From positions 1,120,136 through 1,184,135 of the forward strand of contig JBJBDC010000001.1 in the NCBI GenBank assembly GCA_047285535.1: a stretch of 64,000 nucleotides of DNA. Direction: 5' to 3'. Every line of letters begins with the position of its first letter. Position 1 is the first letter of the stretch. The position numbers were made by a program, and so were the translations under genes. Below, in pieces: positions 1 through 64,000 of this stretch. Source of the stretch: Synechococcus sp. (lineage in GTDB: Bacteria > Cyanobacteriota > Cyanobacteriia > PCC-6307 > Cyanobiaceae). The notes beneath the pieces are model-generated. The model saw only the letters and a program-made list of their open reading frames with translations, ran no database searches and had not been told where the DNA came from.

Positions 1-318
1 TCAGTCATCGATGAAGGCATTTTCCGTCGCCTGTTAAGACGTGCAGGACGAACGATTGCTTGTCCGGCCTTAGAAGCCTTTGAAATGATGCTGGATCAGG
101 CCACGCCACCCCAAGTGAGGCTCACGATGATGGCAGCTCTGACCTACCTACTTCTACCAACCGATCTGATCCCCGATTTTCTTCCTGTCGCAGGATTCAG
201 CGATGACCTTGTCGCTTTAACAGCTGTCATCGGTTTATACGGCAAACACATCACACCAGACATTCGACAGCGGGCACAACGCAGACTGAATCGATGGTTT
301 CCCCTCGGTAATTCATGA
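1..318 (+). CDS. YkvA/DUF1232 family membrane protein (5'-truncated by window edge)
   Basis: Frame is open from base 1 (SVIDEGIFRRLL...). It contains the DUF1232-type motif ALTYLLLPTDLIPDFLPVAGFSDD. Confidence 0.85.
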   Translation, partial: SVIDEGIFRRLLRRAGRTIACPALEAFEMMLDQATPPQVRLTMMAALTYLLLPTDLIPDFLPVAGFSDDLVALTAVIGLYGKHITPDIRQRAQRRLNRWFPLGNS

Positions 319-644
319 ATCATTGGTCTCCCGAAGTCGAGGCAGAGCTGACCGCGGTGCTGAAGGATTGGCTGAAACAGCAAGGCCGAACCCAGGCTGA
401 TCTCCGTCGAAGTCTTCGAGCCACATCAACACGCATGCCCGCTCTTTTAGAAGCCCTTGAACATGAGTATCGCCTTGGTGGTCTGCATAGGCTGGCCGCC
501 AAACTCTGCTCGATAGAAACCGATTGGATTAATAATGCCCCCCCTCATGCAAGCTCTTCAACAGGAGACTTGACGACAGAAACCGATCCATTTGGTCAGT
601 TGGACCTGCTTCTGCGCGAAATCCGCGACGATCGCGGCAACTGA
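315..644 (+). CDS. Hypothetical protein, possibly with an N-terminal HTH-like segment
   Basis: 109 aa ORF whose ATG overlaps the upstream TGA (ATGA coupling). Segment LKDWLKQQGRTQADLRRSL is HTH-like. Confidence 0.7.
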   Translation: MNHWSPEVEAELTAVLKDWLKQQGRTQADLRRSLRATSTRMPALLEALEHEYRLGGLHRLAAKLCSIETDWINNAPPHASSSTGDLTTETDPFGQLDLLLREIRDDRGN

Positions 645-663
645 GCAAGATCCAAGGCAAAGT

Positions 664-942
664 GTGGAAAGATGCCCACCTTCCTTGCGTTTATCCGCTT
701 CCCTCGTCTTCAGCATCGGACTCATAGCTGGCGCTGGTCTTTGTGGTTTGGCTCCCGGCATGGTGAGCGCTCAGACAGAAACATGGCTGTATGGTCGAAA
801 CAGCCGCAGCGGGCCAGGAAGCATCGTGGTTCCTACCGATTGCCTAGAAGGTTCAGACGGCTCGATCACTTGTGATACCAAAATAGAAAATCAACCTGGC
901 ACGACTCCTGCAAGGCCTTTTTACAACCCATTCAACAACTGA
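664..942 (+). CDS. Small exported hypothetical protein (start uncertain)
   Basis: Hydrophobic signal-like stretch ending VSA|Q, then a short domain with a Cys pair (VVPTDC...ITCDT). Same strand as its neighbours. Confidence 0.55.
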   Translation: MERCPPSLRLSASLVFSIGLIAGAGLCGLAPGMVSAQTETWLYGRNSRSGPGSIVVPTDCLEGSDGSITCDTKIENQPGTTPARPFYNPFNN

Positions 943-948
943 TCAGCA

Positions 949-1521
949 GTGCCTCAGGCCCGTCGCAAGCGTCGATCATTCCTCATCCTCGTCGACTCAG
1001 CAGAACAACAGGTAGCCAAGTTGCTCACCATCATCACAGCAGTGGTAATTGTGGCGGCTTTAGTCCAGCTCAGCATTCGAGTCAGCCTTGCTCTGATTTA
1101 TACCGATCAAAATTCCTACTGGCTCGGTGATGGGCTGATCAGAATTCTTGGAGATTTGCTCACAGTACTGATTGCACTGGAAGTTCTTCAAAACGTAACC
1201 AGTTATTTAAGGAAGCATGTCATCCAAATTGAACTTGTTCTGGTTACAGCCTTAACTGCAGTTGCAAGAAAAGTCATTGTTCTCCCTGCAGGGTCTGAAA
1301 ACAAACCACAATTGCTCATTGGACTAGGGACTGCTTCTATTGCACTGGCAGGTTCCTATTGGCTCATCAAACGCTCCAATCCTAAGGATTCAAACTCGAA
1401 ACTTGATGGATGGAATCCTCCTGCCAATACAGAGCAATCCATACAGTCCCTGGATAGGGATCGGTCCTCTCCACACGATGACGACGATGGGCCGGTATCA
1501 ACAACTGATCACCCACGCTGA
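949..1521 (+). CDS. Phosphate-starvation-inducible PsiE family membrane protein
   Basis: Four hydrophobic segments; motifs LLTVLIALEVLQN and TALTAVARKVI are typical of the PsiE family. Confidence 0.8.
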   Translation: MPQARRKRRSFLILVDSAEQQVAKLLTIITAVVIVAALVQLSIRVSLALIYTDQNSYWLGDGLIRILGDLLTVLIALEVLQNVTSYLRKHVIQIELVLVTALTAVARKVIVLPAGSENKPQLLIGLGTASIALAGSYWLIKRSNPKDSNSKLDGWNPPANTEQSIQSLDRDRSSPHDDDDGPVSTTDHPR

Positions 1522-1939
1522 GATCAAAACACTCATTTGGATCCTGAAGGTTCAACCTTGCACTACCACGCATCAGGGTTAGCCACTCATGTTCACTCTG
1601 GTCATACCAAAACTCTTTTGGACTGGAGGCAGCGCATGATTCGATTCGCAGCAACCGCCATCCCAGCCCCTGGCAAAGGACAATCTCTTGCTCCTCTCCA
1701 GGATCCAGTGATGGTCCAGACAACAGGTTGTTGGTTTGCATGCTCTTAGGACTATCCTCTCGGTCCCCCCAACGACGGGAAATCTCAAATCCCCAACAGC
1801 GGGCTAAGCTCACCACCGAATTGTGATCGTCACAAGAAGCCAGCTGCTGACGACGCGCAGGATGCCGATCTAGCGACTGGACCAAAGCATTCAATTGCTT
1901 CACCTTGTACAGGAACCGCTGAAGATCCTTTTCTGCCAA
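1382..1939 (-). CDS. Nif11-domain/cupin fusion protein
   Basis: N-terminus is Nif11-like (LQRFL...VVSLARCWGFEI). C-terminus is a cupin (WYDQSEHEWLTLMRGSARL...IPAHRRHRVERT). Confidence 0.75.
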   Translation of the reverse strand: MAEKDLQRFLYKVKQLNALVQSLDRHPARRQQLASCDDHNSVVSLARCWGFEISRRWGDREDSPKSMQTNNLLSGPSLDPGEEQEIVLCQGLGWRLLRIESCAASSPKEFWYDQSEHEWLTLMRGSARLNLQDPNECFDLSVGDQLLIPAHRRHRVERTDPYPGTVWIALYWQEDSIHQVSSLNP

Positions 1940-2052
1940 ACTGAACTGCCATCATTCTCTGCTCATCCTGACAACAAACGAGTCGAGCATCACCACACCG
2001 CCGATGGAAGCGGCAAACTACAGCCAGCGAATGATCTCAGGGTGTAGTTGGC

Positions 2053-2379
2053 ATGATTCGACTCCTCTCAACCATCCTGATCTCGCTGACTCTTTTTTGG
2101 CCAGCAACCACCTATGCGCTTGATTCTGGTGCTTCGCTGTTTCAGAACAATTGCGCCGGCTGTCACCCCAATGGGGGGAACATCATTCGAAGAGGACGAA
2201 CACTCAAGCTGAAAGCACTCAACCAGCGAGGACTCGATAACAGCGCAGCAATCGCTCAAGTAGCCCGTGAAGGAATCGGACAGATGAGCGGTTATGCCGA
2301 AGTCTTAGGACCCGGTGGTGATTTGATTGTTGCCAAATGGGTTTGGCAACAGGCTCAAAACGCCTGGACCCAGGGATAA
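2053..2379 (+). CDS. petJ2: Cytochrome c6-like protein (c6B/c6C type)
   Basis: Signal peptide, CAGCH heme motif, GGNII and axial Met in GQMSGY. Val replaces the Gln found 8 residues before the axial Met in true c6. Confidence 0.85.
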   Translation: MIRLLSTILISLTLFWPATTYALDSGASLFQNNCAGCHPNGGNIIRRGRTLKLKALNQRGLDNSAAIAQVAREGIGQMSGYAEVLGPGGDLIVAKWVWQQAQNAWTQG

Positions 2380-2624
2380 ACGTCAAGCTGAGTCCAAATC
2401 CCTTCGCGCCAGTAAACGTCTTTTTCAAGCAAATCACAAACGCTGGCTTTGCAATCTGATTCAAAGATTGCAAACACATGTGTGCTCCCCTCCGTTGGTC
2501 CCAGGGTGATCAATATCCCCTGTTCTTTGAGCTCGCGTAAGCGAGACAAATGCTCGTCCCGGTATGGCGTTCGCTTCTGAAGAGCATCTTCACAATATGT
2601 TCCCCAAAGAACAAAACGTGCCAT
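2355..2624 (-). CDS. YciI family protein
   Basis: Motifs RTPYRDEHLSRL, LITLGPT and DVYWREGIW; about 89 aa. Confidence 0.85.
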   Translation of the reverse strand: MARFVLWGTYCEDALQKRTPYRDEHLSRLRELKEQGILITLGPTEGSTHVFAIFESDCKASVCDLLEKDVYWREGIWTQLDVYPWVQAF

Positions 2625-2780
2625 CACTGACTTCCTCTTTGAAACACTTTGAGGATCCTAGAGGGTCAAGCATTTTGATGAAGAAAGAGATTCAGTTGGA
2701 AGATTATCTTTAAAAATTGAGATATTTATAAGCCTCTTGAATAATATCTCAGCAGTAGCGTCCATCAGCAGAGCAGATTT

Positions 2781-3587
2781 TTATCCGGCTGCTTTCCTTA
2801 GTTCCCTGCAAAATTCTCCAGCTTCCGCCGCGGCCATACCAGGTGATGCTGCGGCAATTCGTTTCACAAGAGCACTACCGACAATCGCACCATCAGCACC
2901 CCAATGTTTCACCTGAAGAACTTGATCAGGACCGGAAATCCCAAACCCAACAGCAACAGGCCTGCTATTGCAGGACTTCAAATCACGAACCAAGGTCGCC
3001 ACTCGATCTTGGAGCTTGACTCGCTCACCGGTCACACCAGTGACACTCACCAGATAAGTAAATCCACGGCTAGATTCAGCAATTCTATTCATGCGATCTT
3101 TTGGTGTTGTTGGTGCAACCAACAACACCAAGTCCAGCCCATGTTGTGTCAACAAAGGCGACAATCTTTCGGCCTCCTCTAAAGGGAGATCAGGGACAAC
3201 CAAGCCTGCGACGCCTGCAGCGGCGGCTTCCGCAAAAAAACGCTCAGGCCCTCGATTTAAGAGCGGATTGGTATACGTAAACAGAATCACAGGCATCGTG
3301 AGCTGGTCTTTCAACTCAGATAACATTTCGATCACCTTCATTGGTGTGGTCTGTTGCTTGAGGGCCCGGAACGCTGCAGCCTGAATAACAGGACCATCAG
3401 CCAATGGATCGCTGTAGGGAATCCCAAGCTCAACAATGTCAGCGCCATTGGATTGAAGGCTTAAAAGAATCTCAGCGGTCGCGCTCAGATCAGGATCACC
3501 TGCCATCAGGAATGGCATCAATGCCAGTCGATTCCCCTGCGCCAATTGGGAGAAAACCTTTTCAATCTTGGAAAGTTGATCCGTCAC
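2781..3587 (-). CDS. trpA: Tryptophan synthase alpha subunit
   Basis: Motifs [35 protein letters not shown] and [10 protein letters not shown]. Confidence 0.98.
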
Positions 3588-3615
3588 AGAAAGCAGAGGG
3601 TCTGATCAACGGAGC

Positions 3616-3963
3616 CTAAGGTTCTATGGTCTGTTCGGATTCAGACTGGTCAAGATTGAGGGAGGCAAGCAAGGCTTGCTGCTCATCAGCACTCAACGCA
3701 TCAAAGCGTGACTGAAGCTGGTCGGTCGTGAGTTGGTCGTACTCCTTCCTGTATCGGCGGCGCTGCTGTATGTAGGTCATCTGACCCGTCACAACCCTGA
3801 AGAGGTAGGAACCAGTCCATCCCAGGACCACCACCACCAAAACGGCCTCAGCAGCAATCCCTGCGGAAAAGCCCTCTAACCCCGCTGATTGAAACAGCCA
3901 ATACCCAGCTCCACCAACAACGAAGAGAGCCAGGCCGAGCTTGAGCACACCAGCACGCGTCAA
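3616..3963 (-). CDS. DUF3007 family cyanobacterial membrane protein
   Basis: Two TM helices plus WTGSYLFRVVTGQMTYIQQRRRY; sits in the usual position between ndhL and trpA. Confidence 0.85.
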   Translation of the reverse strand: MTRAGVLKLGLALFVVGGAGYWLFQSAGLEGFSAGIAAEAVLVVVVLGWTGSYLFRVVTGQMTYIQQRRRYRKEYDQLTTDQLQSRFDALSADEQQALLASLNLDQSESEQTIEP

Positions 3964-3967
3964 AGTC

Positions 3968-4219
3968 TTAAACCTCCCCTTGACCCCTAAGGCGGAGATT
4001 AAGAAATGGAGCGAACAAGATCATTCCCGGAAAAAAGAAAAACACCATCCCATACACGGCAAATCGCTCGATCTTTCCCATGATGTGCCAACGACGATTC
4101 ATCCAAAAAAAGAGCAAAAGCGGTATGACAACTAGGTAAAGCCCACCCAAAGCTCCATAGCCACCGAGCAGAAGCAGGGTGTCTATGGAGACCGAAGACA
4201 AGAGATTGTCGATAGCCAC
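3968..4219 (-). CDS. ndhL: NAD(P)H-quinone oxidoreductase subunit L
   Basis: [17 protein letters not shown]...[26 protein letters not shown] matches the NdhL signature. Confidence 0.93.
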
Positions 4220-4276
4220 AAAAAACAACCTGATTGGGCTGAATCTAAGATGTCGAAGCGGGCCTGCATGGCGCGC

Positions 4277-4362
4277 GGGGGCGTGGCGGAATCGGTAGAC
4301 GCACGCGACTTAAAATCGTTTGGGCTGAAAAGCCTGTGGGGGTTCAAGTCCCCCCGCCCCCA
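4277..4362 (+). tRNA. trnL: tRNA-Leu (anticodon UAA), intron-less
   Basis: Acceptor stem GGGGGCG/CGCCCCC-A, D-arm TGGCGGAATCGGTAGACGC, anticodon loop CT-TAA-AA, long variable arm (GGGCTGAAAAGCCT) and T-loop GTTCAAGTC. Confidence 0.96.
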
Positions 4363-4427
4363 TCAGTTCAGAAATGGCCAATCCCGAACACACTCCCTAA
4401 GTTGGGAACTCGAACATCGGTCGAGTG

Positions 4428-7136
4428 ATGGCCAGTTCCATCGAAGCAATCTCGGATCTGCCCCAGAAAGAGTTACCAAACGAAATCCGCCGCTGTGAGC
4501 AGCGTGACTCCGGGAAGGTTCCATGGGACTTATGGGGGACTTACCTCAGCGACCGGCAGTGGGGGACCGTCCGGGAGGATTACTCCGCGGATGGCAATGC
4601 CTGGAAGTCCTTCCCATTCGATCAAAGCCATCTTCGGACTTACCGCTGGGGGGAGGATGGCCTGCTCGGGTTGTGCGACATGCAGGGAATGCTCTGTTTT
4701 GCCCCGGCACTTTGGAACGGTCGGGATTCAATCCTCAAAGAACGCTTGTTCGGCCTTGGGAATCCCGAAGGCAACCATGGTGAAGACATCAAAGACACCA
4801 TGTATCACTTGGCCGGAACCCCTACCGGCAGTTATTCCAAAGCCCTATACCGCTACCCCCAAAGCGCGTTTCCCTATCAACGTCTACGCGAAGAGAACCA
4901 ACGTCGTTCAAGGGCAGAATCCGAATTTGAGCTTGTTGACACTGGGATTTTTTCCAACAACAGCTTTTTCGACATTGAAATTGAATACGCCAAGGCCGAT
5001 GCAGAGGACATTTTTATTCGACTCTCCATCACCAATCAGGGTGCTGAGCCTGCTGAGCTTCATCTCCTGCCGAGTCTCTGGTACCGCAACACCTGGTCCT
5101 GGGGAGACAACAACAACCGACCAAGCCTTCATCTCTCAGGAGAAACACTGGTTTCCGAGGCGATCAACGGGCTTGGTTCCTACGAGCTGAGTTGCAGCGA
5201 GACAGGAACTTGGCTGTTCACCGAAAACGAAACCAACAGCGAAGCCTTATGGGCTCAACCTCTACCTCAGCCCTACGTCAAAGATGCCTTTCACCGATAC
5301 CTAATTCACGGACAAAGAGATGCGGTCAATCAGGGACAGCGAGGCAGCAAAGCCGCTCTACATCTTCATCACAACCTCAAAGCAGGAGAATGCTGGGTCA
5401 TCGACCTCCGTCTCCGCCGTCATCAAAACACGACAGGAAACGCATCTTTTGAGGCCTCAACCTCCACAAGCTTGATCAAACAGCGCCGTCAAGAGTGGAA
5501 GGAGCATCTGGAGTGGATCGCCCCAGGACTCAATGAAGAAGATCGAGCAATTCATGCCGCCGCCGGAGCTGGTTTGTTCTGGTGCAGAAAGTTTTACAAC
5601 TGGTACGTCGCACGCTGGCTAAGAGGAGACAGCACCGCAATCAGTCCGCCGAAACAGCGTTGGCTAACCGAAACAGCGTATTGGAAAACATTGCGCGCAC
5701 AAAACATCATCTCCATGCCTGACTGTTGGGAATACCCCTACTTCTGCCAATGGGATCTGATGTTTCACGCTGTGGCATTTGCTGAGTTCGATCCTGGCGA
5801 AGCAAAGCGACAGTCCCGCATGCTTAGGAAGGCGAGTTACACCGCCACTAGCGGACAATCGCCTGCCTATGAGTGGGCTCTGTCGGATGCCAATCCGCCG
5901 ATTGGGGCTTGGGCTGCTCTACGCATTTTTCAAATCAGTCGCCGCAACAACTGTGAAGGTGACTATTCCTTCTTACGTGCAAGTCTTCGAGAATTCCTAC
6001 TGGAATACGGATGGTGGGCCAACCGTACTGATCGCAATGGAGACAATCTATTTGAGGGAGGATTTTTAGGACTCGACAACATAGCTATTTTTGATCGACG
6101 CTATCCACTCAGAGACGGAAGCCGCATTGAGCAGTCCGATGGCACAGCCTGGATGGGATTATTTAGTCTAAATCTACTCCAAATAAGCGTTATTTTAGCC
6201 GAAGAAGACCGAAAAGAATATCTCGAAATATGCGAACGATTCATCAAAGATTTCAGCCGGATAACATTCTCTCTAAACAGCTCAAGCGGTCGTGGTTACG
6301 TAAACTGGGACGAGCAAGATGGATTTTATTATGATGTATTAAAAAGACCCGACAACTCCACTGACTACTTGAGAAATAGATCCATTAGTGGACTGATCCC
6401 TCTACTGGCTGTAGCAAGTTTTGATGCCAGTACAGTACAGGATATTCCATCGCTGGATATCAATAAAAGCCTCAAACAACTTGGGAAAGAACGGGGAGCT
6501 TCCTTTGACGCCATAGGCCATCTCGGCGCTTGGCATCGCAATCGCGTTCTATTCTCGATCGTCCCTCCTGCGAGGCTCAAACGAATTCTCAAGAGAGTAT
6601 TTGATGAAGACGAGTTTCTCTCTCCCTATGGGATCAGAAGTCTTTCTAAAATCTACGAATCAGAACCTTATTCCTATCAGCAGGGTGATGAATATGCCAC
6701 AATTACCTACACCCCTGGTGACAGCCCTGTTGCCATGTTTGGAGGAAATTCAAACTGGCGCGGGCCAGTTTGGATGCCAATTAATTTTCTTCTTATCGAA
6801 GCACTTCAGAAATATGGGCACTTTTTTGGCGAAGATTTCAAGATGGAATTCCCGACAGGATCAGGGGAAGAAATGACTCTCTGGGAAATTTCCCTCGAAC
6901 TGGAGAAACGATTAATCGGAATCTTTAGGCGCGATCAAAACCAGCGAAGAGCTTTTAATGGAGGAGTTGAGCTCTTCCAGAAGGACCCACTTTGGCGTGA
7001 TTTATTCCTTTTCAATGAATATTTTCATGGGTGTAATGGGTCAGGAGTAGGAGCAAGTCATCAAACAGGATGGACGGCAATCGTCGCCAAAATGATCACT
7101 CAACTTCAGCGACACCAGCCTATTAACCAGCCATGA
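4428..7136 (+). CDS. MGH1-like / GH63 family glycoside hydrolase (alpha-glucosidase or glycosylglycerate hydrolase type)
   Basis: About 900 aa. Motifs WGTVREDYS, MPDCWEYPYFCQWDLMFH, FEGGFLGLDNI, GGNSNWRGPVW and FNEYFHG..G.GASHQTGWT. Confidence 0.9.
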   Translation: MASSIEAISDLPQKELPNEIRRCEQRDSGKVPWDLWGTYLSDRQWGTVREDYSADGNAWKSFPFDQSHLRTYRWGEDGLLGLCDMQGMLCFAPALWNGRDSILKERLFGLGNPEGNHGEDIKDTMYHLAGTPTGSYSKALYRYPQSAFPYQRLREENQRRSRAESEFELVDTGIFSNNSFFDIEIEYAKADAEDIFIRLSITNQGAEPAELHLLPSLWYRNTWSWGDNNNRPSLHLSGETLVSEAINGLGSYELSCSETGTWLFTENETNSEALWAQPLPQPYVKDAFHRYLIHGQRDAVNQGQRGSKAALHLHHNLKAGECWVIDLRLRRHQNTTGNASFEASTSTSLIKQRRQEWKEHLEWIAPGLNEEDRAIHAAAGAGLFWCRKFYNWYVARWLRGDSTAISPPKQRWLTETAYWKTLRAQNIISMPDCWEYPYFCQWDLMFHAVAFAEFDPGEAKRQSRMLRKASYTATSGQSPAYEWALSDANPPIGAWAALRIFQISRRNNCEGDYSFLRASLREFLLEYGWWANRTDRNGDNLFEGGFLGLDNIAIFDRRYPLRDGSRIEQSDGTAWMGLFSLNLLQISVILAEEDRKEYLEICERFIKDFSRITFSLNSSSGRGYVNWDEQDGFYYDVLKRPDNSTDYLRNRSISGLIPLLAVASFDASTVQDIPSLDINKSLKQLGKERGASFDAIGHLGAWHRNRVLFSIVPPARLKRILKRVFDEDEFLSPYGIRSLSKIYESEPYSYQQGDEYATITYTPGDSPVAMFGGNSNWRGPVWMPINFLLIEALQKYGHFFGEDFKMEFPTGSGEEMTLWEISLELEKRLIGIFRRDQNQRRAFNGGVELFQKDPLWRDLFLFNEYFHGCNGSGVGASHQTGWTAIVAKMITQLQRHQPINQP

Positions 7137-7590
7137 GACAGCTTGGTGCTACGCCGATAAAGTTGAATTATGGTTTTCTCTAAAACCTAATGACCCTCTC
7201 CACCCAACAAGCGCATGATCGATGAAAGATTGCATTCAACATGAGGTGTTTGATGTCATCATCGACGAGTAGTTGAGCTGTGAATGCAGCCCTGATAAAT
7301 ACACTGGGCTGATGGCGAGCACGCAACTGTGGCCTCTGTCTCCTCGAAAGATTTGAGGCACCCTTTCGAGCCATCTGAACAATGAGGGGGAGCCTGCAAT
7401 TGAAATGAATGAATGCATGAATCCATGACCTCGAATCCAGAAAGTTGGACACGGCTGAGTGAATACGTCAATCTGCTTCCGTAGAGACCGACAGGAGAGC
7501 TCCTGAAAGCGAACCTGAAATGACGGCCGGCCCGTCTTTCGAGATGAATCAAGCAGCAATAGACCGAGCAGATCCCTTTTGGAGACACCC

Positions 7591-9237
7591 ATGACAACAC
7601 CCCCCGTTCAAGCCCAAGAGCATGCTTGGAACACCCTTGCTAAAGAGCAAATCCGGTCGTCTGCTCGCTTAACAACGATCGAACCCCAGGGTGAAGAGTT
7701 TGATGTTGTCATTATTGGCAGTGGAGCTGGAGGTGGAACTCTGGCCAGGGCTCTTGCTGATTCTGGTCATTCGATCCTGATCCTCGAGCGCGGTGGCTGG
7801 CTTCCGAGAGAACCTCAGAATTGGGATCCGGTCGAAGTGTTCCAAAACGACCGTTACGTCTCCAAAGATCTATGGGAAGACAAAAACGGGGCAACCTTCC
7901 AACCAGGAAGTCATTACTTCGTTGGCGGTGCTTCCAAAATGTATGGCGCTGCCCATTTCAGGCTTCGCGAACGGGATTTCGAATCGGTGATGCACGTTGA
8001 CGGGGTATCCCCGGAATGGCCTCTTAAATACGACGTCTTTGAGCCCTATTACCGCAAAGCGGAAGAGTGGTATCACGTTCATGGGCTACGGGGTGAAGAT
8101 CCCTATGAACCACCTGCATCCTCTCCCTATCCCTATGAACCCATCAGCCATGAGCCACGGATGCAAAAGCTGGTTGATGATCTTCGTTCAGCGGGGTTAA
8201 GACCCTTTCACCAACCCACTGGCGTTGCTCTCAACGAATCTGCTCCAGCATTTAGTGACTGCGTACGCTGCAACCGGTGCGATGGTTTCCCTTGTCTTGT
8301 GCATGCCAAAGGGGATGCAGAAGTGATGGGTGTTAGGCCTGCATTAACGCATGACAACGTCAACCTTTTGACCAATGCCGAGGTTGTTCGACTCAATACC
8401 GACCCTACTGGTCATGAAGTAAGCAACGTTGTTGTAAATCACGAAGGGAAAGAACTTCATTTCAAAGGGAAGATTGTTGTGATCTCTGCAGGTGCTGCTA
8501 ATTCTGCGCGGCTTCTTCTAATGTCAGCGAATGAAGCACATCCTAACGGCCTAGCCAACAGCTCAGATCAAGTCGGAAGAAACTATATGTATCACAACTG
8601 TAAAGCTGTTGTGGCTCTAGCTCATGAACCCAATCACACCGTCTTTCAAAAAACGGTTGCCATTAATGATTGGTACTTCGGAGACAAAGACTTCGACTTC
8701 CCCATGGGGCATGTACAAATGACAGGCAAAACAAATGGAGCCATGATGAAAGGTTATAAGCCTCGACTTACAGCTCTAGCGCCAACATGGAGCATGGACA
8801 AAGTCGCAGAACATTCACTTGACTTCTGGATGCAAACAGAAGATTTGCCTAGGGCTGAGAATCGGATCAGCGTAAATCGTCAAGGAAAGATTCGTCTCAA
8901 CTACACCCCTACAAACAATCAAGCCTCTAAAGAATTGATGGGAAGACTAGAAGGTTTGCTGGATAAGCTGTATTTGAAAAATCATTTAGCGGAAAGGCAG
9001 ATTTATTTCGCATCAGCGATGGAGATTGCTGCTGTAGGTCATCAGTGCGGCACCTGTCGATTTGGCGAGGACCCAGCAACATCAGTTCTGAATCTGAACT
9101 GCAGGACCCACGACCTGGACAATCTTTACGTGGTTGACACCAGCTTCTTCCCCAGCAGCGCAGCTGTGAATCCTTCCTTAACAGCTGTGGCCAATGCCAT
9201 CCGCGTTGCAGACCACCTCAAAGAAAGACTGGGTTGA
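7591..9237 (+). CDS. GMC family FAD oxidoreductase with Cys-rich (putative Fe-S) motif
   Basis: FAD motif IIGSGAGGG, Cys cluster CVRCNRCDGFPC, catalytic His in GHQCGT and Asn in VNPSLT. RBS GGAGA at 7581. Confidence 0.92.
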   Translation: MTTPPVQAQEHAWNTLAKEQIRSSARLTTIEPQGEEFDVVIIGSGAGGGTLARALADSGHSILILERGGWLPREPQNWDPVEVFQNDRYVSKDLWEDKNGATFQPGSHYFVGGASKMYGAAHFRLRERDFESVMHVDGVSPEWPLKYDVFEPYYRKAEEWYHVHGLRGEDPYEPPASSPYPYEPISHEPRMQKLVDDLRSAGLRPFHQPTGVALNESAPAFSDCVRCNRCDGFPCLVHAKGDAEVMGVRPALTHDNVNLLTNAEVVRLNTDPTGHEVSNVVVNHEGKELHFKGKIVVISAGAANSARLLLMSANEAHPNGLANSSDQVGRNYMYHNCKAVVALAHEPNHTVFQKTVAINDWYFGDKDFDFPMGHVQMTGKTNGAMMKGYKPRLTALAPTWSMDKVAEHSLDFWMQTEDLPRAENRISVNRQGKIRLNYTPTNNQASKELMGRLEGLLDKLYLKNHLAERQIYFASAMEIAAVGHQCGTCRFGEDPATSVLNLNCRTHDLDNLYVVDTSFFPSSAAVNPSLTAVANAIRVADHLKERLG

Positions 9238-9729
9238 TCAGCCCAAAAGGGCTTGAAGCTTAGGGGCCACAAATAAAAGATCAAAGCTGAAAGGACCACC
9301 TCCACTCGTCATCAGGACAAGACACATCACCACATAGACAGCAGCTTTCTCCCAGCTTGGCGGCTCCCCGACTCCCATGGGGCCGGCGTAGTCGCCCTCA
9401 GGGATCTGAAAGGGATCAGGGGCAATGAATGGAGAACCTAGGCTGATCTCCAGAACCATTGCATAAACCATTGACACAGCGATTGCCGCTGCGGCCAAGG
9501 GAGTCAACACTCCAGCAATCAGAGCGATTCCTCCCGCCCACATTGAAAAAGCCGAGAGAAAACAAAGCCATGCAGGCGTCTTCATCGCCGCGGCCCAAGT
9601 GTTCAGATTGATCATTTTGGGCCAGCCGTGACGAATGAAGACCAGGCCTGTGAACAACCTCAAAACAAGCAAGCCTCCACTGGCCGGACCATTCGGTACT
9701 GGAGGCACTATCAGGGAAACAAAGTCCAC
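9238..9729 (-). CDS. DoxX family membrane protein
   Basis: Motifs LLVLRLFTGLVFIRHGWPK, GVLTPLAA and GGGPFSFD. Confidence 0.85.
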   Translation of the reverse strand: MDFVSLIVPPVPNGPASGGLLVLRLFTGLVFIRHGWPKMINLNTWAAAMKTPAWLCFLSAFSMWAGGIALIAGVLTPLAAAAIAVSMVYAMVLEISLGSPFIAPDPFQIPEGDYAGPMGVGEPPSWEKAAVYVVMCLVLMTSGGGPFSFDLLFVAPKLQALLG

Positions 9730-9790
9730 CGATCAACAAGCATTTTCCAAACAGTAGAAACACTTAAGAGCGTCAACATTAAGGATTCGT

Positions 9791-10630
9791 TTAAGACTGA
9801 ATCCAGAGTCGATGGCCATCCGGATCGCTTCGAAGTCGTCCTTCACCAGCACCTGGTGCATGCACGAGAATCTGAGCGTAGAGCGCATTCTGCGGCAGCA
9901 GAGAGGCTGCCGAGGGTTGTAGTGGCTTCGGCTGGAGATAACGCAGAAACTCCACGCCACAGGGAGATGAACCACGCAATCCATGAATCGCCACCTGCGC
10001 GTTCGTCAGAGCATCGAGACGCTCCTGCTCAACACCTTTGTTGAGTGTGGCGTAGCGCAGTTGCAAGCCGAGCTCCACGCCATAGAACTGCAAACTGGAA
10101 TCACTGTCGCTAACAGCGATTGCAGTGTGGTCAATGCCCTGGAATAGAGGTGCATCAGGCTGCTGCCAGCGGGAATCGCCTTGATCGGCAGGAAACCATA
10201 GAAGTTCCATGGCATGACCAGCAGCATTGCGAAACTTCCATGCAGCCACACCGTTAGGTAACCACTGCGGAGATTCGGAGATCGCTGAGACAAGGGGGAT
10301 TAACTGCTCTACCGCGCGATGCATGTCGCTGACAACAATCGCCACGTGCTGGAACCAGAGGGTATTGGACGGACCAGGGTCAGTATCGATACGCGAATCG
10401 GCGCCCTCAAAGGTCACATAGTCGAGACGTTCCTTGCCCAACCGGTGATGTCGAACCACAGCTCTGCCCTCACTGAGCCCAAAACGTCGGTGGAGGGCTT
10501 CTCCCTGAACGACTGACTGCCCTTCATCAACAACGCCAAGAACTTCCAACAATGGATCAACACTTCCGGGCCTTGGCAAACTGAATGCCACCCCTTCAAC
10601 AGATAGGTCCTGGTAATACCTATCAACCAT
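9791..10630 (-). CDS. VOC/glyoxalase superfamily protein (tandem domains)
   Basis: Repeated VOC motifs WFQHVAIVVSDM, FRNAAGHAMEL, GIDHTAIAVSD...SLQFY and SDPDGHRL. Confidence 0.8.
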   Translation of the reverse strand: MVDRYYQDLSVEGVAFSLPRPGSVDPLLEVLGVVDEGQSVVQGEALHRRFGLSEGRAVVRHHRLGKERLDYVTFEGADSRIDTDPGPSNTLWFQHVAIVVSDMHRAVEQLIPLVSAISESPQWLPNGVAAWKFRNAAGHAMELLWFPADQGDSRWQQPDAPLFQGIDHTAIAVSDSDSSLQFYGVELGLQLRYATLNKGVEQERLDALTNAQVAIHGLRGSSPCGVEFLRYLQPKPLQPSAASLLPQNALYAQILVHAPGAGEGRLRSDPDGHRLWIQS

Positions 10631-10733
10631 GGTGATGTGACCAGAACTGACTTTGTCTTAGCGCCGTTTACGCACGAAGCACTGCCGTGTTCAGTAAAAC
10701 TCGCTATTGAATGTCTGTTCTGTCCAGACTCCC

Positions 10734-11534
10734 ATGACCACTCAGGTTCCCAAGGCAATGAACTCTCTTTGTCTTCGAGATAAAGTAGTCATTGTGACCG
10801 GCGGCAATTCCGGTATTGGTAAAGCAATCGTAGAAGCTGTAGGCGCTCTAGGAGCAAAAGTGGTTATCGACTACCGCTCCCATCCCGATCGTACAGAGGC
10901 ACTGCTCGAGGAGATCGGTGAGCTAGGAGGCCAGGCCATCGGAGTCCAAGCTGATGTTTCCAAACTCGAGGACCTTCAGTACCTCATTGAAACCGCAGTG
11001 AAGACCTTCGGCAGGGTAGACGTCATGGTGAACAACGCCGGTATCGAAACCCGCACCTCCATCCTCAACACCACCCCTGAGGATTTCGACCAGGTGATGA
11101 ACGTCAATCTGCGCGGTGTTTTCTTCGCCACCCAGTACGCTGCGAAACAGATGATCGCCCAAGGAAGCGGTGGACGGATCATCAACATTTCCTCGGTTCA
11201 CGAGGATTGGCCGATGCCCGACAACACGCCTTACTGCGTAGCCAAGGGCGGTGTGCGCATGCTTACCCGCACCGCCGGCGTTGAATTGGCCAGCAAAGGC
11301 GTATCCATTGTGAACCTGGGCCCAGGCGCAGTGGCTACGCCGATCAACGACTCCACGATGAACAACCCTGAGCTGCTTGCCAAGCTGAATGCCGCCATTC
11401 CCATGGGGCGAATGGCTGATCCGAAGGAAATCGCCTCTGTGGTGGCGTTCCTCGCCAGCGACGGTTCCAGTTACATGACAGCCACCAGCGTGTTCGCTGA
11501 CGGCGGCATCATGATGAGCAGTCCCGGACTCTGA
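10734..11534 (+). CDS. SDR oxidoreductase, glucose 1-dehydrogenase-like
   Basis: TGGNSGIG, NNAG, ISSVHE, YCVAK (YxxxK) and GPGAVATPIN. The SSVHE and GPGA.xTPIN motifs match Bacillus-type Gdh. Confidence 0.85.
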   Translation: MTTQVPKAMNSLCLRDKVVIVTGGNSGIGKAIVEAVGALGAKVVIDYRSHPDRTEALLEEIGELGGQAIGVQADVSKLEDLQYLIETAVKTFGRVDVMVNNAGIETRTSILNTTPEDFDQVMNVNLRGVFFATQYAAKQMIAQGSGGRIINISSVHEDWPMPDNTPYCVAKGGVRMLTRTAGVELASKGVSIVNLGPGAVATPINDSTMNNPELLAKLNAAIPMGRMADPKEIASVVAFLASDGSSYMTATSVFADGGIMMSSPGL

Positions 11535-11949
11535 GCTCAAAAGCCTCGAATCCTGCACGGGCGATCGCGAGATCTTGATCAGGCGTCATCCCTGACACGC
11601 CGATCGCCCCCATTACCTCTCCCTGGAAGCGAAATACCAGTCCACCTGCCATCAAGGCACAGGGCTGATGAAGAACACCCTGAAGAGACAGTAAAGCGGT
11701 GCGACCAGCTGCAATCGACTGTTCAACGAAGACGCTATCCGATCCAGTCAGGGCCGCTGTGCGTGCCTTTGCCGCTGAAGCCTCCACACTCGCAACTGAA
11801 GCACCATCAAGCCGGCGAAACGTGATCAATATCCCAGCGGCATCCACTAGAGCGATCGACACGCGTGCTGACATCTGCTGAGCCATGACCATGGCCGCAT
11901 CAACAATGAGATCCGCATCGGCAAGATCCAAGCAGCGAATCATATGCAT
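11509..11949 (-). CDS. GlcG/HbpS family heme-binding protein
   Basis: Motifs VSIALVDAAG, RLDGA...AAKARTAA and GGLV...GAIGVSG. Confidence 0.85.
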   Translation of the reverse strand: MHMIRCLDLADADLIVDAAMVMAQQMSARVSIALVDAAGILITFRRLDGASVASVEASAAKARTAALTGSDSVFVEQSIAAGRTALLSLQGVLHQPCALMAGGLVFRFQGEVMGAIGVSGMTPDQDLAIARAGFEAFELRVRDCSS

Positions 11950-11953
11950 TGAT

Positions 11954-12214
11954 TCAGGTCCACTGAATGGCCATTTTCCATAGGTGTCCATCCAGCTCTA
12001 CCCCAGCGGCTAGGGCTTCCATTGCCTCAAGCGGAAGCCGAAGGGTCGCTGATGCCTGGTGAATCATGATGTCAACGCCTGTGAACTGAAATCCCATTTC
12101 AGCCCCCATGGTGGCGATTTCATTCAGACAGCTGGCAGTGTGTAAACGCTTCAGAAGTGCTGAATCATTCTTCACCAGGCGGAGGAATGCTTCCAGTTGG
12201 GGATTGCTGCTCAT
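11954..12214 (-). CDS. Nif11-like leader peptide family protein (86 aa)
   Basis: QLEAFLRLVKNDSALLKRL...EIATMGAEMGFQFT...HQA...EAMEALAAG parallels Nif11/ProcA-type leaders. Start taken at MSSNPQ inside the longer 165 aa ORF. Confidence 0.8.
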   Translation of the reverse strand: MSSNPQLEAFLRLVKNDSALLKRLHTASCLNEIATMGAEMGFQFTGVDIMIHQASATLRLPLEAMEALAAGVELDGHLWKMAIQWT

Positions 12215-12239
12215 GGATTCAAATGTTGATGTTGGTTGA

Positions 12240-13187
12240 TCAAGGCAGGGAAGCGTGTTGCAGGCCCCGAGTATTGACATGAATGGAATACAAGGTGTCC
12301 CAACTGCACAAAAACAGCCGATTACCGTGCACCCCACCAAAACAGAGATTGCCGACCAGACGCGGTGTGACAATCCGTCCAAGCAAGGTGCCATCCGGAG
12401 CAATGCAATGGACTCCATTTCCGGCACTGCTCCAGACATTGCCGACCTCATCTACACGAATTCCATCAGCGTTTCCAATGTTGACTCGGTAAAAATCACG
12501 GCGACCAGTGAGCCGAGCCCCGCCGTCCTCAACGTCGAACAGATGAATCAGACGATCCGCTTTCGGATCATCGGGGGCTCCTGTATCGACGACATAAAGC
12601 ATCGACTCATCAGGGGAGAAAGCAAGCCCATTGGGGCCCTTCACCACATCTGGGGAAGTCATCGCATGGAGAGAGCCATCCGCCGGATCAAAGCGGTAAA
12701 TCACTGCCGACTGGAAGGAATGTCGACGGCCACCTTCGAAATCATTGACCAGTCCATATAGAGGATCACTGAACCAAATAGTGCCGTCACTCTTGACTAC
12801 AACATCATTGGGGGTATTCAACGGCTGACCCAGATGTGAGTCCACCAAAGAGACAACCAAGCCATTATGTTCAGTGCGCAGCAGTGCACGGTGACCATGA
12901 CTACAAGTCAGTAGGCGACCGTGACGGTCTCTAGTTTGCCCATTTGGGAAACCTGCAGAATGTCGAAAGACACTTAGGCCATGACTCTCATCCCAGGACA
13001 GAATTCGGTCATTGGGAATATCAGATACCAACAGTCGCTGCTGATCGCCGAACCAAACCGGTCCCTCCAGCCAACGGCAACCGTCGAAGAGTCTCTCCAA
13101 CTGTGCGTTAAAAAGCAGCAGTGAGTGGAAACGGGAATCGACAACCTCAATTTTAGTGTCGACAAATTCACTACGGAAAGCCTGCAT
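12240..13187 (-). CDS. SMP-30/gluconolactonase family protein
   Basis: Motifs WLEGPVW, SDIPNDR, NTPNDVVV, GPNGLAFSPD and ADGIRVD. Confidence 0.92.
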   Translation of the reverse strand: MQAFRSEFVDTKIEVVDSRFHSLLLFNAQLERLFDGCRWLEGPVWFGDQQRLLVSDIPNDRILSWDESHGLSVFRHSAGFPNGQTRDRHGRLLTCSHGHRALLRTEHNGLVVSLVDSHLGQPLNTPNDVVVKSDGTIWFSDPLYGLVNDFEGGRRHSFQSAVIYRFDPADGSLHAMTSPDVVKGPNGLAFSPDESMLYVVDTGAPDDPKADRLIHLFDVEDGGARLTGRRDFYRVNIGNADGIRVDEVGNVWSSAGNGVHCIAPDGTLLGRIVTPRLVGNLCFGGVHGNRLFLCSWDTLYSIHVNTRGLQHASLP

Positions 13188-13198
13188 CTTTCGTCGTC

Positions 13199-13654
13199 TC
13201 AGCTGAACGAGCCAGGAGGCAGATTCCTCCAGGCATCATCATTCCGCTGAATAATTAGTTGCATGCAAGGTTCATCACCAACCTGTTCCGAAAGATGACC
13301 AATGCGACCATCAGTCGTCATGATGCAGCCCTGATCGCCCCCATAGGAATATTCACCAGCTTTCATGACCACCCGCTCACCGTCCATGCTGGTTACAGCC
13401 CAGGCGCCACGCAGAATATAAATCCATTTGGGCTCTGGGTTCTCATGCCAATCAGCAGTCCAACCCACAGGAAGATAAGTCACGAAGGCATTGCCGTTTT
13501 TGATCAGATCGCGAGAAAACTGAGGTGAATTCCTCGGTCCGAGACGCCCAATTGTGAACTCACTGATCGTGCAGAGCTGATGACGACTTATTCCATCGGA
13601 ATCCGTCCACAGATGCCAATAGTTCTCAGCTGCTGGGGCCTGAGGTTCACTCAT
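13199..13654 (-). CDS. Cupin domain protein
   Basis: Motifs WHENPEPKWIYILRG, MKAGEYSYGGDQ and GHLS. Confidence 0.8.
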   Translation of the reverse strand: MSEPQAPAAENYWHLWTDSDGISRHQLCTISEFTIGRLGPRNSPQFSRDLIKNGNAFVTYLPVGWTADWHENPEPKWIYILRGAWAVTSMDGERVVMKAGEYSYGGDQGCIMTTDGRIGHLSEQVGDEPCMQLIIQRNDDAWRNLPPGSFS

Positions 13655-13683
13655 TGTGTAGGAATCGCCACTCTGAACCCTAT

Positions 13684-14796
13684 TCAGTCCCCGGCGGACT
13701 GCCCAGTCAATTCAACACACCATGCCAGTGTTTCGCCTGCATGGAAGAGCACAGGCCACTCGCTATCAGAAAGCGCATCATGCCCTGTCCGTGCTGATGG
13801 AGGTGGCACCAAGCGTGAAGGCACTAGCTGATCACGACGAACCAGTGTGATGGTGTCAGTATTGAGAGGTAATCCGTAAAAGCGAGGGCCGTGCTCACTT
13901 GCAAAGGCTTCGAGATGATCTAGAGCTCCCTCCTGTTCAAATACAACTGCATAACTCTCCAGCGCGTGGAGGGCGTTGAAGATACCGGCACACCCACAGG
14001 CTGACTCCTTGCCAGACCGCGGATGAGGCGCGGAATCAGTACCTAGGAAGAAGCAGGACAGGCCACTGGTGGCAGCCTTGACCAAGGCCCTTCGATGGCA
14101 TTCCCGCTTCACAACAGGAAGACAATAGAAATCACTACGCAGGCCGCCGGCAAACATTGCATTGCGATTGAGGTGGAGATGGTGAGGAGTAATCGTGGCG
14201 GCAAGACGAGCATCCCCAGCCTGATGAGCCTCACGGATGTAGGTCGCCGCTTCCTCCGTAGTGATGTGCTCAAGCACGATGCGTAACCGAGGGAAACGCT
14301 GGCGCAGAGGTTTCAACTGCCTTTCAATGAAAAGGGCTTCCCGATCGAAAACATCAACGTCAGGGTCTGTGACTTCACCATGGATCAACAGGGGCATATC
14401 AATAGCCTCCATCCGGGTCAGCACAGCCGAGATCTTGGAAAGATCGCTGACACCAGCAGCTGAATTGGTGGTCGCATTAGCGGGATAAAGCTTCGCTGCT
14501 ACAAAAACACCCTCAACAAAACCTCGTTCCAGTTCGTCTGGATCAAAGTCATCCGTCAAGTAGGCAGTCATCAAAGGTGTAAATCCAATGCCTTCAGGAA
14601 GCAGGGCCTTAATCCGCCGGCGATAGCCAAGAGCAGCTTCAATAGTGGTGATGGGGGGTCGGAGATTAGGCATCACCACAGCCCTTGAAAAAACCCTGGC
14701 CGTTGAAGACAGAACCGCCTCCAACATCGCCCCATCACGCAGATGGACATGCCAGTCATCCGGTCGACGCAAGACAAGCCGATTTAAAGGTTTCAT
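13684..14796 (-). CDS. pyrC: Dihydroorotase
   Basis: Motifs PDDWHVHLRDG, KLYPANATTNS, LEHITT and FLGTDSAPH. Confidence 0.97.
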   Translation of the reverse strand: MKPLNRLVLRRPDDWHVHLRDGAMLEAVLSSTARVFSRAVVMPNLRPPITTIEAALGYRRRIKALLPEGIGFTPLMTAYLTDDFDPDELERGFVEGVFVAAKLYPANATTNSAAGVSDLSKISAVLTRMEAIDMPLLIHGEVTDPDVDVFDREALFIERQLKPLRQRFPRLRIVLEHITTEEAATYIREAHQAGDARLAATITPHHLHLNRNAMFAGGLRSDFYCLPVVKRECHRRALVKAATSGLSCFFLGTDSAPHPRSGKESACGCAGIFNALHALESYAVVFEQEGALDHLEAFASEHGPRFYGLPLNTDTITLVRRDQLVPSRLVPPPSARTGHDALSDSEWPVLFHAGETLAWCVELTGQSAGD

Positions 14797-16473
14797 CTAG
14801 ACAGAGCTCTTGTGAATCTGAGGCAAGTGATTCACAGCCTGCAAAAGCACCTCATAGCGTTTCTCGCTGACATGAGTCTTTGGAAGAAGATCAAGCAACT
14901 TGAGTTTCTCCAAGCGCTTGCGAGTGGCTCCTGGGAGAACCACCAAATAAACAGAACGACCCACTTCAATTGCTTCCTTAATTGCATTTTCAAGAGCAAG
15001 TGATGCCGTAACGCCGAGGTGAGAAACCTCACTGAGATCAAACAACACAGCCTCACATTCTTCGATAGCGTTATGCTCTCGATTGATAGTTTTGGCCACA
15101 CCAAAAATCATTGGCCCAGTGAGCTGAAAGAGCAACAGCCGACCTGAAGCCCTATCCATTAATTCTTGCTCGTCTGGAGGAAGAGTTACATCATCATCAG
15201 TTGTGCTTATGGTTTTTACCCCCTTTGACTGAAGAGACGTCATCCGTTCAATCGTCAGCACGTTTGCGACAAAGACCCCAATAAATACAGCCCAAATCAG
15301 ATCAACAAGAACGGTAAGACCAATCACTCCATAAGTAATACATGCCGCCTTAATCGACAGATGATGCGCCCGACTTAGGAAACTCCAGTCAATGATGTCA
15401 AAGCCAACCTTAAGTGCAATCCCGGCAAGTACGGCCAGAGGAATTAGTGAAGCCAAAGGGGCTGCCACCAAAATAACAAGCATCAGAATCAATGCTCTAA
15501 TAATTCCGGAGAGTGCGGAACGGCCACCCGCCTGAATATTGACAACCGTTCCCATCGTCGCTCCAGCTCCAGGCAATCCACCGAACAAACCGGAGACCAA
15601 ATTACCAAGTCCCTGACCAATTAATTCTTTATTCGAATTATGTTCCGTGCGCGTTAGACTATCAGCCACCACAGAAGTAAGAAGGGCATCAATACAACCA
15701 AGCATGCCCAATACGGCTCCATTTACAACCATTAACCGCAACAAATCTGGGGTTATCCCTGCAAATGAAGGAGGCTGAAAATTGGGAAAGTCCGCTGAGA
15801 ATTCAGGAATACGGCTTAATTCAATATTCGAAAACAGGGTCAGGGAAAGACCTGTCCCAACAACCAGAGCGAGCAACTGAGGGGGGCAAAAACGCTTCCA
15901 GGCTTCAGGTGTGAACCAAAGAATCAACAACGTGATGAGCGAAAGCAAGAGCTCGAGCGGCCTTACATCTTCAATCAACTGGGGAAGACTGGAAAGAGTG
16001 CCAATCACTCCACCAGGGGGACTGCTCTGCCCCAAAAAAGGAGCCAGCTGAAGGATCACCAAAATCACACCAATTCCAGACATAAAGCCTGAAATCACGG
16101 TGTAAGGCATCATCGTGATGTATCGGCCCAAGCGACAAAGACCAAACAGAATCTGAAAAAGACCGGCAAGCATCACAACCATGAAGGCCAGAGCCAAAGC
16201 CGTACCTCGATCTGGGATTTGGCTGGTGAAGTTGAGGATGACTGCAGTGAACACAACAGTCATAGGACCAGTGGGTTCAGAGATGAGCGTGGACGTGCCG
16301 CCAAATAGAGCCGCCACCATCCCAATGATCACAGCGCCCCATAGGCCAGCAGCAGCACCTGCACCAGAAGCCACTCCAAAAGCCAACGCCATCGGAAGGG
16401 CAACCACAGCGGCTGTAAGCCCACCAAAAGCATCACCTCGGAGGTTGCGGGTGCTGATGTAATTCAGAAACAC
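14797..16473 (-). CDS. bicA: SulP/SLC26 anion transporter with STAS domain (BicA-like bicarbonate transporter)
   Basis: GGLTAAVVALPMALAFGVASG, ISEPTGPMT, GAGATMGT and a C-terminal STAS domain (GPMIFG). Substrate is inferred from family membership only. Confidence 0.8.
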   Translation of the reverse strand: MFLNYISTRNLRGDAFGGLTAAVVALPMALAFGVASGAGAAAGLWGAVIIGMVAALFGGTSTLISEPTGPMTVVFTAVILNFTSQIPDRGTALALAFMVVMLAGLFQILFGLCRLGRYITMMPYTVISGFMSGIGVILVILQLAPFLGQSSPPGGVIGTLSSLPQLIEDVRPLELLLSLITLLILWFTPEAWKRFCPPQLLALVVGTGLSLTLFSNIELSRIPEFSADFPNFQPPSFAGITPDLLRLMVVNGAVLGMLGCIDALLTSVVADSLTRTEHNSNKELIGQGLGNLVSGLFGGLPGAGATMGTVVNIQAGGRSALSGIIRALILMLVILVAAPLASLIPLAVLAGIALKVGFDIIDWSFLSRAHHLSIKAACITYGVIGLTVLVDLIWAVFIGVFVANVLTIERMTSLQSKGVKTISTTDDDVTLPPDEQELMDRASGRLLLFQLTGPMIFGVAKTINREHNAIEECEAVLFDLSEVSHLGVTASLALENAIKEAIEVGRSVYLVVLPGATRKRLEKLKLLDLLPKTHVSEKRYEVLLQAVNHLPQIHKSSV

Positions 16474-16570
16474 CAGAGTCTCGTCTTTGAATTTGGGTGA
16501 TGCTAAGACCCTTCCGCTTTGCGTTCGTTGAGACCGACAAGGAAAATAGGTCTAAACAAGTAAGCAGTCG

Positions 16571-17674
16571 ATGCCTGACTTTCTGATCTCTGCCCTCGAA
16601 CTGCTGGTCGGAATCGGACTCCTATTCGGCGGCGGTGAATTATTTGTTCAGGGTGCGGTCATCCTCGCCGTCATCCTCGGAGTGCCGCAGCTGGTCATTG
16701 GCCTAACGGTGGTTTCACTTGGTACCAGTGCTCCTGAATTCTTCGTCAGCATCGGTTCGGTCCTTCATGGGGCAGATGCTCTGGCTGTCAGCAACGTGGT
16801 TGGCAGCAACATTTTCAATGTTTTGGTCGTCCTTGGTTGCAGCGCCCTCGTCCTGCCACTGCGGGTGGAAAGCCGTTTGGTGAGAAGGGATGTTCCCCTT
16901 CTCCTAGCCGTGTCTGCGGCTGCATGGGGCATGGCATCAGCGGGACGAGTCACCTGGCAATCAGGGGTCGCTCTTTTGCTGGGTCTTGTTATCAACACTG
17001 TCTGGGAAATCCGGACCGCAAGGGAAGAACCAGAGGAAATGGAGCCTGCAGAGCCAGAGATTGACTTAGGCAGCGCACAACAAGGCTGGCTTAAAGCAAT
17101 GGGCCGCCTTTTGCTCGGCATTGTTGTCCTTGGTTTCGGAGCTCACCTTCTTGTGAAGGGAGCAACCGCCGTTGCCCTGAGTCTCGGAGTCAGTGAGGCC
17201 GTCATCGGGCTCACCATTGTTTCGGCTGGAACCTCCATGCCTGAACTGATTACCTCTTTGGTCGCGGCCTTGCGAGGGAGAACGGATCTCGCCATTGGCA
17301 ATGTTGTAGGCAGTTGTCTTCTGAATCTGCTTCTCGTACTTGCAGGAGGTGCGTTGGCATCAGGAGCACAGGGGCTTCATGTCACGACCGATTTAATCAA
17401 TGACGACATGCCTGTGATGATTTTGACCAGCCTTGCTTGCCTTCCAATCTTCTGGACAAAAGGACGAATTTCTAGACTTGAAGGTGGCTTACTCGTTGGT
17501 TTGTACATTCTGTACATCACTGACAACGTTCTACCCCGCACCGGACTCTCTTCTTGGTCGGATGAATTTCGCCTCATCATGCTTTGTGTTGTCTTACCAG
17601 CCGTTGTCGTGCTGATCGTGGTACAAGCCGCTCGCTATTGGAGACAACTAAAACGCCAAGGTCCTCAAACCTAA
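16571..17674 (+). CDS. Calcium/sodium antiporter (YrbG/CaCA family)
   Basis: Duplicated alpha repeats GLTVVSLGTSAPE...NVVGSNIFN and GLTIVSAGTSMPE...GNVVGS. Confidence 0.92.
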   Translation: MPDFLISALELLVGIGLLFGGGELFVQGAVILAVILGVPQLVIGLTVVSLGTSAPEFFVSIGSVLHGADALAVSNVVGSNIFNVLVVLGCSALVLPLRVESRLVRRDVPLLLAVSAAAWGMASAGRVTWQSGVALLLGLVINTVWEIRTAREEPEEMEPAEPEIDLGSAQQGWLKAMGRLLLGIVVLGFGAHLLVKGATAVALSLGVSEAVIGLTIVSAGTSMPELITSLVAALRGRTDLAIGNVVGSCLLNLLLVLAGGALASGAQGLHVTTDLINDDMPVMILTSLACLPIFWTKGRISRLEGGLLVGLYILYITDNVLPRTGLSSWSDEFRLIMLCVVLPAVVVLIVVQAARYWRQLKRQGPQT

Positions 17675-17761
17675 ACAATGACTTCAGCTTGTATTCCGTG
17701 ATGAAGGGATGACTGCTGAGCAAAAGCTGTTCATCCTGGAAAGGCCTAGATCGGCTTGGCG

Positions 17762-18262
17762 ATGCTTGAGCTGCTTCCCCCGCTCAACGACAAAAATCTT
17801 CCATGGATCGACGTTATCCATCCAATCGTGGTGCATTTCGTGATCGCTATGGCTCTGATCACGGTGGTGTTTGACCTGATTGGAGTTCTCACTCGGAGAC
17901 ACAACCTCTTTGAGGTGAGCTTCTGGAATTTGGTAGTGGCGACCGTTGCCATCTTCGTAGCCATCATCTTCGGACAGATTGAGGCAGGGTTGGCAACTCC
18001 TTATGGAGCATCAAGAGACATTTTGAATTACCACAGCACCCTTGGCTGGTCGCTGGCTGGAGTACTCGGCCTCCTTACAGGTTGGAGATACGTCGTCAGG
18101 CAAAAAGATCCAACTGTTTTGCCATCAGGATTTCTTGTCATTGATTCAATCCTGGCGGTTTTGGTGTTCTGTCAGGTCTATTTAGGAGACAAACTTGTTT
18201 GGGTTTATGGACTCCACACGGTGCCCGTGGTTGAAGCCGTGCGTAGCGGAGCTCTGTCATGA
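17762..18262 (+). CDS. DUF2231 family membrane protein 1
   Basis: HPIVVHFVIA motif, four TM segments and LGDKLVWVYG. Overlaps the next ATG. Confidence 0.85.
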   Translation: MLELLPPLNDKNLPWIDVIHPIVVHFVIAMALITVVFDLIGVLTRRHNLFEVSFWNLVVATVAIFVAIIFGQIEAGLATPYGASRDILNYHSTLGWSLAGVLGLLTGWRYVVRQKDPTVLPSGFLVIDSILAVLVFCQVYLGDKLVWVYGLHTVPVVEAVRSGALS

Positions 18263-18879
18263 TTTTTGGGGTCACCATTCCATCACCGGTGAATGAAATA
18301 GCCGACAAATTAGGAGCAAATGATCTCCCCTACGCAATTCCGATACATCCTAATTTAGTGCATTTAACTATTGGCCTATTTGCTATCGGAATAGCCTTTG
18401 ATTTTGCCGGCGCGTTTTATCCCTTAGAGAAAAGGGTCTTCCGCTTCTTAGCACTTCCAGCAACCCGAAGCGGTTTTCATGATGTCGGCTGGTACAACGT
18501 TCTTGCGTGTAGCGTGATCACCTTTTTCACCGTTGCCGCTGGCTTTTACGAAATGCTCCTTGCAGTTCCATTGCAAGGGATTCGCAGCATCATTGGCCAA
18601 AATGCAATCGACACAATGCTGTGGCATGCGATCGGAGGGGTCGCACTGCTCCTCATCATTGTGGGGATGGCGATCTGGCGAGGATTTCAGCGATTTTTGT
18701 GGCGTAAAGACTACGGGCGTCAGGTGAGTTGGCTTTATCTCGGATGCGGAGCTGTAGTGCTTGTCGCCATGGGCGTACATGGAAGTCTTGGGGCATGGCT
18801 TGCCAGTGAATTTGGCGTTCATATCACTGCAGATCAACTTCTTGCAGCCGGTGCCGATCTCAATGAGGTGTTGCCATGA
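18259..18879 (+). CDS. DUF2231 family membrane protein 2
   Basis: HPNLVHLTIG motif, WHAIGG and LGAWLASEFGVH. ATGA-coupled on both sides. Confidence 0.85.
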   Translation: MIFGVTIPSPVNEIADKLGANDLPYAIPIHPNLVHLTIGLFAIGIAFDFAGAFYPLEKRVFRFLALPATRSGFHDVGWYNVLACSVITFFTVAAGFYEMLLAVPLQGIRSIIGQNAIDTMLWHAIGGVALLLIIVGMAIWRGFQRFLWRKDYGRQVSWLYLGCGAVVLVAMGVHGSLGAWLASEFGVHITADQLLAAGADLNEVLP

Positions 18880-19811
18880 GTACCGCTACTCCAAAGAAGG
18901 GACCAAGCATCGGTGCGATTGTGATCATCACAATGGCCATTGCGATCAATTTGGCCATTTCCAAACTGATGGCGAACTGGTCTCTTAGTTGGTTTCCACC
19001 CCAAGCCTCGAGTGCAGCTCCTTACGTCGACAACCTATTCGCACTGGAGACGGGGATCGGCTCATTCATTTTTTTTGGTTGCACCGGCTTTATGGGCTGG
19101 GTGTTGTTGTTCAACAGGGCTGGCAAGTATGACGAAAGCGATGGGGCCCCGATCGAGGGAAATACCAAATTAGAAATCACCTGGACGATCATTCCCCTGG
19201 TGACAGTCTTTCTGATCGCCACGTATTCGATGAACGTCAATATGAAGCTTCAAACTCTCGGACCGAAGCACAAATACGCCATCGGATCTGATCCGACAGT
19301 CCTAATGGAGGCAGACCCCATTGCTGATGTAGGCCCAATTAATGTTATTGCCCGCCAGTGGAGCTGGGAATTCATCTATCCCAACGGAGTTCGGAGCTCA
19401 GAGCTACATCTCCCGATTGATCAACGTGCGAATTTCCACATGATCTCGGAGGACGTTCTGCATAGTTTCTTTGTGCCGGCCTTCCGGCTCAAACAAGACA
19501 TCATCCCTGGGAGCATCATTTCTTACAGCCTCACTCCCACGAAGGAAGGACGATTTCGACTTCGGGACGCCATGTTCAGCGGCGCTTATTTCTCACAGAA
19601 CCAGACCGACGTGATTGTCGAAACCGAGCAGGCTTTCGCCGAATGGTTAAAGACAACAGCACAACAGCCACTGCAACAGGGTCTTGATCCAAGTCGTGCT
19701 CTCTATGACCGCCGCATCGCACGCGGTGACAAGGGCTGGGCCACGGTACCGCCAGCTCCCGCACCGATGGTGAACGACCCCGGTGATCCCTCCATTCCTC
19801 ACGACGCCTGA
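18876..19811 (+). CDS. ctaC: Heme-copper oxidase subunit II, CuA-less (ARTO type)
   Basis: Motifs LEITWTIIP, ARQWSWEF and DVLHSFFVP. The CuA ligand segment (CxExCGxxHxxM) is replaced by DAMFSGAYFSQN. Confidence 0.92.
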   Translation: MSTATPKKGPSIGAIVIITMAIAINLAISKLMANWSLSWFPPQASSAAPYVDNLFALETGIGSFIFFGCTGFMGWVLLFNRAGKYDESDGAPIEGNTKLEITWTIIPLVTVFLIATYSMNVNMKLQTLGPKHKYAIGSDPTVLMEADPIADVGPINVIARQWSWEFIYPNGVRSSELHLPIDQRANFHMISEDVLHSFFVPAFRLKQDIIPGSIISYSLTPTKEGRFRLRDAMFSGAYFSQNQTDVIVETEQAFAEWLKTTAQQPLQQGLDPSRALYDRRIARGDKGWATVPPAPAPMVNDPGDPSIPHDA

Positions 19812-19819
19812 GACGTGCC

Positions 19820-21508
19820 ATGACAAGCAACACCTACGACCTCCGCATTCTCAAGGCACCCCATCCAGTTCCTGGAGCACCGGACAACTGGAAACGCTTC
19901 TTCAGTTTCAACACCGACGCAAAGGTGATTGGAATCCAATACATCGCTACAGCACTGTTCTTCCTTCTCGTGGGCGGACTCCTGGCCATGATCGTGAGGG
20001 GCGAATTGATCACGCCTCCCGCTGATCTTGTCGACCCAAGCGTCTACAACGGCCTCTACACCATGCACGGAACAGTGATGTTGTTCCTTTTTCTATTCCC
20101 AATCCTTAACGGCTTTAACAACCTATTGATTCCGACGATGATCGGGGCACCGGACATGGCATTTCCAAAGCTGAATGCCGCCGCGTTCTGGCTCGTGCCG
20201 GTGTTTTCAATCGTCTTAATGGGGAGCTTTTTCGCCCCCGGTGGACCCGCTTCATCGGGATGGTGGTCGTACCCACCAATGAGTCTGCAAAATCCACTCG
20301 GCCATTTCATCAATGGGGAGTTTCTATGGATCCTTGCAATAGCACTCTCCGGCATCTCCTCGATCATGGGTGCCATCAATTTCGTGACGACCATCATCCG
20401 GATGAGAGCTCCAGGGATGGGTTTCTTCCGAATGCCGATTTTCGTCTGGACTGCATGGGCAGCCCAGACCATCCAGTTGATAGGTCTACCCGCGCTCACT
20501 GGCGGAGCGGTCATGCTGTTGTTTGACCTCAGCTTCGGTACCAGCTTTTTCCGGCCGGAGGGTGGCGGTGATCCAGTTTTATTCCAGCATTTTTTCTGGT
20601 TCTATTCCCACCCTGCCGTTTACGTGCTGGTGCTTCCTGTGTTTGGCATTTTCTCAGAGCTCTTTCCCGTGTATTCGCGTAAGCCCCTTTTTGGCTATCG
20701 CTTTGTGGCAATCGCCTCCTTTGGAATCACCTTTCTCAGCCTGATTGTTTGGGCTCACCACATGTTTTACACAGGCACACCGAACTGGATGCGTCACATC
20801 TTCATGTTCACCACGATGCTCATTGCCATACCCACTGGAGTGAAGGTTTTCGCCTGGCTGGGAACACTCTGGGCAGGCAATTTGCGCTTGAGCACACCGA
20901 TGCTGTTCTGCATCGGAGGTCTGATCAACTTTATTTTTGCAGGCATTACTGGAGTGATGCTTGCCACAGTTCCAATTGATATTCATGTAGGCAACACCTA
21001 CTTTGTGGTAGCTCACTTCCACTATGTGATCTTCAACACCATTGTTTTTGGGGTTTTCGCTGGTATTTACCACTGGTTTCCAAAGTTCACTGGAAAGATG
21101 TATTACGAAGGTCTTGGGAAAGTCCATTTCGCACTCACATTCATCGGTGCCACACTCAACTGGCTTCCACTCCACTGGGCTGGGTTGCTGGGCATGCCCC
21201 GACGTGTTGCCTCCTATGACCCGGAATTCGCCATTTGGAACGTGATTGCAAGCATCGGCGCTTTCATGCTTGGCGTTGCCTCGATCCCCTTCATCCTGAA
21301 CATGGTGAGTTCCTGGGCTCGCGGACCCAAGGCTCCTCCCAACCCCTGGCGAGCAATCGGCCTGGAGTGGCTCCTTCCATCCCCACCTCCTGCCGAAAAC
21401 TTTGAAGACGATATTCCAACTGTGATTAGTGAGCCCTACGGCTACGGATTGGGGAAACCCTTAGTTGAGGACCAGGAATTCTATGTCCGCCGTTCCATGG
21501 AGGCCTAA
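19820..21508 (+). CDS. ctaD: Heme-copper oxidase subunit I (ARTO type)
   Basis: Heme/CuB ligand motifs TMHGT, WFYSHPAVY, VWAHHM and VAHFHYV. Confidence 0.96.
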   Translation: MTSNTYDLRILKAPHPVPGAPDNWKRFFSFNTDAKVIGIQYIATALFFLLVGGLLAMIVRGELITPPADLVDPSVYNGLYTMHGTVMLFLFLFPILNGFNNLLIPTMIGAPDMAFPKLNAAAFWLVPVFSIVLMGSFFAPGGPASSGWWSYPPMSLQNPLGHFINGEFLWILAIALSGISSIMGAINFVTTIIRMRAPGMGFFRMPIFVWTAWAAQTIQLIGLPALTGGAVMLLFDLSFGTSFFRPEGGGDPVLFQHFFWFYSHPAVYVLVLPVFGIFSELFPVYSRKPLFGYRFVAIASFGITFLSLIVWAHHMFYTGTPNWMRHIFMFTTMLIAIPTGVKVFAWLGTLWAGNLRLSTPMLFCIGGLINFIFAGITGVMLATVPIDIHVGNTYFVVAHFHYVIFNTIVFGVFAGIYHWFPKFTGKMYYEGLGKVHFALTFIGATLNWLPLHWAGLLGMPRRVASYDPEFAIWNVIASIGAFMLGVASIPFILNMVSSWARGPKAPPNPWRAIGLEWLLPSPPPAENFEDDIPTVISEPYGYGLGKPLVEDQEFYVRRSMEA

Positions 21509-21512
21509 TTCA

Positions 21513-22118
21513 ATGACAGCAACCAACAACGAATTCCCGATCAATCATCAACCCGGTCATATCCAACATGAAGGCCATAACCTCACAGGTTTTATCATTT
21601 TCCTGTGTTCAGAAAGCATCATTTTTCTTGCATTTTTTACAGGGTTTGCGCTCCTGAAAATCACAGCACCCGAATGGCTCCCCGAAGGAGTTGATGGGCT
21701 CGAAACACGCATGCCTTTGATCAACACGATTATTTTGGTGAGTTCAAGCTTTGTAGCCTATTTCGCAGAGCGTTATTTGCATCGAGAGAACCTATGGGGG
21801 TTTAGAGCTTTTTGGCTTCTCACGATGGCAATGGGCACGTACTTCGTTTACGGCCAATATGTCGAATGGTCTGAGCTTCAATTCAGTTTGAGCAGTGGAG
21901 TTTTTGGAGGAACGTTTTATCTCCTAACTGGGTTCCATGGATTACATGTCATCACAGGAATCTTGCTGATGGCGTTGATGTTGTTTCGCTCCTTCAAGCC
22001 AAACAATTATGCAAAAGGTGAAATGGGCGTGACGTCTGTAAGTCTTTTTTGGCATTTTGTAGACGTTATTTGGATCATCCTTTACCTGTTGATCTATGTC
22101 TGGCAACGTACCAGCTGA
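21513..22118 (+). CDS. ctaE: Heme-copper oxidase subunit III (ARTO type)
   Basis: Motifs FLCSESIIF, LTGFHGLHV and FWHFVDVIW. Confidence 0.95.
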   Translation: MTATNNEFPINHQPGHIQHEGHNLTGFIIFLCSESIIFLAFFTGFALLKITAPEWLPEGVDGLETRMPLINTIILVSSSFVAYFAERYLHRENLWGFRAFWLLTMAMGTYFVYGQYVEWSELQFSLSSGVFGGTFYLLTGFHGLHVITGILLMALMLFRSFKPNNYAKGEMGVTSVSLFWHFVDVIWIILYLLIYVWQRTS

Positions 22119-22157
22119 TCAATCTGAATTTTTAGATCTGCTGTCATTCCTCCAATC

Positions 22158-23675
22158 ATGATCATCGACGACCGCAACTACGACGTCATCATTATCGGCA
22201 GCGGTGCCGGTGGGGGCACCCTTGCAGGTGCCCTGAGTCGGAAAGGTCATTCCGTTCTCATGCTTGAGCGAGGAGGGGCCATGGCCCTCGAAGATCAAAA
22301 TGTTGCAGATGTGGACTTATTTCGCAAAGATCGTTATCACCCAAAGAATGAACGCTGGTTTGGGCCTGACGGGGATCCGTTTGCTCCACAAACCAATTAC
22401 TCCCTTGGTGGCAACACCAAAATCTGGGGCGCAGTGTTGGAGCGCATGCGCGAAGAGGATTTCAATGAATTACCTCTTCAAGAAGGCGTTTCCCCTGCTT
22501 GGCCGATTCTTTACGACCAGCTAGCTCCTTATTACACCGCAGCTGAAAAGCTATACAGAGTTCACGGTTGTTCGGGTATCGACCCCACCGAACCAGCCCG
22601 GTCTACTCCTTTTGAGTATGAACCAAAACCGCTGGTTTCTTTTCTTGAGCCACTGCGTGAAGCACTCAAACGTCAAGGATGTCAGCCGTATGACTTGCCT
22701 TTGAGCTGGTCCAACAGCACAGAAGACCCAAGTGGTGATTCACAGCTGTACGGCATCGACAATGCCGATCACTCCAAACTCACAATCAAAACTCAATCAA
22801 AAGTCACGCGATTACATGTCAATCCACTCGGACGCTCTGTAAAAGGTGTTGAAGCTGATGTTGCTGGAGAAACTTGGCTGTTCACTGCAGACTTGATCGT
22901 GCTTGCCGCCGGCGCCATTAATACTCCTGCCATTCTGTTGAGGTCCATCTCGAACCATCATCCCCGCGGCCTAGGCAATAAATCTGATCAGGTTGGTCGC
23001 AACTTGATGAATCTCCAACTCACCTCAATTCTGCAGCGGGCGACCGAACGAAACGACGGTAGCTATGCACGATCGCTTGGAATTAATGACTACTACTGGG
23101 GAGATAAAAACGTCTCTTTCCCTCTTGGCCACATTCAAACCGCAGGAGGAGTTTTACAGGATGCCCTATTTGCAGAATCGCCACCAGTCCTTTCCCTTGT
23201 CACCAAAATGATTCCAGATGTTGGGCTGGAGCGACTGGCATCTCGATCGGTAGCTTGGTGGGCCATGACCGAAGTCTTACCAGACCCACAGAACAAGGTT
23301 TGGCTGAACAACGATCAAATCCGAATCAACTACATCCACAACAACCGCGAAGCCCATGATCGACTGGTTTACCGCTGGATTGACACGCTCAAGGCCATCG
23401 AAGCAGACCCTCTCACTCGGGTCGTGAGCACGGCACCCACCCACCCTCGGGGGGAAGCTCCCTTAAGTGCGGTTGGGTATGCGTGCGGCACATGCTGTAT
23501 GGGAACCGATCCAGCAGCTTCTGTAGTCGACCTCTCCGGGAAATGTCATGAGCTCGACAACCTATATGTCGCCGATACCAGCGTATTCCCGAGTTGTCCA
23601 AGCGTTGGGCCAGGTCTGACAACCATCGCCTTATCGCTCCGGCTAGCTGAAACCCTCAGTGAACGCATCACCTGA
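22158..23675 (+). CDS. GMC family oxidoreductase paralogue with degenerate active site
   Basis: Retains IIGSGAGGG, SDQVGRN and LDNLYVADTS. The catalytic His position reads GYACGT, the Asn position reads VGPGLT, and the Cys cluster is absent. Confidence 0.88.
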   Translation: MIIDDRNYDVIIIGSGAGGGTLAGALSRKGHSVLMLERGGAMALEDQNVADVDLFRKDRYHPKNERWFGPDGDPFAPQTNYSLGGNTKIWGAVLERMREEDFNELPLQEGVSPAWPILYDQLAPYYTAAEKLYRVHGCSGIDPTEPARSTPFEYEPKPLVSFLEPLREALKRQGCQPYDLPLSWSNSTEDPSGDSQLYGIDNADHSKLTIKTQSKVTRLHVNPLGRSVKGVEADVAGETWLFTADLIVLAAGAINTPAILLRSISNHHPRGLGNKSDQVGRNLMNLQLTSILQRATERNDGSYARSLGINDYYWGDKNVSFPLGHIQTAGGVLQDALFAESPPVLSLVTKMIPDVGLERLASRSVAWWAMTEVLPDPQNKVWLNNDQIRINYIHNNREAHDRLVYRWIDTLKAIEADPLTRVVSTAPTHPRGEAPLSAVGYACGTCCMGTDPAASVVDLSGKCHELDNLYVADTSVFPSCPSVGPGLTTIALSLRLAETLSERIT

Positions 23676-23693
23676 CCCAACCCTTTTCAACGA

Positions 23694-25055
23694 TCAAATC
23701 ATCGTCACAAATTCTTCTGAAATTGTTGGATGCAAAGCCATCGTGCGATCGAAATCAGCCTTGGTCGCGCCCATGCCTACGGCAATAGCAGCCATCTGGA
23801 TAATTTCGGCCGCATGCTCTCCAACCATGTGACAACCGAGAACTTTCTCACTACTGGACTCCAACACCAGCTTCAACAAACAGCGAGGTCCACGCTTAGG
23901 TAAAGCCTGAGACAAAGACCTAAAACGCGCACGACGGATCACAACTTGATCCGCTCCAAACTTGGCGGTGGCGTCTTCCTCTGATAAGCCAACAGTAGCT
24001 AGCTCTGGCTGACTAAACACAGCACTGGCCACCAAGGAATAGTCGACCTGCCGCGGCATACCTCCAAACACACTATCGGCGAAAGCACGCCCTTCATCCA
24101 CAGCAACAGGAGTCAAGCAAATGCGTTGAGTTACATCTCCAACAGCAAAAACATGCGGAATATTAGTGGTTTGATCGGCATCAACTGGTATACGACGACC
24201 ATCAACCAATACTCCAGCAGCATCAAGACCAAGGCCGGAAAGAAATGGTTGCCGACCAGTTGCCAGCAGAACCCCTCCACAGGGAAACCGGTCACCGCTC
24301 TGGGTGACCACCGTCAAATCGTGAGGTTGTCCCTCAATTGCGGCGAGGCTTTGTCCAAAGCGAAGATCGACACCCTTCTCTCTCATCCCTTCCTGCACCA
24401 CTCCTGAGAGTTCGGTATCAAAGCCCCGTAAAAGCCCTTCCCGTCGGACCAACTGCGTTACCCCCACACCAAGCCCTCGCAAAATGCCAGCAAACTCACA
24501 CGCAATGAATCCGGCTCCTACTACGACTACCTCGTCCGGAAAACGCTCTTGTAAAAACATGTTGTCACTGACCCAAGCAAGTTCAGAGCCTGGGAGCTCC
24601 GGCTGAACAGGTCGACCACCCACCGCAATCAAGACCCGTTTTGCATGCAGCACCTCGTTAATCTCGCCGTCGCGCGCCTTCGACACACCAATGCGATGAG
24701 AGTCGAGAAAACGCCCCCACCCTGCGATGAGTTCTACGCCCGCTTTTGCCAACAACTCGATGTGCAGTGCATTCAGACGATCAACCTCATGCCGAACGTT
24801 ACGCAAGAGCACCGAAGTATCAAACCTTGCCCCCTCAATGCTCACTCCATAGCTTGATGCCCCCTCCAGCTGCTCGGAGAGAAGAGAGCCGTAGACCAGC
24901 AGCTTCTTTGGAACGCAACCACGGATGACACAAGTACCTCCAACTCGATCCCCTTCAACAATCGCAACCTTGGCTCCGTAACTAGCAGCACGTTTGGCAG
25001 CAGCCAGGCCTCCAGAACCAGCACCGAGAACAACAAGATCAAAGCTTCGTTCCAT
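23694..25055 (-). CDS. gor: Glutathione reductase
   Basis: Motifs GAGSGG, GGTCVIRGCVPKK, GAGFIACE and HPTISEEFVT. Confidence 0.96.
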   Translation of the reverse strand: MERSFDLVVLGAGSGGLAAAKRAASYGAKVAIVEGDRVGGTCVIRGCVPKKLLVYGSLLSEQLEGASSYGVSIEGARFDTSVLLRNVRHEVDRLNALHIELLAKAGVELIAGWGRFLDSHRIGVSKARDGEINEVLHAKRVLIAVGGRPVQPELPGSELAWVSDNMFLQERFPDEVVVVGAGFIACEFAGILRGLGVGVTQLVRREGLLRGFDTELSGVVQEGMREKGVDLRFGQSLAAIEGQPHDLTVVTQSGDRFPCGGVLLATGRQPFLSGLGLDAAGVLVDGRRIPVDADQTTNIPHVFAVGDVTQRICLTPVAVDEGRAFADSVFGGMPRQVDYSLVASAVFSQPELATVGLSEEDATAKFGADQVVIRRARFRSLSQALPKRGPRCLLKLVLESSSEKVLGCHMVGEHAAEIIQMAAIAVGMGATKADFDRTMALHPTISEEFVTMI

Positions 25056-25392
25056 GGAGACCACTGTTTCCTCACATCATGCCCACAGCTTTCGGTCGCA
25101 GTCATGGGTTGATAGGCCGAACAAGCTTTACTCAAATGTTTTTGACCATTGGATCTCTGCACAGCCCTCGTGCTAACTGGTCGTGAGAGGAAAAATCAAC
25201 AACCAAATCCAAAACAGCTCAATCTCTTTTCTGCTCATCCGTCGAGCGAATCCAGATAAAAAGATGTTTGCCGAGTCAATTCACAACAAAGCCTCGGCAT
25301 AGTGGAACGTATGCAGCGTTGAGAACTGTCCTCTGCATCTCCCCGAATACGCCCCTATCCCTGATCACACCAAAGGTTTCAAACTTTTTGAG

Positions 25393-25986
25393 GTGAACGT
25401 TGCCGAGCTTCAACCCACACAGATGTGTGTCGGAATGGCTGAAGTCAGAAATCGGCAACGCGATTTCCGTTTGGAAAGCCCAGAGGAACAACGGCGTTAT
25501 CTAAAACGCAAACCAGTTCCTTTGGTTCGCAATCGTATTGGAAAACTTTGGATGGTAGATCGACATCACCGCCTTCGAGCATTGCTCGAGATCGATTCAG
25601 TGGTCACCACGTATGGCTACGTGATCCAGGATCTAAGTAGCAAGACCAGGGAGGAAGCACTCCATGCCCTGCAAAAGCGAGGCTGGTTGTACCTTCACGA
25701 CGGAAGAGGCAATGGCCCGTGGCCAGCCCGAGATCTTCCCCTCACATTGCTTGATCTTCATGATGATCCTTACCGCAGTCTGGTTTGGAAACTGAAACAG
25801 GAGGGAGTGATCACCCCACAGCCCTTGATTCCGTATCACGAATTTCGCTGGGGACTCTGGTTGAGAACTCGACCGATGCCTCCATTCAGCTCAAAGCATC
25901 TGGAGCCAGCCTTGCCAGCTGCTCGCAGACTGGCTCGTTCATCAGCGGCATCCCACCTAGCAGGCTGGAAAGGGAGCGATCACTAA
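25393..25986 (+). CDS. ParB-like nuclease domain protein (ParBc_2 type)
   Basis: Motifs [34 protein letters not shown] and PYHEFRWG. Confidence 0.8.
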
Positions 25987-27377
25987 CGGCGACGGCGAGA
26001 ATCAATCTGCAAGAGATCCTTGACCCTCTGTACCTGGCTAGCTAGTTGAGGATCGGTCGCCAGCTTCTTCTCAACCTGTTCAATGGCATACATCACTGTG
26101 GTGTGATCCTTACCTCCGAAGGTGTCCCCAATTCTCGGTAAGCTCAGATCAGTGCCTTGCCGCATCAGAAACATCCCCACCTGACGAGCCTGGCTCACCG
26201 CCCGGCGACGGCTACTACTCAACATGTCATCGGCCGTTACATCGAACACCTCTGAAACCTTGTCAATGACTTGCTGAGGCGTGACAGCAACCCCCTGACC
26301 ACTTGGATCCAGCATCGGCGCCACCGACTCGACGGTCATAGGCATTCCTGTGATCGAAGAAAACGCAACAGCACGAGTGAGCGCTCCCTCAAGCTCCCGA
26401 ATATTGGATGTAAAGCGGCCAGAGATGTATTGGATCAAGTCACGGGGAAGTGCCACTCGCTCCTGCTCGGCTTTTTTTTGGAGAATTGCCATACGAGTTT
26501 CCAGATCAGGTGCCTGGATATCTGCAATTAATCCCATCGAGAATCGAGAAATCAATCGCTCTTGCAGACGAGGTATCTGGCTAGGAGGCCTGTCGCTAGC
26601 AATCACAATTTGCCGACCTGCTTCATGCAAAGAGTTGAACGTATGAAAAAACTCCTCCTGGGTGTATTCCTTACCTTCAATGAACTGAATGTCATCAACC
26701 AAAATAACATCTGCATCCCGATATCGATCTCTGAAGGCCTGCATTCCGTCCTTCCGAATTGCATTAATCAAATCATTAGTAAACGTTTCAGTCGATACAT
26801 AAAAGACACGAGCGTCTGGATCAATCTCCAGGCGGTAGTGACCGATCGCCTGCATGAGGTGAGTCTTACCAAGTCCCACCCCACCACAGATGAACAAAGG
26901 ATTGAATTCACGCCCTGGAGCTTCGGCCACTGCTAGAGCGGCCGCATGGGCCATTCTGCTGTTGGGTCCAACGACAAAACGGTTGAACACATAGCGCATG
27001 TTCAGACCAGGAAGACGTCGAGGAGTCATGTTGGGTGCCGCAGTTGATGCAGCAGAAACAGTGGGTACCTCCGGCTGACCGGAAGATGACACACGCGCAT
27101 CGAGAGCGGAAACAGAACCCACTTCTTCATCGTCCTTAGCAAGAACGATCACATCAATCGCATGACCGGTAATTTCCTCAGCAACATCAGCAATGGTGCT
27201 GACGTAATTCTTGCGCAGCCAGTTGCTGGCGAAACTGTTTGGAGCCTGCAATGTGAGAGTCCGATCCTGGAAGGAACTACAGCAGGCAGGGCGAATCCAC
27301 GTTTCAAACGTTGGTTTACTGAGGTTGCTCTGAAGGGCTTGCTGCACCTTTTCCCACAGCTCACTGCCCTTCAGCAC
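25983..27377 (-). CDS. dnaA: Chromosomal replication initiator DnaA
   Basis: Motifs [33 protein letters not shown] and [11 protein letters not shown]. Confidence 0.99.
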
Positions 27378-27466
27378 CAGAATCCTCCTCTTGCGAATGC
27401 CGAATCTACGCGCCTTATGGCGCCCCTTCGGTCTTTAATGAAACCTGTTCAAACAAGTTTCGGTTC

Positions 27467-28624
27467 ATGTCAGCTGCTGTTTCCCATGTCCTGGCACGAT
27501 CCCTGCCGTGGATCGGGATCGGCTTAGTCAGCTTGACCATGGGAGGGTGTGGGTCTTCCCTGCGGGAGCGCCTTGGATTGAAGCCTGAAGCAAAGGCGCC
27601 ATCCACCCTTCCCGAAGTGAGTGATGGACCGCTCTCAGCCCCTCTACAACCCGGTCGCAACGTCATCGTCCAAGCCGTAGAAAGGGTTGGACCCTCTGTC
27701 GTACGCATCGACACGGTGAAGAGAGTGACCAATCCACTTGGAAATCTGTTTGGAGGTGGGCCCTCGACCCAAAAGCAGCAAGGTCAAGGGTCAGGTTTTA
27801 TCACACGCTCTGACGGACTGATTTTCACGAATGCGCACGTCGTGGAAGGAGCTGACGAAGTGGACGTGGCCTTGCCTGACGGGCGCAGCTTCAGCGGGCG
27901 TGTTCTTGGCGGAGACCCCTTAACGGATGTTGCCGTGGTTCGCGTGGTGGCTGAAAAGTTGCCTATTGCTCCCCTTGGAAACTCAAACGACCTCAAACCA
28001 GGCGAATGGGCCATTGCAATCGGCAATCCCCTCGGTCTTAACAACACGGTTACCGCTGGCATCATCAGTGCCGTGGATCGAACCAATGCTGTAGGGGGAG
28101 GTCAACGGGTTCCGTACATTCAAACCGATGCTGCTGTCAATCCTGGCAACAGCGGTGGTCCCCTCATCAATGCAGCCGGACAAGTCATCGGCATCAATAC
28201 GGCGATTCGGCAAGCCCCTGGAGCCGGGCTGAGTTTTGCCATCCCCATCAACTTGGCCAAACGCATTGCCCAACAGATCATCAGCACAGGTCAGGCCTCC
28301 CACCCTTTCATTGGTGTACGCCTTCAGAGCCTGACGCCTCAATTGGCACGTGAAATCAACGCCACCAGCAACCTTTGCACTGTTCCAGAGCTCAATGGCG
28401 TTCTGGTCATTGAGGTCGTTGACAACAGCCCCGCGGACAAAGCAGGAATCAAACCTTGTGATTTGATCCGAGTCGTCAATGGCTCCATGGTCAAAGACCC
28501 CTCGCAAGTGCAACTTGCCGTTGACCGAGGGCAGGTCGGTCAAGCCATGCCCGTGGTGGTGGAACGAGACGGAGAACAACAGACACTAGAGGTGGTTCCT
28601 GAAGAGCTGCCCCGCCAAGGATGA
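27467..28624 (+). CDS. HtrA/Deg family serine protease with PDZ domain
   Basis: Motifs TNAHVV, DVAVV and IQTDAAVNPGNSGGPL, plus a C-terminal PDZ domain and an N-terminal lipobox-like MGGC. Confidence 0.95.
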   Translation: MSAAVSHVLARSLPWIGIGLVSLTMGGCGSSLRERLGLKPEAKAPSTLPEVSDGPLSAPLQPGRNVIVQAVERVGPSVVRIDTVKRVTNPLGNLFGGGPSTQKQQGQGSGFITRSDGLIFTNAHVVEGADEVDVALPDGRSFSGRVLGGDPLTDVAVVRVVAEKLPIAPLGNSNDLKPGEWAIAIGNPLGLNNTVTAGIISAVDRTNAVGGGQRVPYIQTDAAVNPGNSGGPLINAAGQVIGINTAIRQAPGAGLSFAIPINLAKRIAQQIISTGQASHPFIGVRLQSLTPQLAREINATSNLCTVPELNGVLVIEVVDNSPADKAGIKPCDLIRVVNGSMVKDPSQVQLAVDRGQVGQAMPVVVERDGEQQTLEVVPEELPRQG

Positions 28625-29259
28625 GGCATTCGCCCATCCCCACGCTGGTGGTAATGGCTCGCTGGCCCGCCAGCGGGCGTTGCAAGCGTCGCCTCGCTGC
28701 CGACATCGGGAATGAAGAAGCAGCCAACATCCAGCAACGCCTAGCCGCCCATACCTTTGCCGTAGCTGGAGCACTCACCAATCAGGGTGAAGTGGACTTA
28801 CAAGTAGCCATTAGTGGAGTCAGCCTCCAGTCAACTCGTCGTTGGCTGGATTACTTACCCCCATGCACCCTCGTAGATCAAGGGAAGGGGACCCTCGGTG
28901 CACGCATGCATCGCCAAATTCAGCGTGCACGCTTTAACCAACACAACAAACCCGTCATTTTGATTGGGACAGATCTTGCAGACCTAAGCGAAAGAGATCT
29001 GCGACTGGCCATCCATGCCATGCAACACCAACCTTTGGTGATCGGTCCATCAGAGGATGGCGGTTTCTGGTTGCTAGGGCTTGGCCATGCATTGAAGAAC
29101 CAACAGCTCGATGATCTTTTTCATGCCGTGCCATGGGGAAGCAACAAGGTTTTTGATCTGACATGCGATCGTGCCCAGGGGCTTGGACTCATGCTTGATC
29201 GACTCAGCATGAAAAACGACATCGATGTTCTGTCTGATCTCAATCCATGGCAGAGATGA
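28621..29259 (+). CDS. TIGR04282/DUF2064 family glycosyltransferase-like protein
   Basis: Motifs MARWPASGRCKRRL, QGKGTLGARM, ILIGTD, IGPSEDGGFWLLG and DIDVLSDL. Confidence 0.85.
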   Translation: MRHSPIPTLVVMARWPASGRCKRRLAADIGNEEAANIQQRLAAHTFAVAGALTNQGEVDLQVAISGVSLQSTRRWLDYLPPCTLVDQGKGTLGARMHRQIQRARFNQHNKPVILIGTDLADLSERDLRLAIHAMQHQPLVIGPSEDGGFWLLGLGHALKNQQLDDLFHAVPWGSNKVFDLTCDRAQGLGLMLDRLSMKNDIDVLSDLNPWQR

Positions 29260-30035
29260 GCGTTACCCCCCTAGATCTCAGTGTGGTCATTCCATGCCTC
29301 AATGAGGCAGCCCATCTTCCTCTTCTTCTAGCCGATCTCCAACGCTGGCCAACATCAATGGACATTACGGTTGTCGATGGCGGGAGCAGCGATCAAAGTC
29401 AGCTCATAACAGCTCTAGCTGGTGCCCGGTTAATCATCGAAGATTCACCTGGAAGAGGAAGGCAACTTGCCGCAGGGGCCAGACAAGCCACTGGTGATTG
29501 GCTTCTCTTTCTGCATGCTGACAGCCGTCTAGCCATTCAATGGGGGAACAGGGTGCTAAGTCGGATCACCAGTCCCGATGCAAAACGCTTCGCTTGGTTT
29601 TTTGACCTGCGCATTGCCCCAAGCACTCCGGCCCGATCCCTGCTCCAAAGAGGGATCGCTCTTCGCAGCCGTTGGTGCCAAAGTCCTTACGGCGATCAGG
29701 GACTTCTCCTGCATCGAACGCTCTATGAGAGAAGCGGCGGCTACGCATGCCTGCCATTAATGGAAGACCTAGACCTTGTGCAGCGCATCGGTCAACTAAC
29801 AAGATTGCAACCTCTTGAGCTGCCTCTTACGACCGATGGTCGTCGCTGGGACCACAAGGGTGTTGTGCGCTGTAGCTTTGAAAATGCAAAATTGCGACAG
29901 CGCTGGAGACGAGGCGAATCCCCAGCACAACTAGCAGCGGATTACTACCAGAGCCATCTCGAGTCCAATCAGTTGGAATACCAAAAACCACACCGATGGC
30001 CTTGGGGCTCTAAGTCCCAACCAAGTCGGTCATAG
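29256..30035 (+). CDS. TIGR04283 family GT2 glycosyltransferase
   Basis: Motifs SVVIPCLNE, VVDGGSSD, LLFLHADS, PYGDQGL and PLMEDLDL. ATGA-coupled to the upstream gene. Confidence 0.88.
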   Translation: MSVTPLDLSVVIPCLNEAAHLPLLLADLQRWPTSMDITVVDGGSSDQSQLITALAGARLIIEDSPGRGRQLAAGARQATGDWLLFLHADSRLAIQWGNRVLSRITSPDAKRFAWFFDLRIAPSTPARSLLQRGIALRSRWCQSPYGDQGLLLHRTLYERSGGYACLPLMEDLDLVQRIGQLTRLQPLELPLTTDGRRWDHKGVVRCSFENAKLRQRWRRGESPAQLAADYYQSHLESNQLEYQKPHRWPWGSKSQPSRS

Positions 30036-30472
30036 AAAGGCAAGACACCAGGATCTGCAAACAGCGTGGCACGCTCAGTTCCCATGTCTCGGAGAGCATC
30101 GAGGATGTAATCCATCAACTGCCGACCGAGTCCAGCGCCTTGATAGAGAGGGTGAACGGCTACATCCCAAATTGTGGCTTCAAGAACCCCGTCCCCCGTG
30201 CAGCGTGCGAAACCCACCAACCGCGGGATGCGTGGATCATGTCTCCAAAGTCCGACCCTCAGCAAGCTGTTGTCTAAAGCTTTTCGCACGCGACGGACGG
30301 GTCTACGAGTCCACCCCACAGCCTCTAACAGCTGTTCTAGTTCCACAAGATCCATGGGACGAGACTGACTAAAAACGAGGCTGAACTGCGTATTAGACGC
30401 TTCACAGATGCGAGCCTCATTCCCATAGGAATGAATCAAAAGCTCTTGGGTGAGAGAGGAGCTGCTGGTCAC
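29969..30472 (-). CDS. GNAT family N-acetyltransferase (Ycf52-like)
   Basis: Motifs LVGFARCTGDG, WDVAVHPLYQGAGLG and FADPGVLPFY. Confidence 0.9.
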   Translation of the reverse strand: MTSSSSLTQELLIHSYGNEARICEASNTQFSLVFSQSRPMDLVELEQLLEAVGWTRRPVRRVRKALDNSLLRVGLWRHDPRIPRLVGFARCTGDGVLEATIWDVAVHPLYQGAGLGRQLMDYILDALRDMGTERATLFADPGVLPFYDRLGWDLEPQGHRCGFWYSN

Positions 30473-30551
30473 CCTGGCCTGCGACGATGCCGTAATCCTG
30501 ACGCACCGATGACGTCTGATGTGCGGCTAATCGCAATACATGGGTGGATAC

Positions 30552-30921
30552 TCAACCCTTAAGCATGCGAACTGTTTCAACAGCGCTAGGCACGTCTTGA
30601 CACCAAAAACTCTCTGCATCTCTGAGCTTCCTGACTTTGGACTGGGGTCTCACCACACGAACTCCATTCCAAGTCGACATGTTACGGGCCATACATAAAT
30701 AGTTACACCCTTGCTGAATCAAGGTGCACTCATTGGTGGTAAGGGGCAATCGCTGGGTGCCATTTTGGCCTCAGACATTGGAGCCTGTCTGGTCCGATCA
30801 GCAAACTGGGGGCCATTCCATGATGAACAGCGTGCGGCGTTGGAGATTCCTTGGGACGTTGTTGAACAGCATTAACCGCAAAGTGTGAACACATGCCACT
30901 CTTGATCTCAGGCAAAAACAA
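30552..30921 (-). pseudogene. Possible frameshifted small hypothetical gene
   Basis: Two overlapping same-strand ORFs (30730-30921 and 30552-30749) in adjacent frames fill an otherwise empty gap. No family recognised. Confidence 0.3.
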
Positions 30922-31102
30922 AAAACCTATGACTCATAGCCATAACCAATGACAAGCGAAGAATAAAAACTCGATATATCCAACACTTTTCTAACGACGG
31001 AGACAAACATTGCCTTAGAAGAGGTAAACACAGAGGAAATTTCGGAATGCAGAATTGTTGTCATGATTTTCTTGCGCAAACCATTGATCATTTTCAGATA
31101 GA

Positions 31103-32923
31103 TCAAAGCCTGGCAAGTCCTCGTTCCTGAAGATCTGCGAGCTCGGCATACAACCCCCCGCTAGCTCTCAACTGAAGATGGGTGCCCTGTTCGATGAGGG
31201 AGCCGCGACGAAGAACCAGTATGCGATCAGCAGCCTCAACGGTAGCCAGACGGTGTGCGATCACCACTGCAGTTCGGCGTTTAAGGAGGCGATCTAAATC
31301 CCGCTGCAAAGTAGCCTCCGTTGAAGGATCCATAAAGGCTGTGGCTTCATCCATGACTAGAACCGTTGGGTTGCGAATCGCCACCCTGGCCACGGCAAGA
31401 AGTTGTCTTTCACCTGAGCTGAGATTTCCGCCGCGTTCCCTCAGTTCGGTTGCCAAGCCTTCCGGCAAACGGGTTAGCAGAGGATCGAGGCCGATGTCAC
31501 GACACACCTCCTTTAGTTGCTGATCGTCCAGTGGCTGATCCAAACGCAAATTATCAGCAACAGTGCCACTAAACAGGAACGTGTCCTGAAGGACGACTCC
31601 CAGCTGACGACGCAATACCGGCAGAGGCAAGCTACGAATGTCCTGGCCATCGAGCAAAATTCGCCCTCTCTGAGGCTCGTACAAACGACAAAGCAAACGA
31701 ATCACTGTGGTCTTGCCAGAACCAGTCGGCCCCACGAGCGCAACATGCTCACCCGGTGCGATGCGAAAACTGAGATCACGAAGAATTGGCTCATCCTGAC
31801 GATATGAAAAATCAACACCATCAAAAATCACCTCACCAAGGGTTGGTGAGGAGGCAGCGCTTGGTAGAGGTGTGGAGCCAATCAAGGAGCCTGGATCATG
31901 ATCAACGATCTCCAAAGGCTCCTCGAGTAGCTCACCGATCCGCTCCACAGCCGTCAGCCCTCCTTGGATCTGAGTGAACCTCTCAGCCATTTGACGCAGA
32001 GGATCAAACAATCGCTGTGAATAGAGAATGAAGGTCGTGAGTGTGCCAAGGCCCATGGCTCCGGCCGTGACCATCCACCCTCCGAGGGCAAGAACAAGCG
32101 CGACAGCACCTAATGCGACCCATTCCAGAAATGCAGAGATGCTGCTGTCAAAAAAGATCGTGCCATTCACTGCACTGCGATAGGCCAGACCGGTCAACTG
32201 AAAACGGTGACCATTCACTGCCTCACGCCGAAACATCTGAACAACTTCCAGCCCCTGAAGGTTTTCCTGAAAATCAGCATTGAGCTGCGAAAGCTCCTCT
32301 CTCACTCGATAGTTTGCCTTGCGGTAGCGCCTCTGAAGCCAAATAATCACAAGGGTGACAGGAACCTGTGTGACCAGTAACAGCAAACCCAATCGCCATT
32401 CGATTAACAGCATGGAGACTGCGATGACCAAAAGGCTGACGAGATCACCAAGTACTCCAACAGCACCACTCGCAAAGACTTCGGCTAATGCATCCACATC
32501 GCTGGTGAGGCGGGTGAGGAGTTTGCCAACTGGCATGCGGTCATGAAACCGCAGAGACAAACGCATCGCATGGGCAAACAAGTCTTTGCGAATTCGTGCT
32601 GTAAGCCTCTGACCTACGGCCTGAATATTGAACGTTTGGAACCCCTGCAGAGCCAAACGAAGCAGGACGGAACCAAGCAAAACGAGAATGATCAGCCTGA
32701 TCGCCACAGCGCTGTCAAGATCTTGAAAGAGGGGAATCACCGATTCATTGGCGGCACCCCCTAAACGCCGAAGAACAGCGATCGCCTGACCAACCAAGAG
32801 TGGCTGAATAGCGCCGGCAAGAGCCACAGGGATGAGCAGAATCAACGTAAGAGAAAGTCTTCGTCGATCTCGACCTAAATATCGCCCGAGCCGACTCACT
32901 CGCTGAAAATCTGATCCAGCCAT
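31103..32923 (-). CDS. ABC exporter, fused permease/ATP-binding (MsbA/MdlB-like)
   Basis: TM domain followed by GPTGSGKTT, LSSGERQ, VMDEAT and IAHRL. Confidence 0.95.
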   Translation of the reverse strand: MAGSDFQRVSRLGRYLGRDRRRLSLTLILLIPVALAGAIQPLLVGQAIAVLRRLGGAANESVIPLFQDLDSAVAIRLIILVLLGSVLLRLALQGFQTFNIQAVGQRLTARIRKDLFAHAMRLSLRFHDRMPVGKLLTRLTSDVDALAEVFASGAVGVLGDLVSLLVIAVSMLLIEWRLGLLLLVTQVPVTLVIIWLQRRYRKANYRVREELSQLNADFQENLQGLEVVQMFRREAVNGHRFQLTGLAYRSAVNGTIFFDSSISAFLEWVALGAVALVLALGGWMVTAGAMGLGTLTTFILYSQRLFDPLRQMAERFTQIQGGLTAVERIGELLEEPLEIVDHDPGSLIGSTPLPSAASSPTLGEVIFDGVDFSYRQDEPILRDLSFRIAPGEHVALVGPTGSGKTTVIRLLCRLYEPQRGRILLDGQDIRSLPLPVLRRQLGVVLQDTFLFSGTVADNLRLDQPLDDQQLKEVCRDIGLDPLLTRLPEGLATELRERGGNLSSGERQLLAVARVAIRNPTVLVMDEATAFMDPSTEATLQRDLDRLLKRRTAVVIAHRLATVEAADRILVLRRGSLIEQGTHLQLRASGGLYAELADLQERGLARL

Positions 32924-33576
32924 CAGCTGGTCACCTTGGGAGCTGGCGTTGTAGACCTCATGGATTCAACAATCAAACGCAGATCACCTTGATCAAGACG
33001 CAATGAAAGAGGATGTCCCACAAGGCGAGCCGTGGTGTGGAACAAATCTTCGATCGCGACAAGCCCGTTATCGCGGAGTGTCCTGCCTGTGGCTACGAGA
33101 TCAACAATCGCTTCCGCGATGCCAGTGATCGGTCCAAGCTCAACTGAACCGGTGAGATGCACAAGTTCGACAGGCAAATCGATGGCATCGAAGTGATCGC
33201 GTGCGCAACGGGTGAATTTGCTCGCAACGCGACAATGAGGTGGGAGGTCCGTCGCCCGCTGATAACCGCTGCTCGCTTTCACCGCAACGGCCATTCGACA
33301 ACCACCAAAACCTAGGTCAACCAACTGAGCGACAGGCATCTGGTGCTCTCGCAAGACGTCGTAGCCCACAACTCCCAGCTGTGCCTGCCCATACGCCACA
33401 TAAACCGGCACGTCTCCATTTCTCACAAGCAAAGCTCGAGCGCGTCCACACGCCGATGGAACCATCAGCTGCCTGTTATCAGGGTCGAGCACTGCAGAAA
33501 AATCGAGCCCTGCAGCAGCAAAACGGGCCACTGAATCCTTGAGAAGCGCTCCCTTGGCTAGGGCAACAGTGATCAT
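32923..33576 (-). CDS. hisG: ATP phosphoribosyltransferase (short form)
   Basis: Motifs [23 protein letters not shown] and [11 protein letters not shown]; 217 aa. Confidence 0.96.
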
Positions 33577-33602
33577 GGAATGAAGCGTTCTCTAGAACTT
33601 TA

Positions 33603-34370
33603 ATGAAGGCGATGGCCTCCTTGATTGATGGCATCCACCCAGTTGCAGTCTTAAACGACAACATCGTCTGGGTTTGGGTGAACGGTGATCAGGCCGTGGT
33701 TGTGGATCCTGCAGTAGCTGAACCCGTCATCGACTGGCTTAACAAACGGAGACTTCAGTTAGTCGCCGTGCTTCAGACCCATCATCATGCGGACCATATC
33801 GGCGGCACACCTGAACTACTTCAACAATGGAAGACAGCGGCAGTGGTGGCGGCCGCAGATGACATCAAGCGCATCCCTTTTCAGACGGTCTCGGTTCGAG
33901 ATGGTGACGAAATCGAGCTTCTCGAAAAGCCCGTCAGGGTGATGGATGTGCGCGCCCATACGCGTGCTCATATCGCCTTCTGGTTGCCAAAAGGCGTTGG
34001 ATCAAACAATCCAACAAGTGTGATCTTCTGCGGGGACACCATGTTTAGCGGTGGATGTGGACGACTCTTCGAAGGAACCCCAGCCGACATGCACCGCGCC
34101 TTGCAAAAACTTGGATCACTCCCGTCAGAGACCCTGGTCTACTGCGCTCATGAGTACACAGAGGGGAATCTACGCTGGGCCGCTCAACAGATTCCTAACG
34201 ATGCCCTCATCCAGACACGGCTGAATGAGGTTCGAGCAAAACGACAATCAGGTTGTCTAACCCTCCCAACGAGCATTGCCGAGGAGTGGCGTTCCAATTT
34301 GTTTTTAAGAGCAACTAGCTGTGAACAATTAGCACGTCTTCGTCAACATAAAGACAGCTGGAATGGTTAA
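33603..34370 (+). CDS. gloB: Hydroxyacylglutathione hydrolase (glyoxalase II)
   Basis: Motifs [33 protein letters not shown] and CAHEYT. Confidence 0.95.
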
Positions 34371-34374
34371 TCCG

Positions 34375-35496
34375 TCAACCCAAAACAGAAAGCGAAAGAC
34401 AATGGGGGTGAAGTAGCACAATGCTGCCTGATTGCAAAGAGAGCCTGCAGCGCAATCCCCTCGGATGGTCCTCATCAAGCGGCCTAATCAACCGCAACTG
34501 CTGATCTCCAAGGCGAAGGCGATAGAGCCAAGAGCGCCCCAGAAACTCTCGACCAATCACAAAGGCATCACCCGAACTATCGGGTGTCAAATTGATCAAA
34601 CAAGGATCCACTAAGACTGTGGCGTCATCAGGGAGCTCCATTGAGTGATGACCTTCGGGAATCTTCAGATCACCGAGTAAACAGGCCAACGACTCGGTGT
34701 TCCCCCCCCGCCAGACGGGCAGAACATTGCGTTGGAGAACGAAGTGACCAACAAAGGGGGTCGCAGGTGTCTCTACAAGCTCACAGGGAGCAGCGCATTG
34801 GTGAAGATGACCATCACGCAGAATCGCAACGCGCCCACAGATAGCAAGAGCCTCCTCAGGGTCATGCGTCACAAGCAAACCACTCGCTCCACAGGCACTG
34901 AGGACTTCAGGAAGCTCACTGCGAAGCCGTAAACGGACTTCAACATCAAGGTTGGAAAAAGGCTCATCCAACAAAAGGACGGAAGGAGCAGGCGCTAGTG
35001 CTCTAGCAAGTGCCAGACGCTGCCGTTGCCCTCCCGACAATTCATGCGGATAACGTCCCCTCAGGGATGACAGCCCTAACAAATCAAGCAACCAAGAGGC
35101 TCTGCTGGTGTCCTGACCACGACGCAGTCCGAAACAGGTGTTCTCCCAGGCGTTGAGATGAGGGAACAAGGCATAGTCTTGAAAGACCATGCCAACTCCT
35201 CGGCGCTCTGGTGCAAGGCTCTGACTAGATGTTGCGACTTCATTCCCATGAAGTCTCACCACGCCTCGGCTGGGAACTTCAAAGCCAGCAATGATTCGCA
35301 AAAGTGTGGTTTTTCCGCACCCGGATGGTCCAAGGAGACCTACCAACTCACCAGCCTGCAATTGAAGAGTGATGTCTTTCAAGGTCCATTCATTCTCAGC
35401 TTCGCCATAGCGATGCCAGATGCGCTCAAGTTCTACTGGCCAAGAGTCAATCAAAATGGACTGCGAAAAATCAGTTTCATTCTGAGTCTTAATCAT
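34375..35496 (-). CDS. futC: Fe3+ ABC transporter ATP-binding protein (start uncertain)
   Basis: Motifs GPSGCGKTT, GMVFQDYALFPHL, LSGGQRQR and LLDEPFSNLD; FbpC/FutC-like. Confidence 0.8.
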   Translation of the reverse strand: MIKTQNETDFSQSILIDSWPVELERIWHRYGEAENEWTLKDITLQLQAGELVGLLGPSGCGKTTLLRIIAGFEVPSRGVVRLHGNEVATSSQSLAPERRGVGMVFQDYALFPHLNAWENTCFGLRRGQDTSRASWLLDLLGLSSLRGRYPHELSGGQRQRLALARALAPAPSVLLLDEPFSNLDVEVRLRLRSELPEVLSACGASGLLVTHDPEEALAICGRVAILRDGHLHQCAAPCELVETPATPFVGHFVLQRNVLPVWRGGNTESLACLLGDLKIPEGHHSMELPDDATVLVDPCLINLTPDSSGDAFVIGREFLGRSWLYRLRLGDQQLRLIRPLDEDHPRGLRCRLSLQSGSIVLLHPHCLSLSVLG

Positions 35497-35893
35497 GGCT
35501 ACCACTCCAATTCAGGCTGTCGTGACCCAAGATGCACCAGCACCAGTGGGTCCCTATAACCAAGCTGTGATCGCAGATGGTTGGCTGTATTGCTCCGGAC
35601 AAATTCCTCTTGATCCAGCCACTGGTGAGATGGTTGGGGAAGGAAACGTGGAAGCTGAAACTCGACAAGTGCTTCAAAATATTAAGGCTGTGCTTTTGAA
35701 AGCAGGCGCAGATCCAAGCAAGGTCGTGCGCACAACCGTGTACCTGGTTGATCTGAATGACTTTCAAGCCATGAATGCAATTTATGATGAGGTTTTTGGG
35801 AATGGGATCAGCCCTGCCAGAGCCTGCGTTCAGGTTGCAGCTTTACCGAAAGGATCGCAAGTAGAAATTGATTGCATTGCCTGTCTCAACTGA
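35495..35893 (+). CDS. ridA: RidA/YjgF family enamine deaminase
   Basis: Motifs APVGPYNQA, SGQIPLDP, PARACVQVAALP and VEIDCIA. Confidence 0.93.
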   Translation: MATTPIQAVVTQDAPAPVGPYNQAVIADGWLYCSGQIPLDPATGEMVGEGNVEAETRQVLQNIKAVLLKAGADPSKVVRTTVYLVDLNDFQAMNAIYDEVFGNGISPARACVQVAALPKGSQVEIDCIACLN

Positions 35894-35968
35894 CAATTGA
35901 AATCTGTCTACAAAGGGAGGCGGGGGGTGCGCACGGTTTCTTAGGTTGAGACAACGCTGAGAATCCTC

Positions 35969-36193
35969 ATGGCCCAAACCAAGCTGACCATTGGTGAACT
36001 TGAGGCGGGTTACCCCCTTTACTGCAAAGCCTTACGCAGGCTTCTCAAAGAAGGCAGAAGCCTGAAAGACATCGAAAGAACAGTGTGCTGGGGACACCTA
36101 GAAACGCTCAATCGTTGCTTACCTGGCCGTTACAAAGCACCGTCCTATCTCATGGCTTTAATTCGAAGGGATCTGGAGCAACCGAAGCAGTAA
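35969..36193 (+). CDS. DUF3136 family protein
   Basis: LTIGELEAGYPLYCKALR...RTVCW; the small picocyanobacterial protein usually found beside cbbX. Confidence 0.85.
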   Translation: MAQTKLTIGELEAGYPLYCKALRRLLKEGRSLKDIERTVCWGHLETLNRCLPGRYKAPSYLMALIRRDLEQPKQ

Positions 36194-36198
36194 AAGGC

Positions 36199-37122
36199 TT
36201 ACAAAGCATCCATAAGTGTTGTCAGAGGTAGAGAAGGATCACGCCCCTCGATCTCACCCTGAAACACACGACTCGCCAACACATCCTCTGCTTCGATAGT
36301 GGTGAGATCACTTCGATTGAGAGGTTGATCCATGCGAGAAAACAACCGATTGGCCTGACGAAGCCTCAGACGATCAAGTGCATTGCGAATCGAACGGGCG
36401 TTGGCAAAGAAAGGCAACTGACGTCGCCTATTGATATAGCGTGCAAAGGCAGCATGAGCTGATTCACTAAAGTGGTATTCCTGCTGATTGAGTAAGAGTT
36501 GAGCAATCTTCATGAGCTCATCTTCGCTGTAATCAGGAAAATCGATATGGTGCGCCACTCGCGAGGAAAGGCCAGGATTGGCTTCGTAAAAACTAGCCAT
36601 TCGATCCTTATATCCAGCAAAGATCACCACAAAATTTGCACGTTGCTTCTCCATGTCCTGCAAAAGAATTTCAATTGCTTCAGCACCGTAATCGCGCTCA
36701 TTATCTGATTTATAGAGATAGTACGCTTCGTCAATAAAAAGTACGCCACCCTGGGCTCGCTTAATCATCTCCTTAGTTTTTGGGGCTGTATGTCCAACAT
36801 ATTGACCAACAAGATCGTCACGCGTTACGGAGATAACATGACCTTTGCGCAAATAGCCAAGGCGGTGAAGAATCTGTGAAATTCTTATGGCGACTGTAGT
36901 TTTTCCTGTCCCAGGCCTCCCTGTAAATGACATGTGCAAACCAGGCACGGTACTTTGCAAATCCATCTGCTCACGCGCCCGATCGACCAATAACAGAGCA
37001 ACAATTTCACGGATACGGGTCTTCACAGGCCTAAGACCTACCAACTCCTTGTCAAGCTGATGCAGCACCTCCTCCAAACCTGAATCGGCATAGGCAGCCG
37101 CCAGATCAACAGAAGAGAGCAT
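36199..37122 (-). CDS. cbbX: CbbX AAA+ ATPase (RuBisCO activase-like)
   Basis: Motifs [37 protein letters not shown] and FANARSIRN. Confidence 0.96.
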
Positions 37123-37357
37123 CGATCTCAGCCGCAGCGCGACGATCGTTCATACTCAGCTTGCCATCCACACTCTCGTCTTCAGGACGAAGCGTGATAT
37201 TTACATAGGTACGACCAAAACTGATGTCTGGAAATCGCTGTGTAGCCTCGCTGTAATCTCCAAGACGGTCAAGGAAATTACGCGTTGCACTGTAGCTGTC
37301 AAACTCAAAGCGACGCTCAAGACAGACTGGGCGCTTGCGCTCATGCCATTGGTCCAT
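37106..37357 (-). CDS. Pterin dehydratase-like alpha-carboxysome RuBisCO assembly factor (acRAF/PCD-like)
   Basis: [16 protein letters not shown]...[15 protein letters not shown]; lies immediately upstream of cbbX. Confidence 0.85.
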
Positions 37358-37620
37358 AAAACCATTCTTAGGGTTAGCTTCAAACCTAGTAGAAAAACAC
37401 CCTAAACCTATTAAGGGAACATCAATATGCAATCAAAGACAAAAAGAAGAGCATGAACAAACAATCAGCAGACAAAGCAGGGCAAACAACAGATCAAAAG
37501 CCACATCCGTTCAAACTACAAACAAAGAAATAAAAGGCCATAATCTGACCTAAAGTTAAAAACAGGATCTGAAGAGAAGCACGAACAACCGAGACATCAC
37601 AGAAAGGCCAGGAACCTCAC

Positions 37621-37642
37621 CAAACACAAACAAACAAACAAA
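37621..37642. repeat. (CAAA)n simple repeat in an A-rich tract
   Basis: Sequence caaacacaaacaaacaaacaaa. Confidence 0.6.
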
Positions 37643-37750
37643 TCACTTGACAAACAAAAGGCAAAACAGATACGCCGCAACGACAATTTTGATACGAAAT
37701 ACTTTAGCGAAGACAACAAGAATATCACAAGACAAATCTAGAGTAAAAAC

Positions 37751-38053
37751 ATGGAAAACTTTAAATTATTTCAACGGTCACTAGAAAGTAGTCATCGAAG
37801 AGATGACACCAATCAAATAATCAAAGAAGAATCGATTAAACTGGAAGGAGCCATATCAGAACTAAGCCATGCAAGCACAGTACTTGCGGGCCTAATGGAT
37901 ATTGTAGATGATGATAATTGTAAATCCTGGTTGGTATTTCTTGACGACGCAAGAGCGTCAACCATTGCAGCCTACAACACTATTAATACGGCCAACAATG
38001 AACTCATAAACAAGGACGGGTACCAAAAACATTCCAACTCCAACTGCTACTAA
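37751..38053 (+). CDS. Hypothetical protein (AT-rich insert)
   Basis: 100 aa ATG ORF that stays open in stop-rich AT DNA; helical/coiled-coil character. No family recognised. Confidence 0.5.
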   Translation: MENFKLFQRSLESSHRRDDTNQIIKEESIKLEGAISELSHASTVLAGLMDIVDDDNCKSWLVFLDDARASTIAAYNTINTANNELINKDGYQKHSNSNCY

Positions 38054-38083
38054 AGCAATCAAAAAAGATACTCGATCAAAACA

Positions 38084-38272
38084 ATGAAAGCCACCCAGAA
38101 CGAATTACTAGAGTCATTCATCGAAACGATTGAATCCAGTCAAGTGAAGAGAGAACGTTGGCTCAAGAAAGTTGGTCAATTTGGACTAGACCAAACGCTT
38201 GGAGAATACAGCGATCTAATGCAAACAAGCGGACGCAGAGAGTCAAATGATCAGCAGTTCGGAAATCAATGA
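38084..38272 (+). CDS. Small hypothetical protein (AT-rich insert)
   Basis: 62 aa ATG ORF co-oriented with, and directly upstream of, the flavodoxin gene. Confidence 0.45.
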   Translation: MKATQNELLESFIETIESSQVKRERWLKKVGQFGLDQTLGEYSDLMQTSGRRESNDQQFGNQ

Positions 38273-38367
38273 AACATTCAAAGTACAAAAATAAACAGTA
38301 GCATTGGCACAGATGGACAAAGAGAAAGGACCTAATGAAAGAAAATATATATGTAATTGCTCAAAGT

Positions 38368-38877
38368 ATGGCTTACACAATTTTTTTCGCAACCTCAACA
38401 GGAAAGACTGAGGATGTTGCCGACAAACTCAAAGAACTGATGCCTGGCACTGAAACGAAAGATGTTGATAACATCAGTTCAGCCTCAGAATTGGCAGAAG
38501 CGGAAGCTTTAATTTGCTGTGTTCCAACATGGAATACGGGGGCAGACGAAGGTCGATCAGGAACGGCATGGGATACTTATGCCGAAGAAATACCAAGTAT
38601 GGATTTCAGTGGGAAAACGGTGGGAATCGTGGGACTAGGAGATTCATCATCTTATTCCGATTATTTCTGTGATGCAATGGAAGAATTATACACGGCATTC
38701 CTTCAGGCAGGTGCAAAGATCATTGGCAAAGTTCCTACAGATGGTTACACGTTTGAAGATTCAAAAAGTGTGATCGACGGAAAGTTTTGCGGGTTGGCAA
38801 TTGATGAAGACAATGAATCCGAGTTGACAGATGAAAGACTAAGTAATTGGGTTAAACAAATAGGGACAGAAGCATAA
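38368..38877 (+). CDS. isiB: Long-chain flavodoxin
   Basis: FMN-binding motifs FATSTGKTE, PTWNTG, GLGDSSSYSDYFCDA and GLAIDEDNE. Confidence 0.93.
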   Translation: MAYTIFFATSTGKTEDVADKLKELMPGTETKDVDNISSASELAEAEALICCVPTWNTGADEGRSGTAWDTYAEEIPSMDFSGKTVGIVGLGDSSSYSDYFCDAMEELYTAFLQAGAKIIGKVPTDGYTFEDSKSVIDGKFCGLAIDEDNESELTDERLSNWVKQIGTEA

Positions 38878-38940
38878 ATAAATAATTGTTATGCCGAAGC
38901 GCCCTTTCGTTTTGGGCACTTCGGCATAACAATTATTTAT
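38878..38940. terminator. Long inverted repeat, probable bidirectional terminator
   Basis: Arms ATAAATAATTGTTATGCCGAAGCGCCC and GGGCACTTCGGCATAACAATTATTTAT (27 bp, one mismatch) with a 9 nt loop, between the convergent flavodoxin and TrxR genes. Confidence 0.8.
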
Positions 38941-39892
38941 GGACCCAATCGACACGAACTTCATTCCTTGAATTTAAAAATTTATCAATTGACATGGCGG
39001 CAATGCAACCATCAGAGCAGGCAACAATAGCCTGCTTGAAGGGTGTATTACGGATATCTCCAATAGCCCAAACACCTGGAATGGTCGTCATCATATTCTC
39101 ATCTACATCAACACCACCATCCTCACGAAGTGGGATAAGACCATGAAGATAGTCGGTAATCGGCAATGTACCAGTAGAGTATAAAAAGACACCAGAAACG
39201 TTCAATGAAAATGTTTTTTTGTCTTTAATAGCTTGAAGCTTTGTCGAATGGATCCCATCTTCAGCCCCATCTATAGATAATAGCTTCGTACGTTGCCATT
39301 GTTTCACATTAGGTAGTTCCGTTAACAACTCGATTCGATGCGTAGAACGACTGGGCTTAGCACTAGTGATCCAATGCACAGTTTTTGCAAATTTAGCTAG
39401 AACAAGAGCTTCATCAACCGCTTCTTGATTGGAGCCATAAACGAGAACATCCTCATTTCGATAAAAAGCAGCATCACATGTAGCACAGTAACTAACTCCT
39501 CGACCTAGAAATTCCTTCTCTCCTGGTAGTGTCGATGTTCGCCCCATAGCACCAGTAGCTAAAACAATCGTACGGGAACGAAATACTCCTTCTGGTGTAT
39601 ATGCAAGTTTTAATTCACCAGATAAATCGAGACTAAACACTTGAGCACGCACATAGTTTGTACCATAAGAGATTGCCTGGTCTCTCATCATTTCAAGCAA
39701 AGTAAAACCCGATACCTCCTTAGAAACACCTGGATAGTTAGCAATTTTATGAGTAATTGCTAGAGCGCCTACGGAAGAATTCTTATCTAAAATATAGGTC
39801 TTTAGAGATGACCTAGATGTATAGAGTGCACACGAGCAACCCGCAGGACCTCCACCAATGATCAGAACATCCGCATCAATATAATCTGTCAT
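38933..39892 (-). CDS. Thioredoxin reductase-like flavoprotein (ferredoxin-dependent FFTR/DTR type)
   Basis: FAD motif IIGGGPAG and active site GVSYCATCD. NADPH motifs are degenerate (YGSNQEA; no HRR). C-terminal VDWVHK. Confidence 0.85.
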   Translation of the reverse strand: MTDYIDADVLIIGGGPAGCSCALYTSRSSLKTYILDKNSSVGALAITHKIANYPGVSKEVSGFTLLEMMRDQAISYGTNYVRAQVFSLDLSGELKLAYTPEGVFRSRTIVLATGAMGRTSTLPGEKEFLGRGVSYCATCDAAFYRNEDVLVYGSNQEAVDEALVLAKFAKTVHWITSAKPSRSTHRIELLTELPNVKQWQRTKLLSIDGAEDGIHSTKLQAIKDKKTFSLNVSGVFLYSTGTLPITDYLHGLIPLREDGGVDVDENMMTTIPGVWAIGDIRNTPFKQAIVACSDGCIAAMSIDKFLNSRNEVRVDWVHK

Positions 39893-40650
39893 AAGGAGAT
39901 TTCACTAGTGATTGTAGAGACAAATTGATTAGGAAAAATTGGCGAGAATGATTCTGGAACCATCTCTAAAAAAGAGTTGATCATTGCTCCATATAATTTC
40001 GGCTGCGAAAAATGTGAAAAATGGCGTCCTCTAGGCAAAGAATAAAAGCGGTCACCATTTTTCAAGTGAGGTTTCCACCTGGTGGCTGAGTTTTGATCAA
40101 TGACAAAATCATGGGAGCCATTGATGATCGACAAGGGTATATCTATTGAAGAAAGATTTTCCAGTGAAGAATGAGATGCAATGGATCCAGAAATATACTC
40201 AGAATCAAGACACGTTGCAAACAATTTCGGGAGCACTTGATTTGCATCCCCAAATTCTCTATCAAATAAGAGTGGAATAATATGAGATAAGATTGCCGCT
40301 CGTGAGCAAGGCAATTTTCGCCTCATCTCTAAATAATGACTTGACCATTGATTTGTAGAGATGGGATCAACAGAAATCAAGGTCAATGATTTGAATAAAT
40401 GTGGAAATTGTCCTGAAAACAATGCAGCGACAGTACCGCTAATACCATGAGCAATGACATGAGGTGATTGATCTAATTTTTCAAGTGTCTCTTTTAAAAG
40501 GCAAAAAATTGTAGATAAAGAGCAAGTTTCATCAGGGTCATGCTGAAAAGACCAGCGTCGTACGTGCCTTGACTGACTTAAAATACAAGACAGTTTTTGA
40601 TTAAAACAAAAAAGAGATGGCTGCAAATCAAGCCAAAGGATCGATGACAT
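39889..40650 (-). CDS. IsiC-like alpha/beta hydrolase
   Basis: ILWLDLQPSL..FNQKL, HDPDETCSL, HVIAHGISG and SLTLISVD resemble cyanobacterial iron-stress IsiC. Its stop overlaps the TrxR start. Confidence 0.7.
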   Translation of the reverse strand: MSSILWLDLQPSLFCFNQKLSCILSQSRHVRRWSFQHDPDETCSLSTIFCLLKETLEKLDQSPHVIAHGISGTVAALFSGQFPHLFKSLTLISVDPISTNQWSSHYLEMRRKLPCSRAAILSHIIPLLFDREFGDANQVLPKLFATCLDSEYISGSIASHSSLENLSSIDIPLSIINGSHDFVIDQNSATRWKPHLKNGDRFYSLPRGRHFSHFSQPKLYGAMINSFLEMVPESFSPIFPNQFVSTITSEISL

Positions 40651-40721
40651 GATAGAAATATGCTTCTATAATACTGCTACGGAAAAAGCAAACTCAAGAG
40701 CCAAGAAGCACAGGAGAGAGA

Positions 40722-40946
40722 TTAATATGTTACAGCGGGTCTGGACGTATGATCATAATTGATACTAGGAACAACTTGAATAATTCCTTCCTTAATTTTA
40801 AGTTCAAGAGAAGCGATCAGTCTATATTCGGCACTGTCGGCTTCGCCTTTTAAAAAGAGCAAGGCGTTCAACGAAGAGCTATGTATGACCATAGAGGTGA
40901 CTGCATCTAAATAGATCGAAACGATTGACGAGATCTCCATGACCAA
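40722..40946 (-). CDS. Possible small hypothetical protein
   Basis: 74 aa ORF co-oriented with and upstream of the isiC-like gene. No motif recognised. Confidence 0.3.
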   Translation of the reverse strand: MVMEISSIVSIYLDAVTSMVIHSSSLNALLFLKGEADSAEYRLIASLELKIKEGIIQVVPSINYDHTSRPAVTY

Positions 40947-41781
40947 GAAGTTAGTGTGATTAAATTACAATTAAAGGCAAAATACTAAAATAGTCCGTGA
41001 GCAATTGCCAGAGAAAGTGAAGTTACTCTTGAATACTTTCAGGGTAGATTGTATGTCTCTCATGATCTTGAACAGGACGTGTAATCCGTACTACTCTCAG
41101 GCTTTTCATAGCGTGAAAAGAAAACATTTTTTTCAAAATTCTAATTTCTGAGACATCAAGCAGATCTTCATAAGTCATAATTTAGCAAAGGCTACTCGAA
41201 GGAAGCAGGATCATATGATTTGGCAGGATACTCCTGATACTTTGTGAAAGCAAAATTGATTGTTGCCAAGATAATTCTTGAGAAGAAAACTAATCTAGGA
41301 AAAGGTTGGATCATCCAAAGCATTAAATGTGATTTACCAACAGTACATTTTTGCAACAGCATCTCATGATGCATGATAAAGCAACAATCACTACTCGCCC
41401 TAGAATCATCACAAGGAACGATAAAAAGGTTTGATCATTGAGCAGAGGCTAAACTCTCTACATTTGGATTATTACTTTTCATTCATAAGCAATGATCGCA
41501 ATTCGTGCAATTACGGGATGAACGAAATAATTCGCCTAGAAGCAGTCTCAAAAAAATCCGCAAAAACAATCACTAGAAAAAGTATTAGAAAAACAATATG
41601 CAGAATGAGCCAATATGGGACGAGATGACTAGTAATAGCCACCCTGAAAAGATAGCTTCATATCACAACAACTAAGTGCCTCGTTCTTCCATTAAAATCC
41701 TCATAGTATTGAGTGCTAAATCTATTATTGAAGGCTTAATCTACTTAGCAATACCACTTGAATCAAAACAGCAGGAGAATA

Positions 41782-41804
41782 TCATTAGCAATAATTCCTA
41801 ATGA
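41782..41804. promoter_or_regulatory. Imperfect palindrome, candidate Fur-type operator
   Basis: TCATTAGCAAT-A-ATTCCTAATGA (11-1-11, one mismatch) with an AAT-N-ATT core, inside a cluster of iron-related genes. Confidence 0.35.
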
Positions 41805-42038
41805 GTCTCTGTCAAAAGAACAATCGCCCCCCCAAACGATGGCTTCTATTGGATTATGCCTACAATACAGGTGTGCAAACCAAACGTTTGCAAATAATTC
41901 ATTGCTGAGACAAAAACAGTGCTAAAAGTGAAAGCTAAAAAACAAAAAACGCTTTGCTTGTCTAGCCCCAACAAGCATATGATTAATCATTAAGAGGAAT
42001 TTCGTTCAATTTGAAAGAATTTTATTTCACAAACTCTC

Positions 42039-42332
42039 CTACCAAAGCTCTTCTTCGCAATCTGTCTTAACTACCAGATTAGATGTTGCATAGGCAACGC
42101 ATAATAAAACATAATTATCATTTATTTGACCTTCATCTAAAAAACTCTGATCCGTTTGATCGAGTGTGCCTTCAATTAGCTTGCCAACGCATGAGCTACA
42201 AGCCCCAGCGCGACAAGAGTAGGACATATCAATACCAGCCTGCTCTGCTGCATCTAAAATATACTCATCATCGGGACAATCAAATGATGCCGTGCCTTGA
42301 GGTGTAATCAGCTGAACACTAAAAAATGTCAT
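42039..42332 (-). CDS. petF: Plant-type [2Fe-2S] ferredoxin (extra paralogue)
   Basis: Motifs YSCRAGACSSC, DQSFLD and LLCVAY. Confidence 0.92.
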   Translation of the reverse strand: MTFFSVQLITPQGTASFDCPDDEYILDAAEQAGIDMSYSCRAGACSSCVGKLIEGTLDQTDQSFLDEGQINDNYVLLCVAYATSNLVVKTDCEEELW

Positions 42333-42560
42333 TACAAAAATAGTGCGGATACAACTTTATTCCATCTAATCCATCATTCGAAACATTCAGCTATATGCAG
42401 CGTATCATTTAGCACTAGTGGTTAAACAATGGCGACAAGGAGGTGCGTAATTAGATGATTAACCTGAGTCCATGTGGCCATTCATTTCGATCATTACGAT
42501 AGAGCTTTTAATAACATTTTTCTTCTCGCTTATTACCACAACTGATAACTTAAATGAAAT

Positions 42561-42788
42561 ATGAATATCAACATGTCTAATGAACGGTTTTCTCGATTTC
42601 TTGGTAACGCCCATGGATGGAGATCCAAACGTCTAAGACTTGCATTAGCGCTTAGAGAGCAAGGTTGGACTTACAAAAAGATTGGCGATCATCTCAGCAC
42701 GACTCCGCGCTCAATCGGTAGAGATATTAAATGTTTTGTGATTAAATCGAGAGAAAAAACGACTGTTCAAGTTTCGATGACTGCATAG
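42561..42788 (+). CDS. Small helix-turn-helix protein
   Basis: LALREQGWTYKKIGDHLSTTPRSIGRDIK fits an HTH pattern; divergent from the ferredoxin gene. Confidence 0.6.
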   Translation: MNINMSNERFSRFLGNAHGWRSKRLRLALALREQGWTYKKIGDHLSTTPRSIGRDIKCFVIKSREKTTVQVSMTA

Positions 42789-43237
42789 GTTTTTAAAAAT
42801 CATAAGTGTCTTCAATCAGTCTATGTATTGTTTAGCTTGAAAATATGCAAATGCGAGTCGATCTCATTTCAACTTCTTGTGCCATATCCTCAATCACTTC
42901 TTTATTCGCCAGAAGTGATTCTTAAGGCCTATGCAAAGATTTTTTGCCTGGATTTTTGCATCCTATTTACACAAGGCCATCCCATTTTAAATGTCCTTGA
43001 AGTAAAATCAAATCGCCTTAATCCTCAAAAACATATAGAGGAACTTCGCTCTTAGAGAAAAATCTATGATCTTCGCAATCACCCATTTCAAATATTAGTT
43101 CCCAGTCATCATCCGCCAAATGAATTGCAAGGACATACAAATAAATGCGGATTTTAGAATAATTTTTTAAACCTCAAGCTATATATCTTTCATGGTGAGT
43201 TTTGCATAAAAGGCATTAAAAGCAACACAATCATAAT

Positions 43238-44356
43238 TTAAAGGAGTGCTTCGCGCCGGCATCCCATCAACCGCTCTGACCAGCTTTCAGCATAAGCGCG
43301 ATTAGCCTTTTGCTGATCACTATGGTCAGTATCAAGTGGATAGGGCATAGTGCCTGTAATCGCGCCATTTGTAACACAAAACATTGACTTCTGAAAACTT
43401 ATGCAGATTTGTACATGAACATCATTTAGTCCCCTTCCATGCGACTCATACCAATGACTAAGCTCCTCTGGAAGATTGCGATACATATCTTGCATGCACA
43501 AACTGGGTGGTATACCCGCTCCCATGCTGGGAATTGGATCTGCATACAGAGCGCCATACTTAAAATCACTGATATCAGCAGAAATTTGTCGAGCTTGGGC
43601 GTTATAGGAGACAGTTCCTAAAAAAGGCATTCCTCGAAAAAAGACTGCTTCGACATAAGGAACAGCAACATCAACGAGAAAAGTGAGTCCTGCTTCTGGT
43701 GGAAGAATCCATACATCTTCTTTCCCAACAGCGACTTTATAAGAGATTGGATTTCCCGCTGCGGCCACAAGGCCATCTCTGATGTGATGAACCGCATCAT
43801 TAACAGAAACAATTTCACCATTTCGATATCGTCGCGACAGATCAAGAAACAAATCACTCATCACACGCCAAAAAAGGCCGAGAGCATAGATGGTCGCCAT
43901 GGAACGGATTGCCTCAGGAGCAAATCCCGGATAAAGCGTATGAACCAAAGCCAACAATGGGTCTCGGCGGCTACGCAGCGAAATAAGTCTCTGACAGGTT
44001 TCCAGGAAAGGCTGGGAATCGAAATAAGCATCCATTCCACCTGTTCCGTGCCAAAACATCGCTTTTTGGCAATACTCGGCGTACTCGAAGTTAATACGAT
44101 TACCGCATAGGTGCTGCCATAGGCGCTGAAAACTGAAACCCTCGTGAAAAAAACGCATCACAGGGAATGGATTCAGAAGCTGAGTTTCACCTTGATTAAC
44201 CAAGTTACGACTATAAGCATCAAGAACAATCCCATAGCTATCCAAAACATTGACAATCTGTAGAAGATGATCTGGCGTGTCTTCCAGCAAGGGTTGATCA
44301 GACAGGAGACGACGAATCAACTCATCACGATCTGGCAGGGTTGGAACGGCAGTCAT
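43238..44356 (-). CDS. cupB: CO2 hydration protein CupB/ChpX
   Basis: Motifs RINFEYAEYC, FRGMPFLGTVSYNAQA, YGALYADP...GAGIPP and SFQKSMFCVT; 372 aa (CupB length). Confidence 0.93.
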   Translation of the reverse strand: MTAVPTLPDRDELIRRLLSDQPLLEDTPDHLLQIVNVLDSYGIVLDAYSRNLVNQGETQLLNPFPVMRFFHEGFSFQRLWQHLCGNRINFEYAEYCQKAMFWHGTGGMDAYFDSQPFLETCQRLISLRSRRDPLLALVHTLYPGFAPEAIRSMATIYALGLFWRVMSDLFLDLSRRYRNGEIVSVNDAVHHIRDGLVAAAGNPISYKVAVGKEDVWILPPEAGLTFLVDVAVPYVEAVFFRGMPFLGTVSYNAQARQISADISDFKYGALYADPIPSMGAGIPPSLCMQDMYRNLPEELSHWYESHGRGLNDVHVQICISFQKSMFCVTNGAITGTMPYPLDTDHSDQQKANRAYAESWSERLMGCRREALL

Positions 44357-45861
44357 GACAGACCTCCTATCGAGGGGAACAGGGCTAGTTCGCTTAAGCC
44401 TGTCGTTGCGGCCTGACTGATCCCAACCAAAAGATCAGGAGCTAGTCCAAGAAGAAGCACAAAGAAGGAAAGGGCAATAGCAGGAAGTTGCTCTTGAAGC
44501 GGTACGTTCGAAAGAATGGTTGGATTGGAGACGCTGCCTGCAGCAATGGCCAGTCGTCCAAAAAAGGCCCGATTCACAAGCAACAAGAAATAAACAGCTG
44601 TCAAACCTGAACCCACCATGCAAAGCAAAGTGGGAAGAGGAAACGGCCCCAAGCTGCCCCTAAATACGAGAAACTCAGAAATAAAACCAGCCATACCAGG
44701 GATTCCGGCACTGGCCATCACACCAATGATCATCAAGGTGCCGGTCAAAGGAAGTCCACGCTGGGGATTGAGCAATCCTCTAAGAACATTCAAATCTCTG
44801 GTACCGGTTCGTTCGTAAACAACCCCAACAGCAAGAAAGAGCACTGCTGAAATCAAACCATGACTCACCATTTGAAATAGGGCACCAATTAAACCCAACG
44901 GCGTTGCTGCAGCCGCAGCCAAAAGAACATATCCCATATGTCCTACGGAGCTGTAAGCCACCATCCGTTTCATATCCGACTGAGCAATGGCCGCCAAAGA
45001 GCCATAAAGCACAGAAATTGCAGCCCAAAGCGCCAGCCATGGTGCTGCCAACTCCCACGCCTCGGGAAAGAGCCCGAGACAGAAACGCAACAAGCCATAG
45101 GTGCCCAACTTGAGGAGAACCCCCGCCAAAAGGACTGAAACAGGAGTGGATGCTTCAGTGTGAGCATCAGGTAACCAAGTATGGAAAGGGAAGAGAGGGA
45201 TCTTGATCCCAAAACCTATGAGCAAAGCTCCCATCAACAACAACTGAGAAGTGAGACCCATCTCTCCAGACAAAATTGGATGGATGCCGAAGTCGACGCT
45301 TCCTGTTACGAGAGCGATACCAAGGAACGCGCCCAATATTAATATTCCAGACACAGCAGTCACAATGAGAAATTTTGTGGATGCATAAGCTCGATTGGAA
45401 CCTCCCCAAACAGCAATTAACAACCAAAGCGGGATCAGCTCTAGCTCATAAAAAAGGAAAAAGAGAAGCAAATTTTGAGACAAAAAAGCTCCATTAACTG
45501 CGCCACTAATAATCAACAACAAGGCGAAGTAAATTCGCGGTCGATTCTCTATGTTTCGAGATGCCAATGCTGCAACAAGACACAAAACAGCATTGATTAA
45601 TACCAACGGCAGAGAAATTCCATCTACTGCCAAAGAGTAATCAAGACCAACACTGGGCAGCCAGGGGAGATGTTCTTGAAGCTGCAAGCCAGGATTACTC
45701 GGTTCAAACCAGAACAGCACCATAAAACTTACAATGGTTTGAACCGAAAGGATGAGCAGAGTGAGACGCCTGAGTTGAGCCGAACCCGATCCTGCTGGCC
45801 ACAAGGATAAGAGAAGCGCACCTAGAAAGGGGATCAAAAGCAGGAAAGTAAGAATCATCAT
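44353..45861 (-). CDS. ndhD4: NDH-1 subunit D4 (CO2 uptake)
   Basis: Motifs FYELELIP, PFHTWLPDAH and LLKLGTYG; lies between ndhF4 and cupB. Confidence 0.92.
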   Translation of the reverse strand: MMILTFLLLIPFLGALLLSLWPAGSGSAQLRRLTLLILSVQTIVSFMVLFWFEPSNPGLQLQEHLPWLPSVGLDYSLAVDGISLPLVLINAVLCLVAALASRNIENRPRIYFALLLIISGAVNGAFLSQNLLLFFLFYELELIPLWLLIAVWGGSNRAYASTKFLIVTAVSGILILGAFLGIALVTGSVDFGIHPILSGEMGLTSQLLLMGALLIGFGIKIPLFPFHTWLPDAHTEASTPVSVLLAGVLLKLGTYGLLRFCLGLFPEAWELAAPWLALWAAISVLYGSLAAIAQSDMKRMVAYSSVGHMGYVLLAAAAATPLGLIGALFQMVSHGLISAVLFLAVGVVYERTGTRDLNVLRGLLNPQRGLPLTGTLMIIGVMASAGIPGMAGFISEFLVFRGSLGPFPLPTLLCMVGSGLTAVYFLLLVNRAFFGRLAIAAGSVSNPTILSNVPLQEQLPAIALSFFVLLLGLAPDLLVGISQAATTGLSELALFPSIGGLS

Positions 45862-45865
45862 TATT

Positions 45866-47695
45866 TCAATTAAGCCACCAACTCAGCGAAGACAAAAGCA
45901 ATACAATTGCAGCGACTACAGTCAATAAATAGCTTTGACTTTGGCCACTAATACTCAACTTAAGGCCTTCAGCGCTCTGAAGTGAGAATCGAGCAAGTGA
46001 ATGAAGAACTCCATCAACAACATTACGGTCGAAGATGTAGGCAAGTCGTGAAAACATGGCTATAACATTAACAATAGTCAAGCGATAAAATCGTTCTGTA
46101 TAGAAATCGTTTTCAAGAAGATCCTGGAACCAACGCAGCACCGGATTTAAAGATCGCGACCAAGCCTTATTCAGTGGAATCAAACCTCCAAACAGCAAAC
46201 CGAGCATTCCGCTGACGACGACAACACCAGCAGCCCAAAGAGGAAAAGCGAGCAAACCATCCAAGGACTCCAGGCGAATCAGCAAAAAAGGAGTCAGGAC
46301 AACGATCACCGCTAGAGCCACCATTGGGAATGCCATCTGCCAATTCACCTCGGCAGCTCGACGAGTTTTAGTAAGAGAAGGCCCTAGGAAAACCTGCCGA
46401 AAAACCCTGGTGAGATTCAACGCTGTCAGAGCATTCGTGAGAAGAAAGACAGGTACGAAGATCACAGAGCGAGCTCCGACCAGCTCTACAGCTTGCGCCA
46501 AACAGAGAAATCCACCCAGTGGCAGAAGACCAACAAGGCCGGCACTGCCCACAAGAAAAGAACCAGTTGTGGCTGGCATCCTCCCGCCAAGACCGCCAAG
46601 CTCAGTGATGTCCTGACAATTGGTAGAAGCGATCACACCGCCCACACTCATCGAAAGCAGTGCCTTCGAAACAGCATGAGCGAAAAGGAGTAGCAGAGCC
46701 AAAACAGGGACCTGCAAAGAAATAGCAATAAAGACGAGCCCCAAATAGGCAGTCGTTGAATAAGAAAGCGTGCGTTTGATGTCCACCTGGGCGATGGACA
46801 CCAACGAACCCCCAATCGCACTGATTGTTCCGATCACCTGAAGAACAATCAGCGTGACAGGTGCATGCTGAAGAAGGGGCATCACCTTGAGCAAAACAAT
46901 GGCGCCGCATGTAACAACAACTGAATTGCGAAGAATCGATGCGGGGTTCGGACCTTCCATGGCTTCATCCAGCCATAGGTGCATTGGAAATTGGGCACAT
47001 TTCCCCGTAGGACCAGCGATTAGCCCAAGGCCAAGCAGAGTTGCTGCAAGGGGGCTAAGGGTCTCAGAGGCTGACCATGCATAGAGGTCATCAAAGCTAA
47101 TAACCCCTGACCAAGTCGCTAAAGCCACCATCCCCATTAACAGCATGACATCACCAACACGCTTGGTGAGGAAGGCATCCCTCGCCGCTGTCACAACAAG
47201 GGGCTGGGCGTACCAAAAGCCCACGAGGAGGTAAGTCGAGAGCGTGAGCATTTCCAGCAAGAAATAGCTCTGAAACAAGGAGTCACTCAAAACAACTCCT
47301 GACATCGCTCCTTCGAAGAAGCCAAGCAATGCAAAGAAGCGTGCTAGTGCCCACTCCTTATCGAGGTACCCCAGCGAATACACCTGAGAAAACAAACTCA
47401 AACCAGTGATCAGCTCAAGAGCAGAAACATTGGTCAAAGAGAGGCTGAAGCTGATGTCGAGATTGAGGTCAGCAACGCTGAGCCATGGAAAAGTGAGAAC
47501 CGTTGGTCCACCTGCCATGACATCACGAAGGACAAGACTTCCATGAATGAAAGCCAACAGCGTGAACAGAATGTTGAGGTATGCCGCAGGACGATGTGCA
47601 TCCCTCCGGAAGAGCCCAAGGGCCCAAGGCAATGAGATCAACATTCCTGAGAACCCATAAAGAGGGATCAACCAGGCGGTTTGAAGAGGCAGCAT
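45866..47695 (-). CDS. ndhF4: NDH-1 subunit F4 (CO2 uptake)
   Basis: Motifs RPAAYLN, LLVGFWYAQPLV and KCAQFPMHLWLDEAMEGP. Confidence 0.92.
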   Translation of the reverse strand: MLPLQTAWLIPLYGFSGMLISLPWALGLFRRDAHRPAAYLNILFTLLAFIHGSLVLRDVMAGGPTVLTFPWLSVADLNLDISFSLSLTNVSALELITGLSLFSQVYSLGYLDKEWALARFFALLGFFEGAMSGVVLSDSLFQSYFLLEMLTLSTYLLVGFWYAQPLVVTAARDAFLTKRVGDVMLLMGMVALATWSGVISFDDLYAWSASETLSPLAATLLGLGLIAGPTGKCAQFPMHLWLDEAMEGPNPASILRNSVVVTCGAIVLLKVMPLLQHAPVTLIVLQVIGTISAIGGSLVSIAQVDIKRTLSYSTTAYLGLVFIAISLQVPVLALLLLFAHAVSKALLSMSVGGVIASTNCQDITELGGLGGRMPATTGSFLVGSAGLVGLLPLGGFLCLAQAVELVGARSVIFVPVFLLTNALTALNLTRVFRQVFLGPSLTKTRRAAEVNWQMAFPMVALAVIVVLTPFLLIRLESLDGLLAFPLWAAGVVVVSGMLGLLFGGLIPLNKAWSRSLNPVLRWFQDLLENDFYTERFYRLTIVNVIAMFSRLAYIFDRNVVDGVLHSLARFSLQSAEGLKLSISGQSQSYLLTVVAAIVLLLSSLSWWLN

Positions 47696-47789
47696 TGCAG
47701 CTGATGTCAAAAGAAACGGGGCGTTTGCGCCGTCGAAAATCATCTTTGGGCGGGAATCTAAACCGAGAAGGAGACCGATGCCGTGTCAA

Positions 47790-48329
47790 TCAAAGCCGGC
47801 GCGTCACATTCGTGACGGAGAGAGCTGGCTCAACCTCATCATGAGGACGAGCAATGATATGCGCTGCTACAAGACCATCTCCTACACGCTCACAGGCGTC
47901 GGCCCCAGCACGCACCGCAGCATTAACGGCTCCGGTTTCTCCACGAACCATGACAGTGACGTAACCACCACCGACGTATTCACGACTGATCAGTTGTACT
48001 TCGGCCGCTTTCGTCATCGCATCGGCGGCCTCAATCGCAGGGACCATTCCACGGGTTTCGATCATGCCAAGAGCAATTCCGAAAGCAGGTGTCGGAGTTG
48101 AGCTGCCGGAAGACTTGAGCGCAGAGCCACTTCCTCTCCCCCCGCCTGCAGTTGTGCTTCGAGACGTAGTACGAGAGGTAGTGCTCTTTTTGGCGGAAGT
48201 AGTGCTGGCAACAGACTTCACATTCACTGTGGCTTTAGCCGCTGCAGAAGATGAAGAGGCTGCATTGGCCTGAGAGCTCGATGCAGAAGAGTCGACACTG
48301 GAGCGGCGGCGGGGAGTAGGAGTAGCCAT
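47790..48329 (-). CDS. csoS1E: Carboxysome shell protein CsoS1E (BMC-H with Ser/Thr-rich N-extension)
   Basis: Low-complexity N-terminus followed by the BMC domain GIALGMIETRG...AAHIIARPH. Confidence 0.9.
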   Translation of the reverse strand: MATPTPRRRSSVDSSASSSQANAASSSSAAAKATVNVKSVASTTSAKKSTTSRTTSRSTTAGGGRGSGSALKSSGSSTPTPAFGIALGMIETRGMVPAIEAADAMTKAAEVQLISREYVGGGYVTVMVRGETGAVNAAVRAGADACERVGDGLVAAHIIARPHDEVEPALSVTNVTRRL

Positions 48330-48373
48330 TGGATTGAAGGGAAAGAGAAACGCAGAAGTCGAACGTGAATCAG

Positions 48374-48625
48374 TTATCCATCTGGCATCCAATGATCAAT
48401 GATTCCAGCGATGGTGAGATCAGTCAGAACTGTGTTATCAGGACAAGCATGTCGTGCAGCTGAACCACTTGCCGTGAAAACCCAGTTGCCTTGACGAGCT
48501 CCAACTGGATCAACCGCAACAAGTTTTTTGCCTTTGTTGTTTTTGAGAACGCGCAAGTGCATATGGTCGAGACCTGCCAAGCGGAAGGTACAAACCAATG
48601 GCCCCATGACCTGCATGATTTCCAT
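48374..48625 (-). CDS. csoS4B: Carboxysome vertex protein CsoS4B
   Basis: Motifs VAVDPVGA, SGSAAR and DLTIAGIIDHW. Confidence 0.93.
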   Translation of the reverse strand: MEIMQVMGPLVCTFRLAGLDHMHLRVLKNNKGKKLVAVDPVGARQGNWVFTASGSAARHACPDNTVLTDLTIAGIIDHWMPDG

Positions 48626-48912
48626 TAGCCCTTCAACTCCTTTGATGAAGACGAAGAAGGCTTTGGGGGATCAGGATCCCAATGATCAATGATGCCAACA
48701 ATTGTCAGATCACTTGGATAGGACTTACTGCCTGCAGCTTCCCGCGCAGCTGAGCTACTGACGCAGATAACCCAATCTCCAGGCTTAGCACCAACAGCAT
48801 CAACAGCTACTTTTTGGGTACTTCCATCCAACACAACCTGTAGATGCTTATGTTCGAAATCAGGGATGCGATTGGTTGAAACCAGAGGCTTTACGACCTT
48901 GACAATAAGCAT
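48625..48912 (-). CDS. csoS4A: Carboxysome vertex protein CsoS4A
   Basis: Motifs LVSTNRI, VAVDAVG, SSAAREAAG and DLTIVGIIDHW. Confidence 0.94.
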   Translation of the reverse strand: MLIVKVVKPLVSTNRIPDFEHKHLQVVLDGSTQKVAVDAVGAKPGDWVICVSSSAAREAAGSKSYPSDLTIVGIIDHWDPDPPKPSSSSSKELKG

Positions 48913-48914
48913 GA

Positions 48915-50684
48915 TCAGTGAGCCTCCTGAAGAGCAGGATCTAAGCTGGAGCCAACAACTTCTGCTGGAGAAGTTTTACTTCGGTCTCGAATCGTCAAAC
49001 AGGTATGAAGCAAACCATCTCGAACAAGTTCTGAATAGCGATTTGAAATAGCCAAATTGACTCTCCGACAATCAGAAATTGCTCGTTCACGTGCACCAGG
49101 AACAGCACCTGAATAATCGAACCGAATAACAACTGGAATAGGTAGATCACGTGAGACGTTCAGACCTTTAAAGATCTTCACACCAACGTCCAAATCAGGT
49201 GCACCTTCTTCAACAGTATCGAGGTGGGCAAAATAAGTCAGATTTCGGAGATGTACTTCCTTGAAACCAATCCCAACTCCAATAAAACGTTCCGCATGGC
49301 CTGCATCTGGATAGGGACCACCATGTAGCTGAAGAACATAATCAATCTGAGAAATATTATTTGCAATTAAACGGGTTATCAATGAAACCATTCCCGATGT
49401 CATGGTTCCAGGAGCACCAGATTCAACGGCCTCCGCAATTTGGATCAACGCTTGATCAGGAGACATGTCCATGGTTGCCTCATAGAGATCTTGAGCCGAA
49501 ACCCAACGATCCAACTGGATCGAACTGTCCTTGGAGGGTGGATGAACGCGGATCGCGTCAGAATCTGTGTCGAGTCCAATCAGCAACAAATCAACAGAAG
49601 CACCACAGCAAAAGCTGTTTTCAACAGCCTGGCGAAAATCAAGAAGACGTTGATATCCAGCGGAAGCCGCTAATTTGTCGTTGCTTCCATGCGCAGCGCA
49701 ACCCTGATGGTGGGGATCTAAAGAACTGAAGTGATAAGTCACTACCTTGAGATAACGCGTGTCTTCGCTGGCAGCATTGGGGATTGATTCCCGATACCGA
49801 TGATGCTCAGTTTTGAGCCATCGATTAACCGTGTTCTCGACATCAAACATCGCTCCAGCATGGGAGCGACGTCGTACAGAGCTAAATGGAATACGCAATG
49901 CATAGGCGATGGAATGAGCCAACCGCCCATCCGCGCAAGGGGTCACATCAAGAAGATGGAAACCGCAATCAAGAAGAAACTGCTCAAAAGACTTGGCCGC
50001 TTCACTTTCAGCAGATGAAGCGAGCGGGTCGTCCTGAAAGAAGTGATCACTAAATACACGATGCGATTCGAAGACGCACCATGCGTAAAGAGCTCTCATA
50101 TCCAAAGGAGTAACCCAGGCACGCTCAAGAATGTGAGTCGGCAGGTCAAACCCAAGTTCACGACAAGCCAACTGTTGTGCCTGATCAATGAAATCAGACC
50201 CATGTTGAAGAGCTGAAACTTTCTGAAGTAGCGGGACAATTCTTTCAAACCGTCCCTTCACTTCTAGTTCGTAGGCACGTAAATGATCGTTAGCAAGTTG
50301 ATCCGTAAGAGGATGACTGCCCTTAGGAATTGAGCGATTAGAGCTCGAGTTAGTTGAGCGACTCCACTGGTTCCTCGGCTCACCTGACTGCTTTTGATCA
50401 CGGCGGACCCAAACCGGTTGATCAGGACCTGAACGCCTGCTGTCCTGACCTGTCCTCACGCGCCCGGGGCCAAGATTGCCCTGAGCGATAAGCGCTGCCT
50501 TACCTACTGAGGTGAGCGCTCGCCTCCTCTCAATGGAAGCAGTGCGAGAGGAGAGTGGGCTCTTATCGGATTTAGAAGACTGGGAGGAAGAGGAGGATTT
50601 TGATGTCTTCAGTTGCAACTGACGTCGAGTTGGAGCTGTGGGGGACAGAGGTCGCCCATCGCGAAAAGGCATTGAGCGAACCAT
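48915..50684 (-). CDS. csoSCA: Carboxysomal carbonic anhydrase CsoSCA (CsoS3)
   Basis: Zn ligand motifs PCADGRL and HFSS..P.HQGCAAH, plus GHAERFIGVG. Confidence 0.96.
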   Translation of the reverse strand: MVRSMPFRDGRPLSPTAPTRRQLQLKTSKSSSSSQSSKSDKSPLSSRTASIERRRALTSVGKAALIAQGNLGPGRVRTGQDSRRSGPDQPVWVRRDQKQSGEPRNQWSRSTNSSSNRSIPKGSHPLTDQLANDHLRAYELEVKGRFERIVPLLQKVSALQHGSDFIDQAQQLACRELGFDLPTHILERAWVTPLDMRALYAWCVFESHRVFSDHFFQDDPLASSAESEAAKSFEQFLLDCGFHLLDVTPCADGRLAHSIAYALRIPFSSVRRRSHAGAMFDVENTVNRWLKTEHHRYRESIPNAASEDTRYLKVVTYHFSSLDPHHQGCAAHGSNDKLAASAGYQRLLDFRQAVENSFCCGASVDLLLIGLDTDSDAIRVHPPSKDSSIQLDRWVSAQDLYEATMDMSPDQALIQIAEAVESGAPGTMTSGMVSLITRLIANNISQIDYVLQLHGGPYPDAGHAERFIGVGIGFKEVHLRNLTYFAHLDTVEEGAPDLDVGVKIFKGLNVSRDLPIPVVIRFDYSGAVPGARERAISDCRRVNLAISNRYSELVRDGLLHTCLTIRDRSKTSPAEVVGSSLDPALQEAH

Positions 50685-50691
50685 CAGTTGA

Positions 50692-53067
50692 TCAGCCCCT
50701 TGCTCCGCCAGAGACGGTGATCAGAGATCCTTTTTCAGTGTTGCCGCTGGAACCAGTGACTCGACTTTCAGGCCATTCAGACTGATCATTTCGTTTACGC
50801 TCAAAAGGAGGCATGGCTCCCATCATTCCTGATCGACTTGGATTGCGTCGACGAGCTGAGGCCCCTTCCGTCCCAGTCACATGATCGCCTCGATCCCAGT
50901 CGTCACCAGTCACTTTCGTGGATGAACCTTCACCAGTAACCCGCGAAACAGGTTGTTGAGTCACCTCTTCAGCAGCTGCAGGGGTGGGCTGAAATTGGCG
51001 CTGGTGATAACGATCTTGAAACTCATGATTATCGAATCGGAATTGCTCCGTGCCGGTGATTTTGCCACCGGCCAAATCAAAAGGGCCTGTTATTCGGCTG
51101 CTGTCTTCGTAGGCCGTTCCAGTAACACTTTTGGTGGAATCTCGCTGCTGCTGCGCAGCACGTGCTGGTGAAACCACACTGAATCGAGTCCAACTGGAGC
51201 CTTCTGGAGATTGGCCATGAGTTTCTGTGCCGGCCGGTGCCTCTGGACCACAGGCAGCTGAAAGTTGATCAGCACCGATATAAGGAGTGCCCGTCACCGC
51301 TTCACAGGCACCACGTTCGGCACCGGTCATGACCCCACCAATACCTGGTTGAAGTCCTGTCATCGGAGCTGCAGGAGTTCCAGGACGAACCGGAGTTCTC
51401 TCGCGGATAGCTTGTACAGCAGAGTTACCGCAATACTGACCAGCTTGCTCAACACCGGCATAGGGCGTTCCCGTCACGGCCTTACAACTTCCAGGCTCGT
51501 CACCTGTGACCTTTTCAGAACGACCGGTGCGCGTTCCACTGACCACTTGGTTGCGATTGGTAATGCTGAAACCAACCTTTGCGGCTTCTGGATCTGGCTT
51601 CGCTCCACAGAATGCATTGACTTGTTCCGCGCTGATGTACTGATCACCAGTCACGCGATGACAGGATCCAAATTCATCTCCAGTGACGCTAGAAGAACGG
51701 CCCACCATGGTTCCTGTGACGCCTGTTCCAGACAAAGTGCCAGAGAGGCCAACTTTGGTAGCAGGCCGACCTTCAGGTAGAGGATCAGCCCCTAAATATT
51801 GGTCACCAGTCAAAGAGCGGTTAGCACCAGCCTCATCTCCTGTAACGCTGGAGGATCGCCCCACCATTACACCACTGACTTGACGCCCCTGCTGCGTCAG
51901 GCTGTGTCCTACTTTGCGCGGCGAGGGACTGGTTCCACCGCAGTAGGTAGAACTCTGATTCGCTGAAATGTATTCAGTACCAGTCACAGTTTTGCAGGTG
52001 CCTGGCTCATCCCCAGTCACTTTCTCGGAGCGACCAACTTCATTGCCAGTTACTCGATTCCCATGAGTGGTGGCCGAAACGCGAACCTTGGGTGGAGTGG
52101 TTGGAGCGGGAGCGCTCTGACAGAACGTCTGAAAGACCTCAGCACCAAGATATTCAGTGCCAGTAATAGAACGACAGGTGCTTGCTTCGTTTCCTGTCGT
52201 CTTTACGGACCGATTGGCTTGAGTTCCTGTCACAGTTTGGCCGCCGGTGGTCTCCGACTCACCCACCTTCCAGTGCGCATCGACGGCAGCGGCTTGCTTG
52301 GATCCATTCCGATTAGGACCAGTTGGTCGCGTCACACCAGCACTTTGCTTATTGCGCGCTCCTGATTTGGCGCGAAGCTCACGTACCTGCTGGGCGAGCT
52401 CGCGGCTGGTGAGGTCAGGATTCGCCTGACGGGCCACGGCAGCGGCACTTGTGGGTTGTTTGCCTGCTGTTTTCCCGTGTTTAGACATCGCTTCCCGACG
52501 AGCTAAAACAAGTGCTCTACTTGGATTTTCGATGGCACGACGCTTTGGAGCTTGGCTGCGACGGGAGGAGTTTTTGGTAGAAGGATCCACAGATCCAGCA
52601 TGACGAGTCAAACGAGTTGGTGTTTGTACAGCGCCATTGCCGCCACAACCACACTCTTTCTTGCCTACGGCAGGGGCTGGAGTGGATGTCGTTGTAGCTG
52701 TTTTACGAGCGACCTCAGCCCGATTTCTGTCTTTGGTTGTATCTGCTGATTTACCACGACGTGACAGGGCTTCTCGGCGAGCGAGAACAAGCTCACGACT
52801 CGGTTGACTGACGGGTTTCACCCGAGAACGATGGGCACCTGATGAAGTTGTCAGTGATTGATTTCTTGGTCGCTCAATAGCGACAGGGGTTGCGGCGTGT
52901 GAAGGGCCTACCGCAATTGGATCTGCGTTGGTGCGCGTTTTGCGGGCATCGTCGGCCGTCCGAACGCGATTCGCACCTGCTGAAACAGCAACGGATGCCT
53001 TTTTGCCAGCAGTAGTGAGAGCCTTACGGCGTTCGAGTGCTAGTTCGCGACTGGAGAGTCTTGCCAT
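50692..53067 (-). CDS. csoS2: Carboxysome scaffold protein CsoS2
   Basis: N-terminal RxxxxxRR repeats, many [V/I]TG repeats and the C-terminal ITVSGGARG. Confidence 0.96.
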   Translation of the reverse strand: MARLSSRELALERRKALTTAGKKASVAVSAGANRVRTADDARKTRTNADPIAVGPSHAATPVAIERPRNQSLTTSSGAHRSRVKPVSQPSRELVLARREALSRRGKSADTTKDRNRAEVARKTATTTSTPAPAVGKKECGCGGNGAVQTPTRLTRHAGSVDPSTKNSSRRSQAPKRRAIENPSRALVLARREAMSKHGKTAGKQPTSAAAVARQANPDLTSRELAQQVRELRAKSGARNKQSAGVTRPTGPNRNGSKQAAAVDAHWKVGESETTGGQTVTGTQANRSVKTTGNEASTCRSITGTEYLGAEVFQTFCQSAPAPTTPPKVRVSATTHGNRVTGNEVGRSEKVTGDEPGTCKTVTGTEYISANQSSTYCGGTSPSPRKVGHSLTQQGRQVSGVMVGRSSSVTGDEAGANRSLTGDQYLGADPLPEGRPATKVGLSGTLSGTGVTGTMVGRSSSVTGDEFGSCHRVTGDQYISAEQVNAFCGAKPDPEAAKVGFSITNRNQVVSGTRTGRSEKVTGDEPGSCKAVTGTPYAGVEQAGQYCGNSAVQAIRERTPVRPGTPAAPMTGLQPGIGGVMTGAERGACEAVTGTPYIGADQLSAACGPEAPAGTETHGQSPEGSSWTRFSVVSPARAAQQQRDSTKSVTGTAYEDSSRITGPFDLAGGKITGTEQFRFDNHEFQDRYHQRQFQPTPAAAEEVTQQPVSRVTGEGSSTKVTGDDWDRGDHVTGTEGASARRRNPSRSGMMGAMPPFERKRNDQSEWPESRVTGSSGNTEKGSLITVSGGARG

Positions 53068-53123
53068 GTCCGCCCGAGAATGTCGTCGTGAGTTGAAGGG
53101 AACGAATCCCTACAGAAAAATTT

Positions 53124-53147
53124 GAGCCCTGATTTAGGTCAGGGCTC
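53124..53147 (-). terminator. Stem-loop after rbcS (terminator or mRNA stabiliser)
   Basis: GAGCCCTGA-N6-TCAGGGCTC, followed on the minus strand by AAATTTTT. Confidence 0.65.
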
Positions 53148-53167
53148 GGAACCGTGAAAGCGAAAGA

Positions 53168-53509
53168 TCAGCGTCCTTCGAAAACCACGAAACAGGCACC
53201 TTGGCCTTGGGTGTATGCGTCGTAACCAACGATGCGCACGTGATGGTCGGGGTATGCGCGATGGCAGGCCTCGAGTTCACTCACTACAACGTTCAGATCC
53301 TTCTCACCGAAAAACGGGAGCTTCCAATAGGACCAATAAGAGGCCATGGAATTGGAAGGATGGACGTGCTCGATGAGCGGGCTCCAACCTTGGGCAATGA
53401 TGTAAGCGATCTGGTCATAGATCTCGTCCTGAGTCATCGGCGGAAGAAAGCCGAATGTCTCCAGGGTGGCGACTGTTTGGTAGTCACCCACGGTGCTCTG
53501 AAAAGGCAT
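53168..53509 (-). CDS. rbcS: RuBisCO small subunit, form IA
   Basis: Motifs ETFGFLPP, YWSYWKLPFF and VRIVGYD. Confidence 0.97.
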   Translation of the reverse strand: MPFQSTVGDYQTVATLETFGFLPPMTQDEIYDQIAYIIAQGWSPLIEHVHPSNSMASYWSYWKLPFFGEKDLNVVVSELEACHRAYPDHHVRIVGYDAYTQGQGACFVVFEGR

Positions 53510-53582
53510 GGGGATCACGCTTTAAAAAAATGTTTTGGCTGGACCAAAGTCCTCGAGCCGGAGTTATATCGAGGTTCGGGAG

Positions 53583-53604
53583 AGGGGTGAAAAAATTCAC
53601 CCCT
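53583..53604. other. Intergenic hairpin between rbcL and rbcS
   Basis: AGGGGTGAA-AAAA-TTCACCCCT, a perfect 9 bp stem. Confidence 0.55.
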
Positions 53605-53612
53605 TTCACCGA

Positions 53613-55025
53613 TCACTGAACGTCGAGTTTGTCGACGGTGTCGAATTCGAACTTGATCTCCTTCCAGGTCTCGAGAGCGATCGCCAGCTCAGGGCTATGC
53701 TTACCGGCTTCCATAAGGATGTCGCGGCTTTCCTTCTCGATTTCACGACCGGCGTTGCGTGCCTTGACGCAGGCCTCGAGGGCCACACGGTTGGCAGCAG
53801 CACCAGCTGCGGAACCCCAGGGGTGACCGTGGGTACCACCACCGAACTGGAGAACGGAGTCGTCACCGAAGATGGCTACCAGAGCAGGCATGTGCCACAC
53901 GTGGATACCGCCGGAAGCAACGGCAAACACACCAGGCATGGAACCCCAGTCCTGATCAAAGAAGTTGCCGCGGCTGCGGTCTTCAGGAACGAAGGATTCG
54001 CGGAGTTGGTCGATATAGCCGAGGGTGGTCTGACGATCACCTTCCAGCTTGCCGACCACGGTGCCGGTGTGAAGTTGGTCACCACCAGACAGACGCAGAC
54101 ACTTGGCGAGGACGCGGAAGTGGATGCCGTGCTTGGGATGACGGTCAATCACAGCGTGCATCGCACGGTGAATGTGCAGCAACATGCCGTTCTTGCGGCA
54201 CCACTTCGACAAACCAGTGTTAGCTGTAAAGCCACCGGTGATGAAGTCGTGCATGATGATTGGCATGTTGAGTTCCTTGGCGAACTCAGCACGCTCATAC
54301 ATCTCTTCAGGAGTATTGGCGGTTACGTTGAGGTAGTGACCCTTGCGCTCACCGGTCTCCTGCTCAGCCAATTTGATGGCTTCCGCAACAAATTCGAAGC
54401 GGTTCTGCCAACGCTGGAACGGCTGGGAATTGATGTTCTCGTCGTCTTTGGTGAAGTCCAGACCACCACGGAGGCATTCATAGACAACACGGCCGTAGTT
54501 CTTACCGCTTAAGCCAAGCTTTGGCTTAATGGTGCAACCCAGAAGAGGGCGGCCATATTTGTTCATCCGGTCGCGCTCAACGGCGATGCCGTTTGGTGGA
54601 CCAGCGCAGCACTTGATAAAGGCGATCGGGAAGCGAATATCTTCCAGACGCAGATGACGAAGTGCCTTGAAGCCAAAAACGTTGCCGACCAATGAAGTCA
54701 GAACGTTGGTAATTGAGCCCTCTTCGAACAAATCGAGGGGGTATGCGATAAAGGCATAAAAGGACTCTTTGTCACCAGGGACATCTTCGATTCGGTAGCA
54801 ACGGCCCTTGTAGAAATCGAGATCGGTGAGGAGCTCGGACCAGACAGTGGACCAGGTACCCGTCGAAGATTCAGCGGCAACAGCCGCTGCAACTTCTTCC
54901 TTGGGAACACCTTCCTGGCCGGTGCACTTAAAGCAGGCCAGCAGGTCGGTGTCTAGGGGGACGTAATCAGGAGTCCAGTAAGTGTCTCTGTACTCCTTGA
55001 CCCCAGCGTCGTACTTCTTGCTCAT
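53613..55025 (-). CDS. rbcL: RuBisCO large subunit, form IA
   Basis: Motifs [22 protein letters not shown] and [12 protein letters not shown]. Confidence 0.99.
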
Positions 55026-55096
55026 GGATTAATTCCGTTAAGTCGGTAAGGGAAATGAGATGCGTAAACCCATCAGAGGGTCATTAGCAGCTGATC

Positions 55097-55408
55097 TCAG
55101 TCCTTCTGACCGAGGAAGTTGCCGTTGCCAAGTGCTGGCTCTACTTCGCGATGAGGGCGAGCAATGATGTGAGCCGCAACGAGTCCGTCTCCGACACGCT
55201 CGCAAGCATCTGCTCCTGCACGCACAGCAGCATTCACAGCACCAGTTTCGCCACGTACCAACACTGTGACGTAGCCACCACCGACAAATTCACGACCAAT
55301 AAGGCGCACTTCAGCGGCCTTGGTCATGGCGTCAGCTGCTTCGATCGCTGGGACCAGGCCGCGTGTCTCGATCATGCCGAGAGCGATGCCCATGGTTTCG
55401 TTAGCCAT
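55097..55408 (-). CDS. csoS1: Major carboxysome shell protein CsoS1
   Basis: BMC-H sequence MGIALGMIETRGLVPAIEAADAMTKAAEV. Confidence 0.97.
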   Translation of the reverse strand: MANETMGIALGMIETRGLVPAIEAADAMTKAAEVRLIGREFVGGGYVTVLVRGETGAVNAAVRAGADACERVGDGLVAAHIIARPHREVEPALGNGNFLGQKD

Positions 55409-55750
55409 TGCCTACCGAGTAAGGGGGGTGGAATGTTCGCCGCTGACATTGCTCTGCCGAGTGGTCACTCGTCAAGCAGTTTTGGGTCTTTTCATGATCA
55501 TTGTCCATAGTGAACCTCATAAGCTCTGCTGATCACCCTTGCCCGAACTGATCTAAAGCCCTGTGCGCGTTCCGGTGAGCACACCAACACAATCCATAGG
55601 CAAAGGCCTCCGTAACACATAGTTTTCAGGCTGAAGTCAAGTTTTCCGCGTAAGCGGAGTGGAATGTTCAACCCTGCTGGGCTTCTTTTTTGAATCTGAT
55701 CGATATTTTTAGGCTTACCCGACACAATGGGAATCACTTGAACGGCTCTA

Positions 55751-56329
55751 GTGCTTACTTTGACGATTGCAAGTGGCAATCAAAGAAAAGTTTCTGAAAT
55801 AGAGAGCATGCTTGGCCCGCTCCCTATCAGGGTGCAACGTCAGCCTTCTGAATTAGACGTTGAGGAAACAGGTTCTACCTATTTGGAAAACGCATTGCTT
55901 AAGGCCTCAGCCGCTGCAAAGCTGACTGGAACCTGGACGCTTGCCGATGATTCTGGTCTTGAGATTGATGCCCTGGGTGGATCTCCTGGCCTTTACACAG
56001 CGCGCTTTGCCCCCTCAGACAAAGACAAGATTTCCAAACTGCTCCAAATCCTGCTGAATGAGCCCTACCGCAGTGCTCGTTTTCGCAGCGTCATGGTTCT
56101 GTGTTCTCCAGATGGAGCCTCCATTGGGAGCTCGGAGGGGATTTGCTGGGGTGAAATCCTTAGCGCTCCTGCTTATCCCAACGGGGGTCTGGATTCAATC
56201 TTCTGGGTTCGCGAAACCCGCTGTAGCTATGGCGAAATGACACAAGTCCAACTCAGCAAACTTGGAAGCCGTGGGAAAGCGGCAAGAGCGATGGCACCTC
56301 ACTTACGTCAACAATTGGGACTCCGCTAA
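55751..56329 (+). CDS. rdgB: Non-canonical purine NTP pyrophosphatase (HAM1/RdgB family)
   Basis: Motifs ASGNQRK, EETGSTYLENA and ADDSGLEIDALGGSPGLYTARF. Confidence 0.88.
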   Translation: MLTLTIASGNQRKVSEIESMLGPLPIRVQRQPSELDVEETGSTYLENALLKASAAAKLTGTWTLADDSGLEIDALGGSPGLYTARFAPSDKDKISKLLQILLNEPYRSARFRSVMVLCSPDGASIGSSEGICWGEILSAPAYPNGGLDSIFWVRETRCSYGEMTQVQLSKLGSRGKAARAMAPHLRQQLGLR

Positions 56330-56371
56330 CAGCGAGATCAGCAAAGCGAATCAATCGACTGAACCAATCCA

Positions 56372-57157
56372 TCACTTGGAGGCGCAGTTGCGATTAATCG
56401 ATTCGATGGCGCGCATCGCAGCGGCAGCAGCCTCTTCAACATCACCTTCTCGACCAGCGAGAGTTAAACGTCCAAAAGCACCAACGGCCTTCACATCCAC
56501 CAGAGTGATATTTGAAGACTTTTCCGCCTCATTCGCAGCGATCAACACGTAACCGGCAGGTTCTGTTTCAAGAATGAACATGCTCATTCCTGCTTCGATC
56601 ATCGATCCCCTGCGGTTCAGACGATTAATGAGAACAGCATGGTCAGGTGTGATTGCTCGAATCACTTCGGTCCAACTGACGTCAGCAGGATTTCGTCGCT
56701 CAATTGAGCTACCAATCGCCTCAAGGACAACATCACCGGAGTGGATCACTGTGCTCTGATCACGGTGATAGAGAGCCATGGAGCCAAAAGCACGTTCCAC
56801 AACCATCTGGCCAAGACGAACATTGCTGGCCTTGAGCGCAATATCGGTGACTCGATGCACCGCCATCCCGGGCGCGACCTCCATCCAAAGACAGGCATCA
56901 CCTGGAATTGGCAAAAAACCCTGACTCACAGTGCCCATGTAGGCAGCCAGTTGTGGTTGAAGGGAATCGAGAAACACGTACGTGCGCAGTTCTATCGACT
57001 GCACATGACTGTTTTGACGCAACAGTCTTGGGGATTCGCTGTCGGTAGTAACCACGCAGCTTGCTCCGCTCGCTGAGGTGTGAACCTCAGTGCCTGTGAC
57101 GAGAGCGCTACCGCCTACTCGCCGCGCCCGGTCATCGAAGCTGGCGAATCGGGTCAT
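56372..57157 (-). CDS. csoS1D: Tandem-BMC carboxysome shell protein CsoS1D
   Basis: Motifs [32 protein letters not shown] and GAFGRL. Confidence 0.93.
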
Positions 57158-57253
57158 GGCGGGGATATTACCGGAAGGTTGCTCAGAAAATTCAAATCGC
57201 GACTTGCATCAGCCAACGGAACCGATACCGTCCAAGAAAATCGGGATTGCAGC

Positions 57254-57661
57254 ATGGCAGTTAACCAAACCCATACTCCTGAAACAGCTGCATTGAGCTC
57301 TGAGCTCAGCGCCGAACAGGCTCTAGGAATGATCGGGATGGGCTTAATGCAAAAGCTCAATCAAGAGGGTCCAGGGCGTTGGATCTGGAGTGACGCAGAA
57401 GATGGTGCTGCTGCCAATCTTGTCGAGTTGCGCCAACGACTCGAACTCACAGACTTAGCGATTAAAACAGGAGCACCTCTGAGCACTGCTGAGGTCACAC
57501 AATTGCTAGGCGTTCGCCCTGGATCTGAACAAGTTGTAAGAGGAGGTCTTCGTGCAACTCGAGTGAGCAGGAATGTCTGGCGATTGACTCAACTTGATGT
57601 TGAATCCTCACAGCAAACCAATGCATTTAAAGGCGAAGATCGATTCAGGCGTCGCCTTTAA
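57254..57661 (+). CDS. Hypothetical protein divergent from csoS1D
   Basis: Protein-like segments EQALGMIGMGLMQKL and LAIKTGAPLSTAEVTQLLG; ATG at 57254 lies outside csoS1D. Confidence 0.7.
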   Translation: MAVNQTHTPETAALSSELSAEQALGMIGMGLMQKLNQEGPGRWIWSDAEDGAAANLVELRQRLELTDLAIKTGAPLSTAEVTQLLGVRPGSEQVVRGGLRATRVSRNVWRLTQLDVESSQQTNAFKGEDRFRRRL

Positions 57662-57718
57662 ATGCCTAACCGAATTAGAGCGAAACTTAAACGGAAAACC
57701 CTCCAGAAGCGCTTGCCT

Positions 57719-58217
57719 TTATTTTGTGTCGTCCTCTGGCGAAGTCTCCTTTGCATCTATTATTGTATCAATGTTGAGACAAATTGTTTGTTCAATAACT
57801 TGACGATGTGACGCCATTAAACCCTGAGCATTTTTTCAATTTTTTGCGACGCCTCATCCAAAGTCATACTTTTATTCTTTTCTCAGCGCTCCAACAAATG
57901 ATTAGTAGAGCTCAACCTGATCGCAATATTCCCCTTACTTCAGACTTCAGACGTTGATTCTCAGCCTTGTCCAGCATCTTCAGAGCTTTTTGAAGAGATT
58001 ATCTTGCTTTCTGTGCGTCCACAACGGTTGAACGTGGTGTTAAGCCCTCAACATTTTTTGAAGGCACTGTCTACATCGGCGCTTGCAGAACAAACCAAAC
58101 TCATCTCTGAAACAACTTTGCTTTGATCCTTGGCTGCTTTGTCCTGAGCCGATTGACAAGAAATCAACGCTAAACCCAAAACCTTGGCTGCCGGCAAGTC
58201 TCTCGCAGAGACGCCAT
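57719..58217 (-). pseudogene. Decayed lipoprotein gene
   Basis: Stitched minus-strand frames give a lipobox (VLGLALISC) and a continuous helical protein broken by about 5 frameshifts, mostly at homopolymer runs, and 2 in-frame stops. Confidence 0.55.
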
Positions 58218-58351
58218 CAGTTCATTTGGAACAATTTCGTGGAAATTTGGTCATGAGGAGAGGCTTTTACCAGTCAGGACATCAATCCTGATCCCAAAGA
58301 ATTTTGTGAGGTCTGAGCAGTAGGGGAATCAGGCGTCATCGTGAGTGATAG

Positions 58352-59656
<1,305 letters not shown>

Positions 59657-59660
59657 AGCC

Positions 59661-61229
59661 ATGCAACTCACCCTCTGGACATACGAAGGACCACCTCACG
59701 TTGGTGCCATGCGCATTGCGGCATCCATGAAAGGAGTGCACTACGTGCTGCACGCACCCCAAGGCGACACCTATGCCGATCTCTTGTTCACGATGATCGA
59801 GCGTCGAGATCAACGCCCCCCCGTCACCTACACCACGTTTCAAGCCAGAGATCTCGGTGGTGACACCGCGGAACTGGTGAAGCGTCACGTGAGAGAAGCC
59901 GTGGATCGCTTCCAACCCGATGCCCTTCTCGTGGGCGAAAGCTGCACAGCGGAATTAATCCAGGACCAGCCTGGTGCCTTAGCCGCCGGCATGGGTTTCA
60001 CCATGCCAATCGTGAATTTAGAGCTACCGGCCTACAGCAAAAAGGAGAATTGGGGTGCAGCAGAAACCTTCTATCAACTGGTTCGGAGTCTGCTGAAAGA
60101 GCACGCCCCTGCTGAGCTGATCCATAATCCAAAGGCCTGGCAGGAGAAAGGACGACGCCCCCGCGTGAACCTGCTTGGACCATCGTTGCTCGGCTTTCGC
60201 TGTCGAGACGATGTGCTCGAAATTCAACGGCTGCTGAGCATGCACGGCATCGACGTCGGGGTGGTCGCTCCGTTAGGGGCCACGGTGGCTGACGTACTTC
60301 GCCTGCCGGAAGCGGACCTGAATGTTTGCCTTTATCCAGAGATCGCAGAATCCACCTGCGCCTGGCTGGAGCGCAGTTTTGGGATTCCGTTCACCAGCAC
60401 CGTGCCGATTGGCATCGGCGCAACCCAAGACTTTCTTGTGGAAGTTCACAATCTGCTTGGGATGACACCACCTTCCTCCCAAGCGGGAATTCGTCAGTCC
60501 AGGCTGCCCTGGTACTCCGAATCCGTTGACTCCACCTATCTCACGGGCAAAAGGGTGTTCATCTTTGGAGATGGCACTCATGCCTTAGCAGCAGCCCGGA
60601 TCTGCAAAGAGGAGCTTGGCTTTGAAGTGGTGGGCCTAGGCACTTACAGCAGAGAAATGGCGCGACCCGTGCGTGCAGCAGCGAAAGCCATGGGACTTGA
60701 AGCCCTCATCAGTGATGACTACCTCGAGGTTGAGGCAGCCATGGCCGCAGCGGCGCCGGAACTGGTGCTCGGCACCCAAATGGAGCGGCATAGCGCCAAG
60801 CGACTAGGCCTCCCTTGCGCTGTGATCAGCACGCCGATGCATGTTCAGGATGTGCCAGCACGCAACAGTCCTCAAATGGGCTGGGAAGGAGCAAACGTGA
60901 TCTTCGACAGCTGGGTGCACCCACTGATGATGGGCTTAGAAGAACACCTTATCGGCATGTTCCGACACGATTTTGAATTCGTGGATGGCCATCAAAGTCA
61001 CCTAGGTCATGCGGGAGGTTCTGGAGCTGGTGCGGACAAGGAGGTGGCGGTCAGCACCCTGCAAGACGAGCTGGTCTGGACGGCTGATGGAGAAGCGGAG
61101 CTGAAGAAAATCCCCTTCTTCGTTCGGGGGAAAGTACGCCGAAACACCGAAACATTTGCCAAATCCACTGGGCGCAATCAAATCGACAGCGAAACGCTGT
61201 ACGACGCGAAAGCCCACTTCAGTGCATAA
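59661..61229 (+). CDS. chlB: Light-independent protochlorophyllide reductase subunit B
   Basis: Motifs [30 protein letters not shown] and [14 protein letters not shown]. Confidence 0.97.
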
Positions 61230-61366
61230 GAGGCAAACCAATTTTCTTGCTCGAATGTCTTACCCGCAACAAGGCATGATCGGCTGAGTCTTTGTACTCA
61301 ATAATCCAGATATTTTCATGCTAATTCGCCCAATCCTCGTCAGTGTTTCAACACCATCAGTCCTGA

Positions 61367-63301
<1,935 letters not shown>

Positions 63302-63363
63302 TTATCTGAATCCAGTCTGACCCTTCAAATGCCTTTGCAGATAAGTCTCATGTGACCAATGGA

Positions 63364-63750
63364 TTAGCGCCAAATGATGCGAAGGCGATTGGGAGCGATC
63401 CATTGATCCTGTTCGTCCATGAGCCTCTCTCTTCCACCCAGTGTGAACAAGTAATCAAAACGTTGCTGTAGAGCATGAAGCTTGTTGGTCTCAACATCCA
63501 CAACAGCGGCCAGCTCTGCATGACGATCTAACCGCTCCTGATAAGCGATAGACAGCCTGACAAGACTGACGACCCCAAGGCTGATTAATCCCACTTTCAA
63601 GGCCAAAGCGAGGCTGCTACAGAGCAGGTCTCGACGATCGCCCTGATTCTGAATCAGTGCAGCCCGAGTTGCAGCATCGACCGCTTCCGCGGGGAAGCGA
63701 TCAGATGCACTTGATCGATGTCGTGTTGACGGTTGAGCGTCCTTAGCCAT
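63364..63750 (-). CDS. Conserved cyanobacterial membrane/coiled-coil hypothetical protein
   Basis: One TM helix, a coiled coil and the terminal LMDEQDQWIAPNRLRIIW; lies between psaM and por. Confidence 0.7.
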   Translation of the reverse strand: MAKDAQPSTRHRSSASDRFPAEAVDAATRAALIQNQGDRRDLLCSSLALALKVGLISLGVVSLVRLSIAYQERLDRHAELAAVVDVETNKLHALQQRFDYLFTLGGRERLMDEQDQWIAPNRLRIIWR

Positions 63751-63811
63751 GTCCGCTTCTAACGCAGCGGACAAAGACTGCAAGGGCTCATCGTTGACCT
63801 AGACGTCTAAT

Positions 63812-63916
63812 TCATGCCCGATACAAGCTCACACAAAGTCGCACAGCCAACACACCAGCATGTGCAGCCACCACTAACGCGATGAAAATCTCAGCTTGAG
63901 TAATAGAGCTCACCAT
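63812..63916 (-). CDS. psaM: Photosystem I reaction centre subunit XII
   Basis: Translated by hand (below the ORF-track cutoff): MVSSITQAEIFIALVVAAHAGVLAVRLCVSLYRA. Confidence 0.93.
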   Translation of the reverse strand: MVSSITQAEIFIALVVAAHAGVLAVRLCVSLYRA

Positions 63917-64000
63917 GAAGGATCCATAAAGCTCTTCCATTCTTTCCCCTCCACCCCTCTGCAAGCCATCATTCGCAAAGGCCTGTCACACCTCCATGGA

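Follow-up and report, generated by a model that had tools for sequence, protein, structure and literature searches.

What feeds the poorly understood "alternative" respiratory oxidase of cyanobacteria? The question is raised by a 64,000-nucleotide stretch of DNA from a marine-type picocyanobacterium, Synechococcus sp. (hereafter, the window), in which an operon for ARTO (alternative respiratory terminal oxidase; block A) lies a few genes away from a set of sugar-splitting and sugar-oxidizing genes (block B). The linkage of the two blocks offers a testable lead to the answer. ORF calls, Pfam, and NCBIfam recovered every gene that a preliminary description had named at positions 4425–23675, and confirmed that the two blocks are parted solely by pyrC, a BicA-like SulP gene, and a Ca/Na antiporter gene. 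The overall interpretation offered there, a single module from glycoside to oxygen, was partly supported.

Block A (17756–23675, + strand) is the cyanobacterial ARTO operon with all six of its genes, DUF2231a-DUF2231b-ctaC2-ctaD2-ctaE2-GMC2, which is conserved across cyanobacteria. DUF2231a (17756–18262; PF09990, 124 bits) and its paralogue DUF2231b (18259–18879; PF09990, 131 bits), whose start overlaps the DUF2231a stop, encode 4-TM proteins. These are followed by ctaC2 (18876–19811; Pfam and motif check) for oxidase subunit II, ctaD2 (19820–21508; PF00115, 512 bits) for haem-copper oxidase subunit I, the second of two COX1 genes in the genome, ctaE2 (21465–22118; PF00510, 122 bits) for subunit III, and GMC2 (22158–23675; Pfam) for a GMC-fold flavoprotein that keeps the FAD motif. 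Subunit II had been described as lacking CuA, and this was borne out; the motif C.E.C...H..M was found in 0 of 35 ctaC2 orthologues, the window's included, while the genome's other subunit II, used as a control, has CAELCGPYHGGM. In 30–35 orthologues, H22, H27, H93, and H154 of DUF2231a and H30, H35, H123, and H188 of DUF2231b were invariant and predicted to be on the non-cytoplasmic side (the AF2 model of DUF2231b had a pLDDT of 80). The only RNA run found contained short ctaD2 pieces alone.

Gene order and direction in block A were kept in 20/20 loci of the window's family and in 14/14 loci of other cyanobacterial families. Among the 151 family genomes surveyed (92 ARTO-positive and 59 ARTO-negative), ctaC2 and GMC2 orthologues occurred in the identical set of 92. 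Of 27 full-length GMC2-type genes from beyond the family, 24 were within 6.5 kb of DUF2231b, and the other three were on fragmented contigs; 31 of the 74 DUF2231b-positive genomes there had no GMC-family match at E ≤ 1e-30. As in the Synechocystis ARTO (ctaCII-DII-EII), the CuA-less subunit II and its partner subunits I and III have genes of their own, separate from those of the main oxidase, and as in the cox3/qox operon of Anabaena PCC 7120 (alr2729-alr2730-coxB3-coxA3-coxC3), two extra genes precede subunit II, according to the accessible part of PMC6616624. What differs from the known ARTO is that the last gene of the operon encodes a GMC-fold flavoprotein in the window and 34 mapped loci, where the accessible part of that source names no such gene as an operon member, and that, in the window's family, a sugar cassette comes after it. 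A functional description of the whole module was said not to be known, and we found none in the literature searched; the component set itself (two DUF2231 genes, ctaC2D2E2 of ARTO, and a 'choline dehydrogenase-like flavoprotein') is tabulated, uninterpreted, as one ecological gene cluster in the supplement of Doré 2023.

Block B begins just downstream of a tRNA-Leu(UAA) gene (4277–4362, + strand; Rfam, 55.8 bits; ARAGORN), a conserved anchor after trpA-DUF3007 that is also present in loci L019, L013, and L069. In other genera this tRNA gene is followed by the ARTO operon, whereas in the window it is followed by block B. The first gene (4425–7136, + strand) encodes a 903-aa GH63/MGH1-like glycoside hydrolase (PF22422, 67 bits; PF03200, 45 bits), and the second, GMC1 (7579–9237, + strand), encodes an FAD dehydrogenase. 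Convergent with GMC1 is a gene for a DoxX-family membrane protein (9238–9729, − strand; PF07681, 45.7 bits), which directly adjoins GMC1 in the window and in 6 of 14 family loci carrying GMC1, and is a candidate membrane or quinone partner. A two-module VOC protein of glyoxalase/dioxygenase fold (9791–10630, − strand; PF00903, 27 bits) has homologues adjoining GMC1-type genes in several phyla. The SDR (10707–11534, + strand) is glucose 1-dehydrogenase-like; it exceeded the NF005559 'glucose 1-dehydrogenase' cut-off (220.8 bits vs 215), scored 257 bits against PRK08936 (cut-off 420), and has homologues of 64–68% identity adjoining GMC1 in heterotroph loci. An SMP-30/gluconolactonase/LRE-like lactonase, SGL (12240–13187, − strand; PF08450, 145 bits), was also found. 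Along with the tRNA gene, three genes were absent from the earlier list, all on the − strand: those for an HbpS/GlcG-like (DUF336) protein (11509–11991; PF03928, 93 bits), a Nif11-like small protein (11954–12451; TIGR03798, 50.2 bits vs cut-off 32.3), and a Cupin_2 protein (13199–13654; PF07883, 31.9 bits).

By its domains, the GH63/MGH1-like protein is a candidate alpha-glucoside hydrolase, with a compatible-solute or glycogen-derived substrate. Its relatives are annotated at source as 'glucosidase' or 'MGH1-like', and it weakly matched glucosidase I in the PDB (E = 8.6e-6). It resembles mannosylglycerate/glucosylglycerate hydrolases in that its MGH1-like and GH63 C-terminal domains exceed Pfam cut-offs, but it scored only 18.8 bits against the NCBIfam equivalog model for glucosylglycerate hydrolase (cut-off 550). 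Its length is near that of GghA (Slr1670) of Synechocystis (903 vs 885 aa; PMC5002435). According to Kirsch 2019 (PMC6753628), marine Synechococcus do not have gghA, and an unknown glucosylglycerol-degrading route cannot be excluded.

The preliminary description regarded the two GMC flavoproteins as a paralogous pair and had the sugar oxidized by Gdh and "the GMC". GMC1 and GMC2 are indeed homologous (36% identical across 497 residues; E = 6e-107), and all three motifs quoted for the pair occur in both; recent paralogy was ruled out by the tree, in which 28 of 28 ARTO-linked GMCs formed one clade (SH-aLRT 100) inside catalytically intact cyanobacterial GMC1-type enzymes. Basal ARTO-linked GMCs retain the Cys loop. 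In GMC1, the catalytic His and Asn were kept in 22/22 sequences each and the four Cys in 20/22. In GMC2, by contrast, none of 35 sequences had Asn at the second catalytic position, only 6 of the 35 had His at the first, and the Fe-S loop is absent. Having lost both the catalytic pair and the Fe-S-type Cys loop, GMC2 is therefore unlikely to be a sugar oxidizer.

From its residues and relatives, GMC1 appears to be an active dehydrogenase that exports electrons. Its nearest solved relatives are the alpha subunit of B. cepacia FAD-GDH (6a2u, E = 7.7e-41) and fructose dehydrogenase, that is, direct-electron-transfer complexes (6a2u, gamma-alpha-beta; Gluconobacter, 7w2j) with whose catalytic subunit it aligns end to end. 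The His/Asn pair is shared, and a CxxCxxCxxxxC loop lies at the 3Fe-4S position of FAD-GDH, aligning with the ligand loop described in the accessible part of PMC6719666. Unlike those systems, GMC1 is predicted to be cytoplasmic, has Met instead of the covalent-FAD His, and differs in Cys spacing (CC-x4-C-x3-C in the known enzymes), while GMC2 is entirely without loop and pair. Neither a Tat-signal hitchhiker subunit nor a trihaem cytochrome c accompanies them; no CxxCH was found in any frame of at least 60 aa in the region. The weak NCBIfam matches of both GMCs were to models of MftG, the mycofactocin dehydrogenase, likewise a GMC-fold flavoprotein proposed to pass electrons to the respiratory chain (PMC11778925, accessible part), but the scores (71–83 bits) were far under the cut-off of 387, and the region has no mycofactocin genes.

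Within the family, the distribution of block B is nested in that of block A. Of the 151 genomes, 57 carried a GH63 orthologue; every one of these was among the 92 ARTO-positive genomes and none among the 59 ARTO-negative ones. GMC1 was detected in 55 of 151, each with GH63. Thus, the link between the blocks held, and the independent distribution named beforehand as speaking against it was not found in the family. GH63 directly follows GMC2 on the same strand, 6–81 bp downstream, in 45 of the 57 genomes (46 counting a split one, G130). Most relatives have the sugar genes joined directly to the ARTO operon, whereas in the window's genus the two are rearranged and separated: L013, which has the window's flanks (trpA-DUF3007-tRNA-Leu), continues from them into a single array, A first and B after it, indicating that the window is a rearrangement of that array. 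These family counts come from kin that are not independent; the same numbers would arise if B had been inserted beside A once, in an ancestor, and the two had then been lost together from streamlined genomes.

We propose, with confidence evenly balanced, that the two blocks form a single branch leading from a sugar glycoside to oxygen. The GH63-like hydrolase would act on an alpha-glucoside and free its glucose, the glucoside being probably a compatible solute or a sugar derived from glycogen; the SDR and GMC1, with its FAD and Fe-S cluster, would oxidize the released sugar, and SGL would open the lactone. Electrons would pass from the surface Fe-S cluster of GMC1 to the plastoquinone pool, possibly at DoxX, and the quinol would be oxidized by ARTO with reduction of O2. 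Gene order alone is the basis of this functional reading, from which we infer what the substrate is, which way and by what path the electrons travel, and what GMC2, DUF2231, and DoxX do.

Alternatively, the blocks may be neighbours by descent, B being an ordinary cytoplasmic sugar-catabolic cassette yielding NAD(P)H and gluconate, inserted once beside ARTO near tRNA-Leu in the family ancestor, with no private link to the oxidase. We consider this rather unlikely. It accords with the adjoining tRNA gene, with B-type cassettes without ARTO in heterotrophs of many phyla, and with the frequent loss of B once apart from A (GH63 in 5/10 g1 genomes, the window counted, and 1/10 g3 genomes). The family's GMC1 also nests with heterotroph sequences, which fits a mobile cassette, and an AU test rejected a single cyanobacterial GMC1 clade (p = 1.2e-40, for a group named after tree inspection). 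Against a shared branch, the B-type cassette lies away from ARTO in most other cyanobacterial loci fetched (L037, L039–L042), and of the 92 family genomes with ARTO, 35 have no B; with the 31 outsiders lacking a GMC match, this indicates that ARTO needs neither B nor GMC2. However, none of the 151 family genomes has B without A, the short same-strand gaps look like co-transcription, and the pairing with a terminal oxidase is seen again in other gene orders. Cyanobacterial family f3 has SDR-GH63 immediately upstream of an ARTO-type operon and GMC1 2.5 kb downstream; in f7, the genes that come after the ARTO-type operon are an NDH-2-like gene, VOC, DoxX, SGL, SDR, and GMC1. Among non-cyanobacterial GMC1 loci, 17 of 48 contained cydA and/or cydB, usually as G6PD-GH15-GMC1-(NDH-2-like)-CydAB, and one Verrucomicrobiota locus reads GH63-GMC1-MFS-SDR-CydAB; the genes termed NDH-2-like match only below NCBIfam cut-offs. 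The linkage of sugar cassette and terminal oxidase therefore recurs with an unrelated oxidase, cytochrome bd, and one ancestral accident does not explain it. The actinobacterial array zwf-GH15-GMC-(NDH-2-like)-cydA-cydB (L084, L106, L087, and others) likewise combines the same GMC1-type Fe-S flavoprotein gene with genes for a hydrolase of alpha-glucosidase type, a sugar dehydrogenase linked to NAD(P), and a terminal quinol oxidase; it differs from the window in having bd instead of the haem-copper ARTO, GH15 (trehalase-like, under the NCBIfam cut-off) instead of GH63, and neither DUF2231 nor GMC2.

Block A might instead serve mainly iron acquisition, or provide an electron sink when iron is limiting, with ARTO and the outward His clusters of the DUF2231 pair reducing Fe(III) or shedding excess electrons and B as unrelated cargo. 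This is improbable in our view. The accessible part of Doré 2023 reports enrichment of the ARTO gene cluster in low-iron ocean populations and cites work on a Synechocystis ctaD2/ctaE2 mutant impaired in Fe reduction and uptake; the four invariant His and acidic residues that each DUF2231 protein is predicted to have on the non-cytoplasmic side also agree. Nevertheless, this account is silent on why GH63, GMC1, and SDR come after the operon in 45–46 of 57 genomes and on the bd-linked relatives, and it is compatible with the glycoside-to-oxygen branch, because a supply of reductant is needed either way. Least probable of all is a set against quinones, hydroquinones, or reactive carbonyls, its chemistry done by the VOC dioxygenase, DoxX, cupin, and lactonase with GMC1 and SDR taking aromatic or carbonyl compounds as substrates. 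In its favour, the VOC and DoxX genes are neighbours on the same strand in the window, VOC recurs beside GMC1-type genes, and Bacillus subtilis co-encodes MhqO (VOC) and MhqP (DoxX-like) for hydroquinone resistance, but the core travelling across phyla is glycosidase (GH63 or GH15), GMC1, and SDR or G6PD, glycogen-debranching genes (GlgX, GDE) occur near GMC1-type loci, and the nearest solved relatives of GMC1 are sugar dehydrogenases.

Finally, the true start of the Nif11-like protein is probably internal, because its domain occupies residues 82–150 and the 5′ part of the frame overlaps SGL; orthologue matches mostly covered residues 46–165 or 82–165.

The ORF listing and the Pfam and NCBIfam scans recovered every gene named in the preliminary description, plus a few that it had not listed, in a genome represented by a single 3.03-Mb contig. 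Downstream of trpA and DUF3007, a tRNA-Leu(UAA) gene (4277-4362), the sole match of an Rfam search, was followed by block B. This block begins with a GH63/MGH1-like hydrolase gene (4425-7136) and the GMC flavoprotein gene GMC1 (7579-9237), and continues with DoxX and VOC genes (both −), a glucose-1-dehydrogenase-like SDR gene (+), and HbpS/GlcG-like, Nif11-like, SGL lactonase and cupin genes (all −). Genes for pyrC, a BicA-like SulP and a Ca/Na antiporter lie between it and block A (17756-23675), where DUF2231a, DUF2231b, ctaC2, ctaD2, ctaE2 and a second GMC-fold flavoprotein gene, GMC2, are all on the + strand with stops and starts overlapping or almost touching; a glutathione reductase gene lies beyond on the opposite strand. 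Against the equivalog model for the BicA bicarbonate transporter, the SulP protein (14797-16473, −) reached 849.7 bits, slightly below the cut-off of 880. The small Nif11-like leader-family gene (11954-12451, −) was conserved between the SGL and HbpS-like genes in several family loci. The GH63-GMC1 spacer (7137-7578) was 442 bp in the window compared to 79 bp in a locus of the same genus (L020), most others having 15-90 bp; the spacer is not a multi-copy repeat and gave one weak second match in the genome. An ORF of 118 aa in this spacer (7236-7592, −) matched no Pfam or NCBIfam family and is probably not a gene. A scan for promoter-like (6 against 14.0 expected) and terminator-like sites (19 against 20.5 expected) was uninformative, since both counts were below expectation. 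In one marine metatranscriptome run, 7% of the sampled words were found, and only short contig pieces matched, mainly on ctaD2 (20965-21458); they inform on neither co-transcription nor regulation.

Conservation of block A was then analyzed in 151 genomes of the window's family, each at least 90% complete. The window's genome has two COX1 loci, and the contiguous ctaC2-ctaD2-ctaE2 genes form a second subunit I/II/III set besides the main cytochrome c oxidase. As the preliminary description had stated, this oxidase is of the CuA-less type of ARTO, an alternative respiratory terminal oxidase; the CuA motif was found in 0/35 ctaC2 orthologues, including that of the window, whereas ctaC1 of this genome, used as a control, contains CAELCGPYHGGM. 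Orthologues of GMC2 (57-100% identity) and ctaC2 (48-100%) occurred in exactly the same 92 of the 151 genomes. The order and direction DUF2231a-DUF2231b-ctaC2-ctaD2-ctaE2-GMC2 were constant in 20/20 family loci, and the same six-gene order and direction recurred in 14/14 loci from other cyanobacterial families, where GMC2 was 46-52% identical. Outside the family, 74 genomes of a 301-genome phylum sample contained DUF2231b and 27 of these contained a full-length GMC2-type gene, located within 6.5 kb of DUF2231b in 24 (the remaining three being on fragmented contigs), while 31 of the 74 had no GMC-family match at all. The DUF2231 pair thus accompanies the oxidase generally, and GMC2 is often added to it without being obligatory: it is constant in the window's family and largely missing in another family (f7).

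It has been established that Anabaena contains the operon alr2729-alr2730-coxB3-coxA3-coxC3, and reviews still regard ARTO as presumably a quinol oxidase, with an uncertain set of subunits (PMC6616624). Doré 2023 tabulates, in its supplement, a pair of DUF2231 genes together with ctaC2/D2/E2 and a "choline dehydrogenase-like flavoprotein" as one ecological gene cluster (Prochlorococcus cluster 16), and the same rows minus the flavoprotein are also assigned to Synechococcus cluster 15; that table gives no functional interpretation of the set. The main text of the same paper reports ARTO genes as enriched in low-iron ocean waters, in populations of the most abundant phototrophs. Our literature search found no paper treating ARTO together with GMC or choline dehydrogenase, and the word "GMC" is absent from the main text of PMC2799521. 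In the Actinoplanes MRLGR paper (PMC7567727), the main text contains none of the terms cytochrome, GMC, oxidase and trehalase. Cytochrome bd genes adjoined the ARTO operon in two non-picocyanobacterial loci (L029, 41-2498; L064, 10008-12855). Among the loci L050, L068 and L077/L078, a picocyanobacterial ARTO array of 63-65% identity was also observed on contigs labelled Sulfopaludibacter and Rhizobium, and two loci with identical gene maps carry the labels Actinomycetota and Alphaproteobacteria; the oddly labelled contigs are probably mis-binned metagenome contigs. GMC2 matches with one in-frame stop were observed in seven genomes (G120, G080, G076, G031, G128, G146 and G116), the stop being TGA in the two genus-g3 genomes and TAG or TAA in the five from genus g31; GMC2 may be decaying in certain lineages, or the stops may fall at match ends.

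The linkage of blocks A and B was examined in the same 151 genomes. A GH63 orthologue (at least 59% identity) was present in 57 genomes, all within the 92 ARTO-positive ones and none among the 59 ARTO-negative ones, although these counts were drawn from related genomes and therefore overstate independence. In 45 of the 57 genomes (46 counting G130, whose GH63 is split), GH63 shares the strand of GMC2 and begins 6-81 bp past it; GH63 was on another contig in five, and lay 12.8-19.3 kb upstream in six, namely the window, four others from the window's genus, and G149. GMC1 was found in 55 of the 151, every one of which has GH63. The order ctaE2-GMC2-GH63-GMC1 was observed in 13/20 family loci, followed by DoxX, VOC, SGL, cupin, SDR, HbpS and Nif11 genes in varying order. 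One locus (L013) carries the left flank of the window (trpA, DUF3007 and tRNA-Leu), then block A and then block B; in another from the window's genus (L019), tRNA-Leu directly precedes pyrC and block B is absent. The contiguous array of the former and the junction of the latter indicate that the window layout is a rearranged version of a single ancestral array. In other genera (L013, L069) the same tRNA-Leu(UAA) gene borders the ARTO array on the left, and in L019 it marks a junction with pyrC that lacks block B, which fits gain, loss or rearrangement of blocks there. A second GH63 paralogue class (43-50% identity) was also observed in the family, in tandem after GMC1 in genus g22 (L006, 12620-14872) and in two ARTO-negative genomes (G083 and G098).

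Similar arrangements recurred independently beyond the family. One family-f3 genome has SDR-GH63 immediately 5′ of its DUF2231-ctaCDE operon and, 2.5 kb downstream, a gene of the GMC1 type; in a second, SDR, GH63, cupin and VOC genes lie beside the operon. In family f7, the operon is followed by genes for an NDH-2-like flavoprotein, VOC, DoxX, SGL, SDR, a Rieske-ferredoxin-reductase fusion and GMC1. We also compared 48 non-cyanobacterial loci from Actinomycetota, Acidobacteriota, Planctomycetota, Chloroflexota, Verrucomicrobiota and other phyla. All 48 contain a GMC1-type gene (40-63% identical to GMC1) that retains the His, the Asn and the Cys loop described below; GH63 homologues were present in 10 and SDR homologues (64-68% identity) in seven, and VOC, SGL and HbpS homologues were frequent. 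In 17 of the 48, cydA and/or cydB was located within 7 kb; these carry 15 Actinomycetota labels, one duplicate under a different label and one Limisphaerales label. We infer, by judgement rather than from a computed control, that such closeness to cydAB would be rare for a random gene. The typical order was G6PD-GH15-GMC1-(NDH-2-like)-CydA-CydB, with divergent and convergent layouts too, and that of the Limisphaerales locus was GH63-GMC1-MFS-SDR-CydAB; the names NDH-2-like and trehalase-like denote matches under the NCBIfam cut-offs. In one Acidobacteriota locus, a subunit II fused to cytochrome c lies 2.8 kb downstream. The parallel to the bd-linked cassettes of soil Actinomycetota suggests a general, so far undescribed way to burn stored or osmoprotective glucosides.

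Next, the two GMC flavoproteins were compared. Over 497 residues, GMC1 and GMC2 have 36% identity (E 6e-107); they share the motifs quoted in the preliminary description, and both exceed the cut-offs of PF00732 and PF05199. The GxGxxG FAD motif was kept in 21/22 GMC1 sequences (the other one being truncated) and in 35/35 GMC2 sequences. The nearest solved relative of both is the catalytic subunit of B. cepacia FAD-glucose dehydrogenase (BcGDH, 6a2u; E 7.7e-41 for GMC1 and 9.1e-26 for GMC2), and that of Gluconobacter fructose dehydrogenase (FDH) is also among the nearest. In BcGDH/FDH-type enzymes, a 3Fe-4S cluster in a Cys-rich loop carries electrons from FAD to the cytochrome c subunit (PMC6719666). 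At this position GMC1 has CxxCxxCxxxxC, with four Cys in 20/22 and three in 2/22, whereas the loop was deleted in 34/35 GMC2 sequences. The first catalytic site was His in 22/22 GMC1 sequences, as opposed to Y12 N9 H6 L3 S2 F2 G1 among the 35 of GMC2; the second was Asn in 22/22 compared to G22 S9 P2 M1 T1, thus Asn in 0/35 and, at the first site, His in 6/35. The preliminary description had the sugar oxidized by the GMC; for GMC2 we dropped this role on account of its residue pattern, which makes an active sugar dehydrogenase unlikely. GMC2 is derived from an Fe-S sugar dehydrogenase and is probably no longer a dehydrogenase itself.

The GMC1 Cys loop aligns to that of BcGDH, a likeness to DET-type FAD dehydrogenases known here at the sequence level. 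Unlike those enzymes, GMC1 has Met, Leu, Val, Phe or Ile, and GMC2 has Ile, in place of the covalent-FAD His (His105 of BcGDH), and neither a Tat-signal hitchhiker subunit nor a multihaem cytochrome c subunit was found by Pfam in the region. Similarly, no CxxCH motif occurred in any frame of at least 60 aa between 4000 and 24000, and no twin-arginine N-terminus occurred among the proteins of the cluster. A quick maximum-likelihood tree of 69 rows, hand-chosen from 136 sequences, was rooted with a third, canonical GMC oxidoreductase located elsewhere in the genome (G000:C1:365500-365907, L047). All 28 ARTO-linked GMCs formed one clade (SH-aLRT 100) nested inside the cyanobacterial GMC1-type enzymes, and its basal members were four Nostocales-type sequences in which the Cys loop is still present. 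GMC1 of the family grouped, at SH-aLRT 99, with sequences of actinobacterial, acidobacterial and verrucomicrobial origin, and an AU test rejected a single cyanobacterial clade (p 1.2e-40) for a group named after the tree was seen. The placement in the tree indicates that the two, described earlier as paralogues, are homologous with shared motifs but not recent paralogues.

The proposal that blocks A and B constitute one sugar-to-respiration module was therefore partly supported: synteny, the nested distribution and independent recurrence with two unrelated terminal oxidases argue for it, whereas the role of GMC2 and the paralogy required correction. All functions assigned here are read from sequence and gene order. 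A literature search of limited extent found no experimental description of the combined module.

The hydrolase, SDR and candidate substrate were also considered. The GH63 hydrolase exceeded the cut-offs of PF22422 (67.1 bits against 27) and PF03200 (45.1 against 22.4), so the MGH1-like (alpha/alpha)6 domain passes; it failed the glucosylglycerate hydrolase equivalog NF047898 (18.8 bits against 550). Its closest named relatives are from marine Synechococcus strains, and PDB sequence searches with VOC, GH63 and cupin gave marginal matches only. The SDR scored 220.8 (cut-off 215) on the glucose 1-dehydrogenase model NF005559 and 257.5 (cut-off 420) on NF006493, with many other SDR models similar. 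Recurring neighbours include a GlgX-type isoamylase, a GDE-type debranching enzyme and a MIP channel, and in Actinomycetota GH15 and G6PD; these genes point to alpha-glucosides from glycogen or compatible solutes as the putative substrate. Marine Synechococcus makes glucosylglycerol while gghA is absent, and another degradation route "cannot be excluded" (Kirsch 2019, PMC6753628). The GH63 hydrolase is a candidate enzyme for this "unknown" glucosylglycerol-degrading route.

DUF2231a and DUF2231b scored 124 and 131 bits on PF09990 (cut-off 26.4), are the sole two copies in the genome and are paralogous (26% identity, E 3e-9). In each, four His are invariant; they are located where TM1 begins (HPxxxH), where TM3 begins and beyond TM4, with invariant acidic residues alongside. 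By the positive-inside rule, read from the sequences, these residues are predicted to be non-cytoplasmic, on the same side as subunit II's CuA-less domain; conservation is likewise high in the basic cytoplasmic loops. Speculatively, a metal or haem site in these proteins might substitute for CuA. The AF2 model of DUF2231b (pLDDT 80.4) gave no Foldseek match in the PDB at E ≤ 0.001, and the top matches of a wide VIA structure search (Z 12.8) were four-helix bundles with no relation to it, a score inside the noise range of helical bundles. Likeness to oxidase subunit III pieces or cytochrome b561 (Z 9-11.6) did not stand out. A single complex prediction of GMC2 with both DUF2231 proteins reached 0.00, the mark being 0.32, and carries no weight either way. 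As fusion partners of DUF2231, one 448-aa match with an MFS domain on a single 1.5-kb contig was uninformative, and the Atlas gave DUF2231 clusters only.

The conserved gene-order link with a glycoside hydrolase and a predicted Fe-S flavoprotein dehydrogenase provides concrete, testable substrate and partner candidates for ARTO. An extended reading, which we consider improbable as a whole, is that ARTO ends a private glucoside-to-oxygen chain. GMC1 would oxidize the sugar freed by GH63, and electrons would go from its Fe-S cluster straight to an enlarged ARTO complex. In that complex GMC2, once a dehydrogenase and now an adaptor, would dock onto the conserved cytoplasmic loops of the DUF2231 pair, whose eight outward-facing invariant His would hold a metal center replacing the lost CuA as the electron entry of the oxidase. 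Cytochrome bd of Actinomycetota would then represent the same design principle, arrived at independently. As a separate observation, two Nostocales-type genomes (L037, 6423-7946; L038, 12027-13652) have a ferredoxin-reductase-like flavoprotein gene immediately upstream of a GMC1-type gene with three Cys, the two genes overlapping; the flavoprotein of L038 is fused to a Rieske 2Fe-2S domain. Such a flavoprotein may serve the GMC Fe-S cluster as a soluble redox partner.

Follow-up and report, generated by a model that had tools for sequence, protein, structure and literature searches.

Within the 64,000-nucleotide stretch of DNA analysed here (the window), which comes from the marine picocyanobacterium Synechococcus sp., the segment at 38-44 kb stands out by its low GC content (0.37-0.41, compared to 0.51-0.55 in the flanks). 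It holds an accessory, horizontally mobile cassette in which orf62 and a flavodoxin gene converge with a ferredoxin gene, the variably present orf74b, an isiC-like gene and the gene of a putative ferredoxin-dependent flavin thioredoxin reductase (FFTR), accompanied by a small helix-turn-helix (HTH) gene (Table 1).

Table 1. Genes and sequence features of the cassette region in the window.
Feature	Position	Strand	Basis
orf100, small acidic ORF 5' of flavodoxin, no family	37751..38053	+	ORF list
orf62, small conserved ORF immediately 5' of flavodoxin	38084..38272	+	conservation
Long-chain flavodoxin (IsiB/FldA type), 169 aa, pI 4.05	38368..38877	+	PF00258, NF006738, TIGR01752
Near-perfect hairpin (22 + 4 pairs) between convergent stops	38878..38940	.	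fold energy
FFTR ortholog, 319 aa	38933..39892	-	5j60/6xtf match, motifs, Trp tail
isiC-like alpha/beta-hydrolase-fold protein, 253 aa	39889..40650	-	Abhydrolase_1 below cut-off; synteny
orf74b, small ORF upstream of isiC-like gene	40722..40946	-	ORF list
AT-rich spacer, 1.1 kb, without convincing ORF, unique in genome	40947..42038	.	genome copy count, ORF scan
Terminator-like hairpin just 3' of fdx	41955..41977	-	terminator-like site scan
Plant-type [2Fe-2S] ferredoxin (fdx), Fdx1-like, 97 aa, pI 4.05	42039..42332	-	PF00111, TIGR02008, 6xtf_C
11-mer ATTCGAAACAT, candidate operator or promoter element, 44 nt 5' of fdx start	42376..42386	-	shared placement
hth75, small HTH protein, basic (pI 11.3), transcribed away from fdx	42561..42788	+	HTH_23, conservation

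The flavodoxin matches PF00258 (E 1.3e-21) and passes both NF006738 FldA and TIGR01752 flav_long (249.8 and 171.3 bits; cut-offs 172 and 146.75, respectively), and the solved structures closest to it are those of long-chain flavodoxins with 169-180 aa. A longer open reading frame opens at 38335. Since the FldA model aligns only from residue 12 of that frame and 48/48 orthologs begin with M-x-x-(T/G)-I-(F/Y), the start at 38368, adopted in an earlier reading of this DNA made without database searches (the sequence-only reading), is likely the true one. Upstream of the flavodoxin gene and on the same strand, orf62 recurs in 12 of the 20 cassette loci of 19 kb with 38-66% identity, and has no Pfam or NCBIfam match. 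For orf100, which has no Pfam match and whose relatives (51-55% identical, upstream of orf62) occur in G016 and G009 only, the evidence for a real gene is weak. The flavodoxin and FFTR genes had been read as convergent, and their stops indeed face each other at a distance of 55 bp with the hairpin in between (-42.3 kcal/mol, z -8.4; 0/200 shuffles as good). Such a structure would likely serve as a two-way terminator. As the genes are convergent, they do not form one transcript.

The protein encoded opposite the flavodoxin had been assigned to the cyanobacterial FFTR (formerly DTR) family due to its CATC motif, the lack of the NADPH-binding motifs GGGxxA and HRRxxxR, and a Trp-containing tail. 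All these features were recovered: CATC at residue 136, YGSNQEA at 152, HWITSAKP at 173 and VDWVHK at 314-319. The FAD-binding GxGxxG is present as GGGPAG at residue 13. Where Mycobacterium TrxR has GGGDSA and the basic motif, the window protein reads YGSNQEA and HWITSAKP, and in the host NTRC, used as an internal control, VVGGGDSACEEA...HLLVRSDHLR stands opposite the same positions, with the NADPH motifs kept. The cysteines C136 and C139 are unchanged across 29/29 aligned sequences; D315, W316 and H318 are likewise invariant, and the RVDW(V/I)H tail is invariant or nearly so.

Among solved structures the best match by far is the Gloeobacter violaceus FFTR (5j60/6xtf, E 6.2e-127, residues 4-318 aligned), whereas the NADPH enzymes lie around 1e-50 (next best after 5j60, an NTR, 8.1e-51). 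The clostridial FFTR, named beside that of Gloeobacter for a phylogeny in the sequence-only reading, is much more distant (6gna, E 1.9e-28). Matches to TrxR-like FNR structures are at E 1e-13 or weaker. The diflavin-linked disulfide oxidoreductases (DDOR; kin of Gll2934 and Slr0600) were considered as another family and rejected (5n0j, E 3.1e-18; 5jri, E 1.1e-14). At the domain level, Pyr_redox_2 is found (E 2.3e-31, Pfam), and the score against TIGR01292, the equivalog model of NADPH thioredoxin reductases, is 283.1 bits, below the cut-off of 343.45 that the host NTRC clears (354.7 bits). With the Gloeobacter enzyme (PDB 5J60; Fdx1 complex 6XTF) the window protein has in common the CxxC motif, the lack of NADPH motifs, the C-terminal Trp (W315 in Gloeobacter, to which W316 of the window aligns) and a length within 2 residues, and it is 60-61% identical to a Gloeobacter-like copy. 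Every sequence test run supports a predicted NADPH-independent reductase of the FFTR/DTR type.

Coupling of the FFTR gene to an isiC-like gene was also borne out, as the isiC-like stop and the FFTR start overlap by 4 nt (ATGA). The isiC-like gene lies directly 5' of FFTR in 21/21 same-genus loci and in 19 of 20 wider loci. Its product scores 23.7 bits against Abhydrolase_1, below the cut-off, and most of the 41 aligned homologs carry a nucleophile elbow GHG(I/L/V)SG, not GHSxGG or the canonical G-x-S-x-G. Relatives are named pimeloyl-ACP methyl ester carboxylesterase in the JGI automatic annotation. This name is the sole source of a BioH identity, which was dropped: no NCBIfam BioH model matched at E 0.001 or better. 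Homologs with 28-39% identity are present in 82/151 cyanobacterial genomes, and in 4/28 loci from other cyanobacterial families they lie immediately 3' of a flavodoxin gene on the same strand (28-33% identity). The named IsiC of model strains presumably belongs to the same group. The association of flavodoxin with an isiC-like hydrolase-fold gene is common to the window and to the isiA-isiB-isiC operon of other cyanobacteria, but in the window the partner of the isiC-like gene is FFTR and not the flavodoxin, and the cassette has no isiA. In one distant cyanobacterium the isiC-like-FFTR pair adjoins an IsiA-PsaL fusion gene and in another a heme oxygenase gene, which we count in favor of a wider link to iron stress. 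For orf74b, upstream of the isiC-like gene, there is no Pfam match, relatives with 41-68% identity occur in 5/20 loci, and its status as a real gene is weakly supported.

An extra ferredoxin had been noted about 2 kb from FFTR, and the distance is 2.1 kb. It matches PF00111 (E 7.4e-21) and TIGR02008 (134.7 bits, cut-off 81.15), is one of 7 Fer2-domain matches genome-wide, and has as its second-best solved relative 6xtf_C, the Gloeobacter Fdx1 crystallized with FFTR (E 2.4e-36, full length, without a C-terminal extension). Like the flavodoxin, it is strongly acidic. The spacer on its 3' side is single copy in its own genome with ORFs of at most 60-65 aa, and G018, G016 and G009 have an equivalent gap of about 90 bp. 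Because of this spacer and the terminator-like hairpin, the fdx gene of the window is probably not co-transcribed with FFTR.

Divergent from fdx, hth75 scores 20.6 bits against HTH_23, below the cut-off, and accompanies the cassette in 15/20 loci with 52-76% identity, which makes it a candidate cassette regulator. The 11-mer ATTCGAAACAT occurs once in the 64-kb window. G018 and G016 have it at the equivalent position, and in G344, G374 and G153 it lies 5' of the isiC-like gene. Other searches for regulatory sites gave little. The Rfam scan of 36000-44500 yielded no matches at E 0.1 or better, and a sigma-70 promoter scan of 37300-43300 returned 15 sites with 16.8 expected. NtcA/CRP-like GTA-N8-TAC sites, one mismatch allowed, were not significantly enriched upstream of either the flavodoxin genes (12/18, 8.6 expected; 42/500 shuffles as good) or the isiC-like genes (9/17, 9.8 expected); for these sites only the fixed positions, not the counts, are notable.

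The sequence-only reading had proposed looking for co-occurrence of FFTR with isiB in other genomes. In the Synechococcus-like genera the two are physically linked: in 39/39 FFTR-bearing genomes of four such genera (g1, g29, g48 and g50), and in 21/21 same-genus loci, the flavodoxin gene is convergent with FFTR at a distance of 44-115 bp. In g1 and g29 both genes are present in exactly the same genomes (16/29 and 18/29), a trivial outcome of linkage and shared descent. A second flavodoxin is encoded elsewhere in 17 of the 39 cassette genomes, and the linked one is still kept. The cassette genes have a GC content of 0.33-0.50, compared to 0.5-0.6 in the flanks; among 20 loci the insertion site of the window holds the cassette only in G018, G016 and G009, and fdx, hth75, orf62 and orf74b are variably present.

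Family-wide, the association is looser. No flavodoxin match was found in 19/157 FFTR-bearing genomes, among them four with completeness of at least 90% (G087, G117, G350 and G390), and FFTR therefore does not need flavodoxin; FFTR is missing from 31/169 genomes with a flavodoxin. The small Prochlorococcus-like genomes show no linkage of the two genes: in 20/20 of those having both on one contig, 228 kb to 1.37 Mb lie between them. In the FFTR tree the small-genome enzymes form a clade apart from the cassette enzymes (support 100/99). Since both the FFTRs and the flavodoxins of the cassettes group apart from the small-genome ones, an origin of the island from Prochlorococcus was dropped. Several conserved blocks also distinguish the cassette FFTRs from the Gloeobacter and Prochlorococcus-like ones, for instance VYGSNQEA vs. 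VVGxN(K/P)EA, GRTSTLPGE vs. GRPASFKGE and VACSDG vs. VAASDG.

The context of the enzyme differs between these organisms as well. In Gloeobacter FFTR is the sole thioredoxin reductase, and the Gloeobacter-like copy (L025) has no flavodoxin or isiC-like gene within 1.5 kb, unlike the window. Prochlorococcus FFTR, 59-62% identical to the window enzyme, with the same tail and placed with it in ortholog group CK_00001904 of a published table, has also been named the sole thioredoxin reductase and read as a low-iron adaptation (PMC8154056; PMC12796991). There it is a core gene of small genomes without FTR or an adjoining flavodoxin (in g43, FFTR 29/29, FTR 0/29, no neighboring flavodoxin), whereas in the present host it is cassette-borne, with a neighboring flavodoxin and with FTR in the genome. 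FTR (FtrC/FtrV) has the same proposed job, passing electrons from a photosystem I carrier to thioredoxin, but it is unrelated in fold and in its chemistry, which relies on a 4Fe-4S cluster and a disulfide. The host encodes ftrC (PF02943, E 4.9e-41) and NTRC, so that FFTR is here an accessory third system. The suggestion that the FFTR route replaces the Fe-S-dependent FTR relay holds for this host only in the sense of a conditional back-up, because intact ftrC and NTRC are still there. Among the relatives the situation varies. Next to sufB (92-93% identical across the compared genomes), ftrC is intact in G024. In four cassette-bearing relatives it is degenerate or not found: G008 has lost the Cys of its CPC/CPC/CHC motifs, in G002 and G017 the gene beside intact sufB is truncated by a stop and fragmentary, respectively, and in G014 ftrC was not found beside intact sufB. 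This decay suggests an ability of FFTR to stand in for FTR, and an ongoing exchange of the two within marine Synechococcus like the one previously described in Prochlorococcus and Gloeobacter.

Parts of this picture have been published: the FFTR family itself, a cluster of flavodoxin and "thioredoxin reductase" in low-iron Synechococcus, and the low-iron induction of trxB/trxR. The cluster, Syn-eCAG_011, is reported to be common in Synechococcus of low-iron (HNLC) waters, holds isiB1 and trxB, and was assigned to a Synechococcus genomic island (2023, PMC10119275); the cassette of the window is most likely the same. The table for that cluster labels the reductase "NTR system", and the sections of the study dealing with it neither identify an FFTR nor discuss its electron donor (PMC10119275). 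In expression data, low iron brought co-expression of trxR and "bioH" with isiA, isiB and idiA (PMC11970481), and trxB, isiB and ferredoxin were raised under an iron chelator in field Synechococcus (PMC9723758). Judging from the annotation names, the field trxR and bioH transcripts would belong to the cassette. What appears new is the cassette enzyme as an FFTR; the literature found neither names it so nor tests flavodoxin as its donor.

The proposed role in iron stress is supported by the conservation of the cassette, the published rise of trxB/trxR together with isiB at low iron, and the decay of ftrC in four relatives. We consider it probable that the cassette is an iron-stress module whose FFTR is fed by an acidic carrier reduced by photosystem I, most likely as an iron-free route to thioredoxin when iron is low. 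FFTR would act as a homodimeric thioredoxin reductase with FAD and CxxC but without NADPH binding. Single electrons would enter from the small acidic carrier, the FAD semiquinone would be stabilized by the C-terminal Trp contributed by the other subunit, and thioredoxin would then be reduced. In an iron-scarce host the cassette could in this way open an iron-free path from photosystem I to thioredoxin beside FTR (4Fe-4S) and NTRC.

Which carrier feeds the enzyme is a separate question. The only demonstrated donor of the cyanobacterial FFTR class is a plant-type Fdx1: the Gloeobacter ortholog (GvFFTR), which does not use pyridine nucleotides, is reduced by Fdx1 (Kd 3.9 uM), requires its tail and accepts Fdx1 but not Fdx2 (PMC8154056). 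Because of this discrimination, it cannot be taken for granted that another carrier would be accepted. Binding in the published FFTR-Fdx1 complex is reported to be mainly electrostatic. The cassette ferredoxin can probably feed FFTR; that the flavodoxin can do so is possible, if on balance slightly doubtful, and its contribution would be greatest when iron starvation is severe. The predicted complex of the FFTR dimer (with FAD) and flavodoxin (with FMN), run without controls, gave scores of 0.00, 0.45 and 0.12 (median 0.12, compared to a mark of 0.32) and counts neither for nor against the pairing. Direct donation from flavodoxin is the central proposal of the sequence-only reading, and nothing in the present data or in the literature found shows such a transfer; the convergent arrangement of the two genes and their separation in Prochlorococcus-like genomes speak against it. 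The cassette ferredoxin is as good a candidate donor as the flavodoxin, and the "all-flavin chain" of the sequence-only reading is a plausible hypothesis. Carried further, the linked isiB1-type flavodoxin would be the physiological reductant, electrons would pass from photosystem I via flavodoxin and FFTR to thioredoxin without any iron atom, and acquisition of the module would let oceanic Synechococcus discard FTR like Prochlorococcus, relatives with decaying ftrC being perhaps midway. This extended form is offered only tentatively.

Other explanations have to be weighed against an iron-stress module. The most serious one, which we rate as possible but doubtful, is that the Fdx1-like ferredoxin is the dedicated donor, the two travelling together as a matched pair, and that the flavodoxin is another iron-stress gene of the same island, serving different acceptors, for example FNR. 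In that case the route would be iron-sparing (2 Fe vs. 2+4) and not iron-free. Fdx1 as sole demonstrated donor with partner-specific binding (PMC8154056), the close relation of the cassette protein to 6xtf_C and the position of fdx 5' of FFTR on the same strand in 10/20 cassette loci agree with such a pair, as do the induction of a ferredoxin at low iron in field Synechococcus (PMC9723758) and the specific ferredoxin of strains carrying isiA and isiB (Dufresne 2008, PMC2441476). However, the ferredoxin is absent from the other 10 of the 20 loci, whereas the flavodoxin is present in 20/20, the probable separation of fdx from the FFTR transcript in the window speaks against a coupled pair, and an extra iron protein as sole donor fits the enrichment in low-iron waters poorly.

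It is also conceivable, if unlikely, that flavodoxin and FFTR have no functional coupling and are neighbors through one mobile island, with adjacency kept by descent. The genes are convergent with a strong, likely terminator hairpin between them, the pair is unlinked in Prochlorococcus-like genomes, and according to the trees all cassettes may share one ancestor, in which case the 39/39 genomes are not 39 independent events. Mere descent, however, does not readily account for a spacing that is held while FFTR identity drops to 60% and the cassette changes sites and genera, for the coming and going of fdx, hth75, orf62 and orf74b among the same loci, or for the linked flavodoxin being retained beside a second copy. 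That the enzyme is a conventional NADPH-dependent thioredoxin reductase defending against oxidative stress, as implied by its entry in PMC10119275 (supplement file 5, "thioredoxin-disulfide reductase (NTR system)") and by its treatment in PMC11970481, is highly improbable: both NADPH motifs kept in the host NTRC are replaced, the TIGR01292 cut-off is missed, and the identity of 60-61% is to an enzyme shown to work without pyridine nucleotides (PMC8154056).

In all oxygenic phototrophs, thioredoxin reduction connects light with carbon metabolism. For the way in which this connection is kept when iron is scarce and flavodoxin takes the place of ferredoxin, the cassette offers a compact natural test system, 5 kb holding the reductase together with two potential donors and a putative regulator. 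The predicted FFTR identity corrects the "NTR system" annotation in a widely used picocyanobacterial resource, a label that led field studies to read the low-iron induction as oxidative-stress defence and not as an iron-sparing swap of thioredoxin reductases. In the organism itself, the cassette FFTR is probably a low-iron back-up for the iron-sulfur thioredoxin reductase of the host.

The thioredoxin-reductase-like gene at the centre of this region belongs to a known enzyme family, the ferredoxin-dependent flavin thioredoxin reductases (FFTR, formerly DTR), an assignment made on sequence grounds since every family trait looked for is present. The sequence-only reading had named these traits correctly: CATC at residue 136, YGSNQEA at 152, HWITSAKP at 173 and the C-terminal VDWVHK. 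The top match by far among all solved structures is the Gloeobacter violaceus FFTR (5j60/6xtf, the latter being the complex with Fdx1; E 6.2e-127 over residues 4-318, C-terminal Trp aligned), compared with approximately 1e-50 for NADPH-dependent reductases, 1.9e-28 for the clostridial FFTR and 3e-18 and 1e-14 for diflavin-linked disulfide oxidoreductases (DDOR). A Gloeobacter-like genomic copy, which equals the 5j60 chain over the stretch compared, shares 60-61% identity with the window reductase. The curated NADPH-reductase model is not passed (283.1 vs. a cut-off of 343.45 bits). It is passed by the 454-aa NTRC of the host (354.7 bits), which also has a thioredoxin domain and whose GGGDSA and basic motif align exactly to YGSNQEA and HWITSAKP. 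The CxxC cysteines as well as D315, W316 and H318 do not vary among 29 aligned orthologs. According to excerpts of two papers on the cyanobacterial enzyme (PMC8154056; PMC12796991), pyridine nucleotides give no activity, plant-type Fdx1 reduces FFTR (Kd 3.9 uM) and Fdx2 does not, and the C-terminal tail is needed, its Trp stacking against the partner subunit's FAD and stabilising the semiquinone. The gene cluster is already in print, with isiB1, isiB2 and trxB in cluster 11 of a table of Dore et al. (PMC10119275, excerpt), but the reductase is annotated there as an NADPH enzyme: supplement file 5, as excerpted, labels trxB (CK_00001904) 'thioredoxin-disulfide reductase (NTR system)'. Given the motifs and the similarity to 5j60, this label looks wrong.

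The source genome is picocyanobacterial, 3.03 Mb in one contig. GC falls to 0.37-0.41 within approximately 37.5-43.2 kb vs. 0.51-0.55 in the flanks, where core photosynthetic genes are found (cbbX and a pterin dehydratase gene in one flank; chpY, ndhD3 and ndhF3 in the other). Both the convergence of reductase and flavodoxin and the coupling to the isiC-like gene, pointed out earlier, are borne out by a 55-bp gap between the stops and by an ATGA overlap of the hydrolase stop with the reductase start. The gap holds a near-perfect hairpin (-42.3 kcal/mol, z -8.4, equalled by 0 of 200 shuffles), which probably terminates both transcripts. The small basic HTH gene, hth75, is divergent from the ferredoxin gene and is a candidate regulator of the cassette. 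The AT-rich spacer is single-copy in the genome, and it resembles an insertion or a gene in decay because the three closest relatives with the cassette have a corresponding gap of only about 90 bp.

Features of the low-GC region and of related loci elsewhere
Feature	Position	Strand	Remark
orf100, orf62			two small ORFs, first in order, before flavodoxin
Long-chain flavodoxin	38368-38877	+	
Thioredoxin-reductase-like gene (FFTR)	38933-39892	-	319 aa
Alpha/beta-hydrolase-fold gene (isiC-like)	39889-40650	-	
orf74b			small ORF between isiC-like gene and spacer
AT-rich spacer	40947-42038		1.1 kb, ORF-poor, convincing ORFs absent; separates orf74b from ferredoxin gene
Plant-type ferredoxin (fdx)	42039-42332	-	
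11-mer ATGTTTCGAAT	42376-42386		one occurrence in window, 44 nt upstream of fdx start
hth75	42561-42788	+	75 aa, pI 11.3, weak HTH match
Host ftrC	L003:1489-1854	-	beside sufB
isiC-like-FFTR pair, distant cyanobacterium G544	L096:4876-10598		FFTR 61-62% identical
isiC-like-FFTR pair, distant cyanobacterium G541	L097:1480-8109		FFTR 61-62% identical

Several short sites were observed upstream of these genes. The 11-mer occupies the same position upstream of fdx in two relatives (G018, G016), and in three genomes of genus g29 it precedes the isiC-like gene. Of 18 lineages, 10 have a GTA-N8-TAC-like site at positions -84 to -86 relative to the flavodoxin start; for the isiC-like start, 8 of 17 have one at -81 to -83. 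The counts of these sites alone do not exceed shuffled controls.

The neighbourhood of FFTR is a conserved, mobile cassette. The reductase was found in 21 of 36 sampled genomes of the same genus (60-87% identity), always with the convergent flavodoxin beside it and the hydrolase gene directly upstream (21/21). In a family-wide draw of 401 genomes, the window's own included, FFTR is present in 157, flavodoxin in 169 and the FTR catalytic subunit in 258. Of the 157 FFTR-bearing genomes, 138 also have flavodoxin; 19 have FFTR only (four of them at least 90% complete), 31 flavodoxin only and 213 neither. Linkage splits cleanly by lineage: among the matches listed, and setting aside 46 genomes with the genes on different contigs and 45 without flavodoxin among those matches, all 39 FFTR-bearing genomes of the Synechococcus-like genera g1, g29, g48 and g50 have the convergent flavodoxin at a distance of 44-115 bp from FFTR, and in all 20 small Prochlorococcus-like genomes having both genes on one contig the two are separated by 228 kb to 1.37 Mb. 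FFTR and flavodoxin occur in exactly the same genomes of g1 (16/29) and g29 (18/29), which is expected of one unit gained and lost together and is therefore not independent evidence of function.

Among twenty 19-kb cassette loci, flavodoxin and FFTR are present in all, the hydrolase gene in 19, hth75 in 15 (52-76% identity), orf62 in 12 and ferredoxin in 10, and the GC of cassette genes is 0.33-0.50. The cassette shares the window's site in just three close relatives (G018, G016, G009); at the rest of the 20 loci its context is different. In the trees, cassette FFTRs form several clades with the two main genera intermixed, apart from a well-supported Prochlorococcus-like clade (100/99), and the group formed by the cassette flavodoxins includes neither the small-genome ones nor a second flavodoxin. 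The latter, 54-63% identical and forming its own clade, is found at another locus in 17 of the 39 cassette genomes among the matches listed. Its carriers are G002, G008, G014, G017, G032, G036 and G420 (g1) and ten g29 genomes (loci L103-L105); in genome G381 it lies directly 3' of a ferredoxin gene, with FFTR absent nearby.

As the host has both ftrC, encoding the catalytic subunit of the 4Fe-4S enzyme FTR, and NTRC, FFTR is its third thioredoxin reductase system. In the window's host the replacement of the FTR relay proposed earlier fits only as a conditional back-up, full replacement being seen in some relatives but not here. Prochlorococcus-like genera have FFTR without FTR (29/29 and 0/29, respectively, in g43), in agreement with PMC8154056. 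Within the window's genus, four genomes with the cassette have a degenerate ftrC at the syntenic position or yielded none, the adjoining sufB being 92-93% identical: cysteines of the CPC/CPC/CHC motifs (cluster and redox) are lost in G008, a stop follows residue 66 in G002, only fragments (37% identity) are left in G017, and no match was obtained for G014; in G024 the gene is intact (loci L098-L101 for all but G014). As a natural experiment, this suggests that FFTR is able to take on the function of FTR in Synechococcus-like cells. Among the papers listed by the literature search, none combined ftrC and CRD1, and PMC10545762 nowhere mentions thioredoxin. In G117 (genus g82, 3.0 Mb, 98% complete) FFTR is present at 61% identity and neither flavodoxin nor the FTR catalytic subunit was matched; this Synechococcus-sized genome may depend solely on an FFTR supplied by ferredoxin.

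Published field data point to iron control. As excerpted, PMC10119275 describes the cluster of flavodoxin and thioredoxin reductase as common in low-iron (HNLC) Synechococcus, PMC11970481 reports that the Synechococcus genes whose expression most strongly follows isiA, isiB and idiA at low iron include trxR and 'bioH', and PMC9723758 reports that an iron chelator raises trxB, isiB and a ferredoxin. Because the JGI name for relatives of the window hydrolase, 'pimeloyl-ACP methyl ester carboxylesterase', is that of the BioH enzyme, the field 'bioH' and 'trxR' signals would come from the cassette operon. The best homologs of the hydrolase outside the family lie directly upstream of FFTR in two distant large-genome cyanobacteria, with no flavodoxin adjoining either pair (L096, L097); one pair adjoins an IsiA-PsaL fusion gene and a phycobilisome linker gene, the other a heme oxygenase gene, an MFS transporter and an AraC regulator. 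In four further loci outside the family a homolog is directly 3' of flavodoxin, which is the isiB-isiC arrangement of other cyanobacteria. Throughout the isiC-like family (homologs L067-L095) GHG(I/L/V)SG replaces the usual GHSxGG of alpha/beta-hydrolases, the canonical form being kept in just 3-4 of 41 aligned homologs, and Asp (D181) and His (H210) are conserved. The replacement makes the automatic 'BioH' name doubtful, and judging by these motifs the protein may differ from standard serine hydrolases.

Ferredoxin is probably a donor to the cassette FFTR. Fdx1 is the only proven donor, FFTR discriminates between ferredoxins, and the cassette often carries a ferredoxin of its own that is Fdx1-like; among solved structures, the second-best relative of this ferredoxin is the Fdx1 in 6xtf. 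These points also weigh against donation by flavodoxin, as do the few near-complete genomes having FFTR without flavodoxin and the lack of co-transcription of convergent genes. Yet the linkage of flavodoxin to FFTR is invariant over approximately 40% sequence divergence and several genomic sites, and the linked copy is kept even where the second flavodoxin exists. The flavodoxin is strongly acidic (pI 4.05, the same as the cassette ferredoxin), which suits a binding site described as mainly electrostatic, and FFTR takes single electrons, as the stabilised semiquinone implies. Flavodoxin is an established general stand-in for ferredoxin with its partners, which PMC8154056 mentions by way of analogy. 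On balance we consider flavodoxin a possible donor, its chances slightly short of even. In the literature searched, outside which lay subscription journals, no test of flavodoxin as FFTR donor was found, and the papers naming flavodoxin together with FFTR/DTR hold only analogy or reference-list mentions.

The main novelty lies in the proposed flavodoxin/FFTR electron-transfer step and in the decay of ftrC in relatives. The biology of the cassette is coherent and directly testable, and its best-supported reading, which we hold to be likely, is that of an iron-stress cassette supplying an iron-free thioredoxin reductase fed by the acceptor-side carriers of PSI.
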